A stretch of 64,000 nucleotides of DNA from contig CAXXUA010000005.1 in the NCBI GenBank assembly GCA_963663765.2, positions 1,759,874 to 1,823,873 of the forward strand. The letters run 5' to 3'. This DNA comes from Candidatus Poribacteria bacterium. GTDB taxonomy: Bacteria > Poribacteria > WGA-4E > WGA-3G. The first letter of the stretch is position 1, and each line of letters begins with the position of its first letter. The notes beneath the pieces were generated by a model. The model had not been told where the DNA came from. It made no database searches and saw only the letters and a program-made list of their open reading frames with translations. Shown here piece after piece: positions 1 to 64,000 of the stretch. The translations under genes were made by a program, and so were the position numbers.

Positions 1-38
1 TTAGTCTACGATGCACAACATCGGGAGAGAAAAACACC

Positions 39-1121
39 ATGATGAAACTGATTCTGACTTCTTGTGTCCTATTGTCTCTTGTTGCCAGTTCCCATGCGGT
101 ACCTGTCAAAAAACTTCAAATATTGATTGATAGTCAACCTATCGGATTCGACTCCGCACCGATACTCAAAAACAGCGATTGGCTTGTGCCAATAGAACCT
201 ATTTGCAAACAGTTGGAATTAAAGGTTGAGTATCCAGCTGGGGAAGATATGGTAGTTATCTGTGGCGGCGCAGCGTCTGAGTTGTGCGTACCACTACTGC
301 TTGAAAAGGACGTATTCAACATTGATAACGTCACTTATGCTAAACTTGAAAACATCACTGAACCGTTCGGTTTTGGCATTTACAAAGCATCAAAAAACCA
401 ATTTGAGATTATCCGCCCTGAGCAATTCCCTCCTCAATTTACGCTTCCTGATCTTGATGATACCCCCAGACGTTTGCAGGATTTTCGCGGTAAGAAGACG
501 CTTTTCTATATATGGGGATCGTGGTGAGGCTGTCGTGGACAACTGCCAGGATGGCAGAAGTTTTACGCTAACCATCGTGATAAACTCAACCTTGTTACTG
601 TTGCAATTGATGCGCAAGGTGCGTCTGTAGTCCGTCCTTGGCACGAAAAAGCCAACGCAGAATTCGTCACACTCGTCGATTCACAGAATATATTGGGTAA
701 CCTATACGACCTGAAAGCGATTCCCTTCGGCATGATGGTTGACGAAGCAGGACGAATGGTAAAACCGCCTTTCAGCATAAATGTTGCTAAGAAAGAGACA
801 ATTGCAATGCTGGAAAAATGGTTATCCGATCCCACCTATAACGCTACATTACTCGGCAGTGTGAAACCGAGAAAGAAATCCAAAAACCCAAAGATTGTTG
901 AAGCCAATGCTCGCTTTCAACTCGGTCGGACCTTGTTAGAAATAGGGAAAACGGCGGAGGCAATGAAGGAGTGGCGAAAAGCTTTGGCTTTAGACCCGAA
1001 GAACTGGATTATCCACAAGCAGATTTGGGCAGTTGAACATCCCGATAAGTTTTATGATGGTAATGTTGACTACGGATGGCAAAAGGCACAGTTAGAAGCA
1101 GAAAAAGAGAACGGAAATTAA
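39..1121 (+). CDS. Secreted thioredoxin-fold (AhpC/TSA/TlpA-like) selenoprotein with C-terminal TPR; UGA at 525-527 read as Sec
   Basis: ORFs 39..527 and 693..1121 share a frame and are separated only by TGA. Readthrough gives PQFTLPDLD...FYIWGSW-U-GCRGQLPGWQKF..., placing UGA at the redoxin active-site Cys. Signal peptide, TPR-like ARFQLGRTLL...WRKALALDP and a downstream hairpin are present. Confidence 0.85.
543..557 (+). promoter_or_regulatory. Putative bacterial SECIS element
   Basis: Perfect hairpin CTGCCA-GGA-TGGCAG starting 15 nt after the in-frame UGA, with G in the apical loop. Confidence 0.7.
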
Positions 1122-1276
1122 ATATCGGTTTCAGGTTTATGGCGAATTACTGAAACGATTAGTCCCTTCTTCCGTAGGTCGGATAGAGGGACGAAACCCG
1201 TATTGGTGTAGGCAGATTCATTCACGATATCAGGTACTGGTTTATCCGTTTCACCGAAAGCGAAGTTAGCGACTTC

Positions 1277-3457
1277 ATGGGGGCAAATCAAGCAGCAAAA
1301 ATGAATTACTTGGTACAGGTTAATATCTTTACTTTGCAGCAATGGAGTCAAACCGTATTTATAACGTTGTTGCTATGCTTTGGTATCTCTACTGGATTCT
1401 GCCAAACACAAAATGTTGGCACAATTCAGGGGCAGGTAACACACAACCAGAATAACCCTCTCTCCGGATACACCGTTTCAGTAGTTTCGCAAACAGACAA
1501 CATAACTTATGCTGCGAAAACCAATTCAGGTGGGCAGTTTGCCCTTAAAAACCTTTCTGTTGGTACTTGGGATGTGAAAGTGCGACACTACAGTACATTA
1601 CTTGCGGAACGTAAAGTTAAGGTTACTGAAAAAACTGAAGTGAACGCAGATTTTGTGATTGAAGGGACAGGGGGTATTTCGGGATTTCTGCTTGATTCCG
1701 ATAACAAACTTCCGCTGCCGATTTCTGGAGAGATAGAGGTCGGTCTCCTCATCCCTGACGATGAGTGGATAGATAGAACATACCAAGGAGAAATATCAAA
1801 CGGGTATTTTGAAGTCAAAAATCTGTTATCGGGACGTTATGTGATTGTTGATGTTTTTGACGGTTATGTTTTTGCTGTGTCCGATTCGCCTGTGATTAAA
1901 GTATATCCGAGCAGTCATGTCGGGGGTGTGGAGGTGCTTTTGAAACCGGGGGCATCTCTCTCTGGTCGTTTTGTTGATGCTGAAAACGGTAAGCCTATCT
2001 CTGAAGTTGCTGTCAGTGTAGCATCGGAAAAGAGCGAAAGCATATATTCAGAAGGTCTTTTCTTGCATGATACGGAAACAGATGTAAACGGTGAATTCCG
2101 CATCACAGCACCGAACGACTCAGAAACCTATTATGCCTTTACAATGATTGCATCACATCCCCGCTATCAGACACACCGTTGGCGGCGGGATATGTCTCCT
2201 GAGAAAAATACATACAATTTAGGTGAGCTCACGTTCAACCCTTTCCTCTCATTGGCAGGCAGCGTTACTGCTTCAAAATCAAGGCAGACAGTGGACAAAC
2301 TCAAGGTGCAGTTAAAAATGCACAACAAACCTGCTGACTTTTTTCGTGCAGGTGCGCAGCCTGAACACATTGTGCGAACTGACACGTCCGGCAATTTTCT
2401 CTTCACTGAACTGCATCCGATTGAATACAGTTTGACAATTTACCAAAATGATGTTATTATTGGACTCTTAGAGTCGGTCAATCCGCAAAGCAGAAAACAC
2501 CTAAAAATCCGACTACAGCCACTGAAAATGTTACAAGGAACAGTTGTTGATACGCAGGAACGTCCGATTGCTGATGCACAACTCTACGCAATTCGGCGCA
2601 GCGAAAGTCCGCATGGACATGGTGCGATTCTTTCCGTGACACAAACGGATGCAAAAGGTGCTTTCCACATGCAACTGTTAGGGACAAAGCCACACCTTCT
2701 GTCTGTGGAAGCCTCCAAAAAAGGTTATCTTTCAAGAGTATATCCAAATGTTGAAATCGATCAGGAACCGATGGTTATTCCTCTACAAGAGGGATTTCAG
2801 ATTAAGGGGCGTATTATATTTCCGCAGGATGTGTCGTCGGATGGATACTATCAAGTCAATGTCTTTCCAAAAGATACTAAAATGGCAATGACGTTGAACG
2901 CGCTTACACTGAACCGACCGCTGCTATCAAGGCGATATCCTCTCACGGAACCGACATTCATGTTGGATGGTCTTTTTGAAGAAGAATATACACTTTACAT
3001 CACTGGGGACGGTGTTGCTGCGACAAAAACTGATGTGAAGGCATCAGCAAATAGGGATGAAATATTGATTGTCGCGGATAGACCAACAGTGGAAATAAAG
3101 GGACAGGTATTTTGGGCAGGGACGAACAAACCTGTGCATAACGCGTTAGTGTCGCGCTCTTGGTATCCGTGGGACTTGAGTCAATACGATATGTCCATGA
3201 CCTTAGATCGTTTTGAAACAGAAGCAGATGCTGAGGGGAAATTCTCGTTTTCAAATTTAACGCAAGGACGTTATCAGTTACAAATTCGTGCTGTTCAATC
3301 CACATTTGACAAGGAGACTCAGGCATATCAACGCGCATATATCCAGAAACTGGTTACAATGCCTGTCTGTAGTAATAACATCCAACGTATCTATCTTGGG
3401 AAAGCGGATGGCACACCATTTGCTACCGTATATCCACAAAAAAGTGAAACAGAATAA
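1277..3457 (+). CDS. Secreted protein with repeated carboxypeptidase-regulatory-like (prealbumin/CnaB-type beta-sandwich) domains
   Basis: Repeated 'G.V.D....P(I/L)..A.V' and 'T(D/N)..G.F.(F/L)..L..G.Y' motifs; N-terminal hydrophobic stretch; start uncertain. Confidence 0.75.
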   Translation: MGANQAAKMNYLVQVNIFTLQQWSQTVFITLLLCFGISTGFCQTQNVGTIQGQVTHNQNNPLSGYTVSVVSQTDNITYAAKTNSGGQFALKNLSVGTWDVKVRHYSTLLAERKVKVTEKTEVNADFVIEGTGGISGFLLDSDNKLPLPISGEIEVGLLIPDDEWIDRTYQGEISNGYFEVKNLLSGRYVIVDVFDGYVFAVSDSPVIKVYPSSHVGGVEVLLKPGASLSGRFVDAENGKPISEVAVSVASEKSESIYSEGLFLHDTETDVNGEFRITAPNDSETYYAFTMIASHPRYQTHRWRRDMSPEKNTYNLGELTFNPFLSLAGSVTASKSRQTVDKLKVQLKMHNKPADFFRAGAQPEHIVRTDTSGNFLFTELHPIEYSLTIYQNDVIIGLLESVNPQSRKHLKIRLQPLKMLQGTVVDTQERPIADAQLYAIRRSESPHGHGAILSVTQTDAKGAFHMQLLGTKPHLLSVEASKKGYLSRVYPNVEIDQEPMVIPLQEGFQIKGRIIFPQDVSSDGYYQVNVFPKDTKMAMTLNALTLNRPLLSRRYPLTEPTFMLDGLFEEEYTLYITGDGVAATKTDVKASANRDEILIVADRPTVEIKGQVFWAGTNKPVHNALVSRSWYPWDLSQYDMSMTLDRFETEADAEGKFSFSNLTQGRYQLQIRAVQSTFDKETQAYQRAYIQKLVTMPVCSNNIQRIYLGKADGTPFATVYPQKSETE

Positions 3458-3798
3458 GGAGGTATATTGTCAGATTACGCATTGAGTCGCGCGGGAATAT
3501 ACGAAGATTATCCATAATCATGATTTATTTTGCTGATACGAATATTTTATTAAGTAAGAAGTTCTCTATTCTTGTGTAAGTGAAACCTTGGATGTTCTAA
3601 TTCCTTCAGATGGCACCTTTATTGTAGGGGCGGGGGTTTCCCCGATCGATTGGTAGTTCGTTTACACGGGCAAGGCAACCCCGCCCCTACGATGTGTGTG
3701 AGGATTAGCTGGCTTTAATTGATGTCTATGTGGGTTTCACAGGCTCTATCCGACCTACGAATAATGCCAGATCATCATATAGAAATGGTATAATTAGC

Positions 3799-4482
3799 AT
3801 GACACACACTTTGAAATTGTACATCACAATTATTATGCTCCTTTTCATACATGGCATCGTGTTTGCAGTTACTTGGCAAGATGACTTTGACCAAGTTACA
3901 GGGGATAACTGGCAACTGCAAGGCACAGATTCTCTGTGGCAGATTGAGGACGGAACACTAAAAGCAGGTATCCAGACTGAGAAGCAGTGGCGTACCTTAT
4001 TTGAACTTTACCGATATAACGCATTCACCGGCCCTTATGATACCTTTACAATAACGTTGGAAAATATCGGTGCGTCAGGAGAAGTTCGATTTGGGATCGC
4101 ACTCGGAAAGCATTTTTATAACGATGATGGGGAAATAGAGGAGACAGGTTATTATCTGTTTTTCACAAACGATATGCAAGCCTCACGGGATGGTAGAATA
4201 TTTCTTGGTCCTGGGAAACGGTGGGACACTGACGTGCTTGATGAATTGTCTCTCCAGTTTGATGGTGGAAGGTTTCAGTTGTTCGGTGATGGAGAAACTC
4301 GTATGGATTTTACGGATGCCAACCTACCCAAAATTGATATTATCGGTTTTGTCCTCGTCGGCTATGTTACAGATAGGGTGAATACGGGTGAGGCATGGGT
4401 AGAAAAGATTACGATTTCTGGTCTTGCTGTGTCACCTAAAGAAAAATTAACGACTATTTGGGGACATCTTAAACGGGAATAG
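3799..4482 (+). CDS. Secreted beta-sandwich (ConA-like) protein with conserved C-terminal tail AVSPKEKLTTIWGHLK
   Basis: Signal peptide, WQDDF start of the mature domain, paralogous to 5820..6515. Confidence 0.7.
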   Translation: MTHTLKLYITIIMLLFIHGIVFAVTWQDDFDQVTGDNWQLQGTDSLWQIEDGTLKAGIQTEKQWRTLFELYRYNAFTGPYDTFTITLENIGASGEVRFGIALGKHFYNDDGEIEETGYYLFFTNDMQASRDGRIFLGPGKRWDTDVLDELSLQFDGGRFQLFGDGETRMDFTDANLPKIDIIGFVLVGYVTDRVNTGEAWVEKITISGLAVSPKEKLTTIWGHLKRE

Positions 4483-4495
4483 GGATTCAGAAAAT

Positions 4496-5257
4496 ATGTT
4501 GCGAAAGAATTTAGATCTGATTTTCAATGGATTATTGCTATTGATTGTATTGGGTATTGCGTTCTGGAGTACGTTTGCGAAAGCGAAGTTGAATTCAAAC
4601 GAACGCGCGGAACCCTCTGCATCGGGTGCATACTATCGGACTCCCGGCAAAAATGGTAAGTGGTTCGGTTCCGAAATAAACTCATTAACGTTGTGTAAGG
4701 GTGTGCATAACCAATTTAACAATAGAGGATTTTTTGACATTACAGAAACGATTGAGAATGCCGTTGTGTCCAAGTCAAAAATCAATGGTGCTTTACATTG
4801 GTACCGGCGACAGAAATGGGTATTTGCAGACGAGAATACACCTTGGGGAACAAAAGAATCTATTATTACACTCCGTGATGACATGGGTTGGAGTGAAATC
4901 AGTCGTGGTACTGGCACCACGGGGTATCCTTGGAGCGGCATTGAAAGACATTGGCGGGACGACAACATTATCAGATCACAATCCTCTGTGATGGGATGGC
5001 GGCAGTATGCGCGTGGAAAAGATCGGTGGATATGTCCAATGTATTACAAAATTGGTGGGTGGCAAGGTGATAGCCTTGAGGTGCATTGCAAAACGCTTAA
5101 AACCTGGTTTCCACCTGACTGGAACGTCTTGGTACAGAGGAAAGGTGACTTCGGTTCACCCGTTGAGCGTAAACCTGGGGTCATCAGTCGGAAAGGGAAA
5201 CGCACAAACCGTTGGTACGATTGTATCAAAATCCTGGACTCGAGCACCGAACGGTAG
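4496..5257 (+). CDS. Hypothetical exported protein
   Basis: 253-aa ORF with N-terminal signal/TM segment; Trp/Arg-rich; no family recognised. Confidence 0.55.
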   Translation: MLRKNLDLIFNGLLLLIVLGIAFWSTFAKAKLNSNERAEPSASGAYYRTPGKNGKWFGSEINSLTLCKGVHNQFNNRGFFDITETIENAVVSKSKINGALHWYRRQKWVFADENTPWGTKESIITLRDDMGWSEISRGTGTTGYPWSGIERHWRDDNIIRSQSSVMGWRQYARGKDRWICPMYYKIGGWQGDSLEVHCKTLKTWFPPDWNVLVQRKGDFGSPVERKPGVISRKGKRTNRWYDCIKILDSSTER

Positions 5258-5372
5258 ACGCGCTTTGTAAGCGTGCAGGCAACCAAAAAAAGTAGAATAT
5301 TACATTATTTTCGTCATAATTCTTGATTATAGTAAAACCCATAATTATTTGCACATGCGGCACGGAACGCAG

Positions 5373-5715
5373 GGGTTGGGTAACCCAACCCCATAAGCGT
5401 CAATTTAAGGATTTTGACCTCTTGTGGGAGGGGTTTTCAACCCCGATTTTACGCGCTTTTCCTCTCAAATCGGGGTTGAAAACCCCTCCCACAAGAGAAT
5501 ATGCCAACACTTTTTTCTTAAGTTGACACCTATGGGGTTGGGTAACCCAACCCCATAAGCGTCAATTTAAGGATTTTGACCTCTTGTGGGAGGGGTTTTC
5601 AACCCCGATTTTACGCGCTTTTCCTCTCAAATCGGGGTTGAAAACCCCTCCCACAAGAGAATATGCCAACACTTTTTTCTTAAGTTGACACCTATGGGGT
5701 TGGGTAACCCAACCC
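5373..5715. mobile_element. Two tandem 143-bp MITEs (CATA(A/G)GCGTCAATTTAAG...CTTAAGTTGACACCTATG) inserted in a REP hairpin
   Basis: Elements at 5392-5534 and 5554-5696, each flanked by the 19-bp direct repeat GGGTTGGGTAACCCAACCC; internal inverted GTGGGAGGGGTTTTCAACCCCGAT REP pair. Confidence 0.8.
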
Positions 5716-5819
5716 CTACAAATGTATTATGTAAGATCCTATAGCGGAGTGTAAACATATTTTCGGATGCTACTATAAAACATGAAAACTGCGAAAGTCC
5801 TGAAAATCAATTGAATCTT

Positions 5820-6515
5820 ATGTCAAACCGCGTATTATCAATATTCATATTAGTCTTTATCTGCAACACTATTTCCGTATCTGCTGAGATATGGACTGAT
5901 GATTTCACTGTTGAGAATCCAGATGCATGGACGAAAGTTGGCAACAGTAGAGTATGGAAAGTCGTTGATGGATTTTTACGCGTTGAAGTCAATCGTGACT
6001 GGGGCGTTGAATACGATCTCTACCAACTTACTGCGTTCCCCGCACCCTACCGAGATTTTGCTATAAAGATAAAGGATTTTGGTGGAGACAAGTTGCGTTT
6101 CGGTTTGTGTGTTGGCAGGACGTTCCCTGATACACCCGAAGAAGATCCGTTCTTTTATGTGTTCTTTCCTGACGAAATTAGAACCAGACGATTTAATGGT
6201 AAAGGGAGTAGCCATCCTTTTCAAACTCGGTTGTCACGTGAACCTCGAACACGGTGGCATACGGATGTCTTGACTGAAATGGAATTGCATTTTAATTCGG
6301 GTCTATTTGTGCTTTTTGCTGACGGACAATTCCGGACGAAATTCCGTGACCGCAACTTCAATAAAATTGATATCCTCGGATTTGTCGTGGAAGGAATTAC
6401 CATCGCTAATCAATGGGTCGGTGAGGGATGGGTGGATTCTTTCACGATTTCTGGACTAAACGTTTCGCCTGAGGTAAAAGTGACATCAATGTGGTCGCAG
6501 CTCAAGAGCAGATAA
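5820..6515 (+). CDS. Secreted beta-sandwich protein, paralog of 3799..4482, tail NVSPEVKVTSMWSQLK
   Basis: Signal peptide; WTDDF, RFGL, L.F.SG.F.LF.DG and IDILGFV motifs shared with 3799..4482. Confidence 0.7.
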   Translation: MSNRVLSIFILVFICNTISVSAEIWTDDFTVENPDAWTKVGNSRVWKVVDGFLRVEVNRDWGVEYDLYQLTAFPAPYRDFAIKIKDFGGDKLRFGLCVGRTFPDTPEEDPFFYVFFPDEIRTRRFNGKGSSHPFQTRLSREPRTRWHTDVLTEMELHFNSGLFVLFADGQFRTKFRDRNFNKIDILGFVVEGITIANQWVGEGWVDSFTISGLNVSPEVKVTSMWSQLKSR

Positions 6516-7024
6516 TGCAAACCAATCAGAAAGCATCTCAGAGGAATAGTCATAACAACTCTGAACATAGAGTAGCGAAACAAATTCTGAAGGAATTGTT
6601 AACTGTCTGTATTTGGATCGTTGTTGGCGCCTTAACGCTCTGGGGTGCGGATGGGTTCGGACTCCTGTATTCCTCCTCCCCTTCTATTCCATATAACGTT
6701 TCTTCTCAAGTAGATTTTCCCGGAGTCTACCAAATATGGCAAAGTAATGATGCCGTTTTCGTGGACACCCGTTCCTCAGCAAGTTTCCGTCAAGGTCATA
6801 TTCCCGGTGCAATTAATGTCCCCATCAATCGTGTTGTGCAGTATTTAGACCGCCTACCCACAGACAAAGAAACGCGTTTAATTACATATTGCGGAAGTAT
6901 TGCATGTCCAAACGCTTTTCAACTGATGAACGTTTTGTTGGGTAAAGGCTACGTGAACGTTAGGTTTTTTCCACGTGGATTGCGAGATTGGCATGCAATG
7001 GGATACCCAATAGAAACAGAATGA
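6515..7024 (+). CDS. Membrane-anchored rhodanese-like domain protein
   Basis: FVDTR...F..GHIPGAINVP, ITYCGSIAC active loop, G...W...GYP. Confidence 0.85.
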   Translation: MQTNQKASQRNSHNNSEHRVAKQILKELLTVCIWIVVGALTLWGADGFGLLYSSSPSIPYNVSSQVDFPGVYQIWQSNDAVFVDTRSSASFRQGHIPGAINVPINRVVQYLDRLPTDKETRLITYCGSIACPNAFQLMNVLLGKGYVNVRFFPRGLRDWHAMGYPIETE

Positions 7025-7533
7025 CACCTTTATCGTTGCTCATAACAGGAATAAGAATAATCCTTGGGTTCATCTTACTTTTGTCGGGTGTTGCTAAACT
7101 GACAGATATCAGTGCTTTTCTAACAAATGTAAATGCTTACCAGATACTACCGATAGGATTGGTAAAACCGATGAGTTTCTTATTGGTTTCTGCTGAGATT
7201 ACGATTGGATCGGCATTGTGCATCGGCTATTTTTCGCGTGGTGCTGCTATCCTGTCGGCTTTTCTTTTTTTCATCTTCGCTGTTGTATTGGTAAATGTGT
7301 TGTGGCGAGATTTACCGATTGCTGATTGTGGATGTAGCAATTTTCTGTTTAGTTTCTTGGATGTCTTGGGATTGTCAATATCAGGAATACCGAACTGGAA
7401 GATGGTTTTTGCGGATGTGGTTTTGTCGGTGACAAGTATTGGTGTCGTTTGTTCATCACAGCAGGGGTATGGTCTGGAGTCGCTAATCCGAAACCTGCAA
7501 GATAGAAAAGACAATATCACGGATTGCTGGTGA
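7021..7533 (+). CDS. MauE/DoxX family membrane protein
   Basis: R..LG..LL.SG.AKL.D...F, EIT.G..L..G, DCGC motif; start overlaps the upstream stop (ATGA). Confidence 0.8.
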   Translation: MTPLSLLITGIRIILGFILLLSGVAKLTDISAFLTNVNAYQILPIGLVKPMSFLLVSAEITIGSALCIGYFSRGAAILSAFLFFIFAVVLVNVLWRDLPIADCGCSNFLFSFLDVLGLSISGIPNWKMVFADVVLSVTSIGVVCSSQQGYGLESLIRNLQDRKDNITDCW

Positions 7534-8245
7534 TCGCGTCGGCACGAAGGACTTCATAATAAGGTAAACACTCGGACAAAACAGTTTCTAATGCCTTTGG
7601 GAAAGGTTCGCGCTTTGGTTGGTATGGAGCAAATCCTTCACTACGATGCACATTATGATACCAATGCGGTGCCCACACTCCATCTGATGGGTGTCCCCCC
7701 TGTTCCCACGACAACATAGTCTCTTCAAACGGAAGTCCTAACCGATTACAAAGCGTTAACAGGACATGCTTCGGTGCAAGTAGCAGTTCTCGTGCATCCA
7801 ATATAGGCGGAGATTGTCCTATCTCTTGCAATTGCAATAACAGATCTGCTTGTGTCTTTAAGCCAGTGTCCTTCAACATTGGAATGCCGATAACTTTTGT
7901 TAGGGAGGGAAGCATCTCTTTTGGATCGCGGATGAGGAAGATATTGACCGTTTCCCGCATGAAGTCCCTGTCTATTTCAACGAGATGGTGTGCCATTTGC
8001 TTCATAAAGAGGACAGGTTTTGAACATGTTCCGAGGATAATGTCACGGATGACTTCAGCACCATCAATCGGTAAAGATGCCATCACCGCTTCGCGTCCAG
8101 GATGCATTGCACCACTGACATGCAGGTAGTGTGCATATAACGGTTCATCAATGATTTCGGTGTCACTACGTTGTCCGAACGCATACATTACGGCAGTTGA
8201 TATGTTTCGCGGCCCTGACCAAAGACAGATTCGTTTTGTATTCAT
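7517..8245 (-). CDS. Sulfotransferase-like protein (P-loop, WSGPRNISTA family)
   Basis: RICLWSGPRNISTAVMYAF, DEPLYAHYL, FMKQMAHH, LIRDP, GVWAPHWY. Confidence 0.8.
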   Translation of the reverse strand: MNTKRICLWSGPRNISTAVMYAFGQRSDTEIIDEPLYAHYLHVSGAMHPGREAVMASLPIDGAEVIRDIILGTCSKPVLFMKQMAHHLVEIDRDFMRETVNIFLIRDPKEMLPSLTKVIGIPMLKDTGLKTQADLLLQLQEIGQSPPILDARELLLAPKHVLLTLCNRLGLPFEETMLSWEQGGHPSDGVWAPHWYHNVHRSEGFAPYQPKREPFPKALETVLSECLPYYEVLRADAITSNP

Positions 8246-8318
8246 GTGTTTTCCTTACATTTATAGTATACTGATTGCTGCTTCATAAGTCAAGTGTTTG
8301 GAACAGGGATTAGGGATA

Positions 8319-10288
8319 GGGTGTGTAAAGTTTTTGCACAAACTGCTCATTCTCCATTGTAGGGCGGGGTCTCTGTGCCCTGCCGCAACTGATTAAATAA
8401 GAGATTGCGGGAACAGGACCCATAGGTGTTGTCAACATAAGGAAATATTGTTAATATCAACCATACTCTTCAGTCCCGTAGGGACGATATGTTTATAGAA
8501 AACAAATACCCTCATCATTCTTCAGTCCCGTAGGGACGATATGTTTATAGAAAACGAATACCCTCCACAGTTCTTCAGTCCCGTAGGGACGATATGTTTA
8601 TAGAAAACGAATACCCTCCACAGTTCTTTAGTCCCGTAGGGACGATATGTTTATAGAAAACAAATACCCTCCACAGTTCTTCAGTCCCGTAGGGACGATA
8701 TGTTTATAGAAAACGAATACCCTCCACAGTTCTTCAGTCCCGTAGGGACGATATGTTTATAGAAAACGAATACCCTCCACAGTTCTTCAGTCCCGTAGGG
8801 ACGATATGTTTATAGAAAACGAATACCCTCCACAGTTCTTCAGTCCCGTAGGGACGATATGTTTATAGAAAACGAATACCCTCCACAGTTCTTCAGTCCC
8901 GTAGGGACGATATGTTTATTCTTCTATGTCGTTCCTACGGAACTCAAGTGGGGTGGAAAACATTTTTTATAAACATATCGTCCCTAATGAAGATTAAAAA
9001 ATACTTTGGGTAATTCTACTAATCCGGCTACGGTAGGCGGGGAATGCCTAAATGGCATTCATACCGTTGATTTGGTGCTTTGTCCGCGCACCCCCCAACT
9101 GCAGGCGTGCTTTGTCCGCGCACCATCCAACTGCCTCCCAACTGCCACCCAACTGCAGGCGTGCTTTGTAAGCGCGCCAACCAACTGCCACCCAACTGCC
9201 ACCCAACTGCCACCCAACTGCAGGCGTGCTTTGTCCGCGCACCAACCAACTGCCACCCAACTGCCAACCAACTGCAGGCGTGCTTTGTAAGCGCGCCAAC
9301 CAACTGCAGGCGTGCTTTGTCCGCGCACCACCCAACTGCCAACCAACTGCCAACCAACTGCAGGCGTGCTTTGTCCGCGCACCAACCAACTGCCAACAAC
9401 TGCCAACCAACTGCAGGCGTGCTTTGTAAGCGCGCCAACCAACTGCAGGCGTGCTTTGTCCGCGCACCACCCAACTGCCTCCCAACTGCCCCCCAACTGC
9501 AGGCGTGCTTTGTAAGCGCGCCAACCAACTGCAGGCGTGCTTTGTAAGCGCGCCAACCAACTGCCACCCAATTGCCACCCAACTGCAGGCGTGCTTTGTC
9601 CACGCACCACCCAACTGCCACCCAACTGCAGGCGTGCTTTGTCCGCGCACCCCCGCCGCAACTGATTAAATGAGAGATTGCGGACACAGAGTCCTAATGA
9701 GTTTTGACGTTAAAGTTGTGTATTCGTAGGGGCGTGGTTTCCACACATGATCTACGCAAACTCAAAAACCAAACGGGTTGGGGAACCCAACCCCTACGAA
9801 TTCAACTACCGATTTTGATTGTCAAACTTCATTAGGTGTCAATATAAAGAAATATTGTTAATATTAACCATATTCTTTAGTCCCGTAGGGACGATATGTT
9901 TATAGAAAACAAATACCCTCCTCATTCTTCAGTCCCGTAGGGACGATATGTTTATAGAAAACGAATACCCTCCTCATTCTTCAGTCCCGTAGGGACGATA
10001 TGTTTATAGAAAACAAATACCCTCCTCATTCTTCAGTCCCATAGGAACGATATGTTTATAGAAAACAAATACCCTCCTCATTCTTCAGTCCCGTAGGGAC
10101 GATATGTTTATAGAAAACAAATACCCTCCTCATTCTTCAGTCCCGTAGGGACGATATGTTTATCCTTCTATGTCGTTCCTACGGAACTAAAGAGAGGGGA
10201 TGTGATAACGTCTTTCTATAAACATTGCGTCCCTACGGGACTAAAGAGAACAAAAGTTAGTACCTCTTTGCAAACACTTTACACACCC
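8319..10288. repeat. Composite intergenic repeat block bounded by ISKra4-like ends, containing about 54-bp and 53-bp tandem REP arrays and a GCAGGCGTGCTTTGT array
   Basis: GGGTGTGTAAAGTTTT at 8319 and CTTTACACACCC at 10288. AGTCCCGTAGGGACGATATGTTTATAG tandem units at about 8468-8920 and 9877-10165; CAACTGCAGGCGTGCTTTGT units at about 9075-9650. Confidence 0.85.
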
Positions 10289-10296
10289 AAGAATAT

Positions 10297-10417
10297 CAAG
10301 GTTATTCAGTTTTCCTAATTTTTGGATTTTTCAAAAAACAAACCCCGCGGTAGGAGCGACCTCCCGGTCGCGATTTTCTCAGGAAACAACTAAAATGCTA
10401 AAAACTGAATGCCCCTG
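10297..10417. mobile_element. 121-bp ISAs1-type MITE carrying a GTAG REP
   Basis: Ends CAAGGTTATTCAGTTTT / AAAACTGAATGCCCCTG, flanked by CAAGAATAT on both sides, the same 9-mer that flanks the adjacent ISAs1. Confidence 0.7.
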
Positions 10418-11536
10418 CAAGAATATCAGGGTTATTTAGTTTTAAAAACTCTCAGTTATCAAGTTAACTGCGAGTTTAGGTTTTGAAGCTAAGTATTTTA
10501 TCTCATCTGCTATACGCGTTATCCCAGCAAATCGCAACACTGCTAAGGCTGTATTTCGCAAAGCAGCCATGATTTGTGGAATAGCACCGCATCGGACAGA
10601 CGATGCGTCTTCTCCAAGTTGAGTATCACGCATCCAATGCGACTTGTTCTCTATTGACCAATGCCCACGGCGTAGCTCAAGTAAACGTTGGGCAGAAGTT
10701 TCTCCGGGTGTCAGACTTGTAATACCATAATGGATTTTGGTTTTTTCTTCTCCTGTTTTCGTGTTTTTGTAAGTATAACGATATTGGAACACTTGTGCTA
10801 TACCTGGCCAATCCAGATATGCGTTGAGACTTGTGCTTGCTTTCAAACACCTTGTCTCTATTCTACCATGTGATTTTTCAGAAGTCTCGTGAGTGTAAAT
10901 AGGGGCTCCCAATTTAGGATGTGGTGTGTTATCAGAAAGCGTGTCTGGAACGTCTTGAAAGAGTTTTTGGATCTCATCGTAAAGGTCCGGTTGGTTCTTT
11001 TTGACAGGGAGCACATAGTCTCCATTACCCTCTATGATGGCGTGGCAGAAAGGTCGCTGTGTCAAAAGTGCGTCTGTTGTGATGACTTTACCACTCACAT
11101 CAAAGTTTTTGAGGATCTCTGTTGAGATCGGTATTTCGTTGGTTTTATCACTGACACCTTTTTGTGTCAGTGTGACGCCTAACTCATGAGACACAACAGA
11201 GAGTAAATGGCTTATTGTCGCACCACTTTTCTTACTGGCACGCATCGTTTTACCGTCTATAGCGACTGCGTCAAGACAACCTTCTAAATCAGGTCGATTT
11301 TTACAAACGTCTTCTACCCAGTCTGTAAATGTCTTTTCAACAGCATCAGCATCTAAATCTTTTAGAACATTATGTATTGTTGCGGGACAAGGTGTTTTCT
11401 TGTGTGTAAAACCGAGTGTCCTTGCGAGGTTTGGTTGGGTTCGGGCCCAAGTTGCGATGGATGTATATCCTTTATGTCCAGTCATAAAACCAATAAGGAC
11501 AAGTCCGAGGATTGAGTTCAGTGGGTGTCGTTTTCC

Positions 11537-12998
11537 GGGTGTGTAAAGTTTTTGTAGAAATACTGATGTGTAAAGAGATGTTGCGAAATTTAATAAAAAA
11601 TGGTACCCTTTCCTAATAATCAAATTATAATCATATTTATAGGAGAGGATACCAATGCTCAATATTAATATAAGTATACCATCAGAGTGTCACGAAATCA
11701 AGGAGATTTTAGAAGAGATCGCTGAGGTTACTGGAACACTTTCGTCATCCCCTTGCGTCCCATTAGAAGAAGTTGAGACTTGTGTGCGAGACCTTATGCT
11801 TAGAAATGCTCAAAAGTTAGTAGAAGCGTGTGTATCAGCACATGCTTCTCAGCAATCAGAAGAACCTGTTGAATGCCCAGAATGTGAACAAGTGTGTCGT
11901 CCGATACAGAAGCGCGGTGTGAATATCACGACACTTTGTGGCAAGATCCGTGTGAACCGTTGGGTGTATAAATGTAGTTCGGGACATTACCATAGACCTT
12001 GGGATGTGCGGCAAAAGTTGATAGGTAAATGGACGCGTCGTGTTGTAGAACGGATATGTAATGTTGCTGCTCATTTTGACTATAGAGCCGCGGTAAAAGA
12101 GTTGTCTTTTCAAGGGATAGAAGTGAGCCATACGGCAGTGCGTGAAAAAGTGCTTGAATGTTCAGAAGATTTGAATGTGTGTGAACAAGTAGAATGCCAA
12201 ACCCTTGAAGACAATCAGCGTTGGTATGTGAGTTGTGATGGATGCCACACCAACTCACAAGAGGGGTGGAAAGAAACCAAAGTTGGTTGTATTTATAGAG
12301 ATTATCCACAACCTCCGAATAGTTCTGGTGCGACACCGAGTGCGAGAACACCAAGCATTCGTTATGTTGCTGAGCGTGAGAATGCGGCTCATTTCGGTAA
12401 AGAGTTGTATAAGTTAGCAACGCAGAGCGGCATCTATCAAGAAGATATAGGGACGCAAGAGGTCGTATTTATCGGAGATGGAGCGGCGTGGATATGGAAC
12501 TTAGCGGATGAATACTTCCCGAATGCTGTAGAGATTGTGGATTACATGCATGCCAAATCACATCTTTATGATGTGGCTAAAGTTGCCTTTGGTGAGACAG
12601 AAACAGAAGACGTAGAAACTTGGGTCACAGAGACAGAACCCTTTCTTTTTGATGGCAACATTCCAGAAGTTGTCTCACGTATCCGTGCTTTAGCCACACA
12701 GCACCCAGACGTTTGTGAGATTTTAGTAAGAGAAACAGGTTATTTTGAAAAACACGCGAAACGGATGCAATATAAGACGTTTAGAGAAAAGGGGTATCAG
12801 GTTGGGAGTGGTGTGATTGAGAGTGCGTGTAAACATGTTGTGGGACAAAGGTGTAAACAAGCAGCTATGAGATGGAAAAAAGAAGGTATCAACTCAGTGC
12901 TTGCTTTACGGTGTTTAGTCAAAAATAAGGCGTGGGACAGATATTGGATGCAACACCCACAAGCAGCATGAAACTTATAACCAAAACTTTACACACCC
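11537..12998 (+). mobile_element. ISKra4/ISLre2-type (mutator-like) insertion sequence, 1462 bp
   Basis: TIRs GGGTGTGTAAAGTTTT / AAAACTTTACACACCC; 9-bp target duplication TCGTTTTCC at 11528-11536 and 12999-13007. Confidence 0.9.
11655..12971 (+). CDS. ISKra4-family transposase
   Basis: CPEC zinc ribbon, VSCDG, KETKVG, IGDGAAWIWN, DYMHAKSHL, GSGVIESACK..V..R.K...MRW. Confidence 0.85.
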   Translation: MLNINISIPSECHEIKEILEEIAEVTGTLSSSPCVPLEEVETCVRDLMLRNAQKLVEACVSAHASQQSEEPVECPECEQVCRPIQKRGVNITTLCGKIRVNRWVYKCSSGHYHRPWDVRQKLIGKWTRRVVERICNVAAHFDYRAAVKELSFQGIEVSHTAVREKVLECSEDLNVCEQVECQTLEDNQRWYVSCDGCHTNSQEGWKETKVGCIYRDYPQPPNSSGATPSARTPSIRYVAERENAAHFGKELYKLATQSGIYQEDIGTQEVVFIGDGAAWIWNLADEYFPNAVEIVDYMHAKSHLYDVAKVAFGETETEDVETWVTETEPFLFDGNIPEVVSRIRALATQHPDVCEILVRETGYFEKHAKRMQYKTFREKGYQVGSGVIESACKHVVGQRCKQAAMRWKKEGINSVLALRCLVKNKAWDRYWMQHPQAA

Positions 12999-13229
12999 TC
13001 GTTTTCCTTTATTGTTGCGCGGGTCTTGAATTTCTGCTAATCTATCTAACAAGTGTCGAGAGTTTTTCTCTGGCATTTTTCACCTCAAAGGTAAGATTTT
13101 TTAGGTGAAGTATAGCAGATATAGCGCGATAAATCACGCTATATCTGCATATCCAAAAATATTAACGATTGTGATAAAAAACAACCAAAACTCCTAAAAC
13201 TAAATAACCCTGCAAGAATATATAAATGA

Positions 13230-13258
13230 TTGACACAAAAAGCAAACTATGATAGTAT
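13230..13258 (+). promoter_or_regulatory. sigma70-type promoter for the LamG gene
   Basis: TTGACA-17 nt-TAGTAT with extended -10 TG. Confidence 0.5.
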
Positions 13259-13369
13259 TAAGAGGCATTTGTTTCACTGTCCATACATTACACATTAATG
13301 TTATATTTTGTAAGTTATAATAATGCACTAATTAACCATGATATGATAACCATATCTCTGGAGGAAAAA

Positions 13370-14164
13370 ATGAAAATGTTTTCAAAATACTTAGCAATAT
13401 TTAGTATCAGTTTATTTGCTGTTATGCTTGCGATCTCAATGCAAGTTGATGCGGCAATTGATCCTGGGACTGCAATGGCGATTTGGCTTCTTGATGAAGG
13501 TGAAGGTAATGATATCAGCGACAGTTCGGGAAATAACAATCATGGCGAACTGCAAGGTGGACAGTGGGTTGATGGTCCCTCCGGCCCTGCTTTGAGTTTA
13601 AATGGACAAAATGATCGGGTCATCGTTCCAGATTCTGATAGTTTATACGCACCAGAAGGTTGGACCATTACCGCCTGGGTCTTTGTGAATGGCGCTGAGA
13701 CTAATTATGGACATATTGTTGGCAAGAGACATGCATCTACTGCAATAGTAAATTACGCCTTCAGAGTAAGTTCTAATGGTGCTCATTGGGAAGCTTATTA
13801 TAGTCGTGGTGGTTGGAAAGGTGTATGGAATCAAGGAACCGTAAATAAAGATACATGGTTATATATGACAGCGACGTATGATGGCGTGGATACCATTAAG
13901 CTTTATGAAAACGGAACCGAGTTCTCTTCAACTAATGGATATGGTGGTCCGGCACCTCGGGATACAAACGAAGTTCACATTGGTGGTTGGACTAACAGCA
14001 CCACTGAAACTTTGAACGGTATGCTCTACGATGTTGCAATATTCAATGTCGCGCTGTCCGCGGAAGACATAAATACACTAATGGACAAAGGTTTAGCGGG
14101 TGTCCTTCCTGTTGAACCTATGGATAAGCTTTCAACCACATGGGGAAGTATCAAGTCCCGTTAG
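13370..14164 (+). CDS. Secreted LamG/ConA-like jellyroll protein with C-terminal VEPMDKLSTTWGSIK tail
   Basis: W.LDEG.G..ISDSSGNNNHG, TITAWV, W.Y...TYDG..IKLYENG, IFNVALS.EDI; GGAGG RBS. Confidence 0.85.
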   Translation: MKMFSKYLAIFSISLFAVMLAISMQVDAAIDPGTAMAIWLLDEGEGNDISDSSGNNNHGELQGGQWVDGPSGPALSLNGQNDRVIVPDSDSLYAPEGWTITAWVFVNGAETNYGHIVGKRHASTAIVNYAFRVSSNGAHWEAYYSRGGWKGVWNQGTVNKDTWLYMTATYDGVDTIKLYENGTEFSSTNGYGGPAPRDTNEVHIGGWTNSTTETLNGMLYDVAIFNVALSAEDINTLMDKGLAGVLPVEPMDKLSTTWGSIKSR

Positions 14165-14290
14165 CACTGACATCTAATTTTATTGAAATGGTATTGAGTG
14201 ATTCGCATCGCGCCCAATTTGGCTACACCCAATTTGGGCGTTTTGCATTGCGGGTTAAAATAACAAATCATATCAAACATGGAGATAACT

Positions 14291-15571
14291 ATGGCAAAAT
14301 CACCAAACATATTACTCATTCTTGCAGATGATCACGGTTATGGCGATATCTCAGCACATGATGGACCCTCAATTCAAACACCTAACATTGACAGAATTGC
14401 CGCAGAAGGTACACGTTTAACGCAATTTTATGCGAACTCCTCTGTATGTTCACCGAGTCGTGCCTCTCTGATGACAGGACGTTATCCTGATCGAGTTGGT
14501 GTTCCTGGTGTGGTACGCACACATGCCCAGAACAACTGGGGTTATTTTCAACGGGATGCGATCACACTGCCTTCAATGTTGAAACAGAAAGACTATCGTA
14601 CCGCACTTATCGGTAAGTGGCATTTGGGACTTGAAGATGAGAATCACCCGTGCAAACGCGGGTTTGACCATTTCCACGGTTTCCTCGGTGATATGATGGA
14701 CGACTATTATACACATCTGCGACATGGTAATAACTACATGCGGCGTAGTTTTGAAACGATTGATCCGAGAGGTCACGCAACAGACCTTTTTTCGGATTGG
14801 AGTGTGGACTTTGTTCGCACGCATGCACATACATCCCATCCCTTTTTCCTCTATCTTGCTTACAATGCACCGCATTCACCGATACAACCGCCAGATGACT
14901 GGATTGAACGCGTACAGAAACGTGAACCGGATATTTCACCGCAACGTGCGAAACACATTGCTCTTGTGGAGCATATGGATGCGGGTATCGGACGCGTGCT
15001 TGATGCCCTTGAAAAAACAGATCAACTCTCTAATACACTCGTGATTTACACGTCAGACAATGGTGGTGCGATGCAGTTTGGTGCGCACAACGGTCCGCTC
15101 CGTGGGCAAAAAGGTCAGATGTATGAAGGCGGCATCCGAGTACCGACATGTGCGATGTGGAAAGACCATATACCAGAAGGACATGTTACGAATCAAGTTG
15201 CAATGCTTATGGATTTATTACCGACAGTGTGTGAGGTGGCTGATGTGCCTGTCAAACATGAGATTGAGGGACGTTCTATTTGGCAAACGCTTCAGGGAGA
15301 AAAACAGGACTTCTCTGATCGTCTGCTATACTGGATACGCAGAGAAGGTGGAAACCGCTTTCACGGGCAGTGTCAACACGCAATACGACAGGGTGACATC
15401 AAGATGCTACACAATAGTCCTTTTGAACCTTTGGAACTGTATGACCTATCAAGCGATCCGATGGAAGCGAATGACACTTCAGGTACAAACAATAAACTCT
15501 ATCGAGAAATGGGAAATCTGTTTCAGACAGAAAAACAGAAGGCAGGAAGTGTTCCTTGGCAGAAGGGTTAA
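14291..15571 (+). CDS. Sulfatase (Cys-type, formylglycine-dependent)
   Basis: PNILLILADD.GYGD, CSPSRASLMTGRY, GKWHLG, NAPH, SDNG, KG.MYEGGIRVP. Confidence 0.95.
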   Translation: MAKSPNILLILADDHGYGDISAHDGPSIQTPNIDRIAAEGTRLTQFYANSSVCSPSRASLMTGRYPDRVGVPGVVRTHAQNNWGYFQRDAITLPSMLKQKDYRTALIGKWHLGLEDENHPCKRGFDHFHGFLGDMMDDYYTHLRHGNNYMRRSFETIDPRGHATDLFSDWSVDFVRTHAHTSHPFFLYLAYNAPHSPIQPPDDWIERVQKREPDISPQRAKHIALVEHMDAGIGRVLDALEKTDQLSNTLVIYTSDNGGAMQFGAHNGPLRGQKGQMYEGGIRVPTCAMWKDHIPEGHVTNQVAMLMDLLPTVCEVADVPVKHEIEGRSIWQTLQGEKQDFSDRLLYWIRREGGNRFHGQCQHAIRQGDIKMLHNSPFEPLELYDLSSDPMEANDTSGTNNKLYREMGNLFQTEKQKAGSVPWQKG

Positions 15572-15781
15572 TTTCATGACCATGTAGTTCGGATTGCACT
15601 GGCACGCTATCTATTTGGAACAAAAGAACGGTAGATGCGGTTTCCTAACCGCACCGCTGCTGAATGTACAATTAATTCTTAAATCTACACATAATTGCGT
15701 TTTTGCTATCTTTTTTACATGACATGACTCAAAGGTTTAGGGTGTTTCTATAAAATGAGATTGGAACTTTTTAAGTTGCCG

Positions 15782-15810
15782 TTGACAGACGACCTAATCC
15801 ATTGTATAAT
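15782..15810 (+). promoter_or_regulatory. Perfect-consensus sigma70 promoter upstream of the grpE-hsp70-J-like cluster
   Basis: TTGACA (15782-15787), 17 nt, TATAAT (15805-15810). Confidence 0.8.
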
Positions 15811-15867
15811 CAAAAGAGACTTAGAACTGCCCCTCTAAAAAAACTCCGTTGTAAGGAGGGTTCAATT

Positions 15868-16560
15868 TTGGAAAAACAATTGAATGAAAACGACCTAAAA
15901 TCAGACATGGATATAGATACAGAAATGGATACGAATACCGTAGCAAATGCTTCTACACAAATAGATAACCCTGAAGTGTCACAACAGGGAGACCTTGCAC
16001 AGATAAATCAAACCTTGTCAACATTGCGAGATCTGTTTGACAAGCAGATTGCGCGAAACCAGAATCAGACAGAGATGTTTGATAAAATATATGCTGAAAT
16101 GAAGGAATATAAGGAGAGTTTTCTACTTGAAGTGCTTCACAAACCGGTTATCCACAACCTAATCCAACTTTACGATAGTTATGTAATGCTTGAAATGCAA
16201 CTGGACGATATATTGAGCGAAAATGAAAAAACACTGCCAGATGAACTGACGCAATTTCGGAAGAATTTGGAGAATTTTCGGTTTATTCTGGAGGAGGTGT
16301 TATACCGCATGGACGTGACTCCCTATAAGGATTCTCTGGATACACTTGATCGGCAGTTGCACAAGACGCGCAAGGTGATACCTTCAGATGACCCGCAACA
16401 GGATCAGAAAATCGCAGAAGTTCACAAGATTGGGTTTCATTGGCGAGAGAAAGTGTTCAGACCAGAAGAGGTGACGATATTTCGTAATACTACCCAAAAA
16501 ACTGATACCTCAATAAATGAATCTCCTTCCAGTGAGAAAGGAGGTAGAAGGGATGGGTAA
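15868..16560 (+). CDS. grpE: GrpE-like nucleotide exchange factor
   Basis: Long coiled coil, LIQLYDS (LL..D motif), D.QLH, IAEVHKIGF...KVFRPEEVTI; AAGGAGG RBS before TTG at 15868; overlaps the hsp70 start. Confidence 0.8.
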   Translation: MEKQLNENDLKSDMDIDTEMDTNTVANASTQIDNPEVSQQGDLAQINQTLSTLRDLFDKQIARNQNQTEMFDKIYAEMKEYKESFLLEVLHKPVIHNLIQLYDSYVMLEMQLDDILSENEKTLPDELTQFRKNLENFRFILEEVLYRMDVTPYKDSLDTLDRQLHKTRKVIPSDDPQQDQKIAEVHKIGFHWREKVFRPEEVTIFRNTTQKTDTSINESPSSEKGGRRDG

Positions 16561-18148
16561 AGTCGTTGGTATTGATCTCGGAACAACATTCTCTGCAATA
16601 GCGCACATCAATGAACATGGACAGGCAGAGATTGTTCCAAACTTAGAAAGTGAACGTATTACATCGTCGGTCATCATGTTTGAGGACAAGCTCGTGACCG
16701 TTGGCAAAATCGCCAAGCAAAACGCCAGAGCTGTCCCGGAACAGATCGTGGAGTTCGTCAAACGTGAGATGGGTAAGTCCAAAACAGAATACTTTCGTAC
16801 ATTTGATGCAAAGAACTATTCCCCTGAAGAACTCTCTGCCATTATCCTGACGAAACTCAAGCAGGACGCCGAAACATATCTGGACGAAGAAATTACGGAT
16901 GCTGTTATTACTGTTCCCGCTTATTTTCATGATGCGGAGCGCGAAGCAACCCGAAATGCAGGAAAAATTGCTGGGTTAAATGTCCTGCAAGTCCTCAATG
17001 AACCAACCGCTGCAGCACTTGCTTATGGCATGGATCAGCTGGGTACCAACCAAAATGTATTCGTATTTGACCTTGGTGGTGGTACGTTTGATGTGACGAT
17101 CATGAGCGTGTCCGACACTGAAATCCAGATGCTTGCAACAAACGGTGACCACAGACTTGGCGGTAAGGATTGGGATGATAAGATCATCACACATGTTGCG
17201 GAGATGTTTGAGATAGAGCACGGGGAGAACCCGTTAGAGGACCTTCACACGTATCAAGACTTACAATTGGATGCGATCACTGCGAAAGAATCTTTGTCAT
17301 TAAGGCAGCGCGCCCTCATCGTTTGCGGCTATAACGGCAAGACAACACGCGTGGAATTGACCAGAGAAAAGTTTGAACAACTCACTGCAGACCTGCTTGA
17401 AAGATGTCGTGTTTTGTGTAATGTTGTCCTGACAGAAGCAGATATGTCGTGGGAAGATATAGACAAAATCCTGTTAGTCGGTGGGTCAACTCGGATGCCG
17501 ATGGTGCGTGAGATGATAGCCGCAAGCAGCGGTAAAGAGATCAATCCTTATGAAGTCAACCCGGATGAAGTCGTGGCAATCGGTGCTGCTATTCAGGGAA
17601 CGCTCCGTCAGATTTCCGAAGGTGAGACCGAAACCGCCGATATACCGGATGCTGTCATTGAAAGATTCATCGGACCTGACGGTGCACCGAAGGTTACCGT
17701 AACTGATGGTGCGACACATAACCTTGGACTTGTCGTCCTAAACGCACAACGCGAGCATATCATCCATGTTATGATACCCAAAATGACGGCTGTGCCATGT
17801 GAAGTCGGAGATAAGTTCTTGACAGTTGACCACAATCAACCTTCGGTGTTAATTGAAGTCGTGCAGGGACTTCAACAGGATCAATTCAGAGAGAATATTG
17901 ATCACTTTGATGAGTACAAATTAGGTGAATGTACGCTTGAGTTGCCACTGGGGTTACCACAAGGGTCTCCAATTGAAGTTATCTACAAATACAACTTGCA
18001 TCAAAATCTTGAGGTATCCGCAACATCTCTCTCTGACGATGACGCAACTGCTGTCTACGACATCTTTTCCATCATTGATAGACCGACTCTCAATGAAGAG
18101 GAGGTTGCACAGGCAAAAACGGAACTACAAGATTTAATCGTTGAATAA
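16553..18148 (+). CDS. Hsp70-family protein (divergent DnaK paralog lacking most of the helical lid)
   Basis: VVGIDLGTT, AVITVPAYF, NEPTAAALAYG, VFDLGGGTFDVT, LGGKDWD, LVGGSTRMP, NPDEVVAIGAAIQ; ends about 20 aa after SBD-beta. Confidence 0.95.
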   Translation: MGKVVGIDLGTTFSAIAHINEHGQAEIVPNLESERITSSVIMFEDKLVTVGKIAKQNARAVPEQIVEFVKREMGKSKTEYFRTFDAKNYSPEELSAIILTKLKQDAETYLDEEITDAVITVPAYFHDAEREATRNAGKIAGLNVLQVLNEPTAAALAYGMDQLGTNQNVFVFDLGGGTFDVTIMSVSDTEIQMLATNGDHRLGGKDWDDKIITHVAEMFEIEHGENPLEDLHTYQDLQLDAITAKESLSLRQRALIVCGYNGKTTRVELTREKFEQLTADLLERCRVLCNVVLTEADMSWEDIDKILLVGGSTRMPMVREMIAASSGKEINPYEVNPDEVVAIGAAIQGTLRQISEGETETADIPDAVIERFIGPDGAPKVTVTDGATHNLGLVVLNAQREHIIHVMIPKMTAVPCEVGDKFLTVDHNQPSVLIEVVQGLQQDQFRENIDHFDEYKLGECTLELPLGLPQGSPIEVIYKYNLHQNLEVSATSLSDDDATAVYDIFSIIDRPTLNEEEVAQAKTELQDLIVE

Positions 18149-18231
18149 GTGCTGTTCTGAAATAACCTTATGTCAAATGTTTTTGTTTGTCTTACCGCCT
18201 CCTTCAAACCTGCTTCAAGGGAAATGAACCA

Positions 18232-19641
18232 ATGTCAAACAGGGATGAATTTATTGCCTTAGTAAACGACCTAAAAATGATTTCACCAACGATTTCTGAT
18301 GAACAACGTAAAGGTCTGCTCCATCGCGCAGTACAACGCTATGGTATTCCTATTGATGAAGCGATAGAGATATTAAAAACATCAGGATTAGTTGTAGGTG
18401 AACAAGTTAATTATTTTAAGGTCTTAGGTTTTTCAATATCTGAACTAAATGGACGAAGTGAACTGGATATTATTCAAAGTGTTGAAACGGCACATAGAAC
18501 CCTCTATAGTGCTTCGTTGACAGCAGGCGGACTCCCTCGTTCAGATGGTAGAACGCAAGAACAGTGGCGAACACTCCTGAATCAAGCGAAAGACGTACTC
18601 AGTAACCCGCAAAAGAGGAACAAACACATTGGTGAACTGAATTCCAAAAAACGTGAAGCATCAACCGTAGAGGATTTACCAAGAACAAGCACTGGTATCA
18701 CCAGACCTCAAATCCAGGTAAAAGATGCGGTTCTTTCAAAACACGAAGATGCAGTGCATTCTGTTGCATTTTCACCAGATAGCACTACTGTTGCCAGTGG
18801 TAGTGCAGACAAGACATTGTGTCTGTGGGATGTTGTGACGGGAACGGTAAAAAATACCCTTATTGGACATCAAGACATCGTCAGTTCTGTCGCGTATTCC
18901 CCGGATGGTAGCACAATCGCAAGTGGTAGTTATGATAGAACGGTACGTTTATGGGATGCAAATACTGGAGAACTAAATAAGCTACTGATAGGACATGAGG
19001 ATACCATCAGTTCTGTCGCTTATGCATCTGTTGATAGCTCAATTGCAAGTGCAAGTCATGATGGAACAATTCGTGTGTGGGATGCTGTTGATGGAGGACT
19101 TAAGAATATTCTCAAAGGACATAAAAATTGGGTGAGTTCCGTGGCGTATTCCCCGGATGGTAGTACAATCGCAAGTGGTAGTTATGATAGAATGATCGGT
19201 TTATGGGATGCTACAACAGGTCAATATAAGTACAGTTTAATTGGTCATAAGAATAGTGTTAGCTCAATAGTGTATTCACCTGATGGCAAAACATTAGCAA
19301 GTACAAGTATTTATGGATCGGTTCGTTTTTGGGACACTACCACAGGTGAACCCATTGATTTTCTTCAAGGACATCTATCTTGGTTTAACGCTATAGAATA
19401 TTCACCTGATGGTTCAACGGTGGCTTGTGGAAGTTATTACGGGGTGGTGCGTTTGTGTGACCTCAGAACGGGGAAATTCACAAATACACTTACTGGTCAT
19501 AAAACTCTGATAAATTCACTCGCTTATTCACCTTGTGGTAGGGTTCTTGTCAGTTGTAGCACGGATAAGGATGTACGTTTGTGGAATCTTACTCAGTTCA
19601 AGGAATCGCCGTTAGAACATGGTCCTGTCTTTTTTTTCTAA
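18232..19641 (+). CDS. Degenerate J-domain protein fused to a 7-bladed WD40 propeller
   Basis: Shared family N-terminus plus NYFKVLG...PRSDG...LLNQAKDVLSNPQKR; seven GH...V.SVAYSPDG..IASGSYD.TVRLWD repeats. Confidence 0.85.
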   Translation: MSNRDEFIALVNDLKMISPTISDEQRKGLLHRAVQRYGIPIDEAIEILKTSGLVVGEQVNYFKVLGFSISELNGRSELDIIQSVETAHRTLYSASLTAGGLPRSDGRTQEQWRTLLNQAKDVLSNPQKRNKHIGELNSKKREASTVEDLPRTSTGITRPQIQVKDAVLSKHEDAVHSVAFSPDSTTVASGSADKTLCLWDVVTGTVKNTLIGHQDIVSSVAYSPDGSTIASGSYDRTVRLWDANTGELNKLLIGHEDTISSVAYASVDSSIASASHDGTIRVWDAVDGGLKNILKGHKNWVSSVAYSPDGSTIASGSYDRMIGLWDATTGQYKYSLIGHKNSVSSIVYSPDGKTLASTSIYGSVRFWDTTTGEPIDFLQGHLSWFNAIEYSPDGSTVACGSYYGVVRLCDLRTGKFTNTLTGHKTLINSLAYSPCGRVLVSCSTDKDVRLWNLTQFKESPLEHGPVFFF

Positions 19642-19700
19642 GTAACATTTATATGACCAAAGATATAGGTTCAGTCTGTTTCTGGAAAGAGGATGTTTGA

Positions 19701-21005
19701 ATGTCTAAACGTGAGGAATTTATTGCGATAATTGACGCACTCAAAATTGCTTCGCCTACAATAACCGACGAACAACGTAAGGGTTTTTTGCGGTTAGGGG
19801 TTCAGCAACACGGTCTCACTGTTGATGAAGCGACGAATATCCTTAATGCGGTAGGATTAGCTATTGGTGAACAGATAAATTACTTTGAGGTTTTGGGGAT
19901 CTCTATAGATGAAATTCAAAGTTTAGACGAATTGGCAATCGTGAACCTTGTTGAGATTGCACACAAAACACATTATAGTGCTTCGTTGCGTGCAGGTGGT
20001 CGTCCCCGTACCGATGGCAAAACAGAGGAGCAATGGCGAACACTCCTAAATCAAGCACGTGATGTGTTAGTAGACGTAGAAAAGCGACAGGAACATATCG
20101 CACTGTTGCAAAACATTGAAATTCCTTCCATTGAATCTTTTTCAGAGATAGATAATACCTCTACTGAGCAGACACAATCTATTTCGGAGCAGCATGCCCC
20201 TTCTACGCCATTAGAAAAAGGTGACATGGTTCTCATACCTGCAGGTGAATTTCAGATGGGGAGCAATGACAGAGATGCGTTCAAGGATGAAAAACCTATA
20301 CATACTGTTTATGTAGATGCTTTTTATATGGATAAATATCCTGTAACAAACGCACAATTTAAGAACTTTCTTGATGAGAATCCGCAATGGCGTAAACCGT
20401 TAAAGTGGTACGAATCGGGAAAGATTGATAAAAGAAAAATTCCCCGAAACCATCACGATGGTGAACACTTGAAACATTGGAATAAAAACGATTACCCAAG
20501 AAATGAAGCAGATCATCCGGTAACTTGGGTCAGTTGGTATGCTGCAATGGCATACTCACAGTGGATAGGAAGACGTCTTCCTACCGAAGCAGAATGGGAA
20601 AAGGCCGCACGCGGTGGTTTGACAGGTGAAAAATATCCATGGGGAAGTACTATTGATGCAAGTTATCTAAACTATGACGCATACATCGGTAAAACAACAG
20701 CTGTAGGCAATTATCCTCCGAACAATTTCGGCTTATGTGATATGATAGGCAATGTATATGAATGGTGTCTGGACGAATGGAATAAGAACTTCTATGTGCA
20801 GTCTCCACGTGAAAATCCGATTTCAGGGGATAGCATAATCCAAGTCATGAATAACTTCACTGACATAAAAACATCTCGTGTTATACGTGGCGGTTCTTGT
20901 GTGAGTATACCTCAGAACGTCAGGGTGACATACCGTTCGCGCAATACACCAAGGTATACATGCTTCAGCATTGGGTTTCGTTGTGTGATGCCAGTTCAAT
21001 CTTGA
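19701..21005 (+). CDS. J-like + FGE-sulfatase (SUMF1/CLec-fold) domain protein, paralog 1
   Basis: IPAGEFQMG, PVTNAQF, HPV..VSWY.A, RLPTEAEWEKAARGG, GNV.EWC, RVIRGGS, GFRC; FGE catalytic Cys pair absent. Confidence 0.9.
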   Translation: MSKREEFIAIIDALKIASPTITDEQRKGFLRLGVQQHGLTVDEATNILNAVGLAIGEQINYFEVLGISIDEIQSLDELAIVNLVEIAHKTHYSASLRAGGRPRTDGKTEEQWRTLLNQARDVLVDVEKRQEHIALLQNIEIPSIESFSEIDNTSTEQTQSISEQHAPSTPLEKGDMVLIPAGEFQMGSNDRDAFKDEKPIHTVYVDAFYMDKYPVTNAQFKNFLDENPQWRKPLKWYESGKIDKRKIPRNHHDGEHLKHWNKNDYPRNEADHPVTWVSWYAAMAYSQWIGRRLPTEAEWEKAARGGLTGEKYPWGSTIDASYLNYDAYIGKTTAVGNYPPNNFGLCDMIGNVYEWCLDEWNKNFYVQSPRENPISGDSIIQVMNNFTDIKTSRVIRGGSCVSIPQNVRVTYRSRNTPRYTCFSIGFRCVMPVQS

Positions 21006-21060
21006 CGTTTTACCAATTTGAATTTATTAAAATGAACCATTTATCAAAGAGAAATATCTG

Positions 21061-22365
21061 ATGTCAAAACGCGAAGAATATATCACTCTCATAAACGAAT
21101 TTAAGACAGTTTCACCGACTATATCTGATGAACAACGCAAGGGACTGCTCCGTAGGGCTGTGCAACAGTTTGACATAGACATTGATGAGGCAGTAGATAT
21201 ATTGAATACTTCCGGATTGGCTATCGGAGAGAAGATTGATTATTTTGATGTCTTGGGTCTTTCAACTGAAGAGATGCAAAGTTTAGATGAATTGGCTATT
21301 GCTAACCGCGTTGAAACTGCACATAAGACCTTGTACAGTGCTTCATTGCGTGCAGGTGGTCGTCCGCGTGTTGACGGTAGAACAGAAGAGCAATGGCGGA
21401 TATTATTGAATCAAGCTCGGGATGTGTTAGTAGACGTAGAAAAGCGACAGGAACATATCGCACTGTTGCAAAACATTGTAATTCCTTCCATTGAATCTTT
21501 TTCAGAGATAGATAATACCTCTACTGAGCAGACACAATCTATTTCGGAGCAGCATGCCCCTTCTACGCCATTAGAAAAAGATGACATGGTTCTCATACCT
21601 GCGGGTGAATTTCAGATGGGGAGTGATGACAGATTTGATTTCAAAGAGGAAAAACCCATACATACGGTCTTTGTAGATGCTTTTTATATGGATAAATATC
21701 CAGTAACAATCGCACAATTTAAGAACTTTCTTGATGAGAATCCGCAATGGCGTAAACCGTTGAAATGGTACGAATCGGGAAAGATTACTACAGGGAATAT
21801 CCTCAGAATATATCACGATGGTGAATACTTGAAACATTGGTATAAAAACGATTACCCAAGAGGAGAAGAACAGCATCCGGTAACTTGGGTCAGTTGGTAT
21901 GCTGCGATGGCATACTCACAGTGGGTAGGAAGACGTCTTCCTACCGAAGCAGAATGGGAAAAGGCAGCACGGGGTGGATTAGTGGGTGAAAAATATCCAT
22001 GGGGAAGTACTATTGATGCAAGTTATTTAAACTTTGGCGCATTCATCAGTAAAACAACAGTTGTAGGCAATTATCCCCCAAACAACTATGGTTTATATGA
22101 TATGATAGGCAATGTATATGAATGGTGTCTGGATGAATGGAATAAAAACTTCTATGTACAGTCCCCACGCGACAATCCGATTTCAGGGGATAGCATAATG
22201 GACACTGTGAATTACTTTACTGACATAAAAACATCTCGTGTTATACGCGGCGGTTCTTATGTGAGTACTCCTCAGAACGTCAGGGTAGCACACCGTTCAC
22301 GCAATACACCAAGATATACATGTTCCAGCATCGGTTTTCGTTGTGTGATGTCAGTTAAATCTTGA
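21061..22365 (+). CDS. J-like + FGE-sulfatase domain protein, paralog 2 (chimera of paralog 3 N-terminus and paralog 1 C-terminus)
   Basis: Same motifs; DNA near-identical to 22421+ at the 5' end and to 20061+ afterwards. Confidence 0.9.
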   Translation: MSKREEYITLINEFKTVSPTISDEQRKGLLRRAVQQFDIDIDEAVDILNTSGLAIGEKIDYFDVLGLSTEEMQSLDELAIANRVETAHKTLYSASLRAGGRPRVDGRTEEQWRILLNQARDVLVDVEKRQEHIALLQNIVIPSIESFSEIDNTSTEQTQSISEQHAPSTPLEKDDMVLIPAGEFQMGSDDRFDFKEEKPIHTVFVDAFYMDKYPVTIAQFKNFLDENPQWRKPLKWYESGKITTGNILRIYHDGEYLKHWYKNDYPRGEEQHPVTWVSWYAAMAYSQWVGRRLPTEAEWEKAARGGLVGEKYPWGSTIDASYLNFGAFISKTTVVGNYPPNNYGLYDMIGNVYEWCLDEWNKNFYVQSPRDNPISGDSIMDTVNYFTDIKTSRVIRGGSYVSTPQNVRVAHRSRNTPRYTCSSIGFRCVMSVKS

Positions 22366-22420
22366 CGTTTTACCGACACAATTCTGTCCAAAATAATTTT
22401 TTATCAAAGAGAAATATCTG

Positions 22421-23647
22421 ATGTCAAAACGCAAAGAATATATCACTCTCATAAACGAATTTAAGACGGTTTCACCGACAATTTCTGATGAACAACGCAA
22501 GGGACTGCTCCGTAGGGCTGTGCAACAGTTTGACATAGACATTGATGAGGCAGTAGATATATTGAATACTTCCGGATTGGTTATCGGTGAGAAGATTGAT
22601 TATTTTGATGTCTTGGGTCTTTCAACTGAAGAGATGCAAAGTTTAGATGAATTGGCTATTGCTAACCGCGTTGAAACTGCACATAAGACCTTGTACAGTG
22701 CTTCATTGCGTGCAGGTGGTCGTCCGCGTGTTGACGGTAGAACAGAAGAGCAATGGCGGATATTATTGAATCAAGCTCGGGATGTGTTAGTAGACCCACA
22801 AAAACGGCACACACACCTTACAACATTACAAGATAGTGAAGAAACATTAATAGACACCTCCACAGTACCTTTACATCTTGATGACGAGATGGAACTTATT
22901 CCTGCAGGTGAATTTGAAATGGGTGGCAGTGATAACGAAGCATTTAATGATGAACAACCTGTACACACTGTCTTTGTGGATGCATTCTATATGGACAAAA
23001 ATCCTGTAACAAATGCGCAATTTAAAGCATTCGTTGATGTGAACCCGCAATGGAACAAACCTCAAGGATTAAGTAAATTTCTACCTGCAAAACACCACGA
23101 TGGTTACCTCCTCCACCATTGGCATAGGAACAACTATTTGGAGGGACAAGCGAACCATCCAGTCGTTCACATTAGTTGGTATGCAGCAATGGCTTATGCA
23201 GAATGGATCGATAAACGTCTACCGACAGAAGCGGAATGGGAAAAGGCAGCTCGTGGTGGATTAGTAGGTAAAAAATATCCGTGGGGAGATCTCATTGATA
23301 CCACAAAAGCAAACTTCGGTAAAAACATCGGATCCACGACACCTATTGGAGAGTATCCCTCAAACGAGTTCGATTTATATGATATGTCGGGGAATGTATG
23401 GGAATGGTGTCTTGATGAATGGGATGAACACTTCTACGCATCATCACCAAGTGAAAACCCCGTTGCAAGTAACAGTATTAGCGGAATAATAAATCATTAC
23501 AGAGATTCTAAAGCGCTACGTATACTGCGTGGCGGTTCATGGTACAATAAGGTGCAGAACATACGAACCGCAAAACGTTCTGCTGCGCTACCAACTTTTG
23601 CAAATTCTAACATCGGTTTTCGTTGTGTAAAACCTATAACGACTTAA
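22421..23647 (+). CDS. J-like + FGE-sulfatase domain protein, paralog 3
   Basis: Same N-terminal module; RLPTEAEWEKAARGG, RILRGGSW, NIGFRC. Confidence 0.9.
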   Translation: MSKRKEYITLINEFKTVSPTISDEQRKGLLRRAVQQFDIDIDEAVDILNTSGLVIGEKIDYFDVLGLSTEEMQSLDELAIANRVETAHKTLYSASLRAGGRPRVDGRTEEQWRILLNQARDVLVDPQKRHTHLTTLQDSEETLIDTSTVPLHLDDEMELIPAGEFEMGGSDNEAFNDEQPVHTVFVDAFYMDKNPVTNAQFKAFVDVNPQWNKPQGLSKFLPAKHHDGYLLHHWHRNNYLEGQANHPVVHISWYAAMAYAEWIDKRLPTEAEWEKAARGGLVGKKYPWGDLIDTTKANFGKNIGSTTPIGEYPSNEFDLYDMSGNVWEWCLDEWDEHFYASSPSENPVASNSISGIINHYRDSKALRILRGGSWYNKVQNIRTAKRSAALPTFANSNIGFRCVKPITT

Positions 23648-23669
23648 TTCTCCGTTTGAGTTGCTATAA

Positions 23670-23828
23670 TATACCAATTCAAATAAATCTTGTCTCATTA
23701 AGGAATTCTACTGTTTACTGGCAGGGGGTTACTCTCTTCGGTAGGAGCGACCTCCCAGTCGCGACCGTGATGTCGCTCCTACCAGATTTCCGCTGATAAT
23801 GAGACATTATCACATGAAAATGGTAATA
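23670..23828. mobile_element. About 160-bp MITE (TATACCA...TGGTA ends) carrying an inverted GTAGGAGCGACC REP pair; inverted copy at 28602-28760
   Basis: Near-identical reverse-complement copy at 28602-28760. Confidence 0.7.
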
Positions 23829-23855
23829 GAATCAATCTGTGGAAGAGGACTGAAC

Positions 23856-25229
23856 ATGCACGAACGCGATGCGTTTATTACCTTCATCAATCAACTCAAA
23901 GCAGTCTCACCGACTATAACTGATGAACAACGCAAGGGGTTTTTACGGTTAGGGGTACAGCAGCATGGACTCACTGTTGAAGAAGCAATGAATATCCTCA
24001 ATGCGGCTGGACTGACTATCGGTGAACGGATTGATTACTTTGAGGTCTTGGGGATCTCTATAGATGAAATTCAAAGAATAGACGAATTGGCAATCGTGAA
24101 CCGTGTAGAGATTGCTCACAAACAACTTTATGCTGCTTCGTTGCGTGCAGGAGGACGTCCGCGTTCAGATGGCAGGTCAGAAGATCAGTGGCGGACACTC
24201 CTAAATCAAGCACGTGATACTTTAATAGAACCACAAAAAAGAAACGCATACTTGGATACATTGCTGTCTGAAAGCGACAGATTTGAAAGTGCTATGGATG
24301 ATTCTCCGCAAGTTATTACGGAAACTCAATCTACCGAAGCAGACACTGATGAACCGGCAATTCCAGAAGTGGACACACTACCAGGAAAGCAAAATGATCA
24401 AACGGTTATTCCTGATTCAATCCAGTTAATTACCGATGTACCCGACGATATGTCACTCATTCCAGCAGGAGAATTTCGTATGGGGAGTAATGACGAAGAA
24501 GCAAACGATGACGAACAACCAGTACATACCGTTTTTCTTGATGCATTTCTTATAGATAAATATCCAGTGACAAACGAGCAATTTAAAGGATTTGTTGATA
24601 AGAATCCACAATGGCGCAAACCAGTGAAATGGTACGAACTTGGAAAGACTGGTGCTGCGTATATCTCCAAAGAATTCCACGATGGGTATTACCTTCACCA
24701 TTGGAATACGCACAATTATTTGAAGGAACATACGAATCATCCAGTCGTTCATATTAGTTGGTACGCAGCGTTAGCGTATGCACAGTGGGTAGGCAAACGC
24801 TTGCCTACGGAAGCAGAATGGGAAAAGGCAGCTCGTGGTGGATTAGTAGGTAAAAAATATCCGTGGGGTGACATTATAGACTCAACAAAAGCGAACTTTG
24901 GCAGTAATGTCGGATCAACGATAGATGTAGGAAACTATTTACCCAACGGATACGATGTGTTTGACATTACTGGTAATGTCAGTGAATGGTGCCTTGATGA
25001 GTTCGATAGAGAATTCTATAGATTTTCCAATAAACATAATCCCGTTTCAGGTGGTAATATCGTGAATATGGTAAAAGACTTTACGAAATCTAAAGCATCA
25101 CGCGTGATAAGGGGTGGTTCGTGGTACTCAGCAGAACATAAGGCACGTGTTTCAAACCGTGACGGATTATCGCCTCGGATAACAAACAGGATCGTCGGTT
25201 TTCGTTGTGTAAAACCTATAACAACTTGA
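23856..25229 (+). CDS. J-like + FGE-sulfatase domain protein, paralog 4 (long acidic linker)
   Basis: Start placed at ATG 23856 after the GAGG RBS; same motifs. Confidence 0.9.
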   Translation: MHERDAFITFINQLKAVSPTITDEQRKGFLRLGVQQHGLTVEEAMNILNAAGLTIGERIDYFEVLGISIDEIQRIDELAIVNRVEIAHKQLYAASLRAGGRPRSDGRSEDQWRTLLNQARDTLIEPQKRNAYLDTLLSESDRFESAMDDSPQVITETQSTEADTDEPAIPEVDTLPGKQNDQTVIPDSIQLITDVPDDMSLIPAGEFRMGSNDEEANDDEQPVHTVFLDAFLIDKYPVTNEQFKGFVDKNPQWRKPVKWYELGKTGAAYISKEFHDGYYLHHWNTHNYLKEHTNHPVVHISWYAALAYAQWVGKRLPTEAEWEKAARGGLVGKKYPWGDIIDSTKANFGSNVGSTIDVGNYLPNGYDVFDITGNVSEWCLDEFDREFYRFSNKHNPVSGGNIVNMVKDFTKSKASRVIRGGSWYSAEHKARVSNRDGLSPRITNRIVGFRCVKPITT

Positions 25230-25248
25230 TTTACCGTTTGAGATGCTT

Positions 25249-25384
25249 TATAGTAGATTTTAGAATTATTTTTACACTTCTTCTGTAGGCGGGAACTCCG
25301 ATTCCCGACTATCAAGACGTTCAGTCGCGATTCGGAGATCCCTCCTACAGAACAAGTGTAAACTTAATTGTATATTTCACTATA
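25249..25384. mobile_element. 136-bp TA-ended MITE (TATAGTAGATTTTAG...TATATTTCACTATA) carrying an inverted GTAGG(A/C)GGGAACTCCGATTCCCGAC REP pair
   Basis: Further copies at 28296-28567 (tandem pair), 29639-29807 and 59769-59905. Confidence 0.75.
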
Positions 25385-25414
25385 ATAGAATCAATCTGTG
25401 GAAGAGGACTGAAC

Positions 25415-26704
25415 ATGCAAGAACGCGAAGCTTATATTACCTTTATCAATGAGTTCAAAACAGTTTCACCGACCATAACCAATCAGCAACGTATAGGACT
25501 TCTGCAACGTGCAGTACAGCAACATGGACTTTCGGTTGATGAGGCATCTGAAATTCTGAATGCCGCGGGAATGATTGTTGGTGAAATGGATAACTTTTTT
25601 GAGGTATTAGGCATTTCAATTGAACAGATTCATGAACTTGAAGACCAAACAATCGTGAACATTGTTAAAGCAGCACACGACAAGCACTATAGAACATCGT
25701 TGGCTGCAGGTGCAAGAATACGTCCCGACGGCAAAACAGAAGAACAGTGGAGGATGTTACTAAATCACGCACGTGATACATTGATAGACACAAATAAGAG
25801 AGCAGAGCATATTGCAATGCTCAGGAAGGATAATCAAGACTTAGAAGCAGTTACTTTGCCCCTCTCCGATTTAACTGATTTCGACACAACACGTCAAGGA
25901 TTAAGCTATTACACAATACCAGATGATGTTGAAATACCTGATGGCATGGTGTACATCCCAGAAGGTGAATTTCAAATGGGCAGCGATGACGAAGAAGCAA
26001 ACGATGACGAACAGCCAGTACATACCGTCTATCTTGATGCATTTCTAATGGATAGATATCCGGTAACAAATGCAGAATTTAAAGCATTTCTTAATGCAAA
26101 CATTCAGACGTTGAGACCTGAATGGTTAAAAGAAAGTAATAAAAAAACCTATTTTGTAAAAGAACTTTTAAGGTATTGGCATAACGGTATGTTTCCATAC
26201 GGTAAAGACGATCATCCTATCATTGGTGTAAGTTGGTATGCAGCAATGATATACGCGGAATGGTCAGGAAAACGCTTGCCAACAGAAGCAGAATGGGAAA
26301 AGGCCGCACGCGGTGGCTTAGTAGGTAAAAAGTATCCATGGGGGGATTCTACCGATTCAGACACCTTCGAATCTACCTATGAAGTAGAGAGTACTGTTCC
26401 GGTCGGTCTGTCAAATGTAAATGGTTATGGACTTTACGATATAAGTGGAAATGTCTGGGAGTGGTGTCTTGATGCATACAGTGCTATGTTCTATGCAATT
26501 TATCCACAACAAAACCCAATTTCAGATATTAACAGCGTGGAATGGGTCGCAAGTAATTATCACCGAGTGAATTCTCCACGTGTACTCCGCGGAGGTCCGT
26601 GGGGGACTGAATCCAAAGGTGTACGAGTATCTCATCGTTTCAGTAGCAATCCCATTGACACATTGCCCACCTTTGGTTTTCGCTGTGTAAAGGGAATACC
26701 CTAA
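25415..26704 (+). CDS. J-like + FGE-sulfatase domain protein, paralog 5
   Basis: NFFEVLG...RIRPDG...LLNHARDTL; FGE motifs. Confidence 0.9.
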   Translation: MQEREAYITFINEFKTVSPTITNQQRIGLLQRAVQQHGLSVDEASEILNAAGMIVGEMDNFFEVLGISIEQIHELEDQTIVNIVKAAHDKHYRTSLAAGARIRPDGKTEEQWRMLLNHARDTLIDTNKRAEHIAMLRKDNQDLEAVTLPLSDLTDFDTTRQGLSYYTIPDDVEIPDGMVYIPEGEFQMGSDDEEANDDEQPVHTVYLDAFLMDRYPVTNAEFKAFLNANIQTLRPEWLKESNKKTYFVKELLRYWHNGMFPYGKDDHPIIGVSWYAAMIYAEWSGKRLPTEAEWEKAARGGLVGKKYPWGDSTDSDTFESTYEVESTVPVGLSNVNGYGLYDISGNVWEWCLDAYSAMFYAIYPQQNPISDINSVEWVASNYHRVNSPRVLRGGPWGTESKGVRVSHRFSSNPIDTLPTFGFRCVKGIP

Positions 26705-26766
26705 TAAACAACCAAATTTAACTATTGATTTCTACGATAATAATGTTCTCACAAGGTGAACAACTA

Positions 26767-28122
26767 ATGTCTAAACGTGAAGAATTCATTCAAGTTATTA
26801 ACACCTTCAAGACTGTATCACCAAGTATTACAGATATTCAACGCCGCGGACTGTTGAAACAAGCGGTACAAAATTATGACCTATCGGTTGAAGAAGCATC
26901 TGAAATTCTGAAGTCTCTGGGGTTGATGGTCGGTGATGAACTAAACTACTTTGAAGTGTTAGAACTTTCTATAGAAGACTTACAAGACCAGAGTGAGGAC
27001 GCAATTATAATCAGCGTTAATGAGGCACATACGAAATCCTATAGCGCCTCGTTACGTGCAGGTGGACGTCCGCGTTCAGATGGCAGGTCAGAAGATCAGT
27101 GGCGGACACTCCTAAATCAAGCACGTGATACTTTAATAGACCCACAAAAAAGAAACGCATACTTGGATACATTTCTGCCTGAAAGCGACAGATTTGAGAC
27201 AACTACGGATGATTCTCCGCAAGTTAATACGGAAACTCAATCTACTGAAGCAGACACTGATGAACCGGCAATTCCAGAAGAGGACACACTACCAACAAAG
27301 CAAAATGATCAAACGGTTATTCCTGATTCAATCCAGTTAATTGTGGATGTACCCGATAATATGACACTTATTCCAGCAGGAGAATTTCGGATGGGGAGTA
27401 ATGAGGAGAAGGCAAATGAGCGTGAAAAACCTGTACATACAGTCTATATTGATACGTTCTGCATAGATCAATACTTGGTAACCAATGCACAGTATAAAGA
27501 ATTCATTGATGCAAACCCGCAGTGGCGTAAACCGCAATGGTTCAAAAAACATATCTCTATAGCACACCACAATGGTTCGTACTTGAGGCATTGGTCAGGT
27601 GATGACTTTCCGGATGGAAAAGATGATCACCCAGTCACTCGGATCAGTTGGTATGCTGCGATGGCATACTCACAATGGGTCGGCAAACGTCTTCCAACCG
27701 AAGCAGAATGGGAAAAAGCAGCGCGCGGTGGGTTAGAGGGAAAGAAATATCCATGGGGGGATTCAATCGGCCGTGGTAAAGCAAACTACTTCTATCATAC
27801 ACGCGGCACGACACCCGTTGGTCGTTATCCAGCAAACAGATACGATTTATTTGATCTGTGTGGTAATGTATGGGAGTGGTGTCTTGATGCATACAATGCT
27901 GAGTTCTATGCAAATTCACCCCACCGGAATCCGTATTTTAATGAGCAAAATATTGAATGGGTAATCGTTAACTACAAAGACATAAAAACTGCTCGCGTTT
28001 TGCGTGGAGGTTCTTGGAGTGTTGATGCACAAGGTGCTCGGGTCGCATACCGATTCAGAAGTGGACCCGCAGACACTCTACCGATTTTCGGTTTTCGTTG
28101 TGTAAAGGAAGTAACTATGTAA
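26767..28122 (+). CDS. J-like + FGE-sulfatase domain protein, paralog 6 (N-terminus like paralog 7, linker like paralog 4)
   Basis: Start at MSKREEF; FGE motifs. Confidence 0.9.
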   Translation: MSKREEFIQVINTFKTVSPSITDIQRRGLLKQAVQNYDLSVEEASEILKSLGLMVGDELNYFEVLELSIEDLQDQSEDAIIISVNEAHTKSYSASLRAGGRPRSDGRSEDQWRTLLNQARDTLIDPQKRNAYLDTFLPESDRFETTTDDSPQVNTETQSTEADTDEPAIPEEDTLPTKQNDQTVIPDSIQLIVDVPDNMTLIPAGEFRMGSNEEKANEREKPVHTVYIDTFCIDQYLVTNAQYKEFIDANPQWRKPQWFKKHISIAHHNGSYLRHWSGDDFPDGKDDHPVTRISWYAAMAYSQWVGKRLPTEAEWEKAARGGLEGKKYPWGDSIGRGKANYFYHTRGTTPVGRYPANRYDLFDLCGNVWEWCLDAYNAEFYANSPHRNPYFNEQNIEWVIVNYKDIKTARVLRGGSWSVDAQGARVAYRFRSGPADTLPIFGFRCVKEVTM

Positions 28123-28295
28123 TTGACAATCCTCTTTTCATCGTCTAATTATACATGGTATTATATTTATTCATTATCACCTTGTATAGTAGTACTTCAC
28201 CAATTTAAAATTGCTATTTGTCAAATCCTATGCTAAAATTCGGTTGATTAATGTAATATTAGAAACTGTTTTCAATTCCTTGTGTTTTCTTGTGT

Positions 28296-28567
28296 TATAG
28301 TAGATTTTAGAATTATTATTACACTTTCAGGTGTAGGAGGGAACTCCGATTCCCGACTATCAAGACGTTCAATCGCGATTCGGAGATCGCTCCTATAGAA
28401 CAAGTGTAAACTTAATTGTATATTTCACTATATAGTAGATTTTAGAATTATTATTACACTTTCAGGTGTAGGAGGGAACTCCGATTCCCGACTATCAAGA
28501 CGTTCAATCGCGATTCGGAGATCGCTCCTACAGAACAAGTGTAAACTTAATTGTATATTTCACTATA
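28296..28567. repeat. Tandem pair of TA-ended REP-carrying MITEs
   Basis: Two head-to-tail copies sharing a TATA junction. Confidence 0.75.
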
Positions 28568-28793
28568 AAGTAAAAAGAATTCTCCCAATGGATCATATAC
28601 TTATACCATTTTCATGTGATAATGTCTCATTAGCAGCGGAAATCTGGTAGGAGCGATCTCACGGTCGCGACCGGGAGGTCGCTCCTACCGAAGAGAGTAA
28701 CCCCCTGCCAGTAAACAGTAGAATTCCTTAATGAGACAAGATTTATTAGAATTGGTATTATGAGTCAATTTCTAACAACATAGAGGAAATATA

Positions 28794-29135
28794 ATGTATC
28801 ATATAAAGGAAATGCCAACCTACATAGCGGAACGTGTAAAAATCACACTTGGTCCTGAGGAACTCATAAAAATTGACAATGATGATCTGCTCCGATCTGT
28901 TGTCGTGGATGCCGCCGGGCGGGAGTCAGCTGTTCTTTTGCAGCAGATTCAGGATAAGCATGTAGATTACTCTGATTTGCTTGATAAACAAAGTAATCAA
29001 GATGATATGAGTTTTATATTTAAGGCAATTCTAAATAAAGCTTTAGCAGATTCCACCATCACTGAATCCGTCACTATCTTGAAAAAAGAACAGAAGTTTT
29101 TGCGAGAACAAGCAGAGGTAAGGCAATCTGCTTGA
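28794..29135 (+). CDS. Hypothetical helical protein inside the paralog array
   Basis: 113-aa ORF with GAGG RBS; no family recognised. Confidence 0.5.
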   Translation: MYHIKEMPTYIAERVKITLGPEELIKIDNDDLLRSVVVDAAGRESAVLLQQIQDKHVDYSDLLDKQSNQDDMSFIFKAILNKALADSTITESVTILKKEQKFLREQAEVRQSA

Positions 29136-29962
29136 AATTTCAAAACCACGTATATTAGAACCTCCGGTTGGTCTGATGGAACACTAAAAATATAATCAAT
29201 GTAACAAACTAAGCCTGTCTATCTAACAACATTTCATGGATGATCTAAATACTACTATAGTTAGGACATATTCCGTTTGTTACAAGTTAGTTTTCAAACG
29301 ACTTGTGCCAGTTAACTAAATGTTTATACTAAATTCACATATATTGGGTATGGTATTTAACATTTCGTCCCATAGGCGTCAATTTAAGGGTTTTGACCTC
29401 TTGTAGGAGGGGTTTTCAACCCCGATTTGAGAGAAAATGAACATAAAATCGGGGTTGAAAACCCCTCCACAAGAGAAAATGCCAACACTTTTTTCTTAAA
29501 TTGACGCCTATGGGTATATAAACATTTCGTCCCTACAGGATAAAGATCATCCAAAGCAAAAGACGGGACGGTTAAATCCTCTTGTCTATGACTGGGTTTT
29601 TCCGAAGTAAAAATTACCAATTTTACCAATTAGTAACTTATAGTAGATTTTAGAATTATTTTTACACTTCTTCTGTAGGAGGGAACTCCGATTCCCGACT
29701 GTCAAGGCGTTCAGTCGCGATTCGGAGATCGAAATCAACGGTATGAATGCCTATTGGCATTCCCCGCCTACAGAACAAGTGTAAACTTAATTGTATATTT
29801 TACTATAAACTATGAAGTTAATCTTCAATACCTTCGCCAATAATAGACATTCTTCCAGATTGTGCGGGCAGTTGTAGCACATTCTGCCAGATTGTGCCTA
29901 TAAATTATTCTGTCAGATTGCTGATATAGTCATTTCTATTGTCAAATTAGAGGATGTGATAA

Positions 29963-30426
29963 CAGGGTTATTCAGTTTTCAAAATTATTGATAATATTTT
30001 GCTATGTCGTTAATTTTATGTGTTGCCATCTTGTCCATGTCTTTAGTCCCGTAGGGACGATATGTTTATAGAAACATGTTATCTAACCCTCTTGAGTTCC
30101 GTAGGAACGACATAGAAAAATAAACATATCGTCCCTACCAAATCAACGCCAAATGCGCGTATGGCATTTGTCGGGACTAAAGAACTGGGGAGGGTATTCG
30201 TTTTCTATAAACATATCGTCCCTACCAAATCAACGCCAAATGCGCCAAATCAACGGTATGAATGCCATTAAGGCATTCCCCGTATGGCATTTGTCGGGAC
30301 TAAAGAGCGATATTCATTTTTCAATAATCTAAAACTGATGCAGAAAGTTCGGTTAGGAAACCAAACCTGGGTATTAACTTTCAGTAAATCTCAATAACAG
30401 AAAACTCTTAAAACTAAATAACCCTG
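29963..30426. mobile_element. ISAs1-type MITE carrying AGTCCCGTAGGGAC REPs
   Basis: Ends CAGGGTTATTCAGTTTT and AAAACTAAATAACCCTG match the ISAs1 TIRs. Confidence 0.75.
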
Positions 30427-30763
30427 CTATGATAAAAAAATACTTCAACGAAAACCTGAAGTTATTTTTATTTATATAATCCTAACAATATCACAGAGCA
30501 ATGGTAGATCAACACTATATACTCATTCAACTGAAGCACTCAAAAATGGCGAAGGTATTGTAATCTTGAATTGTTGATTCAAGAAGTAGTCGTTGCACAT
30601 TTAGTTCCTGACTGGTTTCTACAACTTGTGGAGTTAGTTGCCAAACGTTACGGTTTAAAGGTCCCTATTAACAGGTCTCATCTTGCGGAATTACCTACTT
30701 GGTAATACGAACACATAAAAGATCAGATTCTTATATTAGCATTTAACAGAGAGAAATTAACAG

Positions 30764-32089
30764 ATGTCTAAACGAGAAGAATTCATTCAAGTTGTTAACA
30801 CCTTCAAGACTGTAACACCAAGCATTACAGATATTCAACGGCGTGGTCTGTTGAAACAAGCGGTACAAAATTATGACCTATCGGTTGAAGAAGCATCTGA
30901 AATTCTGAAGTCTCTGGGGTTGATGGTCGGTGATGAACTAAACTACTTTGAAGTGTTAGAACTTTCTATAGAAGACTTACAAGACCAGAGTGAGGACGCA
31001 ATAATAATCAGCGTTAATGAGGCACATACGAAATCCTACAGCACCTCGTTACGTGCAGGTGGACTTCCACGTCCTGACGGTAGAACACAGGAACAGTGGC
31101 GGACGGTGCTAAACCAAGCACGCAATACTCTAATAAACCCATTTAAACGAAAAGCATATTTGGATACGCTTCTGACCGAAGAATCTATTTTAGAGATTAC
31201 TCCAAATAACATCTCTAATCCTCAAGTGGATGTTCTTCAAACTGAACCGGAAAAATCGACAGCAGAAGCTCAAAATATTACAGCAACAGCGATTAAGACT
31301 GTCTCAAGTTCAGACTTAACAACTGTCCCTCCTGATATGACTGTACCTGATGATATGGTTTTTATCCCCGCAAGTGAGTTTCAGATAGGTAGGCAGTCAG
31401 AAGCGGGAAATGGCAGAAAATTGACTCATCAGACTGTATACTTAGGGGCATTTTTTATTGACAAATATCCTGTTACCAATACACAATATAAGAAATTTCT
31501 GGATGCAAACCCGGAATGGCAGAAAAACAGCATCTTTCAAAGATACCATGATGGAAGTTATCTCCAATCATGGCGTAACAGTAACTATCCTCGAGGGAAA
31601 GCGGAGTATCCAGTTGTTGATGTGAGTTGGTATGCAGCAATGGCTTATGCAGATTGGGCAGGAAAACGTTTGCAAACGGAAGTGGAGTGGGAAAAGGCAG
31701 CCCGCGGCGGATTAACCGGAAAAATATATCCATGGGGAGATGAAATTGATATGAGTATAGCGAATTACGGGGTGCAGTACGGAAGTACAACGCCTGTCGG
31801 GAAATACCCACCAAACGACTATGGTATTTATGACGCAGTAGGTAACGTTTGGGAATGGTGTCTTGATGCACATAACGATAATTCCACACACAGCAGTTCC
31901 AATTTAGCAGAAAACAGTGTTGATAAGATCACTAAAAACTATTTGGCAATTGAAACCGCTCGTGTGTTACGAGGAGGTTCTTGGGCAAGTAGTGAACGCG
32001 CTACACAGATCGCTTATGTTGGATGGGCTGCCCCAAGTTTTACACGTTACAATTACGGCTTTCGATGTATAAAAGAAATAAGTCTGTAA
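30764..32089 (+). CDS. J-like + FGE-sulfatase domain protein, paralog 7
   Basis: Same module; RLQTEVEWEKAARGG, RVLRGGSW, YGFRC. Confidence 0.9.
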   Translation: MSKREEFIQVVNTFKTVTPSITDIQRRGLLKQAVQNYDLSVEEASEILKSLGLMVGDELNYFEVLELSIEDLQDQSEDAIIISVNEAHTKSYSTSLRAGGLPRPDGRTQEQWRTVLNQARNTLINPFKRKAYLDTLLTEESILEITPNNISNPQVDVLQTEPEKSTAEAQNITATAIKTVSSSDLTTVPPDMTVPDDMVFIPASEFQIGRQSEAGNGRKLTHQTVYLGAFFIDKYPVTNTQYKKFLDANPEWQKNSIFQRYHDGSYLQSWRNSNYPRGKAEYPVVDVSWYAAMAYADWAGKRLQTEVEWEKAARGGLTGKIYPWGDEIDMSIANYGVQYGSTTPVGKYPPNDYGIYDAVGNVWEWCLDAHNDNSTHSSSNLAENSVDKITKNYLAIETARVLRGGSWASSERATQIAYVGWAAPSFTRYNYGFRCIKEISL

Positions 32090-32128
32090 AGAGATGTTTC
32101 TAATTTCATTTGTAAGGTGAACTAACAA

Positions 32129-33487
32129 GTGTCTAAACGAGAAGAATTCATCACTGCAATAAATATCCTCCGAGCTGCCTCTCCATCAATTTCACCTGTA
32201 CAGCGCAAGGGTCTTCTCCAGCAAGCAGTACAAGAACACGGTCTCTCCGTTGAAGAAGCAGATGAGATACTAAAATCATCAGGGTTAATTGTTGGAGAAA
32301 GTGTAAATTACTTTCAAGTTCTTGGTTTATCCATTGAAGAACTTCAAGATCTGGGTGAAGATACGATTGCAACTCGTGTTGATGCAGCACATCAGAAATA
32401 CTATAGCGACTCGTTACGTGCAGGTGGACTCCCACGGCCTGACGGTAGAACACAGGAACAGTGGCGAACTGTGCTAAACCAAGCACGCGACATCTTGAAA
32501 GACCCACTTAAACGTGCTGAACACATCGCAACGTTACAAAATGCTGACTGGGATATTAATAATCCTATCATTCAAAAGGATATACATACACCAAAACAAA
32601 CATCTATTACACATTCAGTTCCGGACAATATGGTACACATTCCTGCTGGAGAGTTCCAAATAGGTAACAACAAAAGAGCAAATGATCGTTATAAACCAGA
32701 AAACACAGTCTATGTTGATTCGTTCTATATGGATAAATATCCAGTTACGAACGCACAATATAAAATATTTCTTGAAGCCAATCCACATTGGCGTAAATCA
32801 TCAAAATGGCCTGAGTGGAATAAGGCAAGAAAGAGGATAATGTCTACATTGTTTATCTATAGTAAATATCATGATGGTAATTATCTAAAACATTGGAATG
32901 GTGTTAATTTCCCAAATGGCAAAACAGATCATCCTGTAACACATGTGAGTTGGTATGCTGCGATGGCTTATGCAGAATGGGCAGGTAAACGTTTGCCATC
33001 AGAAGCGGAGTGGGAAAAGGCAGCCCGCGGCGGACAGACAGGTCAAAAATACCCATGGGGAGATGAACTCAATTCAAGTATGGCATATTGCGCAAAGGGG
33101 GTGGGAGTAACCACTTCTGTAGGACAATATCCTCCAAATGACTACGGTTTACACGATATTGTAGGGAACGTCTGGGAGTGGTGTCTTGATGAATATACAC
33201 CGAATTTTTTTGCCTCTGCTTCGGATCGAAATCCAGTTGCTGGCGTAAATACAGAAAAGGAGTTAGGACAATTATACTCCTATTATAGAAAAGTTTCAAC
33301 GGATCGCGTCTTGCGGGGAGGTTCTCTGTTTACTACTTCTGAACCCATTCAGACAGCCATACGAAGTGGTCGTTCCCCCTTTTCCACCTCCGTACATTCA
33401 CTATATTTTAAAAACTTCTCTGCCAACTCTGCCAACTCTTCCAACATCGGATTCCGATGTGCATGGGATATAAAACTTAAGTCATAG
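32129..33487 (+). CDS. J-like + FGE-sulfatase domain protein, paralog 8
   Basis: GTG start; same motifs; SAN microrepeat in the C-terminal variable segment. Confidence 0.9.
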   Translation: MSKREEFITAINILRAASPSISPVQRKGLLQQAVQEHGLSVEEADEILKSSGLIVGESVNYFQVLGLSIEELQDLGEDTIATRVDAAHQKYYSDSLRAGGLPRPDGRTQEQWRTVLNQARDILKDPLKRAEHIATLQNADWDINNPIIQKDIHTPKQTSITHSVPDNMVHIPAGEFQIGNNKRANDRYKPENTVYVDSFYMDKYPVTNAQYKIFLEANPHWRKSSKWPEWNKARKRIMSTLFIYSKYHDGNYLKHWNGVNFPNGKTDHPVTHVSWYAAMAYAEWAGKRLPSEAEWEKAARGGQTGQKYPWGDELNSSMAYCAKGVGVTTSVGQYPPNDYGLHDIVGNVWEWCLDEYTPNFFASASDRNPVAGVNTEKELGQLYSYYRKVSTDRVLRGGSLFTTSEPIQTAIRSGRSPFSTSVHSLYFKNFSANSANSSNIGFRCAWDIKLKS

Positions 33488-33550
33488 ACTCTCTATATAT
33501 ATATATTTTGAGAACTTCTGCAGATTAGAATCTTAAAGGTAAATGAAAAC

Positions 33551-34915
33551 ATGTCCAAACATGAAGATTTCATTGAAGTCATCAACACGCTTAAGACACT
33601 GTCACCAACTATTACTGACGCACAACGTAGAGGACTTCTCCACAGAGCAATACGTGAGTTTGATCTATCCGTTGAAGAAGCAGATGAGATACTAAAATCA
33701 TCAGGGTTAATAGTTGGAGAAAGTGTAAATTACTTTCAAGTTCTCGGACTATCTTTTGAAGAACTTCAAGACCAAAATGAGGATGTTATAGCAACTCGCG
33801 TTGATGCAGCACATCAGAAATACTATAGCGACTCGTTACGTGCAGGTGGACTCCCACGGCCTGACGGTAGAACACAGGAACAGTGGCGAACTGTGCTAAA
33901 CCAAGCACGCGACATCTTGAAAGACCCACTTAAACGTGCTGAACACATCGCAACGTTACAAAATGCTGACTGGGATATTAATAATCCTATCATTCAAAAG
34001 GATATACATACACCAAAACAAACATCTATTACACATTCAGTTCCGGACAATATGGTACACATTCCTGCTGGAGAGTTCCAAATAGGTAACAACAAAAGAG
34101 CAAATGATCGTTATAAACCAGAAAACACAGTCTATGTTGATTCGTTCTATATGGATAAATATCCAGTTACGAACGCACAATATAAAATATTTCTTGAAGC
34201 CAATCCACATTGGCGTAAATCATCAAAATGGCCTGAGTGGAATAAGGCAAGAAAGAGGATAATGTCTACATTGTTTATCTATAGTAAATATCATGATGGT
34301 AATTATCTAAAACATTGGAATGGTGTTAATTTCCCAAATGGCAAAACAGATCATCCTGTAACACATGTGAGTTGGTATGCTGCGATGGCTTATGCACAAT
34401 GGGCAGGTAAACGTTTGCCATCAGAAGCGGAGTGGGAAAAGGCAGCCCGCGGCGGACAGACAGGTCAAAAATACCCATGGGGAGATGAACTCAATTCAAG
34501 CATGACATATTGCGGAAAGGGGGTGGGAGTAACCACTTCTGTAGGAAAATATCCACCAAACAACTACGGATTGTATGACATAGTAGGGAACGTCTGGGAG
34601 TGGTGTCTTGATGAATATGTACCGAATTTTTTTGCCTCTGCTTCGGATCGAAATCCAGTTGCTGGCGTAAATACAGAAAAGGAGTTAGGACAATTATACT
34701 CCTATTATAGAGATGTTTCAACGGATCGTGTCTTGCGGGGTGGTTGTCTGTTTACAACCTCTGAACCCATTCAGACCGCTCTCCGTCGGGGGCATTCACC
34801 TTTTTACACCTCAGTCAATTTCACAAATGTCTTACCACGACATTCAACAGAATTCGCTACTAATGTCGGATTCCGATGTGTCTGGGATGTGCAGCTAAAA
34901 TCTAAATCTTTATAA
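33551..34915 (+). CDS. J-like + FGE-sulfatase domain protein, paralog 9
   Basis: Middle near-identical to paralog 8; N-terminus like paralog 11; unique C-terminal segment. Confidence 0.9.
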   Translation: MSKHEDFIEVINTLKTLSPTITDAQRRGLLHRAIREFDLSVEEADEILKSSGLIVGESVNYFQVLGLSFEELQDQNEDVIATRVDAAHQKYYSDSLRAGGLPRPDGRTQEQWRTVLNQARDILKDPLKRAEHIATLQNADWDINNPIIQKDIHTPKQTSITHSVPDNMVHIPAGEFQIGNNKRANDRYKPENTVYVDSFYMDKYPVTNAQYKIFLEANPHWRKSSKWPEWNKARKRIMSTLFIYSKYHDGNYLKHWNGVNFPNGKTDHPVTHVSWYAAMAYAQWAGKRLPSEAEWEKAARGGQTGQKYPWGDELNSSMTYCGKGVGVTTSVGKYPPNNYGLYDIVGNVWEWCLDEYVPNFFASASDRNPVAGVNTEKELGQLYSYYRDVSTDRVLRGGCLFTTSEPIQTALRRGHSPFYTSVNFTNVLPRHSTEFATNVGFRCVWDVQLKSKSL

Positions 34916-34965
34916 CCTAATTTTGATACTTGCTGAAAAATAGAATCTTAAAGGTAAATGAAAAC

Positions 34966-36273
34966 ATGTCCAAACATGAAGATTTCATTGAAGTCATCAA
35001 CACGCTCAAAGCACTGTCACCAACTATCACTGATGCACAACGAATAGGTCTTCTACAGCAAGCAGTACAAGAACACGGTCTCTCCGTTGAAGAAGCAGAT
35101 GAGATACTAAAATCATCAGGGTTAATTGTTGGAGAAAGTGTTAATTACTTTCAGGTTCTCGGACTATCTTTTGAAGAACTTCAAGACCAAAATGAGGATG
35201 TTATAGCAACTCGCGTTGATGCAGCACATCAGAAATACTATAGCGACTCGTTACGTGCAGGTGGTCTCCCACGGACTGACGGTAGGACACAAGAACAGTG
35301 GCGGACGGTGCTAAACCAAGCACGCGACATCTTGAAAGACCCACGAAAACGTGCTGAACACATTGGAACGTTACAAAATGCTAACTTGGATCTTATAAAA
35401 CCCATCATTCAAACACCTGAACAAAAATCCATTACACTTTCAGTTCCGGACGATATGATACACATTCCCGCTGGTGAGTTCCAAATAGACAACAAGAGCA
35501 CAACTCGCCGCAAACCAAAAGCACACAATGTCTATGTAGACACTTTTTACATAGACACATATCTTGTGACCAATGTACAATATAGGTTGTTTGTTAAGGA
35601 GAATATGGAATGGGCGAAAAAAACCTCAAAGTGGTGGAGCAGACAGAATAGAATCAAGAAATACCACGGTGTTAACTACCTAAAACATTGGAACGGGAAC
35701 GACTTCCCGAGGTCAAAGGCAGACTATCCGGTTACGCACGTCAGTTGGTATGCAGCGATGGCATACTCACAATGGGCAGGAAAACGTCTACCGACAGAAG
35801 CAGAATGGGAAAAGGCGGCTCGTGGTGGAAAAACAGGACAGAAATATCCATGGGGTAATCAACTCAATGCAGACATGGCATATTGTGGCACGGAGGTCGG
35901 TGAGACCACTTCCATCGGAAAATATCCACCAAACAACTACGGATTGTATGACATAGTAGGGAACGTCTGGGAGTGGTGTCTTGATGAGTATGATGCCGAT
36001 TTCTACGGTTCTCCGGCATCACCGAATTCAGTTTCTGATGAAAACACGAAGGAAGATTTAGATTTATTACTTTTCAAGACGCATAACATTTCAACCGATC
36101 ACGTATTGCGAGGTGGAATAGAGTTTAATACTTCTGAACCGGTTCAGACAGCTTTACGAATTGGTCGATCACCCTTTTTCACCTCCGTACATTCACTATA
36201 TTTTAAAAACTTCTCTGCCAACTCTGCCAACATCGGATTCCGATGTGCATGGGATATAAAACTTAAGTCATAG
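34966..36273 (+). CDS. J-like + FGE-sulfatase domain protein, paralog 10
   Basis: Start MSKHEDF; C-terminal tip shared with paralog 8. Confidence 0.9.
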   Translation: MSKHEDFIEVINTLKALSPTITDAQRIGLLQQAVQEHGLSVEEADEILKSSGLIVGESVNYFQVLGLSFEELQDQNEDVIATRVDAAHQKYYSDSLRAGGLPRTDGRTQEQWRTVLNQARDILKDPRKRAEHIGTLQNANLDLIKPIIQTPEQKSITLSVPDDMIHIPAGEFQIDNKSTTRRKPKAHNVYVDTFYIDTYLVTNVQYRLFVKENMEWAKKTSKWWSRQNRIKKYHGVNYLKHWNGNDFPRSKADYPVTHVSWYAAMAYSQWAGKRLPTEAEWEKAARGGKTGQKYPWGNQLNADMAYCGTEVGETTSIGKYPPNNYGLYDIVGNVWEWCLDEYDADFYGSPASPNSVSDENTKEDLDLLLFKTHNISTDHVLRGGIEFNTSEPVQTALRIGRSPFFTSVHSLYFKNFSANSANIGFRCAWDIKLKS

Positions 36274-36334
36274 ACTCTATATATATATATTTTGAGAACT
36301 TCTGTAGATTACAATCTTAAGGGTAAATCAACAC

Positions 36335-37696
36335 ATGTCCAAACATGAAGATTTCATTGAAGTCATCAACACACTTAAGACACTGTCGCCAACTATTACT
36401 GACGCACAACGTAGAGGACTTCTCCACAGAGCAATACGTGAGTTTGATCTATCCGTTGAAGAAGCAGATGAGATACTAAAATCATCAGGGTTAATAGTTG
36501 GAGATAGTGTAAATTACTTTCAAGTTCTTGGTTTATCCATTGAAGAACTTCAAGACCAAAATGAGGATGTTATAGCAACTCGCGTTGATGCAGCACATCA
36601 GAAATACTATAGCGATTCGCTACGTGCAGGTGGACTTCCACGTCCTGACGGTAGAACACAAGAACAGTGGCGGACGGTGCTAAATCAGGCACGCGACATC
36701 TTGAAAGACACACGAAAACGTGCTGAACACATCGCAACACTTCAAAATAAAATTTCACAACATTCCAAACCTATCCAAACAGAAGAGGTTTTTTCCTCAG
36801 AATCGGATGAATTAAACAAGACTGAAGAGACATCTTTATCACTCTCAATAACAGATGATATGGTGTACATCCCAGCAGGTGAGTTCCAAATGGGTAGCAG
36901 CAACGAAAAAGCAAATGATCGTGAAAAACCAGAACATACAGTTTATGTTGATACGTTCTATATGGATAAATATCCCGTCACGAACGCACAATATAAGATG
37001 TTTCTTGATGTAAACCCGCAATGGCGTAAACCCAGTAAACTGAGAGATTGGAAAAAAACAAGAAGGATATTCAATCAGGTTTTAAGTAACTATCATGGTG
37101 AAGACTACCTAAAACATTGGTATGGTTCCGACTATACAGATGAAAAAGATTATCACCCCGTAACTCACATAAGTTGGTATGCGGCGATGGCTTATGCTAA
37201 ATGGGCAGGTAAACGTTTGCCAACAGAAGCTGAATGGGAAAAAGCTGCACGCGGCGGAAAAACAGGGCAAAAATATCCATGGGGAAATGAACTTGATCCA
37301 AATATGGTTTCCTGCGGTAAAGATGTTGGTAAAATCATTTCAGTAGGAAAATATCCAGCCAACAGTTACGGTTTGTATGACATGGTAGGGAATGTTTGGG
37401 AGTGGTGTCTTGATGCTTTTGATTCGGATTTCTATTCTTCTTCACCATTACGGAATCCAGTTGCAAGTGTAGATAAACAAGAGGATTGGGATATGTTAAT
37501 ATCAAAGTTTTTGGTCATTAAAACCGATCGCGTATTGCGGGGTGGTACCATTTTCACTTCATCAGATCCGTTCCATACTGCTGCCCGTTGGAGTTGTGCA
37601 CCCGAACTCACAAATTTCCGTGCTTCGTCGTATGTTGCTGATTATGCGGCTAATATCGGTTTCCGATGTGTCTGGGATTCACGGATTAAGTCTTAA
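36335..37696 (+). CDS. J-like + FGE-sulfatase domain protein, paralog 11
   Basis: Same motifs. Confidence 0.9.
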   Translation: MSKHEDFIEVINTLKTLSPTITDAQRRGLLHRAIREFDLSVEEADEILKSSGLIVGDSVNYFQVLGLSIEELQDQNEDVIATRVDAAHQKYYSDSLRAGGLPRPDGRTQEQWRTVLNQARDILKDTRKRAEHIATLQNKISQHSKPIQTEEVFSSESDELNKTEETSLSLSITDDMVYIPAGEFQMGSSNEKANDREKPEHTVYVDTFYMDKYPVTNAQYKMFLDVNPQWRKPSKLRDWKKTRRIFNQVLSNYHGEDYLKHWYGSDYTDEKDYHPVTHISWYAAMAYAKWAGKRLPTEAEWEKAARGGKTGQKYPWGNELDPNMVSCGKDVGKIISVGKYPANSYGLYDMVGNVWEWCLDAFDSDFYSSSPLRNPVASVDKQEDWDMLISKFLVIKTDRVLRGGTIFTSSDPFHTAARWSCAPELTNFRASSYVADYAANIGFRCVWDSRIKS

Positions 37697-37763
37697 CCTT
37701 TACAATACTTTCTAAACATTAACGTGGTTTGGAAAGAAACTAATTATATGAAAGTGAGGAAAT

Positions 37764-40079
37764 ATGAAAAACACAGATAACCATACATTATGGTACAACA
37801 AACCTGCTGAACAGTGGATAGATGCACTCCCAGTTGGAAACGGACGGATGGGAGCGATGGTGTTCGGTGGTATTGAACGTGAACGTATCCAACTGAACGA
37901 AGAAACGATTTGGGATGGCGGTCCTCGCGAAAACAATAACAACAATCCAAAGGCTTTGGAAGCACTCCCAAAAGTGCGGCAACTGCTCTTTGACGATAAA
38001 AACGAAGAAGCAACCCAACTTGCTGGTGAAACTATGCACGGGATAGAAAAACGGATAAAATCCTACCAATCTTTAGGGGATCTTTTCCTTGATTTTTCAC
38101 ACAGTGCAGATGTTTCAGAATACCGACGAGAACTGGATTTAGACACCGGCATTGCAAAGACAACCTATCAACACGGTGATGTCGTCTTTAGCATAGAAGT
38201 TTTTGCTACAGCAGTAGATAACCTTATCGTTGTTAGCGTTGAAAGCAACTCTCCAGGAAAACTCAATTTTGATGTCACCATGACACGCGAAGAAAATGCA
38301 ACCGTCACAGCAATCTCTGATAAGGTATTGCGTCTTGATGGACATTGTAGCAATAGTGGTGTAATACGTTTTGCTGCAGAAATTCAGGTGAACGTTGAAG
38401 GTGGCACATCACAAGCGGAAAATGACAGTATCTCTGTGAGAGACGCTGATGCAGCTATACTCTATATCGCCGCTGCAACAAACTACATCAACAGGCAGGA
38501 CACCAGTGCTGATCCTTATGAACTTTGCGAAAATTATCTGAATGCTATTGAGGCAAAAAACTATGAATCAATCCGTTCAGAACACATAGCAGACCATCAA
38601 TCGCTATTCAGACGTGTTGATTTAGTTCTCGGTTCTACTGAAGCCGATAATCTACCGACTGATGAACGTTTGACTGCAGTGAAAGCTGGCACGGAAGATC
38701 CGGGACTTGTAACGCTCTACTTTCAATATGGACGTTATCTACTGATGGGAAGTTCACGACCGGGATGTTTTCCCGCAAACCTTCAGGGTGTATGGAACGA
38801 ACACATGAACGCACCTTGGAACAGCGATTACCACACCAATATCAATGTTCAAATGAACTATTGGGTTCCAGAAATCTGTAATCTGCCAGAATGCCATACA
38901 CCCCTGTTTGATCTCATGGATTCACTCGTTGAACCCGGGAATCTTACAGCGAAAACGCATTATGGGGCTGAAGGTTGGGTGGTACATCATCTCACAGATA
39001 TTTGGGGATTTACCACACCGGCAGATGGTGTTTGGGGAGTTTGGCCGATGGGTGCCGCATGGTTGTGTGGACATGTCTGGGAACACTATCAATTCGGTGG
39101 TGATGAAGACTTCCTTAAAGAACGGGCATATCCATTGATGAAAGGTGCGGCAAGATTTATCCTTGATTTTCTTGTTGAAGCACCAGAAGGCACAGCGTTT
39201 CCGGGAAAATTGGTAACGAATCCTTCTCACTCCCCTGAAAACGTCTTTGATGCACCAGACGGTACGCGCACTATGTTCACTTATGCAGCAACAATGGATC
39301 TTGAGATAATCCATGAACTCTTCACAAACTGCATCGCTTGTATTGATATTCTCGGAGAGGACGCAGACTTCCGTGCAGAATTAACCTCTGCACTTGATAA
39401 CCTCGTCCCCCTTCAAATTAGCGAAAAAACTGGAAGATTGCAAGAGTGGATATGTGATTATCATGAACCGAAGGCTGGCCATCGACACATGTCACATTTA
39501 TATGCGCTCCATCCAAGTTGTCAGATAACGTTACGAGGAACACCAGAGTTGGCTGCTGCAGCAAAGAAATCATTGGAAACACGTTTAGCACACGGAGGCG
39601 GCGGTACAGGATGGAGTCGTGCATGGTTGATCAATTTCTTAGCACGGCTTGAGGAAGGAGAAGAAGCATACAATCATCTTCAAACACTTCTCGCAAAATG
39701 TACTTTGACAAACCTATTTGATACGCACCCACCATTTCAGATTGATGGTAATTTTGGTGGCACTGCTGGAATTGCTGAGATGTTGTTACAGAGTCATACA
39801 CGTGAGATACACTTACTTCCAGCACTTCCGAAGGCATGGGACACTGGACACGTTAAAGGGTTGCGTGCACGCGGTGGTTTTGATGTTGATATGGAGTGGA
39901 AAGATGGAAAACTCACCCAAGCACAAATTATATCTAATCTTGGGAGAGACTGTTGGGTCCGAACACCTGGAAATGTTAATGTGACATGTAACGGTTCACG
40001 TATCAAATACTCACAGTCAAGGTCAGTTGTCAATTTTCATACAAAAGCAGGAGAATCTTACACACTCATACCATCGTAA
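37764..40079 (+). CDS. Glycoside hydrolase family 95 (alpha-L-fucosidase-like)
   Basis: [71 protein letters not shown]. Confidence 0.95.
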
Positions 40080-40124
40080 ATTTAGAACTTTTACCAAATT
40101 AACGGAATTTATCTTTTTCCGATG

Positions 40125-41576
40125 GTAGGTGCTGTTTCCTAACCGAATCATAGGCGTCAATTTATGGATTTTGACGTATTGTGGGAGGGGTTTTCAACCC
40201 CATAGGTGTAAACTTAAGAATACGTTTATGTTTTTATGAATGCTTCTTAACCCTTATCGGGATTGAAACTGTCCTATATTTAGTCCCGACAAATGCCATA
40301 CGGGGAATGCCTTAATGGCATTCATACCGTTGATTTGGCGCATTTGGCGTTGATTTGGTAGGGACGATATGTTTGTATAGTAGATTTTAGAATTATTTTT
40401 TACACTTTCAGGTGTAGGAGGGAACTCCGATTCCCGACTATCAAGACGTTCAGTCGCGATTCGGAGATCGCTCCTACAGAACTCTTGTGTATTGTAGGAG
40501 AGAACTCCGATTCCCGACTATCAAGACGTTCAGTCGCGATTCGGAGATCGCTCCTACAGAACTCTTGTGTATTGTCTGTATTGTAGGAGGGAACTCCGAT
40601 TCCCGACTATCAAGACGTTCAATCGGGAATCGGATTCCCTCCTACAGAACTCTTGTGTATTGTAGGAGAGAACTCCGATTCCCGACTATCAAGACGTTCA
40701 ATCGGGAATCGGAGTTCCCTCCTACAGAACTCTTGTGTATTGTAGGAGGGAACTCCGATTCCCGACTATCAAGACGTTCAGTCGGGAATCGGAGATCGAT
40801 CCTACAGAACTCTTGTGTATTGTAGGAGGGAACTCCGATTCCCGACTATCAAGACGTTCAATCGGGAATCGGAGTTCCCTCCTACAGAACTCTTGTGTAT
40901 TGTAGGAGGGAACTCCGATTCCCGACTATCAAGACGTTCAGTCGGGAATCGGAGATCGATCCTACAGAACTCTTGTGTATTGTAGGAGGGAACTCCGATT
41001 CCCGACTATCAAGACGTTCAATCGGGAATCGGAGTTCCCTCCTACAGAACTCTTGTGTATTGTCTGTATTGTAGGAGGGAACTCCGATTCCCGACTATCA
41101 AGACGTTCAATCGGGAATCGGAGTTCCCTCCTACAGAACTCTTGTGTATTGTAGGAGGGAACTCCGATTCCCGACTACTTTTTAGACACATCAATAGTCC
41201 CGTAGGGACGATATGTTTATAGATAAACGATGCCACCAAAATCTTTAGTCCCGTAGGGACGATATGTTTATAAGATGGGGTTCGTACAAACATATCGTCC
41301 CTACGGGACTGTATATAAGACAATCCCAATAACATTAGGTATTGACTGGGAATCATAGTAATACAAGTGCATTCTTAAGTTTACACCAATATGTGAGGGG
41401 TTGAAAACCCCTCCATAGGCGTCAATTTAAGAAAATATTGTTGTCATTTCTCTTGTGGGAGGGGTTTTCAACCCCGATATGACAGAAGATGAACATAAAA
41501 TCGGGGTTGAAAACCCCTCCCACAAGAGGTCAAAATCCTTAAATTGACGCCTATGGTGCTGTTTCCTAACCGCACC
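40125..41576. repeat. Nested MITE/REP block with a tandem array of GTAGGAGGGAACTCCGATTCCCGAC inverted pairs
   Basis: About ten units of roughly 80 bp at 40413-41176, nested inside CATAGG-type MITE ends; lies between convergent genes. Confidence 0.85.
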
Positions 41577-41656
41577 TTGAACGAGACAGTTCAAGTTAAT
41601 TTGGTATTACAAAGTTCTTTTATAGGAGAGAATATGTGAGTTTAGGTGTGGTAGGG

Positions 41657-44600
41657 TTAAGCCTTTGGTAGTGTATAAACACCCCAACGTACTTTTGCGA
41701 TGGCACCGGTATCCACAAGGCGACCAAGTTCATTCTTGATGGCTTTCGGGTGCCCCTCAATAGCCTCAATAAATTCTGCTGTTCGCTTCTCTCCATCGGA
41801 GAGCAGCGATAATATTTGCTGTCGGAAAGGAATACGGAGTGGGGCGCCGCCTCTGAGTTTTTGCAAAACTCGGTTCGCTTGTCTTGAAGAACACCCCAAG
41901 ATGCGTTCCACTTCTTCCCTGCGGGATTCACGGGTTAGATTTGCGCTTTCTGTTTCATATTGTTCACGTACTGCTATCACATCAGGAAGTTTTTCAAGAC
42001 CACCAGCAATTTCAAAATCTTCCCAGTCAAAAAGTAGGGTTTCAACCCTATCAGTGATTTGGGGTAGTTTCAAACTGGAGATTAAGACAATCTTTTTATT
42101 TGGGAAGCGGTTCAACTTCACACGTTGGAAAACCTTTCTGAGTAATGGGATAGCACTTTGTTCAAAAACACTTTGTACACGTGCATCTTTATAGCAACCA
42201 GAATCTATATCTTCGTCGTAGGAAAGAGGTTCTTTGTCGTTTCCAAATAGAATCTGAGACCGCCCCCAAATTATATTGTGTTCTGGTTGCGGTGTCCCAA
42301 TTATCCAAACAACATCTGCCTCTTTGATAGTGGGTGAAAACTCTTTCGTATTAAAGAAATTCGTAACGATACAAACATTTTCCTTTTTAGCAAAATTTCT
42401 CAAAAGTGAAGCAGTAGACTTGTAAGTAATAATTGCGTGCTTAATGTTCGGGTCCTTCTCAATTTCAGTTAAGATACCGTTGAAGAAACGTTGTCCAGTT
42501 TTGGACATCCCGACGAAGTCTAAGTTTCCATTGTAATCTAAAATCGCTTTCTGAGGATAGAGTCCAGTTCGAAGTTGAAAAACATTGCTACCGGGCATCC
42601 ATGTGCTCGGTTCAGTGCGGTGTACCTCTATTCGCTCATCTGGAAATGTCCTGCGCAAATGTTCAACTGAGAGAGTTTCCGAAAGTAACATGAGACGTTT
42701 GACGGTAGGATGTATGATTGGGGGCACCCAGAACTTTAGTGCCATACCGGTCCATCGAATCGGTGCGTCCGCGTCCCTTGTATAGTGTGAAAAGAAATTA
42801 TTGAGTTGATGCAGATAAGTCCAGTTCTTATTCAGACAAGTTGTCGGTAATTTCTCTATATCCTCAACCGTTTCTACGGAAAAGATTCCTAAGTCAATGG
42901 CTTGTGACATCGGCATCAGGATTTTTGTATCTTCGTTGAGCGCAAATCGTTTGAATCTAAAAACAGGTTCTTGCTTTTCGGTAAGTTTTTCTTCAGCACT
43001 TTCATCAATAGGAATATATGCAAGCGCACCACCGTCAAATTTCATACCAAAACGTGCTAAATGCTTACCCGAGTCTGGATCAACATAACCGTGTTCTACG
43101 ACTTTACCCCATACATTGACTTGACACATCTGCTTAATAAGTCGCTCTTGCTGCCATTCAAATGCCTGTATTACAGCACGTATCCGTTTGACAGCAGCCG
43201 CATGGGGAATATCTTTAATTTCTACGGCATGTAATAACGCCTTAGCAAAGTTTCCCAACGCACTTCCTTTCCAGATTGTACACCACTCCTGCAATAGGTT
43301 CTTCGTTAATATACATTCAAGGAACAAACTGTACGCTTGCTTTCTATCAATGACACAAAGTCTTTCCATGTCATCCATCTGTTTGAGGTAGTCGTCAGCA
43401 GTTTCTGCGTATTGTGGGTCGAAAAAGAGTTCGGGAAGTGATAGTATCTGCGTCTTAGCGCGTCTTAATGAGGAGGGTTGTGATAAAAATCCACGCTTTT
43501 GACATTCTGTATAGACTGGACATCTTGGACAAATGCTGGTACGCGCATCCCCACCTTTTTCCTCAATCGCTTCACACCGCTCAGGGTCCTCACATACATT
43601 CCCGAGTTGGAAGGGGGTTGCCATACGCACGTCAACCGGTATCTGTTTTACCTGCTCCCACAGGTATGACCGGGGTTTTCAGCGTTGATACAATTCAAGA
43701 TTTCGGTTCTCGTATTGATTTTCTAACTTCTCTGCATTCTTGTAAGTACGTAAGTTTAGGCAGGTTGCTCCACCGTTACGGACATAAGATTCAGTATCAT
43801 GACTATTCTCTGTCCCACCTTCGGCAATCACACCGAGAATGCGACATGCCTGTTCAAATATTTTCTGATCCGTATTATCTTCTTTTGATGTATCAACCTT
43901 TTTTATTGGTTGATCTGACTTATTCAATAGTGAAGCAGAACGTTTTATCGCTAATGGACTAAGTTGTCCGTTACGCACAGCAAGCATGGATTCAGTTATT
44001 GACATATCAATAGGAGGTTCTAATGGTATAATACCGGTATCGTCCCATACTTCTGTTATTTCCGTTGAAATCGTCGGTACGTCTATACCAGTACCTGTTG
44101 CTCGAATCCACACGACGCCTTCACTTTCCCATAGTAGTATGTAATTTTTCCGTTCTCCACTGTTAGTTGGGGACCAGAGATGTGAACCATTTTGATCACA
44201 AACATAAGAATAACCACGTTTCACAAATGCCTCTTTTGCATGATCAAGGTTGAGTGAACCGAGGGACAACGGAACATCAGCAACCAGTTCCTTCTGTTTT
44301 AGTTTCTTCGGAGTAGGTTCATGGAGTACAACACGAAGTGCATCAATAGGTGCAAAGACGACTTCTTTGTCAATGACAGGGGGATCTAAGAGGTTACCAA
44401 GAAGCACTTCATAACGTGCATCCCAACGACTATAACCCTCTTTACCAACTATTTTAAGATATACATCGTGTTCGTGTGGATTATCCGTTGTCGGTTTATG
44501 TTGATAAATATACAACTGAGATTCGTTGCTATTTGAATGCAGGTAATCTGGTATCCTGCATGTAAAGCGCAAACCACCAGATTTTGTCATCGTCAATAAT

Positions 44601-45043
44601 GGGTTCGGAACAGCGTCAATAAGCACTTCAAGACATTTCAGAATCTCATCGGGAACGGTACATAAGGCTTTATATGTAAAATTGAAGTCGTGCCACTGTG
44701 CCCCATCGCGTTCAGAGGGAATACCAGTATAAACTTGAATCCCCCAGGCATCGTGCCAACGTCGCATACCCCAATCCTCTATACCTTGTCGTTTTAAAAA
44801 ACGTTCGCCTCCTAATTCTCTCGGTCCCCGATCATTTTCAGGGGCACGTCCTATAGGCATAAATGAGATATTCGCTTCTTCTAAGTTCGCCAATACAACA
44901 GGATATTTGTATGCACAATGCACTGTAACATGGTACGGATGTCCCATATTATAAAGTGCAGGTGTTACCAATGTCTTACGCTGCCGAAGTGATTTTTTGT
45001 GTCGTTCGTGAGAACGTTGAAGAATATCTTGTATGGTATCCAT
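41657..45043 (-). pseudogene. Large (1128-codon) protein with primase-polymerase-like N-terminus, Cys cluster and C-terminal HTH; one in-frame TGA at 43681-43679 (nonsense mutation or recoding)
   Basis: ORFs 43679..45043 and 41657..43630 share a frame, joined by 16 sense codons KPRSYLWEQVKQIPVD. WGIQVYTG...DFNF...T.SGGLRF resembles Prim-Pol motifs; C.D..RC...CPRCP...C cluster; wHTH-like end. Confidence 0.6.
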
Positions 45044-45450
45044 AATATAAAGTAATGTTATGAAAATTTAAGTTGTAAATATACTATAACTTTCAAATTA
45101 ATTCTCGTTGTCCTGATAATACTATATTAAAAGTATAACATTAATTATAAATTTAATCAAATACTTTTTTCGGTTTTTATAATTTTTGCCCCAATGCGTC
45201 AATCTATAATTTATATGTTTGACCGTATTGAATTGCAAGTTGTGAAATAAGATTGTATAACTTCCCACTTATTATACGATTACTATCGCTGATTCGTTAC
45301 AACCTATTGATATTTATGGCGAATCACGCATGGTTTTCTACATGATTCACTATAATACCCAGGGCATGTCTAAACGGCATTCATATTGTTGATTTACTTT
45401 TACTGGTCATGACCGGAAGGTCGCGCCTACCCGTGCAAGTGTGTAAAATA

Positions 45451-46379
45451 CAGGACTTACGCACCCAGTTGTAGGCGCGCTTTGTAAGCGCGCCACCCAA
45501 CTGCAGGCGTGCTTTGTCCGCGCGCCACCCAACTGCCTCATAAGCGTCAATTTAAGGTTTTTCACCTCTTGTGGGAGGGGTTTGCAAACCCGATTTTACA
45601 CGCTTTTCCTCTCAAATCGGGGTTCAAAACACCTCCCACAAGAGAAACACCAACACTTTTTTCTTAAATTGACGCCTATGGCGCGCGCCACCCAACTGCC
45701 ACCCAACTGCAGGCGTGCTTTGTCCGCGCACCACCCAACTGCCCCATAAGCGTCAATTTAAGAATTTTCACCTCTTGTGGGAGGGGTTTGCAACCCCGAT
45801 TTTACGCGCTTTTCCTCTCAAATCGGGGTTAAAAACCACTCCCACAAGAGAAACACCAACACTTTTTTCTTAAATTGACGCCTATGGCGCACCACACAAC
45901 TGCCCCATAAGCGTCAATTTAAGGATTTTCACCTCTTGTGGGAGGGGTTTGCAACCCCGATTTTACGCGCTTTTCCTCTCAAATCGGGGTTCAAAACCAC
46001 TCCCACAAGAGAAACACCAACACTTTTTTCTTAAATTGACGCCTATGGCGCACCACCCAACTGCCCCATAAGCGTCAATTTAAGGATTTTCACCTCTTGT
46101 GGGAGGGGTTTGCAACCCCGATTTTACGCGCTTTTCCTCTCAAATCGGGGTTCAAAACCACTCCCACAAGAGAAACACCAACACTTTTTTCTTAAATTGA
46201 CGCCTATGGCGCACCACCCAACTGCCCCCTAACTGCAGGCGTGCTTTGTAAGCGCACCACCCAACTGCCCCCTAACTGCAGGCGTGCTTTGTAAGCGCGC
46301 TGGAAACCGAAAAAATGCTGAAAATTACACAATTATCGTCATAATTCTTCATCAAATCATGAAAACTGCGTAAGTCCTG
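45451..46379. mobile_element. Composite MITE with CAGGACTTACGCA termini containing four 143-bp CATA(A/G)G MITEs and GCAGGCGTGC REPs
   Basis: 13-bp perfect TIR CAGGACTTACGCA/TGCGTAAGTCCTG; internal MITEs separated by about 19-bp GCGCACCACCCAACTGCCC repeats. Confidence 0.8.
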
Positions 46380-46596
46380 AAATTATTCCTAAATCTAACA
46401 AAATTTGATATTTTATTAATTTAATTTGACATTTCTGGTGAAAGAAGGTAATATTATAACAATAAGACTTAATTATTTATTTTATGGATTTATATGACTT
46501 TAGTCTTATTATGGTTATTTTTGTCAGGTATTCATGTGTTCTTAGTGTCATCAACTTTCAAGCAATAGTTTAAGTATATAGTCGGAGGCATCATGA

Positions 46597-47817
46597 ATGA
46601 ATAGTTTTTCCATAATATTTCTTGTTATTATCATACTCATCAATCTTTGCGGGTGTAATGATAGTATTGACTTGATATCGAAACCAATAATGAACGAAAG
46701 CATAGTTGTAGTTCAAAACATAGCTGATAATTACACATCACCTTTAGGAGCATTACCCTACAATCACCAGACTGCTTTTGCAAGTGGTGAGCAAACGTTT
46801 CTAAAGATTTTTACTCCGGAAGAAGGTTTGGGACCAGTTTTTAATAATACCGGATGTGTCAGTTGTCACCCATCAAATGGACGCGGAACACCAGACTTGA
46901 TCCTCATCCGATTTAGTATCGGGGATGATCTCATGCTTGATATGGGAGGACCTCAGTTTCAAGACAAAGCTATACCCGATGTCCCTTACGAAATGCTTCC
47001 CATCGGTGTAGACAAATCACCAAGACTTCCCCCACCTGTTTTTGGGATGGGTCTTATTGAAAGCATCCCTGTTGAGACCATTTTAGCAAATGCTGACGAA
47101 GATGACGCTGATGGTAATGGGATCTCTGGGAGACCCCACTGGGTAACAGCACCTGACTATGTACCAGTGACCGAAGTTGGGGGTGGACAAGGACAACAAC
47201 TTGGTAGATTCGGAAGAAAGGCTTCCGTTTCCTCACTTCTTCAGCAGATCGCACAAGCTTTTCATCAAGACATTGGTATAACAAGCGGTTTTCTTCCTAT
47301 TGAGCATTCCTCTGTTGGAGACAAGGTTTCCGATCCAGAGATTGAAAATACTGATGTCATGAACACAGTCATCTTTATGCGATTTATTGCCCCTCCACCA
47401 CGAGGTGAAATTACACCAGAAGTTAAAAGCGGAGAAATACTATTCTCGGAAATAAAGTGTGCATCATGTCACGTACCGACGATGCAAACAGGTCCAACCA
47501 ACATTCCTGCTTTCGACGAAGTAGATGTCCACATCTACTCTGACCTGCTTTTGCATGATATGGGTGAGGAGTTAGCAGATAACAGACCCGACGGTGATGC
47601 TAACGGGAGAGAATGGCGAACTGCACCGCTTTGGGGCACTCGCTTAGTGGCGGATTTCCTCAGCGGTACTCCATTTTTTCTTCACGATGGACGTGCAACC
47701 ACACTTCAATCTGCAATCAGAGCACACGGTGGTGAAGCACAAAAATCCAAAGAAGCGTTTTTTAACCTCTCAGAATCTGACCAACAAGCGGTTATTGATT
47801 TTATAAACTCACTATAA
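46597..47817 (+). CDS. Di-heme oxidoreductase (DHOR-family) c-type cytochrome lipoprotein
   Basis: GLGPVFN..GCVSCH, P.VFGMGL.E.IP, GISGR, GRFG.KA, CASCH, SDLLLHDMG, WRTAPLWG, LHDGRA; lipobox LCGC. Confidence 0.9.
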   Translation: MNSFSIIFLVIIILINLCGCNDSIDLISKPIMNESIVVVQNIADNYTSPLGALPYNHQTAFASGEQTFLKIFTPEEGLGPVFNNTGCVSCHPSNGRGTPDLILIRFSIGDDLMLDMGGPQFQDKAIPDVPYEMLPIGVDKSPRLPPPVFGMGLIESIPVETILANADEDDADGNGISGRPHWVTAPDYVPVTEVGGGQGQQLGRFGRKASVSSLLQQIAQAFHQDIGITSGFLPIEHSSVGDKVSDPEIENTDVMNTVIFMRFIAPPPRGEITPEVKSGEILFSEIKCASCHVPTMQTGPTNIPAFDEVDVHIYSDLLLHDMGEELADNRPDGDANGREWRTAPLWGTRLVADFLSGTPFFLHDGRATTLQSAIRAHGGEAQKSKEAFFNLSESDQQAVIDFINSL

Positions 47818-48079
47818 ATTGTAAAACCATACCACACTTCAACTCATTTGGATAAGTATGGGATTTGTAAATGACTCATGCACCTCGCTCTGGGAGAGGC
47901 GAGAAATGCCAAAATCACACAAAACACTTTATGTGCATTTTTAGTGTGATTACATCATCTCTCGAATAACTAATTCATTAGAGTAGTTATTCCTCCTTGC
48001 GGGGGAAATGTGAATCCCCCGCACTTACCGATATAATTGTATAAATTGGAATTATATGATAAATGAATTCTGTGTAGAT

Positions 48080-48480
48080 CAGGGTTATTTAGTTTTAGTA
48101 GTTTTTGCAGATATTTATAACATTCGTGAATTAGATGCGTAGGTCGGGTAGAGCGATAGCGAAACCCATAGGTGTCAACTTAAGAAAAAAGTGTTGGCAT
48201 ATTCTCTTGTGGGAGGGGTTTGTAACCCCGATTTGAGTGGAAATGAACATAAAATCGGGGTTGAAAACCCCTCCCACAAGATGTCAAAATCCTTAAGTTG
48301 ACACCTATGGGTAGAACGATAGCGAAACCCGACATGTATTGATTGTAGTTGTCATGTCGGGTTTCGCTATCGCTCTACCCGGGGAATGCCAATAAGGCAT
48401 TCATACCGTTGATTTGGACCTACGATATAAACTTTAAGTAACACCCATCAACTGATAATTCTTAAAACTAAATAACCCTG
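48080..48480. mobile_element. 401-bp ISAs1-type MITE with 9-bp target duplication, containing a nested 143-bp MITE and REPs
   Basis: TIRs identical to the ISAs1 ends; TGTGTAGAT at 48071-48079 and 48481-48489. Confidence 0.9.
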
Positions 48481-48491
48481 TGTGTAGATGC

Positions 48492-49406
48492 TTACAGCGG
48501 TAATCGCAATTGGTCAGTGTAGCACCTAATCCGATCGTTTGCTAAATTGATATATTCTTCTTCATTATCATATCCGATATAATGTCTATCAGATTTCAAA
48601 GCACTCAAACAGGTCGTACCACTGCCACAGAAGGGGTCTAAAACCACATCCCCTACGAAGGAATATAACTGAATTAATCGGTGTGGTAGTTCTTCTGGAA
48701 AAGGTGCTGGATGACCGATACGTTTGGCTGAAACGGATGGAAACGTCCAAACGCTCTTTGTCCATTCCAAGAATGCCTCTTTACTTATAGAATTTTCTTT
48801 ATCGTCACGTTTACGCGAAAATGTCCCTTTAGAGAATACAAGGATATATTCGTGTACATCTCTTAATACAGGATTCGCCGCGGACAACCAACTCCCCCAT
48901 GCAGTAGAACTTCCCGCACTTGCGGCTTTATCCCAAATAATTTCTCCACGCATGTAATAGCCAATCTCTAACATATCTTCTATGATATGACTGTGCAAGG
49001 GGATATAAGGTTTTCGTCCTAAATTAGCGATATTAATGCACGTCCGACCACCCGTCACCAATTTTCTGTAAGTTTCAGCAAACACAGCACGAAGAAGTTC
49101 TCTATACTCATCTAACGACAAATCGTCATCATACTCCTTTTTCGCATTGTAGGGAGGAGACGTAATCATCAGATGGATGCTGCTATCAGGGATCTGGGAC
49201 ATCTGCTCGCTTGAGGCACAGTAAAGTTGGTCAAGGCTCTCTGCAGGAATCGGATTTTCTTCCCATATTTCTGGTTCTGGTATTCCTTGATCGGCGTAAA
49301 GTTTTCCCTTATAGAATTCACTGGAGTCGTGATTGACTCTTCCGGTAGTTCCGAATGCACTTGTCCTGGTGCCTTGATTACTAATTTCTTTGTTGATTTT
49401 TACCAT
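48492..49406 (-). CDS. Orphan site-specific DNA methyltransferase (N4-C/N6-A, beta class)
   Basis: ITSPPYN precedes VLDPFCGSGTT; HPAPFPEELP; no adjacent restriction gene. Confidence 0.9.
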   Translation of the reverse strand: MVKINKEISNQGTRTSAFGTTGRVNHDSSEFYKGKLYADQGIPEPEIWEENPIPAESLDQLYCASSEQMSQIPDSSIHLMITSPPYNAKKEYDDDLSLDEYRELLRAVFAETYRKLVTGGRTCINIANLGRKPYIPLHSHIIEDMLEIGYYMRGEIIWDKAASAGSSTAWGSWLSAANPVLRDVHEYILVFSKGTFSRKRDDKENSISKEAFLEWTKSVWTFPSVSAKRIGHPAPFPEELPHRLIQLYSFVGDVVLDPFCGSGTTCLSALKSDRHYIGYDNEEEYINLANDRIRCYTDQLRLPL

Positions 49407-49422
49407 AGTTATTACCCGCAAT

Positions 49423-50624
49423 TATAGTGGATTTTAGAATTATTTTTACACTTTCAAGTGTAGGAGCGAACTACGATTCCCGACTGTATTGTCTGTATTG
49501 TAGGAGGGAACTCCGATTCCCGACTATATTGTAGGAGCGAACTCCGATACACGACTATATTGTCTGTATTGTAGGAGGGAACTCCGATACACGACTATAT
49601 TGTCTGTATTGTAGGAGGGAACTCCGATACACGACTATATTGTCTGTATTGTAGGAGCAAACTCCGATACACGACTACTTTTTAGACCCATCAATAGTCC
49701 CGTAGGGACGATATGTTTATAGAAAAACGATGCCATCACAATCTTTAGTCCCGTAGGGACGATATGTTTATAGATAAACGATGCCACCACCTCTTTAGTC
49801 CCGTAGGGACGATATGTTTATAGAAAAACGATGCCATCACAATCTTTAGTCCCGTAGGGACGATATGTTTATAGAAAAACGATGCCATCACAATCTTTAG
49901 TCCCGTAGGGACGATATGTTTATAGAAAAACGATGCCATCACAATCTTTAGTCCCGTAGGGACGATATGTTTATAGAAAAACGATGCCATCACAATCTTT
50001 AGTCCCGTAGGGACGATATGTTTATAGAAAAACGATGCCATCACAATCTTTAGTCCCGTAGGGACGATATGTTTATAGATAAACGATGCCACCACAATCT
50101 TTAGTCCCGTAGGGACGATATGTTTATAAGATGGGGTTCGTACAAACATATCGTCCCTACGGGACTAACGGACGATTGTTCGTGTGTGATCTATAAACAA
50201 ATCCTCCCTACGGGACTGTATATAAGACAATCCCAATAACATTAGGTATTGACAGAGAGTCATAGTAACAGGACTTACGCACCCAACGGTAGGCGCGCTT
50301 TGTAGGCGGGGAATGCCAAAAGGCATTCATACCCGGGGAATACCATAAGGTATTCATACCGTTGATTACTTGATTTGGCGCTGGAAACCGAATGTTTATA
50401 GATAAACGATGCCACCACAATCAATAGTCCCGTAGGGACGATATGTTTATAGAAAACAAGTACCCTTCCCAGTTCTTTAGTCCCGTAGGGACGATATGTT
50501 TATTCTTCTATGTCGTTCCTACGGAACTCAAGAGAGGGTGATTACACCTATCTATAAACATTACGTCCCTACGGGACTAAAGAGAACAAAAGTTTGTACC
50601 TCTGTGCAAAAACTTTACACACCC
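49423..50624. repeat. Composite REP/MITE block with a 54-bp tandem array
   Basis: GTAGGAGGGAACTCCGAT units at 49460-49676; AGTCCCGTAGGGACGATATG units at 49696-50165; ISKra4-like end at 50624. Confidence 0.85.
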
Positions 50625-50813
50625 CTATAATAACTATTTGCTTGAAATCTATTCATTTGTAGTATATAATATCTGATATGAGCAAGAAGGAGAATGGTAG
50701 CATTGCCATATCAGGTGAAGATACCATCGTCATAATAACTTTGACTTTAGGAATATGTATCGCCTACACAGTCTGGCGTGTACCCAAAGAAAATAACTTT
50801 AATACCATTTTAT

Positions 50814-52235
50814 CAAGAATCACGACAAAACCCCTACCTTTAGGTAGTGGGATGTAGTCGTGCTAAGTACTTGTGTCAAGAAAAAACTTGATTTTTGGTT
50901 TAAAACATGAGATACTCATTATACCAGTTCAGTGTAGGTGCTACTAACACCTACACACCTTTAGTAGAGGGAACTGACGTCTTCATAGGACTGGAATATC
51001 ATCATGCTAAAAACACATAAGATTGCATTGAATCCAAATAACAATCAACGCAAATGGTTTGCACAACAGTGTGGCTATGCGAGATTTGCATATAATCATG
51101 CATTAGCAGATTTCAAGTCTGCATTGGCAAATGATGAGTTCTTATCCGCTGCGAAGTTAAACACTCGATTTAATATTGCTAAGAAAGCACATGCTTGGAC
51201 TAAAGATATGGATCAGGTTGTAGCCAATAAAAGCATATTTGGTAACTTGTCTGCTGCGCTTGCGAATTGGGTTGGTAAGCGTGCGAGATTTCCGAAGTTC
51301 AAGAAGCGTGGCAAAAAGGACGCATTCACCACAAATAATCAATCTGTAGAAGTTGAAGGTAAGCGTATCAAACTTCCTAAGATTGGTTGGATTAGAATGT
51401 TTGAATCATTGCGTTTTGTGGGTAAGATTATGAAAGTGACGATCTCAAGGACAGCACATCGTTGGTTTGTATCTATCACCATAGAAACAGAGGACACCGA
51501 AGCAGTTGATAACTCAACGCACCCTGTGATTGGTATAGATGTAGGCATAAACACACTTGCCACATTGAGTGATGGCACGAAATATGATAATCCAAGACCC
51601 CTGAAACGATATGAAAAGAAGTTAGCAAGAGAACAACGTAGATTAAGTAGAAAAGTTTTCAAGTCTAACAACTGGTTCAAACAAAAACACAAGTTAGAAC
51701 GTATCCACTATCGTATCGCTTGTATCCGAAACGATGCACATCATAAAGCAACTACAGAGATTGTCAACCTCGCATCTGTGATCGGTATTGAGACACTCAA
51801 GGTTACTAATATGCTGAAGAACAGAAACCTCGCAAAAGCATTGTCAGATACAGCATTAGGCGGTTTCCTGCTAAAACTCAAGACAAAATCGGAAGTGCGC
51901 GGTATACCTGTCAAAGAAGCAGATCAGTTCTTTGCAAGTAGTAAAACCTGTTCCGGTTGTGGACACCAAAAGAAAGACCTAACACTTTCAGAAAGAATGT
52001 ATCACTGCAGTCAATGTGATGTGTCTATAGATAGAGATGTCAACGCTGCAATAAACTTGAAACCAACTACGGTGGGACACACCGAAAGTCACGCCTGTGG
52101 AGTGCAAATAAGACCTAACGCTGTTCAGGAAAGGGCACGAGACACGGAAGCAGGAAAAGTCGTTTGGAAACAACTCAAACTGTTTCCAATATAAGAACTA
52201 AGAACCCCCATGCTTTAGCTTGGGGAGTATGTCAG
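50814..52235 (+). mobile_element. Non-autonomous IS200/IS605-family (tnpB-only) element
   Basis: Inserted 3' of TTTAT with no duplication; subterminal hairpins CCCCTACCTTTAGGTAGTGGG (left) and CCCCATGCTTTAGCTTGGGG (right); ends in TCAG. Confidence 0.8.
51004..52194 (+). CDS. tnpB: RNA-guided endonuclease TnpB
   Basis: N-terminal HTH (G.ARFAYN), IGIDVG (RuvC-I), IETL (RuvC-II), SSKTCSGCG...CSQC zinc finger, DRDVNAAIN (RuvC-III). Confidence 0.95.
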   Translation: MLKTHKIALNPNNNQRKWFAQQCGYARFAYNHALADFKSALANDEFLSAAKLNTRFNIAKKAHAWTKDMDQVVANKSIFGNLSAALANWVGKRARFPKFKKRGKKDAFTTNNQSVEVEGKRIKLPKIGWIRMFESLRFVGKIMKVTISRTAHRWFVSITIETEDTEAVDNSTHPVIGIDVGINTLATLSDGTKYDNPRPLKRYEKKLAREQRRLSRKVFKSNNWFKQKHKLERIHYRIACIRNDAHHKATTEIVNLASVIGIETLKVTNMLKNRNLAKALSDTALGGFLLKLKTKSEVRGIPVKEADQFFASSKTCSGCGHQKKDLTLSERMYHCSQCDVSIDRDVNAAINLKPTTVGHTESHACGVQIRPNAVQERARDTEAGKVVWKQLKLFPI

Positions 52236-52607
52236 TAAACACGAGTTCTGTTGTTCCATTATTTACACTTATATCTGGAACAATTAATATAATAAAGGAT
52301 CTTATCATGTTGATGTACGCAAAATTGTTTAGAGACAAAGTTCGCCAAGAAGGTATTGAAGAAGGTATTAAACAAGGTATTGAACAAGGTATTAAACAAG
52401 GTGTTAAACAAGGTGTTAAACAAGGTGTTAAACAAGGTATTGAACAAGGTGTTGAACAAGGTATAAACAAAGAACGTCAAAATTGGATAGCGTGGAACAA
52501 GAGACGCGTTGAGGCTGAAGAAAATGGTCAAGAATTTAATGAACCTCCACCGACACATATCATAGATGACATAGAAAATAATTGAATAAACTTAAAATGT
52601 TATTTTC

Positions 52608-53819
52608 TTAATACCGATCCGGATACCAAAAGATGACATCGCGTTTTGGAAACAACACTGCTAAAAAAGCTGAAACTTCCGCTGTAACCGAGGAACTTGA
52701 TTTAACCTGCTCCCACCCAATTTCACCAAACAGTAGTTGCCAAAATTCTTCTTCGCTCAATTCTAAGTTAACTGCATTTGAATCGTTCTCTACGACTTGA
52801 ATTGCATCCTGACCATTGTAACGCAACACCACCTGCTGGTCGTTGACTGATGGCAATTTCACCGCAAGAGATGGAATTGATTCCTTCGCAGCTGCAACCT
52901 GCGACTCCCACCTCACTACAAGCCTACGCAGTAACGTCGATAAACTTACTGCATAGAACATCATTGCACTATCAGAAATTTGTGTGATTTCACCGTTGCA
53001 CTTTGCAGTCAGACGTTCAACAAACACATGCTGTTCTGAAAATATCCCTCTTATTTCCTCAACTCCCTCTGTTACACAGGTTTGCAAAAGGTGTGATATA
53101 AGTGCGTCCACAACTTCAGGATGTTCAGACTTGTATCCTACCTCACGGACTTCAGCACACTTTCCATCTATCTGATAGTTCAGGTATCCACCGATGTCGC
53201 CATTCTGATGGACGACAACAGTAGGGAGGATTCCGCGAATACGAGAAGGTTCCATATCCCAATAGGCACGTGTCCGAGAAATACTCCCACTTTGTTGTGC
53301 GTTCACAACATCATGAATTTTTGCTACTACATCTAAATCGGTTTCTGGATTGAAAACACGAATCTGCCAAGAAGATTGACTATCCAATCTTGACGAAGAA
53401 TTACATTTTATTTGAAAACCTTTTAGCGGAAAGGATATCCATCCTAATCTGTGATAATATTCCTCTGGTATGATTGTAAACAACACACCAAGATCGTATC
53501 CTCTTGTTTTTAGATAACCGATAGTATGCCGCATAAGTGCAGATGCATACCCAACCCCACGATATTTTGGATGTGTGCAGACACCCCCGATGCCACCCAT
53601 CGTCACAAGGGACGCACCAACACGTAGCCTCCGTTCCCACACACGCAATGTTGAAACAACCTTATCATTGACAACAACCACTCGAGTTTGTGATAACCTG
53701 TAGCTGCTATCCCCTCTGAGATACTGCCAATAACGTTCGTGCTGTCCCGGATTGAACGCGATACAGTTTAGTTCAACGACCTGCGCCAATTCTGATTCAC
53801 GTGCTGCTCGAATTTCCAT
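52608..53819 (-). CDS. Eis-like tandem GNAT acetyltransferase
   Basis: GGIGGVCTHPKYRGVGYASALM, YYHRLGW, second GNAT module and SCP2-like tail. Confidence 0.85.
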   Translation of the reverse strand: MEIRAARESELAQVVELNCIAFNPGQHERYWQYLRGDSSYRLSQTRVVVVNDKVVSTLRVWERRLRVGASLVTMGGIGGVCTHPKYRGVGYASALMRHTIGYLKTRGYDLGVLFTIIPEEYYHRLGWISFPLKGFQIKCNSSSRLDSQSSWQIRVFNPETDLDVVAKIHDVVNAQQSGSISRTRAYWDMEPSRIRGILPTVVVHQNGDIGGYLNYQIDGKCAEVREVGYKSEHPEVVDALISHLLQTCVTEGVEEIRGIFSEQHVFVERLTAKCNGEITQISDSAMMFYAVSLSTLLRRLVVRWESQVAAAKESIPSLAVKLPSVNDQQVVLRYNGQDAIQVVENDSNAVNLELSEEEFWQLLFGEIGWEQVKSSSSVTAEVSAFLAVLFPKRDVIFWYPDRY

Positions 53820-53838
53820 GTTCTTATCCTAACGCCAT

Positions 53839-54888
53839 CTACTGCATTGTAAAGATCACGCCTAAAGCTTCATTTGGGGTTTGGATCAGTTTTTCGCAAC
53901 CGTCTGCTGCTTTGTCAATCGGAACAATATCAGTGATTAAAGCTTCAACATTGATTTTTCCTTCTGACATGCAACGTAGTGCTAATTCCAAGTTGCGTTG
54001 CGTAGGAAACTGCACAAACACTGGCGGGTAATCCGCACCGTGTTCATAATCCTCATCGTGGTAACCCGGACCCGTACGTGCCGCACTGATAACATCAACA
54101 TTCCCAAGTCCTCCTGCAAATCCGTGCGTAATACTCGCACCTCCGACAATGACAATCCGTCCATATCGATGCATATCTGGGGCTAACTTCAACATTGCAC
54201 GTATCTGTTCAAAAGCACTCGAAGCATCTCCACCGAATGCTATAATCCCACAATCCATACCGTAGTCTCGTGTAAATTCCTTAGCAATCGGAATCGGGTC
54301 TGTTTCAGACACGTTAATTGCGAGGTCTATACCAGCTTTTTCTGCAATGCTTATCCGTAATGGCAGCCTATCTAAACCGATAACATAGGCACCAGCGGTC
54401 TTAGCTATTTGACATGCAAATTGTCCGACAATACCCAATCCTACAACAACAACGTTTTCACCGATACGGATACGTCCACGTTGCACAGCGTGTAACGCAG
54501 TTGCTGCGAGGTGAATAGATGCTGCTTCTTCATATTTGACGTTATCAGGAATCTTAGCACACAAGTTATGTGGCACACAAGCATACGTGGCATGTAGCGC
54601 GTAGCCACCTCCCATGCCTGCAACTCTGTCCCCAATCTCAAATTCGTCACAATCCCCTTCCTTGCCGATAACAACACCTGCGTTGGTATATCCGAATGGA
54701 CGTTGCTGTGTTGCATCTCCCGGATTTTCCCGTCTCCGTTTCATACCACCAAGTTCTGTTCCTGGACTGACCAAAGAGGCGTGAACCTCAATTAGCAGTT
54801 GCCCCGGTTTCGGTGTGGGTGTTTCCTGTTCTACTGTCAAGATTTGTCCTGCATTACTTTTCATCACAACTTTTCTTGTTTTGCTCAT
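53839..54888 (-). CDS. Medium-chain (zinc-type) alcohol dehydrogenase family protein
   Basis: SLVSPGTE, GY.NAG.V, VVGLGIVGQ Rossmann motif. Confidence 0.85.
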   Translation of the reverse strand: MSKTRKVVMKSNAGQILTVEQETPTPKPGQLLIEVHASLVSPGTELGGMKRRRENPGDATQQRPFGYTNAGVVIGKEGDCDEFEIGDRVAGMGGGYALHATYACVPHNLCAKIPDNVKYEEAASIHLAATALHAVQRGRIRIGENVVVVGLGIVGQFACQIAKTAGAYVIGLDRLPLRISIAEKAGIDLAINVSETDPIPIAKEFTRDYGMDCGIIAFGGDASSAFEQIRAMLKLAPDMHRYGRIVIVGGASITHGFAGGLGNVDVISAARTGPGYHDEDYEHGADYPPVFVQFPTQRNLELALRCMSEGKINVEALITDIVPIDKAADGCEKLIQTPNEALGVIFTMQ

Positions 54889-54907
54889 ACATGTTCCTCA
54901 TTATATT

Positions 54908-55863
54908 GGTAGGAGCGACCTCCCGGTCGCGACCGTATGGATACATTCCCCTATTGGTAGGAGCAACCCTCCCGGTCGCGACCGTATGGACTTGGTAGGA
55001 GCAACCTCCTGCTCGCGACCGTATTGATATATTTCCCTCTTGGTAGGAGCAACCTCCTGCTCGCGACCGTATTGATATATTTCCCTCTTGGTAGGAGCGA
55101 CCTCCCGGTCGCGACCGTATGGACTTGGTAGGAGCAACCTCCTGGTCGCGACCGTATTGATACATTTCCCCTCTTGGTAGGAGCGACCTCCTGGTCGCGA
55201 CCGTATGGACTTGGTAGGAGCCACCTCCTGCTCGCGACCGTATTGACTTGGTAGGAGCAACCTCCTCGTCACGACCGTATTGATACATTTCCATCTTGGT
55301 AGGAGCGACCTCCCGGTCGCGACCGTATTGACTTGGTAGGAGCAACCTCCTGCTCAAGACCGTATTGACTTGGTAGGAGCAACCTCCTGCTCGCTACCGA
55401 ATTGACTTGGTAGGAGCGACCTCCTGGTCGCGACCGTATTGATACATTTCCCTATTGGTAGGAGCAACCTCCTGCTCGCGACCGTATGGATACATTTCCC
55501 TATATTGGTAGGAGCAACCTCCTCGTCACGACCGTATGGATACATTTCCCTATATTGGTAGGAGCGACCTCCTGGTCGCGACCGTATGGATACATTCCCC
55601 TATTGGTAGGAGCAACCTCCTGGTCCCGACCGTATGGACACATTTCCCCTATTGGTAGGAGCGACCTCCTGGTCCCGACCGTATTGATACATTGTGTCCA
55701 TACGGTCGCGACCAGGAGGTCGCTCCTACCAAGAAGAGGGGAAATGATGCATAAAAAACACATTCCGTGTTTTCTACGTCCTCTGTGATTCAGACAAAAT
55801 CCGGAAGACTCGTGTTTTATCCGCGTAATCTGCAATTCTGTCTGTAAAAAACTTTACACACCC
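54908..55863. repeat. Tandem array of GGTAGGAGC(G/A)ACCTCC(C/T)GGTCGCGACCGT REPs ending in an ISKra4-like terminus
   Basis: About 17 direct copies plus one inverted copy (about 55700-55730); AAAACTTTACACACCC at 55848-55863. Confidence 0.85.
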
Positions 55864-56069
55864 ATTCTTTTATCAGTAGTAGTTCTCAACTTTAATTATA
55901 TTTTAGTCTATTTAGTTTTTGTTGTCAAATCAACAAGGATCATTGGGTGCGTACAGAAGGAAAATCCCCGATGCAAAGTAGATTGTTTTCAATGGCAAAA
56001 CAATCGCAACTGCCGGTCGGTATACCGTCCATCTATGGGATGTGAACACAGGTTACCTCCGAAAACTCA

Positions 56070-58562
56070 TCAGTTATTGATGCTATTTCTGTTTGGTAAA
56101 ACAGCATACCAAAACCAACATCGTTTTCCGTCTGTTTTCAACGTAATTGCACCCAGTTGATCTGTGCGTAGTTGCGCACAGTTTCTTTCCTGATACCGCG
56201 CAACGACTTCTGCATGCGGTAATTGAAACTGATTCCTTTGCCCCAAAGAAAAGATGGCATAATGCGGTTGAACAGCATTCAAGAACGATGAGCTGCTTGA
56301 GGTACGGCTGCCGTGATGCGGTGCTTTTATAACTTCCGAGTGCAAATCCTGCTGAGATTCAATCAATCGGTTTTCAGCTTTCGTTTCAATATCACCGGTG
56401 AATAAGATGTCTACTTCACCATAGCTGAGTTTTATGACAAGCGAGTCATCGTTCTTATCATTGTCCAATAGATTTGTAGACGCAGCATCAATCGGGTGCA
56501 ACAGATTAAGCGTGGCAGTCGGTGTGAGTTCTATTTCCCCTTTATACGGAAATGCATAGGGAATGTGCTTTGCTTGCGCGACACTACGTATACGTTGATG
56601 CGTCTGGGACTCCAGTGGCATGTCGGGTATCCCAAGCACCTGCTTTACACTAAAGTTTTTCAGGATGTATGCCAGTCCCCCGCCGTGGTCAATGTCTGGA
56701 TGTGTGAGTACCACCAAATCCAGTTCTCGTATGCCGTGTACATCAAGATAAGGTTCAATGATTCGTTTCCCAACACCATATTCAATCTCTCGCTGTCGCT
56801 TTTCATCGTAATAGGAACGTTGGATACCGCCATCAACCAACATAGTTTTCCCATCAGGAAATCTGATAAATGCAGCATCACCCTGTCCCACATCAAGCGT
56901 TACCACTTCTAACAGACGACCTTTTTCATGAAAGGCACCATCCCAAACCCAGACCGCTACAACCGAGAGTGCGATAAGACTTGCAACTCGCCACTGCTGA
57001 TACACGAACCGCCAATGCGTAATGCCTAAACATACCGCAATGTAGAGCACAATGAGACCTAATGTCGGTGGTGTAACCTTCACAATACCCCAGTTCTGCC
57101 CAAAAATGCTGATGAGTTTGAGAAAAATGAAGAAAAGTGCATGGTTGACGAAAGCAAAGAGTTTTGCAAACGGAAGCCAGATAAAACCCATACAAACCGA
57201 TGCCATTCCAACAGCAACGATCAAGGAGACAAGTCCAACTGCAAACGGACCTACGATCATACCGAGTGGATATGCTCTATAGAAATACAAAGCAATGAGT
57301 AGACTTGTGCCAAGCTGCGCAGCAAATGTCACCAGATAGGATAATACCAACCATTTCAGAACGGTGTTTTTGAGTTTGCGTCCAAAACTGACATCATCGG
57401 ATTCCGGAGTTTCCCACATGTGCCGTAAAGATCTCTCCATCTTCGGCACAAAATAGACAATGGCAGTTACCGCAACAAACGAGAGTTGAAACCCGACATC
57501 CCACACCTGTGTCGGGTTCAGTAGGAGCAACGCCAAAGCAGCAACTCCGAGTAGGTTGAAGACATCAGCATCACGATCAATGATGGTTGCAAATAGATAT
57601 AAAATTGCCATGAGTGTAGCACGGAAAACAGATGGACGGAAGCCGACTAAACACGCGTAGATTAGGATTGCGCCAATCGTCAGGAGACAAACCACTTTCT
57701 CAGGAATCCTAAATGATGTACTCGGAATGCGAAACGTTGACAAACCAAGATAACAAAGCAGAGCAATAAGTCCTACATGCAGACCTGACACTGCTAATAC
57801 GTGAAAAGTGCCACTGTTCCGAAAGATTTCCAGCGTTTCTGTTGGTACATCTCCACGTTTTCCAAGTAGGATGCCTTTTAGCAATTGTGCGTGCAGTGCG
57901 TTATCCTCTGTAGACGTAGTTTGTTCCCTTGCATACGCGGTATCAATAATCCGTTCTGTTTTATGGCGGAGTGCTTCTATCCAACGTAACGGAGGAAATC
58001 CTGATTGTTCACCAATGTGCAGCAGTCCTTGATGATCTATAATTCCGGTGACGTTCTTTCGTGCAAGGAAGGCGCGATAATCAAAACCACCCGGATTTCG
58101 TTTTGTATTGGGTTGACGCAAAACGCCTGTGAGCGTGATGTGTTTGCCATATCGGAGTGGAAGAAGATCTTGAAACCTGATGAGAAACTTTGCTGATACT
58201 TGTTGCGATGCGTCTGATAGCAGCTGCACTTGTCCAGTTGCATAACAGGCATCCCATGCTTCACCCCGTTCCGGTTGATAGATGGTTTCACCAGAAAAAC
58301 TAACAGGTTGGTCATAAAAATGTGAAGGGATGACGGGTACGGTGGCAAGTTCCAGTCTCAGCATACCGCAAGCGAACACAGCGACATGCAACAGAACATA
58401 GAAGAGATACTTAACCCGATTTCGCACCAAGATGCTGCCGACAAAGCATATCAACACGGACAGCCATAGCCACAAGATCGGAACTGCTATATACCCGCCT
58501 GTGATGATGCCAAATAGGAACGGGATGAGAAAATAGAGCGCTGGACGCGGTTTGATATTCAC
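56070..58562 (-). CDS. comEC: DNA internalization competence protein ComEC/Rec2
   Basis: RNPGGFDY, G.FHVLAVSGLHV, PSVFRA..M, GFQLSF, LDVGQGD, LTHPDIDH.GG, ND.S.V, APHHGS. Confidence 0.95.
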   Translation of the reverse strand: MNIKPRPALYFLIPFLFGIITGGYIAVPILWLWLSVLICFVGSILVRNRVKYLFYVLLHVAVFACGMLRLELATVPVIPSHFYDQPVSFSGETIYQPERGEAWDACYATGQVQLLSDASQQVSAKFLIRFQDLLPLRYGKHITLTGVLRQPNTKRNPGGFDYRAFLARKNVTGIIDHQGLLHIGEQSGFPPLRWIEALRHKTERIIDTAYAREQTTSTEDNALHAQLLKGILLGKRGDVPTETLEIFRNSGTFHVLAVSGLHVGLIALLCYLGLSTFRIPSTSFRIPEKVVCLLTIGAILIYACLVGFRPSVFRATLMAILYLFATIIDRDADVFNLLGVAALALLLLNPTQVWDVGFQLSFVAVTAIVYFVPKMERSLRHMWETPESDDVSFGRKLKNTVLKWLVLSYLVTFAAQLGTSLLIALYFYRAYPLGMIVGPFAVGLVSLIVAVGMASVCMGFIWLPFAKLFAFVNHALFFIFLKLISIFGQNWGIVKVTPPTLGLIVLYIAVCLGITHWRFVYQQWRVASLIALSVVAVWVWDGAFHEKGRLLEVVTLDVGQGDAAFIRFPDGKTMLVDGGIQRSYYDEKRQREIEYGVGKRIIEPYLDVHGIRELDLVVLTHPDIDHGGGLAYILKNFSVKQVLGIPDMPLESQTHQRIRSVAQAKHIPYAFPYKGEIELTPTATLNLLHPIDAASTNLLDNDKNDDSLVIKLSYGEVDILFTGDIETKAENRLIESQQDLHSEVIKAPHHGSRTSSSSSFLNAVQPHYAIFSLGQRNQFQLPHAEVVARYQERNCAQLRTDQLGAITLKTDGKRCWFWYAVLPNRNSINN

Positions 58563-58729
58563 GACAATTCGTATGATTTCTGTTTACGTCTTAGAACAAG
58601 ATGGAGATTGATGTTATACCATTTCAAATTGATAATGTCTCTTTATTGTAGCACATTCTGCCAGATTGTGCCGTTCACCGCTTCATTTCTAAACAGTCGG
58701 TAATGGGAGAAAATTTAATAGAAATGGCA

Positions 58730-59710
58730 TTATGAACATTGGACAACCTTGCCTGTTTGTGCAGATTGGTATGCGGCAGCTAAGATTGCATTTGCTTTCA
58801 TGCCGTCAATACCGCTTGCAATCGGTGCAATGTCTGTCGCAACGCACTCCGCAAAATGTTCAAATTGGTGTTGATATAGGTCTTCAAATTGGGATGCGAT
58901 AACCTTCTTTTCACCATTGAAGCACGTATGGATTTTCCATCCATCATCGTTGAGAACCGACACTGCGCCTTCCGTACCGTAGAGTTCAAGCACGATGTCG
59001 CAATGTGCAACAGAGAAGCTTAGGTCAGTAAACGCTTGCGCGCCGTTTTGAAACCGCATCAGAATACCACCTGTTTCCTCCACCTGATAATTGTGGATAT
59101 TGCTGTCGCAAAATGCGGTGACTTCTGTGACATCACCGATGAGGTATCGTAACATATCAACGCTATGCGGTCCTAAGTCCATCATACACCCGCCACCGCC
59201 TTTGTCCGGTTGTGCGCGCCATTCGTCGCCGGACAAAAGGTATTTTTTGAGAAACGGCATCCTGCCATGCACTATCTGCCCAAGTTTTCCTTCTTTAACC
59301 CACGTTCTGATTTGCTGAAAGCAGGAGTGAAATCGAAATAGCAGGCAAACCTGCAGATGTACACCGTTCGCGTCACATGCGACGATCATCCGTTTGCATT
59401 CTTCGGTGGTGAGTGCCATCGGTTTGTCGCAGAGGACGTGCAGTCCGCGTTCTGCAGCGGCAACGACCTGTTCACAATGGAGATTAACAGGTGTTGAGAC
59501 ATAGATTGCATTGATATCGGTGTCTGCAAGTATGTCGTCAACACTACTGTATGCTTTTGTTGCGTTGTGTTCATTTGCGAGTTGCTGTGCGCGTGATGCG
59601 TTTCGTGAGAAGAGTGCGTGGAGTTCTGCCCCTGACGCTTTGTGGATCGCGGGCATGGCTCGACGTTGCGCGACACTGCCTGCACCGAGAACACCCCATT
59701 TTAATGTCAT
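58730..59710 (-). CDS. Gfo/Idh/MocA family oxidoreductase
   Basis: WGVLGAG, YVSTP..LH, HVLCDKP, GGG..MDLGPH..D. Confidence 0.9.
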   Translation of the reverse strand: MTLKWGVLGAGSVAQRRAMPAIHKASGAELHALFSRNASRAQQLANEHNATKAYSSVDDILADTDINAIYVSTPVNLHCEQVVAAAERGLHVLCDKPMALTTEECKRMIVACDANGVHLQVCLLFRFHSCFQQIRTWVKEGKLGQIVHGRMPFLKKYLLSGDEWRAQPDKGGGGCMMDLGPHSVDMLRYLIGDVTEVTAFCDSNIHNYQVEETGGILMRFQNGAQAFTDLSFSVAHCDIVLELYGTEGAVSVLNDDGWKIHTCFNGEKKVIASQFEDLYQHQFEHFAECVATDIAPIASGIDGMKANAILAAAYQSAQTGKVVQCS

Positions 59711-59754
59711 TATATTGTTGCTCCATAGTTGATAATTATTGATTGTAATAATAC

Positions 59755-60597
59755 CAGGACTTACGCATTATAGTGGATTTTAGAATTATTTTTACACTTT
59801 CAGGTGTAGGAGGGAACTCCGATTCCCGACTATCAAAACGTTCAGTCGCGATTCGGAGATCGACCCTACAGAAAAAGTGTAAACTTAGTTGTATATTTCA
59901 CTATAAATGGTAGGCGTGCTTTGTAAGCGCGCCGGAAACCGAAAAAATACTGAAATTACATCATTCTTGCCATAATTGAAGTCTTGTGTATTGTGTGTAT
60001 TGTAGGAGGGAACTCCGATTCCCGACTATCAAGACGTTCAGTCGCAATTCGGAGATCGCTCCTACAGAACAAGTGTAAACTTAGTTGTATATTTCACTAT
60101 AAATGGTAGGCGTGCTTTGTAAGCGCGCCGGAAACCGAAAAAATACTGAAATTACATCATTCTTGCCATAATTGAAGTCTTGTGTATTGTGTGTATTGTA
60201 GGAGGGAACTCCGATTCCCGACTATCAAGACGTTCAGTCGCAATTCGGAGATCGCTCCTACAGAACAAGTGTAAACTTAGTTGTATATTTCACTATAAAT
60301 GGTAGGCGTGCTTTGTAAGCGCGCCGGAAACCGAAAAAATACTGAAATTACATCATTCTTGCCATAATTGAAGTCTTGTGTATTGTGTGTATTGTAGGAG
60401 GGAACTCCGATTCCCGACTATCAAGACGTTCAGTCGCGATTCGGAGATCGACCCTACAGAAAAAGTGTAAACTTAATTGTATATTTCACTATAAATGGTA
60501 GGCGTGCTTTGTAAGCGCGCTGGAAACCGAAAAAATACTGAAATTACATCATTCTTGCCATAATTCTTGATTATTTATGAAAATTGCGTAAGTCCTG
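59755..60597. mobile_element. CAGGACTTACGCA-ended composite MITE with 196-bp internal tandem amplification
   Basis: Perfect 13-bp TIRs; internal unit recurs at 59909, 60105, 60301 and 60497. Confidence 0.8.
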
Positions 60598-60611
60598 TAA
60601 TAAAAGATACC

Positions 60612-61379
60612 TTAACTAAACAGTAGATAGATGCCGGTTGCGAAGAGGACGATTAACACGATTCTGGAAAAGTTGCGTTCTGAAAAACGATTGTTTAGGA
60701 AGACACCGACTTGCACACCGAGTGCAACAAATGGCAGCAGTGCTATTGCTTCTACGATGATTTCACCAGAAAACAATCCGAGTTGGAAATAAGCAGGTAT
60801 CTTTGCCAGATTGATAAAGAAGTAGAGTAATGTCGTTGTTGCGACGAATGTGCGGTTACCTAACCTTTGCGGTAACAGATACATGACGATGACCGGTCCC
60901 GCCATGTGTGCAAACGTTGAAAAGATGCCAGCGATGATACCTAATATCATACCATGCCATACTTTGTAATGTATTGCTGGTGTTAGTCCCGGTAACAGGT
61001 CTGGGGCATCTGTATCAATGCGTTGTCTTATACGTATCCGGACAAATTCTAACACTGCAAAAAAACAGGCTATACCCCCAATGATTTTCTTTAGATGTAC
61101 ATCTGATATATCTTTTAGGATGAAACTTGCGATCGTGATGCCGATGATTGCCCCGGGAACGATACGCCATATACTTTGACGATGCCACTGTTTCCAGTAA
61201 TGTCCGAACGAGATTACATCTGTTGAAAAGAGTAGCGGGAGCATGAGTGCAATGACGTTTGTTGCGGGTCGTATTTGAGTGAATAGCGGAACAACTATCA
61301 TGCCGACCCCGCCACCGAACCCAGCTTTACTAACGCCTGTTAGCCATGTCCCAAAACATAGAATAATGATTTCGTAGAT
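60612..61379 (-). CDS. Sulfite exporter TauE/SafE family membrane protein
   Basis: G..K.GFGGG, GI.AG..ST.AH.AGP, multiple TM helices. The upstream part of the predicted ORF is repeat-derived; start placed at ATC 61379 after AGGAG (alternative TTG 61406). Confidence 0.85.
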   Translation of the reverse strand: MYEIIILCFGTWLTGVSKAGFGGGVGMIVVPLFTQIRPATNVIALMLPLLFSTDVISFGHYWKQWHRQSIWRIVPGAIIGITIASFILKDISDVHLKKIIGGIACFFAVLEFVRIRIRQRIDTDAPDLLPGLTPAIHYKVWHGMILGIIAGIFSTFAHMAGPVIVMYLLPQRLGNRTFVATTTLLYFFINLAKIPAYFQLGLFSGEIIVEAIALLPFVALGVQVGVFLNNRFSERNFSRIVLIVLFATGIYLLFS

Positions 61380-61418
61380 AAGGTTTCTCCTAATTCTGTT
61401 TGACAAGTTGTGTGATTT

Positions 61419-61447
61419 ATGATAATGGAATTTGTCGGTTTTGTCAA
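61419..61447 (-). promoter_or_regulatory. sigma70-type promoter for the TauE gene
   Basis: TTGACA (61447-61442), 17 nt, TATCAT (61424-61419) on the minus strand. Confidence 0.55.
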
Positions 61448-61459
61448 GATGGTTGTTTG

Positions 61460-62864
61460 ACGTGCTTTGTAAGCGCACTCCCCTGCAGGCGCCCCCCAAC
61501 TGCAGGCGTGCTTTGTAAGCGCGCCATCCCCCCACTCAACTGCAGGCACCCCGCACTGCAGGCGTGCTTTGTAAGCGCGCCATCCCCCACTCTCAACTGC
61601 TGGCGCACCCCAACTGCAGGCGTGCTTTGTAAGCGCGCCATCCCCGCCCTCAACTGCTGGCGCACCCCAACTGCAGGCGTGCTTTGTAAGCGCGCCCCGT
61701 AGGAAACCGAATTTTACGCATCAATTTTAGATTATTGAAAAATGAATATCGCTCTTTAGTCCCGTAGGGACGATATGTTTATAGATAACGAATACCCTCC
61801 CCAGATCTTTAGTCCCGTAGGGACGATATGTTTATAGATAACGAATACCCTCCCCAGATCTTTAGTCCCGTAGGGACGATATGTTTATAGAAAACGAATA
61901 CCCTCCCCAGATCTTTAGTGGTTTTCTTGCTATGTATTTATTGTATGTTTCCATTGATGATCTCCTACTTAAACAGATGACTACTGGGTTCTTCAGCATT
62001 GGACTTTTATATTATGCTAAAATTAATTGCCGAAAGAACCATTTAGTCCCGTAGGGACGATATGTTTATAGAAAACGAATACCCTCCCCAGATCTTTAGT
62101 CCCATAGGGACGATATGTTTATAGATAACGAATACCCTCCCCAGATCTTTAGTCCCGTAGGGACGATATGTTTATTCTTCTATGCCGTTCCTACGGAACT
62201 CAAGAGAGGGTGATTACACCTATCTATAAACATTGCGTCCCTACGGGACTAAAGAGAACAAAAGTTAGTACCTCTGTGCAAAAACTTTACACACCCATAC
62301 CGTTGATTTGGTGCATTGTAAGCGCGCCCCGCACTCAACTGCAGGCGTGCTTTGTAAGCGCGCCATCCCCACCCTCAACTGCTGGCGCACCCCAACTGCA
62401 GGCGTGCTTTGTAAGCGAGCCATCCCCACCCTCAACTGCTGGCGCACCCCAACTGCAGGCGTGCTTTGTAAGCGCGCCATCCCCGCCCTCAACTGCTGGC
62501 GCACCCCACTGCAGGCGTGCTTTGTAAGCGCGCCCCGTAGGAAACCGAATTTTACGCATCAATTTTAATTTATTGAAAACTGAATATCGCTCTTTAGTCC
62601 CGACAAATGCCATACGCGCATTTGGCGTTGATTTGGTAGGGACGATATGTTTATAGATAACGAATACCCTCCCCAGATCTTTAGTCCCGTAGGAACGATA
62701 TGTTTATTCTTCTATACCGTTCCTACGGAACTCAAGAGGGGGAGATAACATCTTTCTATAAACATATCGTCCCTACGGGACTAAAGACATGGAGAAGATG
62801 GTATCACATAAAATTAACGACATAGCAAAATATTATCAAAAATATTGAAAACTAAATAACCCTG
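61460..62864. repeat. Composite REP/MITE block (two related halves) ending in an ISAs1-type terminus
   Basis: GCAGGCGTGCTTTGTAAGCGCGCC and AGTCCCGTAGGGAC units; ISKra4-like end at about 62296 and ISAs1-like end at 62864. Confidence 0.85.
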
Positions 62865-62881
62865 AGTCAGACCCAATAAAT

Positions 62882-62910
62882 TTGACATCTATACTCTGAT
62901 GTGATATACT
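62882..62910 (+). promoter_or_regulatory. sigma70 promoter of rpsU
   Basis: TTGACA-17 nt-TATACT with extended -10 TG. Confidence 0.75.
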
Positions 62911-62953
62911 AATGTAGGAAATTTGTAGTAAATTTTATAAGGAGGGATGTATT

Positions 62954-63175
62954 ATGGTTCAAGTTGAAGTAACAGTAGATTCTGGTGAATCTTTTGATAG
63001 GGCACTTTCTCGTTTTAAGAAGTTGTGTGGCAAAGCGGGGGTTGTCACAGAAATAAAAAAGCGGAGTTTCTATGAAAAACCGAGTGAGAAACGTCGTCGA
63101 ATTGAGTTGAAACGTCAGCGGAAAGTCAAACCACGCACGACAGAGTATCGTCCACGCTATGATCACAGCAGATAA
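62954..63175 (+). CDS. rpsU: 30S ribosomal protein S21
   Basis: ESFDRALSRFKK...G...E.KKR.FYEKPSEKRR; AAGGAGG RBS. Confidence 0.95.
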   Translation: MVQVEVTVDSGESFDRALSRFKKLCGKAGVVTEIKKRSFYEKPSEKRRRIELKRQRKVKPRTTEYRPRYDHSR

Positions 63176-63198
63176 AGCAGTTCCAGGAGGTATTTTAT

Positions 63199-63726
63199 AT
63201 GTATGTTGGGGATGTTGTGGAACCTGATGGAAACTATAAAGGTCTTTTAATTCAATATTGCCAAGAACGCGGTTTAAGCCATCCGCAGTTTTCAGAAACG
63301 CAACATGGCACGCCAGATGCACCGAGTTGGAAGGTTACAGTCGTCTATGGAGATCGGGTACACGAGACGGCGGAACCGATTCCGGGTGCGAAAAAAGGGG
63401 CGCATCAATTAGCCGCGAAACAGATACTTGAGACGATCCATGAGAACCGGGAACGTTTGTTAGATGGAGAGATTGACACACAAACGGACAAAGACACAGA
63501 AACATTAGAGATACCACCGCTTGAAACACCGATTGAGGTTGCATTACCCCTTGTTACCAGTGCGTTGACGGTGGCGAATGAACGTCTCGGTACGGCGCAA
63601 CCTTCACGATACCGATCGGTTTCGGATGCCGAATACTCACGGAAATTAGCGCAGTTGACCATGCGAATTGTAAAAGATTTGGTAAAGGCGGCGGATGAAG
63701 CGAATATAGAGTTTCCTCAATTCTAA
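63199..63726 (+). CDS. Stand-alone double-stranded RNA-binding domain protein
   Basis: NYKGLL.QYCQ..GL..P.F.....G..DAP.W.V.V...G.KK.A.Q.AA..IL (dsRBD consensus). Confidence 0.75.
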   Translation: MYVGDVVEPDGNYKGLLIQYCQERGLSHPQFSETQHGTPDAPSWKVTVVYGDRVHETAEPIPGAKKGAHQLAAKQILETIHENRERLLDGEIDTQTDKDTETLEIPPLETPIEVALPLVTSALTVANERLGTAQPSRYRSVSDAEYSRKLAQLTMRIVKDLVKAADEANIEFPQF

Positions 63727-63742
63727 GACAAAGAAGTGATAG

Positions 63743-63771
63743 CGGGGTCAGCAGTCTGACCCCGTTTTTTT
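63743..63771 (+). terminator. Rho-independent terminator
   Basis: CGGGGTCAG-CAGT-CTGACCCCG followed by a T7 run. Confidence 0.85.
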
Positions 63772-63782
63772 ATAATCTAAAC

Positions 63783-64000
63783 ATGATAGACCGAATTAAA
63801 CGCCGATTGCGACAGCACCGTTTCTTATCACCTCTGATGGGATGTCCTTATCCCGCTCCCCGTTGGAACCGATCTGTCAAACGTGTGTTACGTGAACTGG
63901 GACCTGATGCGCGTATTTTAGATCTCGGTGCTGGTATGCATCGCCGTACCCCGAATGTGATTAACCTTGAGATTGATGCAACACCTACGGTGGATGTCGT
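63783..64000 (+). CDS. Class I SAM-dependent methyltransferase (truncated by the window edge)
   Basis: Hand translation MIDRIKRR...RILDLGAG.....NVINLEI; motif I present. Confidence 0.7.
   Translation, partial: MIDRIKRRLRQHRFLSPLMGCPYPAPRWNRSVKRVLRELGPDARILDLGAGMHRRTPNVINLEIDATPTVDV

Follow-up and report, generated by a model that had tools for sequence, protein, structure and literature searches.

A GrpE-like gene, a lid-less Hsp70 gene and 12 tandem paralogs that carry very divergent J-domain homologues follow one another on the plus strand of the window, which is the whole 64,000-nt stretch of Candidatus Poribacteria DNA analysed here (GCA_963663765.2, CAXXUA010000005.1, 1,759,874-1,823,873; coordinates below are positions within the stretch). 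We interpret these genes, with a probability of roughly 55%, as a self-contained, lineage-specific Hsp70 machine composed of the GrpE-like factor, the lid-less Hsp70, and targeting adaptors that would grip lobes IB and IIB of the Hsp70 nucleotide-binding domain (NBD). The paralogs would thereby serve as targeting factors in the style of class C J-proteins, with the non-enzymatic head picking the target and the J-like module holding the private Hsp70.

The operon and its divergent Hsp70

By ORF reading of the window, the 12 paralogs lie on the plus strand between 18187 and 37696, and this one array holds all 12 module copies of the genome. The array is interrupted by a spacer with a GC content of 0.367 in 28001-30000, where a Pfam search of a 113-aa ORF gave no match. 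The same order of a GrpE-like gene, an Hsp70 gene and 1-11 J-like genes was found in related loci, and the system was confined to Poribacteria among the genomes searched. A literature search found no published description of such a system, and no RNA data were found for the operon. The host is a sponge-symbiont bacterium.

Features of the operon in the window
Feature	Coordinates	Strand	Evidence or remark
GrpE-like nucleotide-exchange factor gene	15802..16560	+	Pfam GrpE E 3.5e-10; last 8 bases shared with the Hsp70 gene
Lid-less divergent Hsp70, 531 aa from ATG at 16553	16553..18148	+	Pfam HSP70 E 1.9e-118
Paralog 1: N-module + WD40 propeller, loop LTAGGLPRSDG	18232..19641	+	WD40 E 2.5e-71; ORF opens 18187, conserved Met 18232
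Paralog 2: N-module + FGE-fold head, PRTDG; copy used for modelling	19701..21005	+	Pfam FGE-sulfatase E 6.9e-64; AF2 residues 1-150
Paralog 3: N-module + FGE-fold head, PRVDG	21061..22365	+	
Paralog 4: N-module + FGE-fold head, PRVDG	22421..23647	+	
Paralog 5: N-module + FGE-fold head, PRSDG	23856..25229	+	ORF opens 23799
Paralog 6: N-module + FGE-fold head, LAAGARIRPDG	25415..26704	+	most divergent loop
Paralog 7: N-module + FGE-fold head, PRSDG	26767..28122	+	ORF opens 26725
2.6 kb spacer interrupting the array	28123..30763	.	low GC; no ORF >113 aa
Paralog 8: N-module + FGE-fold head, PRPDG	30764..32089	+	
Paralog 9: N-module + FGE-fold head, PRPDG	32129..33487	+	
Paralog 10: N-module + FGE-fold head, PRPDG	33551..34915	+	
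Paralog 11: N-module + FGE-fold head, PRTDG	34966..36273	+	ORF opens 34930
Paralog 12: N-module + FGE-fold head, PRPDG	36335..37696	+	

The GrpE-like protein passed the Pfam GrpE cut-off (40.2 versus 25.8 bits) and fell far under the cut-off for all NCBIfam GrpE equivalogs; in 12 of the other loci scanned, fused forms counted, a homologue precedes the Hsp70. The Hsp70 scored 414 bits against the DnaK equivalog (cut-off 648) and 316 bits against the HscA equivalog (cut-off 708), and its 531 aa are the length of most Hsp70 homologues among the matches listed. Elsewhere in the genome, one canonical DnaK and four HPD J-proteins were identified.

In a three-way alignment with E. coli DnaK and the canonical DnaK of the genome, the operon Hsp70 has GLNVLQVLNEPTAAA opposite GLEVKRIINEPTAAA of E. 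coli DnaK, which places a Gln (residue 146) in the R167 column, as an earlier note on this DNA had stated; the genome's own canonical DnaK keeps the Arg. The linker reads VTVTD where DnaK has VLLLD, and it follows a conserved insertion that the earlier note had rightly seen and put at about 25 residues, while the net size is 22 (31 versus 9 residues from the QG motif to the linker). Also as claimed there, the lid is truncated, the protein ending approximately 20 residues past the substrate-binding subdomain SBD-beta, and the ATPase motifs are intact. The ATPase and relay residues D8, T11, T12, K70, P143, D148, R151, E171, D194, T199 and D201 are all invariant. The AF2 model of the Hsp70 (pLDDT 89.9, pTM 0.90) matched domain-docked, ATP-type Hsp70 states best, and the protein modelled alone was docked like Hsp70 in the DnaK-J complex (TM 0.84 to 5nro_A).

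The canonical J-site is altered well beyond this one column. The established contacts are H33 with the L391 backbone, P34 with P419, D35 with R167 and Q378, and K48 with D477 (Mayer 2021, PMC8215388). Across the 19 array Hsp70s, R167 is replaced by Q/H, E206 by S/K/R/N, L390 and L392 by polar or beta-branched residues, and D477 by K/S/R, while E217 is Q in the 13 window-type loci and still E in six J-only-type loci. All 19 of these array-adjacent Hsp70s have PRxDG partners, and Q was also found at 167 in 7/7 further Hsp70s readable by pattern. Since HPD is likewise missing from the modules, as described below, both halves of the canonical J-site are lost, and with a separate DnaK and four HPD J-proteins in the cell we infer on sound grounds that the pair is private and would be insulated from this housekeeping set.

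The J-like module and its loop

Each adaptor consists of a three-helix N-sub-domain, a J-like domain, an acidic linker of 20-62 residues that is probably disordered, and a head. In all 12 paralogs, the N-module (mean identity 63%) carries an invariant SL-x-AG(G/A)-x-(P/I)R-x-DG loop, which bears out the earlier description of PRPDG, PRSDG, PRTDG, PRVDG or IRPDG, each preceded by L(T/R/A)AG(G/A). No other part of the module is as conserved as the loop, which recurs in most of 95 aligned domains from 92 family representatives; being invariant here and recurrent in the family, it is not a product of chance.

A Pfam DnaJ search of the module gave no match. Nevertheless, hhalign aligned the family profile with canonical J-domains over 63 columns (probability 93.2%, E 2.9e-7), and the AF2 model of paralog 2 residues 1-150 (pLDDT 82.9) contains helices II, III and IV, with the DNAJB1 J-domain as its best VIA-align match (Z 10.3, rmsd 1.8 A over 71 residues) and J-domain proteins by title in 48/50 of the rows shown. 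The family is moreover bridged to canonical J-domains by P0365, which exceeds the Pfam DnaJ cut-off (32.0 versus 27.8 bits), and by P0361, a six-fold true DnaJ repeat matched by the family profile. This indicates that the N-modules are true, though very divergent, J-domain homologues without HPD.

A98 is the last residue of helix II in the model, and G99-T108 form the loop, so that R103-x-D105 lies inside the helix II-III loop and not away from it. The earlier note had further placed R-x-D where HPD is expected, and this did not hold: hhalign paired H-P-D with G99-G100-R101, which precede R-x-D by four residues, and HMMER comparison with HscB and Jac1 gave two further HPD registers. With 10 residues, the module loop is longer than the HPD loop of DnaJ, as judged from the hhalign alignment and the helix limits, and HPD has no single residue-for-residue counterpart that could be named. 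Helix II of the module is acidic or neutral and has no basic face. Within the family, a subset of relatives is without even the PRxDG loop, and many members carry the J-like domain alone at the N-terminus, with no N-sub-domain. Natural fusions also tie the family to Hsp70: P0286 joins an NBD to the module, and L076 joins one to the N-sub-domain and a GrpE-like part.

Predicted docking of the module on the Hsp70

The J-like domain alone (paralog 2 residues 56-142) was modelled with the Hsp70 and ATP, and the complex reached an ipSAE of 0.76 (0.72, 0.77 and 0.76 in the three runs), compared with 0.01 for the best control. In calibration, the mark was reached by 58/80 solved complexes, with the interface right in 55/58, and by 2/110 mismatched pairs, counts that are only rough here because our own alignments were used and ATP was included. 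The alignments were shallow and unpaired (54 and 81 rows, the Hsp70 rows mostly >70% identical); at least 92% of contacts were common to the runs, with a partner pLDDT of at least 85. As the solved DnaK-J complex uses another site, the model's pass is not simply a memory of it.

All three runs placed the loop at the top of the NBD nucleotide cleft, on lobes IB/IIB, with predicted contacts between module S93 and L96-T104 and Hsp70 residues 63, 67-68, 80-83 and 205-238 (E. coli DnaK 63-104 and 230-263). Of the 18 Hsp70 contact positions, 13 are invariant across the 19 array Hsp70s, as far as the ORFs extend over them, and are unlike either DnaK, for example R253->L, P256->L, M259->Y and K263->Q. 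BAG, Hip and GrpE bind the NBD at these same lobes; the patch conservation could hence serve the GrpE-like protein instead, and extra Hsp70s upstream that still have R167 conserve the patch as well. In addition, the model gives a poor account of the two loop residues that, apart from P102, are best conserved: R103 touches L228 only, and D105 and G106 fall outside the contact list. In the preferred machine, the contact would be formed by the invariant loop together with the last part of helix II, and the loop would bridge IB and IIB in the region of exchange factors and Hip rather than at the junction of R167, linker and SBD-beta that HPD uses. If this docking is true, the module would act as a tether for the Hsp70 and modulate how nucleotide is held or exchanged, instead of setting off hydrolysis via the linker.

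Because the complex is a model and not a measurement, docking at the canonical NBD/linker/SBD-beta junction stays a live rival, in which R-x-D would replace HPD and pair with Gln167 as a re-coded contact that still triggers hydrolysis. The observed changes hit exactly the canonical contact set on both partners (R167, E206, E217, L390, L392 and D477; HPD and the basic face of helix II), with a possible charge swap, positions 206 and 477 each being K/R in 17/19 and helix II acidic or neutral; R-x-D does lie in the right loop, and the modelled Hsp70 has the docked conformation to which J-domains bind, so that formation of the canonical site could still occur. However, hhalign equates HPD with G-G-(R/L) and not with R-x-D, the confident contacts of the complex model include neither residue 146 nor the linker or SBD-beta, and no co-variation was seen where it could be compared: position 167 is Q in P0286, a natural NBD-module fusion whose module is without PRxDG, and K in locus L076, whose three J-like modules are without it too. 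On this evidence we regard canonical docking as unlikely. The earlier proposal of an orthogonal, co-evolved pair thus remains reasonable as far as a private, insulated pair is concerned, while the co-evolved contact between R-x-D and Gln167 is unsupported by profile equivalence, by tracking across homologous loci or by the complex model; its observations are in part confirmed and its interpretation is in part supported.

Adaptor heads, possible roles and known systems

The window contains one WD40 head and 11 FGE-fold (FGE/C-type-lectin) heads, and family-wide the fusion partners of the module are FGE-fold, WD40, ankyrin, HEAT, TPR, PEGA+PG_binding, S1 and T2SSG domains. Mean identity is higher among modules (63.3%) than among heads (53.8%), and the module scores higher in 51/55 pairs. 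Among solved structures, the FGE-fold heads are closest to true FGEs (5nxl, E 9.4e-36), and SUMF2 was also matched; a pattern search found the catalytic FGE cysteine pair in 0/32 FGE-fold ORFs of the genome, and alignment showed a 3-residue deletion in that region of the heads.

A surveillance role within a conflict system, directed for instance at phages, in which a diversifying set of receptor-like heads would report to an Hsp70 NTPase, would be compatible with the preferred machine, and the tandem mosaic array with heads varying more than modules, shuffled linkers and a narrow taxonomic range fits such a role. Kaur et al. (2020, PMC7159879; 2021, PMC8195603) describe FGS/FGE-fold and Hsp70+GrpE+DnaJ-fusion themes in NTP-dependent conflict systems. 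Against it, PADLOC gave only a weak Hsp70 match (E 3e-4) and a match of the WD40-head repeats to HEAT-ARM_XIII (E 7.3e-21), and matched 0/28 further family members; the operon is without a nuclease, protease or other effector, and, unlike a mobile defence island, the array occupies the same chromosomal position in many genomes, flanked by housekeeping-type glycan genes. The surveillance role appears doubtful.

Less probable still is a dead J-domain of the Pam16/Tim16 type that would neither stimulate nor regulate the Hsp70 and would act only as a scaffold, for structure or for oligomerisation, with any link to the Hsp70 made through the N-sub-domain or by the adaptors being its clients. HPD is missing in 12/12 copies, HPD changes abolished ATPase stimulation in every system tested according to Mayer (2021, PMC8215388), some relatives are without even the PRxDG loop, and in L076 an Hsp70 NBD is fused to the N-sub-domain alone, together with a GrpE-like part. 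The loop as the most conserved part of the module argues instead for a working surface, many family members do without the N-sub-domain, and the complex model passes with residues 56-142 only. Equally improbable is a role in sulfatase biogenesis or sulfated-glycan use, in which the heads would bind sulfatase polypeptides as SUMF2, an inactive paralog of FGE, does, and the Hsp70 would hold these polypeptides in an unfolded state so that they can be modified: the heads' kinship to FGEs and SUMF2, a Cys-type sulfatase directly upstream (CSPSR motif, no signal peptide; orthologue upstream in 11 other loci, with a GH95 fucosidase downstream in 18) and 55 sulfatase matches in the genome suggest it, but the cysteine pair is absent, a radical-SAM maturase (524.7 bits, cut-off 349.45) already covers maturation, WD40, ankyrin, HEAT and TPR heads sit on the same module, no sulfatase neighbour was seen in the J-only-type loci L034-L040, and synteny among close kin may be mere inheritance.

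The preferred machine resembles DnaK-DnaJ-GrpE and the class C J-proteins in its three components in one operon, intact NBD ATPase and relay residues, a GrpE-family factor, and an N-terminal J-fold joined to a variable targeting domain. It differs in being without HPD, R167, hydrophobic linker and lid, and in its conserved 22-aa pre-linker insertion, a module missed by Pfam DnaJ, the predicted IB/IIB docking and twelve adaptors in an array. In HscA-HscB and HscC-DjlB/DjlC, the cell's second Hsp70 likewise serves its own J-proteins only, with NBD deletions near the J-site; there, the partners keep HPD or HPE and the Hsp70s keep the lid and are GrpE-independent, whereas the operon Hsp70 falls well short of the HscA cut-off and comes with a GrpE-like gene of its own. 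Pam16/Tim16, Magmas and DNAJB13 share a J fold without the HPD tripeptide and are single regulators that act on a canonical Hsp70 alongside a true J-protein, while the present operon has no HPD partner, a new invariant loop motif and an altered Hsp70. BAG-domain factors and Hip are helical domains on the predicted contact region, with no homology to the module, whose contact would be a J-fold loop. GAP1-N2 GTPase conflict systems (Kaur et al. 2020, PMC7159879) combine a non-housekeeping Hsp70, GrpE and a J-fusion (DnaJ-fused FNIII) in one neighbourhood, and some of their Hsp70s are without the peptide-binding domain, as in L076 and P0286; they occur beside GTPases, absent here, in Actinobacteria/Firmicutes and with a recognisable DnaJ domain. 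SUMF2 (pFGE) shares the FGE fold without the catalytic cysteine pair and is a free-standing eukaryotic ER protein, whereas in the poribacterial operon the fold would serve as the head of a chaperone adaptor.

Layout of the array and its mosaic paralogs

The array opens with a GrpE-like gene and an Hsp70 gene, followed by twelve tandem paralogs. In each paralog, a conserved module of ~140 residues at the N-terminus is joined to a C-terminal head by an acidic linker, which varies and is 20-62 residues long; the head of paralog 1 is a WD40 propeller, and those of the eleven remaining paralogs have the FGE-sulfatase fold. All twelve copies of the module in the 6.35 Mb host genome were found within this single array. 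The GrpE-like protein scored 40.2 bits against Pfam GrpE (cut-off 25.8), with profile positions 13-163 of 165 covered, and ~20 bits against the NCBIfam equivalogs, for which the cut-offs are 172-194. The length of the Hsp70, 531 aa, is shared by most of its listed close homologues.

Within the array, the mean identity was 63.3% among the modules versus 53.8% among the heads, the module value being the higher one in 51 of 55 pairs. Copies 7 and 8 have nearly identical modules and different heads, copies 5 and 7 have nearly identical long acidic linkers and different modules, and copies 9 and 10 have both linker and head in common. These mosaic paralogs suggest gene conversion or module shuffling inside the array. 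After copy 7 the array is divided by a spacer of low GC content, in which no sizeable ORF or convincing gene was found and which may be what is left of an insertion or of copies that have decayed.

Coordinates of the array, its surroundings and related genes (positions without a prefix refer to the window)
Feature	Position	Strand	Remarks
Transposase-type genes	10442-12971	-, +	DDE_Tnp_1 (-) and UPF0236-family gene (+), in head-to-head arrangement immediately before the block
Array flanks	13298-15571 and 37764-40079		LamG-type lectin-fold gene, cytoplasmic Cys-type sulfatase, GH95 alpha-fucosidase
Whole array	15802-37696	+	every gene on this strand
GrpE-like gene	15802-16560	+	Pfam GrpE E 3.5e-10
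Hsp70	16553-18148	+	531 aa counted from ATG at 16553
Insertion before Hsp70 linker	17600-17680	+	residues ~350-380
Mosaic paralogs	23856-28122 and 30764-34915	+	copies 5-7 and copies 8-10
Spacer	28123-30763		2.6 kb, GC ~37%
ORF	41657-43630	-	657 aa, without a Pfam match at E up to 1e-4
J-FGE fusion	G000:C6:262078-263067		own genome, outside the window; one 341-aa frame
NBD and GrpE-like frame	L076 4328-6310		single open frame
Second Hsp70	L037 5128-7260; L038 5176-7260; L076 2428-4515; L085 10628-12895		695-756 aa

The N-terminal module and its loop

The module holds a genuine, strongly diverged J-domain. None of six N-modules matched Pfam DnaJ (PF00226), even when E values up to 10 were allowed, and a PF00226 search of the whole genome returned four genes, none of them inside the window. 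When a profile of the twelve modules was compared with 1.84 billion representative proteins, only 130 were matched at E 0.001 or better, with no spill into the large J-domain family, and a profile search of PDB sequences with the module gave only weak matches to HscB and Jac1 (E 0.15-0.34). By hhalign, a 41-sequence family profile was aligned over 63 columns with 13 canonical J-domains of E. coli and Poribacteria, at a probability of 93.2% and an E value of 2.9e-7. Bridges to true J-domains occurred among the family matches, namely protein P0365, which scored above the Pfam DnaJ cut-off, and protein P0361, a six-fold DnaJ repeat.

The AF2 model of the paralog 2 module (pLDDT 82.9) comprised a three-helix N-sub-domain (residues 3-51) and a four-helix J fold with the helix II-loop-helix III hairpin, in which helix I (61-65), a long helix II (77-98), a ten-residue loop (99-108), helix III (109-124) and helix IV (126-139) were recognized. 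The best VIA-align match was the DNAJB1 J-domain (Z 10.3, rmsd 1.8 A, 71 residues), and 48 of the 50 rows shown were J-domain proteins by title. Foldseek alone returned no match to the model at E 0.001 or better, with J-domains still topping the list, and all ESM Atlas matches to the module scored below 0.9 and are leads at most.

None of the twelve paralogs and none of the 95 aligned family domains has the HPD tripeptide, and an earlier note had placed R-x-D at its position. The motif described there, L(T/R/A)AG(G/A), one residue and then PRSDG, PRTDG, PRVDG, PRPDG or IRPDG, was seen in 12/12 copies exactly as written. A location of R-x-D away from the helix II-III loop would have spoken against that proposal; in the AF2 model R103-x-D105 sits within this loop, so that the objection does not apply. 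What could not be maintained is the statement that R-x-D stands where HPD is expected, as no stable register was found across the alignments: hhalign paired H-P-D with G99-G100-R101, with R-x-D coming four residues later, while the HMMER alignments to HscB and Jac1 gave two other, mutually discordant HPD registers. The module loop also exceeds the DnaJ loop in length. The loop has been rebuilt, and to say that R-x-D replaces HPD is one arbitrary reading.

The array Hsp70 and its predicted contact with the module

The array Hsp70 matched Pfam HSP70 with an E value of 1.9e-118 and has an actin-like nucleotide-binding domain (NBD), and it reached neither the DnaK equivalog NF001413 (414 bits vs 648) nor the HscA equivalog TIGR01991 (316 vs 708). 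Its alignment with the DnaK of E. coli and the canonical DnaK encoded elsewhere in the same genome bore out most of what had been noted earlier: Gln (residue 146) occupies the column of R167 (E. coli DnaK numbering); the helical lid is absent, the protein stopping ~20 residues past the beta part of the substrate-binding domain (SBD-beta); and the ATPase motifs are intact, with D8, T11, T12, K70, P143, D148, R151, E171, D194, T199 and D201 kept. The interdomain linker indeed reads VTVTD for VLLLD after an insertion, the net length of which is 22 residues and not about 25. Judged by the DnaK residues listed as contacting the J-domain in the solved complex in excerpts of Mayer 2021 (PMC8215388), further contact positions are altered, with E206 replaced by S (in relatives by K, R or N), E217 by Q and D477 by K, and with H at the D481 position in the array's own copy.

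The 22-residue insertion before the linker is conserved family-wide (DAVIERFIGPDG; DAVKDRFIGPGG in J-only-type loci) and was predicted by AF2 to form a short helix (residues 366-372), so it is probably a functional element and not a loose spacer. In the AF2 model of the whole Hsp70 (pLDDT 89.9, pTM 0.90), just one short helix follows SBD-beta. The best Foldseek matches to this model were the domain-docked ATP-type states 4b9q, 5nro_A, 7krt and BiP-ATP, with TM of 0.83-0.85, while the undocked 2kho reached only 0.57. As modelled, the Hsp70 therefore looks like a working two-domain, docking-capable protein rather than a relic.

A single complex prediction, made from alignments of our own and comprising the Hsp70, ATP and module residues 56-142, scored 0.76 (runs 0.72, 0.77 and 0.76) versus 0.01 for the best of three controls. 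In calibration, 58 of 80 solved complexes attained the mark set for a pass, 55 of these 58 with the correct interface, as did 2 of 110 mismatched pairs; these counts are only rough here because of the author-made alignments and the ligand in the prediction. The runs agreed in at least 92% of the contacts, and the partner pLDDT was at least 85. Confident contacts were made by S93 and L96-T104 of the module and by residues 63, 67-68, 80-83, 205, 209, 212-213, 216, 226, 228-229, 231, 234 and 238 of the Hsp70, which correspond to E. coli DnaK 63-104 (lobe IB) and 230-263 (lobe IIB) at the top of the nucleotide cleft. Since the solved DnaK-J complex occupies another site, the passing score does not stem from that complex. 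The contacted positions are conserved and family-specific, for instance L, L, Y and Q versus R, P/Q, M/L and K in the two DnaKs aligned above. GrpE-type factors bind the same lobe IB/IIB region. The model leaves the invariant D105-G106 of the loop unexplained.

A possible but less likely explanation, put forward in the earlier note, is a re-coded canonical interface, in which R-x-D would dock on the Gln at position 167 as a coupled pair. The loop and position 167 are indeed near-invariant in the family: among the 19 array-adjacent Hsp70s of at least 400 aa, position 167 was Q in 17 and H in 2, and it was Q in all seven further Hsp70s read by pattern, one more having failed to match the pattern. 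In the complex model, however, residue 146, the linker and SBD-beta lie outside the confident contacts, and both of the only two informative exceptions argue against coupling. In protein P0286, an Hsp70 NBD is fused to a whole module without PRxDG and position 167 is still Q, and at locus L076 (G129:C22) position 167 is K and none of the three J-like modules has PRxDG. One open frame of L076 joins an Hsp70 NBD without SBD to the three-helix N-sub-domain and a GrpE-like C-terminal part; by their sequences, this frame and P0286 are candidate natural fusions. A second Hsp70, which lies upstream of the GrpE-like gene in loci L037, L038, L076 and L085, keeps R at position 167, has the linker MRISD and has the family-specific lobe IB/IIB patch in common.

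The predicted interface thus points to the module acting via lobes IB and IIB of the Hsp70, in which case the module would tether the Hsp70 and control how nucleotide is held or exchanged, and would not cause firing by way of the linker. A canonical J-domain, by contrast, uses HPD at the NBD-linker-SBD junction to fire the ATPase of the Hsp70.

Heads, distribution and proposed role

The FGE-type heads matched Pfam FGE-sulfatase at E 6.9e-64 to 4.9e-55 in the four copies scanned, all 11 were found by the genome search, and among solved structures they are nearest to true FGEs (E 9.4e-36). The catalytic cysteine pair is absent, as the alignment to T. curvata FGE has a deletion and no cysteines there, and the pattern that we take to represent this pair matched none of the 32 FGE-fold ORFs of the genome. 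The genome, which has 55 sulfatase matches, contains a radical-SAM sulfatase maturase, and the heads are therefore regarded as binding domains and not as enzymes for its sulfatases. Across the family, FGE-fold, WD40, ankyrin, HEAT, TPR, PEGA+PG_binding, S1 and T2SSG heads were found, and many members have the J-like domain alone at the N-terminus.

On contig C6 of the same genome, a canonical HPD J-domain and an FGE-fold head are joined in one frame, the J-domain type of which also occurs in related genomes (loci L019, L020, L032 and L033). Together with the array, this fusion demonstrates that the J-plus-FGE-fold architecture exists in a standard and a diverged form, and it is possibly an ancestor or a parallel of the array architecture. 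In a tree of 28 FGE-fold domains of the genome, which left out 4 of the 32 rows (the fragments C2:46957 and C3:120734, and C5:889482 and C15:266758), the array heads and the C6 fusion head fell inside one supported 22-member group that is a polytomy.

The same gene order, GrpE-like, Hsp70 and 1-11 J-like genes, was found in related loci, of which 27 of 30 are labelled Candidatus Poribacteria and three 'uncultured bacterium'. These labels and the names of homologues assign the host genome to Candidatus Poribacteria, which are sponge symbionts. A scan of 185,579 species' genomes, with patterns derived from the J-only subgroup, found relatives only under the names Poribacteria or 'uncultured bacterium'. 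Of the 176 genomes of the phylum, 64 were matched by a profile built from the divergent subgroup, mostly in one family (58/111) and two genera (33/39 and 22/65), and no relative turned up when metagenomes were scanned for the divergent group. The flanking sulfatase carries a CSPSR motif and no signal peptide, and in many related loci the array likewise lies between the orthologous sulfatase and GH95 fucosidase, a synteny that among such close kin may reflect inheritance only.

The best-supported reading is that of a private adaptor-Hsp70 system, which the loss of both halves of the HPD-R167-linker relay insulates from DnaK/DnaJ. In such a system, diverged J-domain adaptors would recruit the lid-less Hsp70 and its dedicated exchange factor to targets, which the interchangeable heads would choose. 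Candidate roles are the proteostasis of particular clients, a link to sulfated glycans or conflict-system surveillance. In PADLOC-DB 2.0 (2023 library), the Hsp70 weakly matched PDC-M61B (E 3e-4) and the WD40 head gave a repeat match, and none of 28 family members was matched. Pfam scans of 51 proteins revealed no MotA/ExbB or OmpA-type domain. Tentatively, with a probability of roughly 0.3, we propose that the J fold has taken a new job, in which the invariant loop clamps or wedges lobes IB/IIB of the private lid-less Hsp70 and the receptor-like adaptors link the recognition of a target to the holding or exchange of nucleotide; the array would then be a sponge symbiont's diversifying recognition repertoire, read out by the Hsp70 as its motor and perhaps used to survey foreign proteins or glycans.

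J-domains are commonly defined by HPD, which is regarded as indispensable to them, and the array offers a natural example of a J-domain lineage that lost HPD, gained another invariant loop and reached twelve copies, travelling with an Hsp70 that lost the matching residues and the lid. It provides a ready-made orthogonal Hsp70/co-chaperone set for probing what the HPD-R167-linker relay is needed for, puts to the test whether Hsp70 can be regulated by a J fold bound at a different site, and may reveal how modular recognition repertoires are built on a chaperone motor by a symbiont.

No account was found in the searchable literature of a Poribacteria Hsp70 accompanied by J-like adaptors that lack HPD and carry FGE or WD40 heads. 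According to its excerpted text, a large survey of J-domain proteins kept sequences lacking a complete HPD out of its main data set, with HPE and other variants handled separately (PMC10410713), and a family like this one would thus escape its main analysis. The Hsp70, GrpE and DnaJ-fusion neighbourhoods in the excerpts of Kaur et al. (PMC7159879, PMC8195603) are different ones, located beside GTPases, and are not the Poribacteria array. The present analysis adds the lack of a stable HPD register, the two exceptions at position 167 and the interface predicted on lobes IB/IIB.

Follow-up and report, generated by a model that had tools for sequence, protein, structure and literature searches.

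A mosaic tandem array of probable Hsp70-adaptor genes with FGE-fold heads in Candidatus Poribacteria

Tandem or dispersed paralogs of bacteria, such as tufA/tufB, Helicobacter babA/babB and Neisseria opa, undergo concerted evolution by unequal crossover and gene conversion. The immune-receptor clusters of eukaryotes (MHC, KIR and plant NLR) evolve by birth-and-death and gene conversion, and cassette-type antigenic variation (of the pilE/pilS, vlsE and msp2 type) uses one expression site along with silent, truncated cassettes. FGE-type C-type-lectin heads are classic targets of diversity-generating retroelements (DGRs), with the variable region located at the C-terminus, according to the excerpted text of PMC7159879. 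The same excerpt describes the GAP1-N2 GTPase conflict systems, which have HSP70, GrpE and DnaJ-fused components, and its account of these is without a multi-copy tandem array.

Examination of a 64,000-nucleotide stretch of a Candidatus Poribacteria genome (the whole of which is here called the window) reveals 11 tandem paralogs occupying positions 19701-37696, which we name by their first nucleotide and which sit downstream of a GrpE-like gene and a lidless Hsp70 (Table 1). All 11 reading frames are intact and have start codons, and the spacers between full-length copies measure 39-208 nt. Each paralog combines a J-like domain without an HPD motif (the adaptor), a variable linker and a non-catalytic FGE-sulfatase head of the C-type-lectin fold. 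The adaptor of the preceding WD40 gene is alignable to those of the 11 paralogs, and this gene is missing from the corresponding position in the related genome G016. An Rfam scan of the whole window gave no match. In the literature searched we found no description of a system in which a GrpE-like factor and a lidless Hsp70 are combined with as many as 13 J-like adaptors that lack HPD, lie in tandem and bear non-catalytic FGE-fold heads; the gene cluster seems to be previously undescribed. The best explanation of the data as a whole, to which we assign a probability of about 0.8, is that the 11 genes are a real tandem family shaped by homologous recombination between misaligned neighbors, and that their products would be co-chaperone-like adaptors of the adjacent Hsp70.

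Table 1. Features of the array and its upstream genes (positions within the window)
Feature	Position	Strand	Remarks
GrpE-like nucleotide-exchange factor gene	15802..16560	+	Overlaps Hsp70 start; PF01025 E 3.5e-10
Specialised Hsp70	16517..18148	+	543 aa; ATPase domain and β substrate-binding domain, without helical lid; PF00012 E 1.9e-118
Adaptor-WD40 fusion	18229..19641	+	WD40 propeller replaces FGE-like head; WD40 E 2.5e-71
Paralog 1	19701..21005	+	23856/G016_8050-like adaptor; orthogroup-b linker and head
Paralog 2	21061..22365	+	Chimera: 22421-type adaptor (354/360 nt), 19701-type linker and head; crossover interval 21421-21435
Paralog 3	22421..23647	+	Orthogroup c; donor or sister of the 21061 adaptor
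Paralog 4	23856..25229	+	Orthogroup d; linker 24153-24431 is 26767-type (266/279 nt)
Paralog 5	25415..26704	+	Orthogroup e; no recent tract detected
Paralog 6	26767..28122	+	Three-part mosaic: 30764-type adaptor 26767-27063, 23856-shared linker 27064-27342, own orthogroup-e head
Repeat-rich 2.6 kb insertion	28123..30763	.	Interrupts array; flanking genes ~60 nt apart in G016
Paralog 7	30764..32089	+	Orthogroup f; short tract 31050-31113 matches 36335 at 63/64 nt
Paralog 8	32129..33487	+	GTG start; patchwork adaptor, 33551-shared body 32378-33289, 34966-matching tip 33377-33487
Paralog 9	33551..34915	+	Start as 36335 (186/189 nt), next stretch as 34966, body as 32129; tip type as in its orthologs
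Paralog 10	34966..36273	+	Adaptor tracts in common with 32129 and 33551; 71-nt identical island 35917-35987 within head
Paralog 11	36335..37696	+	Adaptor as 33551 (312/324 nt); own linker and head
1360-nt duplicated unit (linker, head, spacer, next adaptor)	20061..21435	+	First copy; second copy 21421-22795
Conversion-like tract	33377..33744	+	Spans gene end, spacer and start of next gene; equals 36172-36528

Comparison of the paralogs with each other shows tracts of 95-100% identity with sharp edges against a background of 50-75%. The near-identical partner changes along a gene, and a given adaptor shares only 50-65% identity with the majority of the remaining copies. The initial annotation had reported that 21061 is near-identical to 22421 for about 375 nt at an offset of 1360 and then switches to 19701 at NQARDVLVD. 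This is borne out: 369 of 375 nt agree from the start codon, together with 21 nt upstream of it (21040-21435 = 22400-22795), and the switch lies inside GATGTGTTAGTAGAC (DVLVD, 21421-21435), after which 200 of 203 nt match 19701 through the linker. The junction is clean and in-frame, with a 15-nt overlap; beyond the linker, 21061 and 19701 are only 81-95% identical through the FGE-like domain. Likewise, 26767 has the 30764-type N-terminus proposed for it (287 of 297 nt as far as SLRAGG) and, from LRAGG, the 23856-type linker. The reported near-identity of 32129 and 33551 extends over 896 of 912 nt (32378-33289 = 33800-34711, offset 1422) and includes 710 nt at 99.7%; the accompanying description of their C-terminal segments as unrelated is too strong, since these are homologous, though diverged (tip dS 1.23). 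The tip and downstream spacer of 32129 match 34966 (33377-33544 = 36172-36328) and the start of 33551 matches 36335 (33549-33744 = 36333-36528, 98.5%), both as previously noted. These two items in fact constitute a single contiguous tract of ~370 nt across the intergenic spacer. The tracts include non-coding spacers.

The mosaicism greatly exceeds what chance would produce. In a homoplasy test, the PHI statistic was 0.573, as against 0.713 +/- 0.004 in permuted data, and none of 1000 permutations was as low. Rather than being congruent, as expected without mosaicism, the segment trees disagree, with AU tests rejecting 9 of 13 cross-segment groupings and not rejecting the remaining 4 (the groups were chosen after the identity profile was known). 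Furthermore, dS within single gene pairs shifts from 0-0.07 to >1, a jump of more than 10-fold, which places the mosaic pattern at silent sites. If there had been no recombination, the similar segments would be slow ones under strong constraint and the divergent segments fast ones, and the adaptor indeed contains invariant motifs; however, near-identity at synonymous sites that reaches into non-coding spacers, and an identity partner that switches along genes whose adaptors are so modestly alike in most comparisons, make this account scarcely credible. Incongruent segment phylogenies, silent-site tracts and copy-number variation among relatives, which mark a tandem multigene family subject to unequal crossover and gene conversion, are all present. 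Recombination between paralogs is strongly supported in both of the forms first suggested, with unequal crossover fitting the 19701/21061/22421 triple and gene conversion the short tracts.

Within this triple, 21061 bears the signature of one unequal crossover in the 15-nt identical stretch at the adaptor end (DVLVD), which duplicated the 1360-nt unit and generated the chimeric 21061 from a 22421 adaptor and a 19701 linker and head. A single crossover as the sole event was rejected, given the unequal dS along the 19701/21061 unit (linker 0.025, head 0.32). Other tracts, 40-900 nt in length, resemble gene conversions of differing ages, one of which crosses an intergenic spacer. With a tract dS of 0-0.12 as against an ortholog dS of 0.43-0.8, the tracts postdate the divergence from the closest species sampled. 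The claim that breakpoints lie at module boundaries is only partly upheld: 7 of 27 fall in three boundary windows that together make up 10% of the aligned length (binomial test, p 0.017; individual breakpoints are not independent), but the other 20 are inside modules, mostly within the adaptor, where conserved motifs such as SLRAGG supply the homology that allows exchange. In its sharp-edged, homology-dependent tracts, chimeric genes, copy-number change between relatives and breakpoints in conserved stretches, the array resembles the paralogs known for concerted evolution. It differs from them in that the N-terminal adaptor is homogenised while the C-terminal heads remain old, distinct lineages, and in that its genes appear to encode cytoplasmic partners of a chaperone, as opposed to surface antigens or duplicated housekeeping proteins.

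Mosaics could also be assembly chimeras, with paralogs or strain variants misjoined at shared repeats in a genome that appears to be assembled from a mixed population. Short-read Logan contigs from four runs stop at shared-tract edges (e.g. 20090 and 32248) and none bridges a junction; moreover, the homologous proteins derive from metagenome-assembled genomes. Against this, all 11 frames are open, the 21061 junction is as clean as described above, and the array is carried on a 1.82 Mb contig. Of the 9 arrays compared, 8 contain near-identical partial tracts: G000 and all of the 8 others except G002. The others with tracts include all six from one-contig assemblies, although the tract in G005 is merely 83 nt. 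The mosaic directions also agree with the cross-species trees and with G016. We accordingly consider misassembly improbable. Two runs from other studies have bins without cover at 20268-21535 and 32314-34215 and are unusable as evidence.

Related genomes, in which the homologues bear the label Candidatus Poribacteria, have kept this layout and contain 1-13 copies. Array loci from 9 other species keep the sulfatase-GrpE-Hsp70-array-GH95 synteny with 4-12 copies, and in 8 of 9 related loci a GrpE-like gene is found upstream of Hsp70 and is itself immediately preceded by a sulfatase gene. Adjacency of the adaptors to Hsp70 holds in 8 of 9 in-genus loci, and each of the 4 genomes examined from two other genera has adaptor genes adjoining the Hsp70 ortholog; in G005, by contrast, a distance of ~600 kb separates the main array from Hsp70. 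The system is confined mainly to one family of apparent Poribacteria. Its Hsp70 is 88-96% identical across 8 species (dN/dS 0.046 against G016), and relatives carry a separate DnaK elsewhere, which is 640-670 aa long and 43% identical to the array Hsp70. The head tree yields cross-species orthogroups, and the adaptor tree pairs neighbors within one genome. In G016, 21061 is without a counterpart, the ortholog of 23856 has a 19701-type and not a 26767-type linker, and the ortholog of 26767 has a 23856-type adaptor. Orthologous heads carry differing adaptor/linker/head combinations among related species.

An AF2 model of the adaptor (pLDDT 85.5) recovered mostly J-domains as top Foldseek matches (highest probability 0.99, highest TMt 0.71), though with E-values of 0.27-2. 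Profile matches were weak and below the cut-off (HscB HMM, E 2.8e-4; DnaJ Pfam, E 0.11), and a search of PDB sequences with the adaptor profile gave nothing meaningful (best E 1.5, a designed repeat protein). None of 74 aligned adaptors has the HPD tripeptide; the loop in its place reads SLRAGGxPRxDG, with S95, L96, G99, R103 and D105 invariant. The alignment of the array Hsp70 to DnaK ends at around residue 504. In light of the gene adjacency, we propose that the lidless Hsp70 and its GrpE-like exchange factor are served by each of these proteins as a co-chaperone-like adaptor, in which the J-like domain, lacking HPD and having an invariant SLRAGG..R.DG loop, would dock on Hsp70, and the FGE/C-type-lectin-fold head, or the WD40 propeller, would bind a specific target. 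As all copies would share the same Hsp70, adaptor exchange would be tolerated and the adaptors could be kept homogenised. This arrangement is comparable to J-domain protein networks (e.g. HscB-HscA), where one Hsp70 serves many J-proteins that differ in their client-binding domains, with a putative J-like helical domain beside a dedicated Hsp70 and GrpE and, judging from adjacency, one chaperone with many adaptors that differ in their C-terminal domain. It departs from them in the replacement of HPD by the invariant loop, an extra three-helix N-terminal bundle, an Hsp70 without a lid, and adaptors that are tandemly arrayed and recombining. With the GAP1-N2 systems, as excerpted from PMC7159879, it shares HSP70 and GrpE genes linked to variable ligand-binding proteins, with FGS heads present in related systems; unlike these, it has no GTPase, FNIII-repeat, vWA or MoxR gene among the 10 neighboring frames scanned.

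The FGE-sulfatase domain (PF03781) was detected in 7 of 7 paralogs scanned (E 4.9e-55 to 9e-65), a genome scan found all 11, and the head model matches FGE structures at TM 0.66-0.69. These matches, with FGEs as the closest folds, and the sulfatase gene that immediately precedes GrpE in 8 of 9 related loci, could mean that the paralogs function as formylglycine-generating enzymes and that each matures some of the many sulfatases of the organism, with Hsp70 holding unfolded sulfatases and recombination shuffling enzyme specificity. However, FGEs possess a cysteine pair (C-x4-C after GGS) that we take to be catalytic, in agreement with the entry titles 'C336S mutant', 'C341S mutant' and 'bound to Cu(I)'. 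When 19701 is aligned to 5nxl, 6s07 and 2q17, the LCHESYC segment is replaced, with a 3-residue gap, and the cysteine pair is absent; by a crude pattern test, 0 of 33 genomic FGE-sulfatase frames have C-x(3-5)-C after GGS. Some members, moreover, have WD40 heads instead. An enzymatic role is therefore very unlikely.

The heads share a non-catalytic FGE-type fold with DGR variable proteins such as TvpA (PDB 2y3c; E 1.3e-12, TM 0.57-0.59). As in the DGR-diversified FGE/C-type-lectin proteins (TvpA, and the FGS domains of cyanobacterial vWA-MoxR ternary systems in the excerpt of PMC7159879), the head forms the C-terminal part of a fusion with other modules and variability peaks C-terminally before GFRC: lineages differ most in the RGGS-to-GFRC tip, with 22% identity between orthogroups. 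Given that this fold is a classic DGR target in that excerpt, and that A/T differences are enriched among tract mismatches (15 of 36), a programmed process, either a DGR or cassette-type antigenic variation, might rewrite the binding tips to follow changing targets. Several observations tell against this. An RVT_1 search of the 97.8%-complete genome gave no match, and a DGR is unlikely because no reverse transcriptase was found. The 36 mismatches, 29 of which involve A, occur in either direction, with most of them at third codon positions and within the adaptor rather than the tip; this spectrum is unlike that of a template/variable repeat pair, which would differ only at template adenines. 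Within orthogroups the tips are conserved across species (58% identity), and dN/dS is <1. Nor does cassette-type variation fit: 11 of 11 copies are full-length genes with start codons, and hence there are no silent cassettes. We regard programmed diversification of either kind as having very little likelihood. Whereas DGR systems use a reverse transcriptase, diversity here resides in a panel of 4-13 germline genes whose tips are kept from one species to another, and the apparent partner is Hsp70/GrpE rather than the MoxR/vWA of the cyanobacterial FGS systems in the excerpt of PMC7159879.

The initial annotation further supposed that shuffling of adaptor, linker and binding-site segments generates new specificities. 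In favor of this, the tip swap in 32129 (core from 33551, tip from 34966) gives a new core/tip combination, and a similar case occurs in G022; these are the only two. On the other hand, most tracts move the adaptor or linker and, because these are shared parts, should leave head binding unchanged; pairwise dN/dS is 0.04-0.6 for segments where it is computable, and tips are kept across species. Most exchange re-assorts shared adaptors and linkers around old head lineages. The heads would be old, conserved lineages, with recombination making a new one just occasionally, as in 32129.

A bolder and rather doubtful reading is that the locus is a germline recognition repertoire, in which the lidless Hsp70/GrpE is aimed at many intracellular targets, foreign or host-derived, by interchangeable HPD-less J-like adaptors with lectin-fold or WD40 heads, while tandem recombination creates, re-pairs and occasionally rewires heads (32129, G022). 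If so, bacteria would have a counterpart of the birth-and-death evolution seen in the immune-receptor clusters of animals and plants, and the fold that DGRs diversify would have an alternative route to diversity that needs no retroelement. Like MHC, KIR and plant NLR clusters, the array is a tandem panel of putative binding proteins with copy-number variation between relatives and mosaic genes; unlike them, it shows no sign of positive selection in pairwise dN/dS and no evidence of an immune role. The recombination process itself is textbook, but the locus is an unusually clean natural record of modular-protein re-assortment, with a crossover junction resolved to 15 nt, a conversion tract over a gene boundary and module combinations that differ between sister species. 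Should the adaptors steer Hsp70 to specific targets, the array would offer a simple bacterial model for how a chaperone specificity panel evolves, and would reveal a role for many 'FGE family' genes of sponge symbionts. PADLOC returned no significant defence-family match for the paralogs, the GrpE or the Hsp70; its HEAT-ARM_XIII model did match the WD40 part (E 6.3e-21), as is common for repeat proteins.

Examination of the forward strand between 15.8 and 37.7 kb of the window reveals a GrpE-like gene, an Hsp70 gene, a WD40-headed gene and then eleven FGE-headed genes, flanked by a sulfatase gene upstream and a GH95 gene downstream (see table). In the eleven paralogs, named here by their start positions, an N-terminal adaptor domain is followed by a polar linker, highly variable in length and sequence, and by an FGE-like head comprising a core and a C-terminal tip. 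All 12 copies of the adaptor in the genome lie at this locus, as do 11 of the 33 genomic occurrences of PF03781. The Hsp70 aligns with DnaK over the ATPase and beta substrate-binding domains, and its C-terminal end falls where the helical lid would start. Spacers among the paralogs measure 39-208 nt, except for a repeat-rich gap of 2.6 kb (28123-30763). Two transposase-like genes (DDE_Tnp_1 and a member of the UPF0236 family) occupy 10442-12971, and the sulfatase-GrpE-Hsp70 block follows a few kb downstream.

Genes of the Hsp70-linked array and their profile matches
Feature	Position (nt)	Strand	Profile match
GrpE-like gene	15802-16560	+	PF01025, E 3.5e-10
Hsp70 gene	16517-18148	+	PF00012, E 1.9e-118
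Adaptor (140-residue N-terminal domain) joined to WD40 propeller	18229-19641	+	
Eleven adaptor-linker-PF03781 genes	starts 19701, 21061, 22421, 23856, 25415, 26767, 30764, 32129, 33551, 34966, 36335	+	

The initial annotation had described these paralogs as recombinational mosaics, and sliding-window identity, strict tract searches and copying-model segmentation of a codon alignment of all eleven (1488 columns) bear out the individual matches on which this rested. Gene 21061 agrees with 22421 at 369 of the first 375 nt from the start codon, and over a further 21 nt upstream, before switching to the 19701 type at 200 of 203 nt through the linker, beyond which its identity to 19701 is only 81-95%. 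Gene 26767 is of the 30764 type at 287 of 297 nt and, from SLRAGG on, of the 23856 type at 266 of 279 nt, with the junction at 27055-27067. Genes 32129 and 33551 have 896 of 912 nt in common, including 710 nt at 99.7% identity, and diverge in the last ~200 nt, where a further junction lies at 33290-33440. The tip and downstream spacer of 32129 match their 34966 counterparts and the start of 33551 matches that of 36335, these being in fact one contiguous tract (near-identical segment) of ~370 nt that spans the spacer (33377-33744 = 36172-36528). In this second block, 32129 and 33551 have a common body, and the stretch that joins them (tip, spacer and next start) has given way to the 34966/36335 junction. 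Three more pairs, 30764/36335, 33551/34966 and 34966/36335, are connected by short tracts of 40-220 nt. Inside the exchanged 32129 tip (33400-33460) there is a small slippage event, a 9-nt tandem duplication relative to 34966 (TCTGCCAAC twice, encoding SAN SAN). A/T transversions account for 15 (42%) of the 36 mismatches within tracts (20061-36684), some of them counted in more than one pair, as against 16-28% when diverged paralogs are paired and 9% for orthologous Hsp70 genes; the mismatches run in both directions and are mostly at third codon positions, and the excess is weak.

Outside the tracts, identity between paralogs falls to a background of 50-75%. The PHI test (668 informative sites) gave a statistic of 0.573 versus 0.713 +/- 0.004 under permutation, with none of 1000 permutations as low, and trees of five segments disagree with one another. 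AU tests were applied to 13 groupings, each recovered as sisters in a different segment, and rejected 9 of them, including {19701,21061} in the adaptor (p 1e-56) and, in the head, both {21061,22421} (p 8e-5) and {33551,36335} (p 8e-7), although the p-values are generous, the groupings having been chosen from the identity profile; the four retained (p 0.09, 0.12, 0.13 and 0.19) are all on short or gappy segments. Recombination between paralogs, as inferred earlier, is settled by synonymous divergence, because within single pairs dS shifts from 0-0.07 to above 1: for 21061/22421 it is 0.067 in the adaptor versus 1.7 in the head, and for 32129/33551 it is 0 over columns 286-1020 versus 1.23 in the tip. 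Differences in protein constraint among modules might likewise yield uneven identity, an explanation ruled out by this dS pattern; non-coding spacers also lie inside tracts. The tracts are all at dS 0-0.12, lower than the 0.43-0.78 found for GrpE, Hsp70, sulfatase and orthologous heads between this genome and the nearest sampled species (G016).

The 19701/21061/22421 triple has the arrangement that a single unequal crossover classically leaves behind. Positions 20061-21435 hold a 1360-nt unit, made up of linker, head, spacer and the adaptor of the next gene, and a second copy occupies 21421-22795. The copies overlap by 15 nt, GATGTGTTAGTAGAC (DVLVD), identical in all three genes; 22421-specific sites lie directly upstream of this overlap and 19701-specific sites directly downstream, and the resulting gene order is Nx-Cx, Ny-Cx, Ny-Cy. 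A single crossover is insufficient as the sole event, given the unequal dS of linker (0.025), adaptor (0.067) and head (0.32). The duplication may be older, with its flanks re-homogenised at a later time; alternatively, it may have been followed by several conversions.

The proposed placement of breakpoints at module boundaries holds only in part. Three windows (adaptor/linker, linker/head and core/tip) that make up 10% of the columns contain 7 of the 27 segmentation breakpoints (binomial p 0.017, qualified by the non-independence of breakpoints common to partners). The other 20 lie within modules, chiefly at conserved adaptor motifs. The simplest interpretation places tract ends where paralogs are similar enough to pair.

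Structure comparison indicates that the head adopts the FGE fold, with TM scores of 0.66-0.69 against FGEs and 0.57-0.59 against TvpA, a DGR variable protein. The two-cysteine segment of solved FGEs is replaced in the head, with a gap, and the cysteine pair, which we take to be catalytic (structure entry titles alone agree), was found in none of the 33 FGE-sulfatase frames genome-wide. Sulfatase genes are nevertheless present in the genome, and their products are presumably matured by another route. The tip, which runs from RGGS to GFRC, is the counterpart of the region that varies at the C terminus of DGR targets (PMC7159879); a profile search of the genome (97.8% complete) gave no RVT_1 match. 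The tip is the part that most distinguishes head lineages, with 22% identity between orthogroups (head lineages common to several species) versus 51% for the core. Within a lineage, tip identity across species is 58%, and some groups are nearly invariant; tip sequence and length vary only in the 32129-36335 group. In the adaptor model, which is a confident one (pLDDT 85.5), three helices at the N terminus precede a helical domain whose top structural matches are almost exclusively J-domains, with E-values that are weak. At the sequence level, HscB and DnaJ gave weak matches too, and the HPD motif is absent from the adaptor, the equivalent loop being an invariant SLRAGG..R.DG.

Of 24 other genomes in the genus, 18 carry the adaptor (4-11 copies), whereas a first draw of 16 genomes from the order's other genera contained none. 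Across the phylum, 61 of 176 genomes have it (1-13 copies), nearly all in one family (58 of its 111 other genomes). Named homologues are labelled Candidatus Poribacteria, and the label of one sequencing run that contains part of this stretch is sponge metagenome. Arrays from nine species keep the order sulfatase-GrpE-Hsp70-array-GH95, with 4-12 copies counting the present genome and WD40-headed members at varying positions; as an exception, the main array of G005 lies ~600 kb from Hsp70, which retains one adjacent adaptor gene. Adaptor genes also adjoin Hsp70 directly in four genomes from two further genera, where the orthologous Hsp70 is 80-86% identical.

A head tree (65 rows) resolves about nine orthogroups spanning species, and head lineages therefore predate the genus. 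In the adaptor tree (74 rows) neighbours of one genome often pair: 21061 with 22421, 26767 with 30764, and pairs in G001, G021, G022, G024 and G020/G003, some of which join a WD40-headed and an FGE-headed gene. With minimum values of 80 nt in length and 94% in identity, partial tracts are present in this genome and in seven of the eight other arrays scanned (G016 stood outside the scan), with none in G002; mapped onto genes, most genic tracts fall in the adaptor. Two neighbours in G022 have a common adaptor and linker (602 nt, 99.8%) and a common tip and spacer (226 nt, 99.6%) around different cores, repeating the 32129/34966 pattern. In G016 neither the WD40 gene nor the 21061 duplicate is present; the 23856 ortholog carries a 19701-type linker, and the 26767 ortholog, with an adaptor of the 23856 type, is directly followed by the 30764 ortholog. 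Module re-assortment is thus recurrent, recent and present in independent assemblies, and this recurrence is our main argument against an assembly artefact.

Two orthologs in G016 carry lesions: that of 19701 (L015, C116, ~5426-6733) has an in-frame TAG right after the adaptor, and that of 26767 (L002, C289, ~90-1440) shifts frame between adaptor and linker. They are either decaying copies or assembly errors. In some relatives the adaptor begins much longer frames of 739-1271 aa (G011:C35:11820, G007:C1:3489216, G089:C45:6766 and G109:C7:294130), and two adaptor-bearing homologues (P0071 and P0098) have a precomputed Pfam match to PF08334, not PF03781; hence the adaptor is combined with further kinds of C-terminal domain.

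Together these data show unequal crossover and gene conversion at work in the evolution of this tandem family, with frequent exchange of adaptor and linker and rare exchange of heads. We propose that the adaptor docks each protein on the adjacent specialised Hsp70, a strongly constrained protein (dN/dS 0.046), and that the head would bring a specific target. Adaptor exchange would be tolerated because all copies must fit one Hsp70, and the interface would stay uniform. The process appears to be concerted evolution rather than the creation of new specificity that was first suggested. New core/tip combinations do occasionally arise: 32129 unites a 33551 core with a 34966 tip, 33551 itself retaining the tip type of its G022 and G002 orthologs. 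An adaptive reading is unproven: mostly adaptor and linker are exchanged, and pairwise dN/dS, where computable (dS is saturated in many segments), is 0.04-0.6, with its maxima in linkers (0.60) and tips (0.49), and hence gives no sign of positive selection.

The recombination process is that of many tandem families, and the architecture resembles J-protein networks and the HSP70/GrpE/DnaJ-linked and FGS-bearing conflict systems of PMC7159879. Unlike in both, the adaptors here are without the HPD motif, form a tandem panel and accompany an Hsp70 without a lid. No GTPase, vWA or MoxR partner was detected among 10 neighbouring frames scanned, and the literature searched, mostly at abstract level, contained no description of the array system.

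A palindromic repeat with a unit of ~80 nt, the two ~24-nt arms of which could form a hairpin, is present in 9.4 tandem copies at 40413-41177, just downstream of the GH95 gene, and in scattered copies in the longer array spacers (25240-25385, 28296-28572 and 29638-29731). Its 40-nt half has ~120 copies in the genome at up to 4 mismatches. It has no Rfam match, and a CRISPR array is ruled out by the fully conserved period. The 2.6-kb gap that holds some of these repeats is AT-rich (GC 0.37), and its one frame of 113 aa (28794-29135) has no Pfam or PADLOC match. In G016 the gap is absent and the two flanking genes are ~60 nt apart. Over 28-30.4 kb, metagenome contigs reach a depth 10- to 100-fold higher than in the surrounding sequence.
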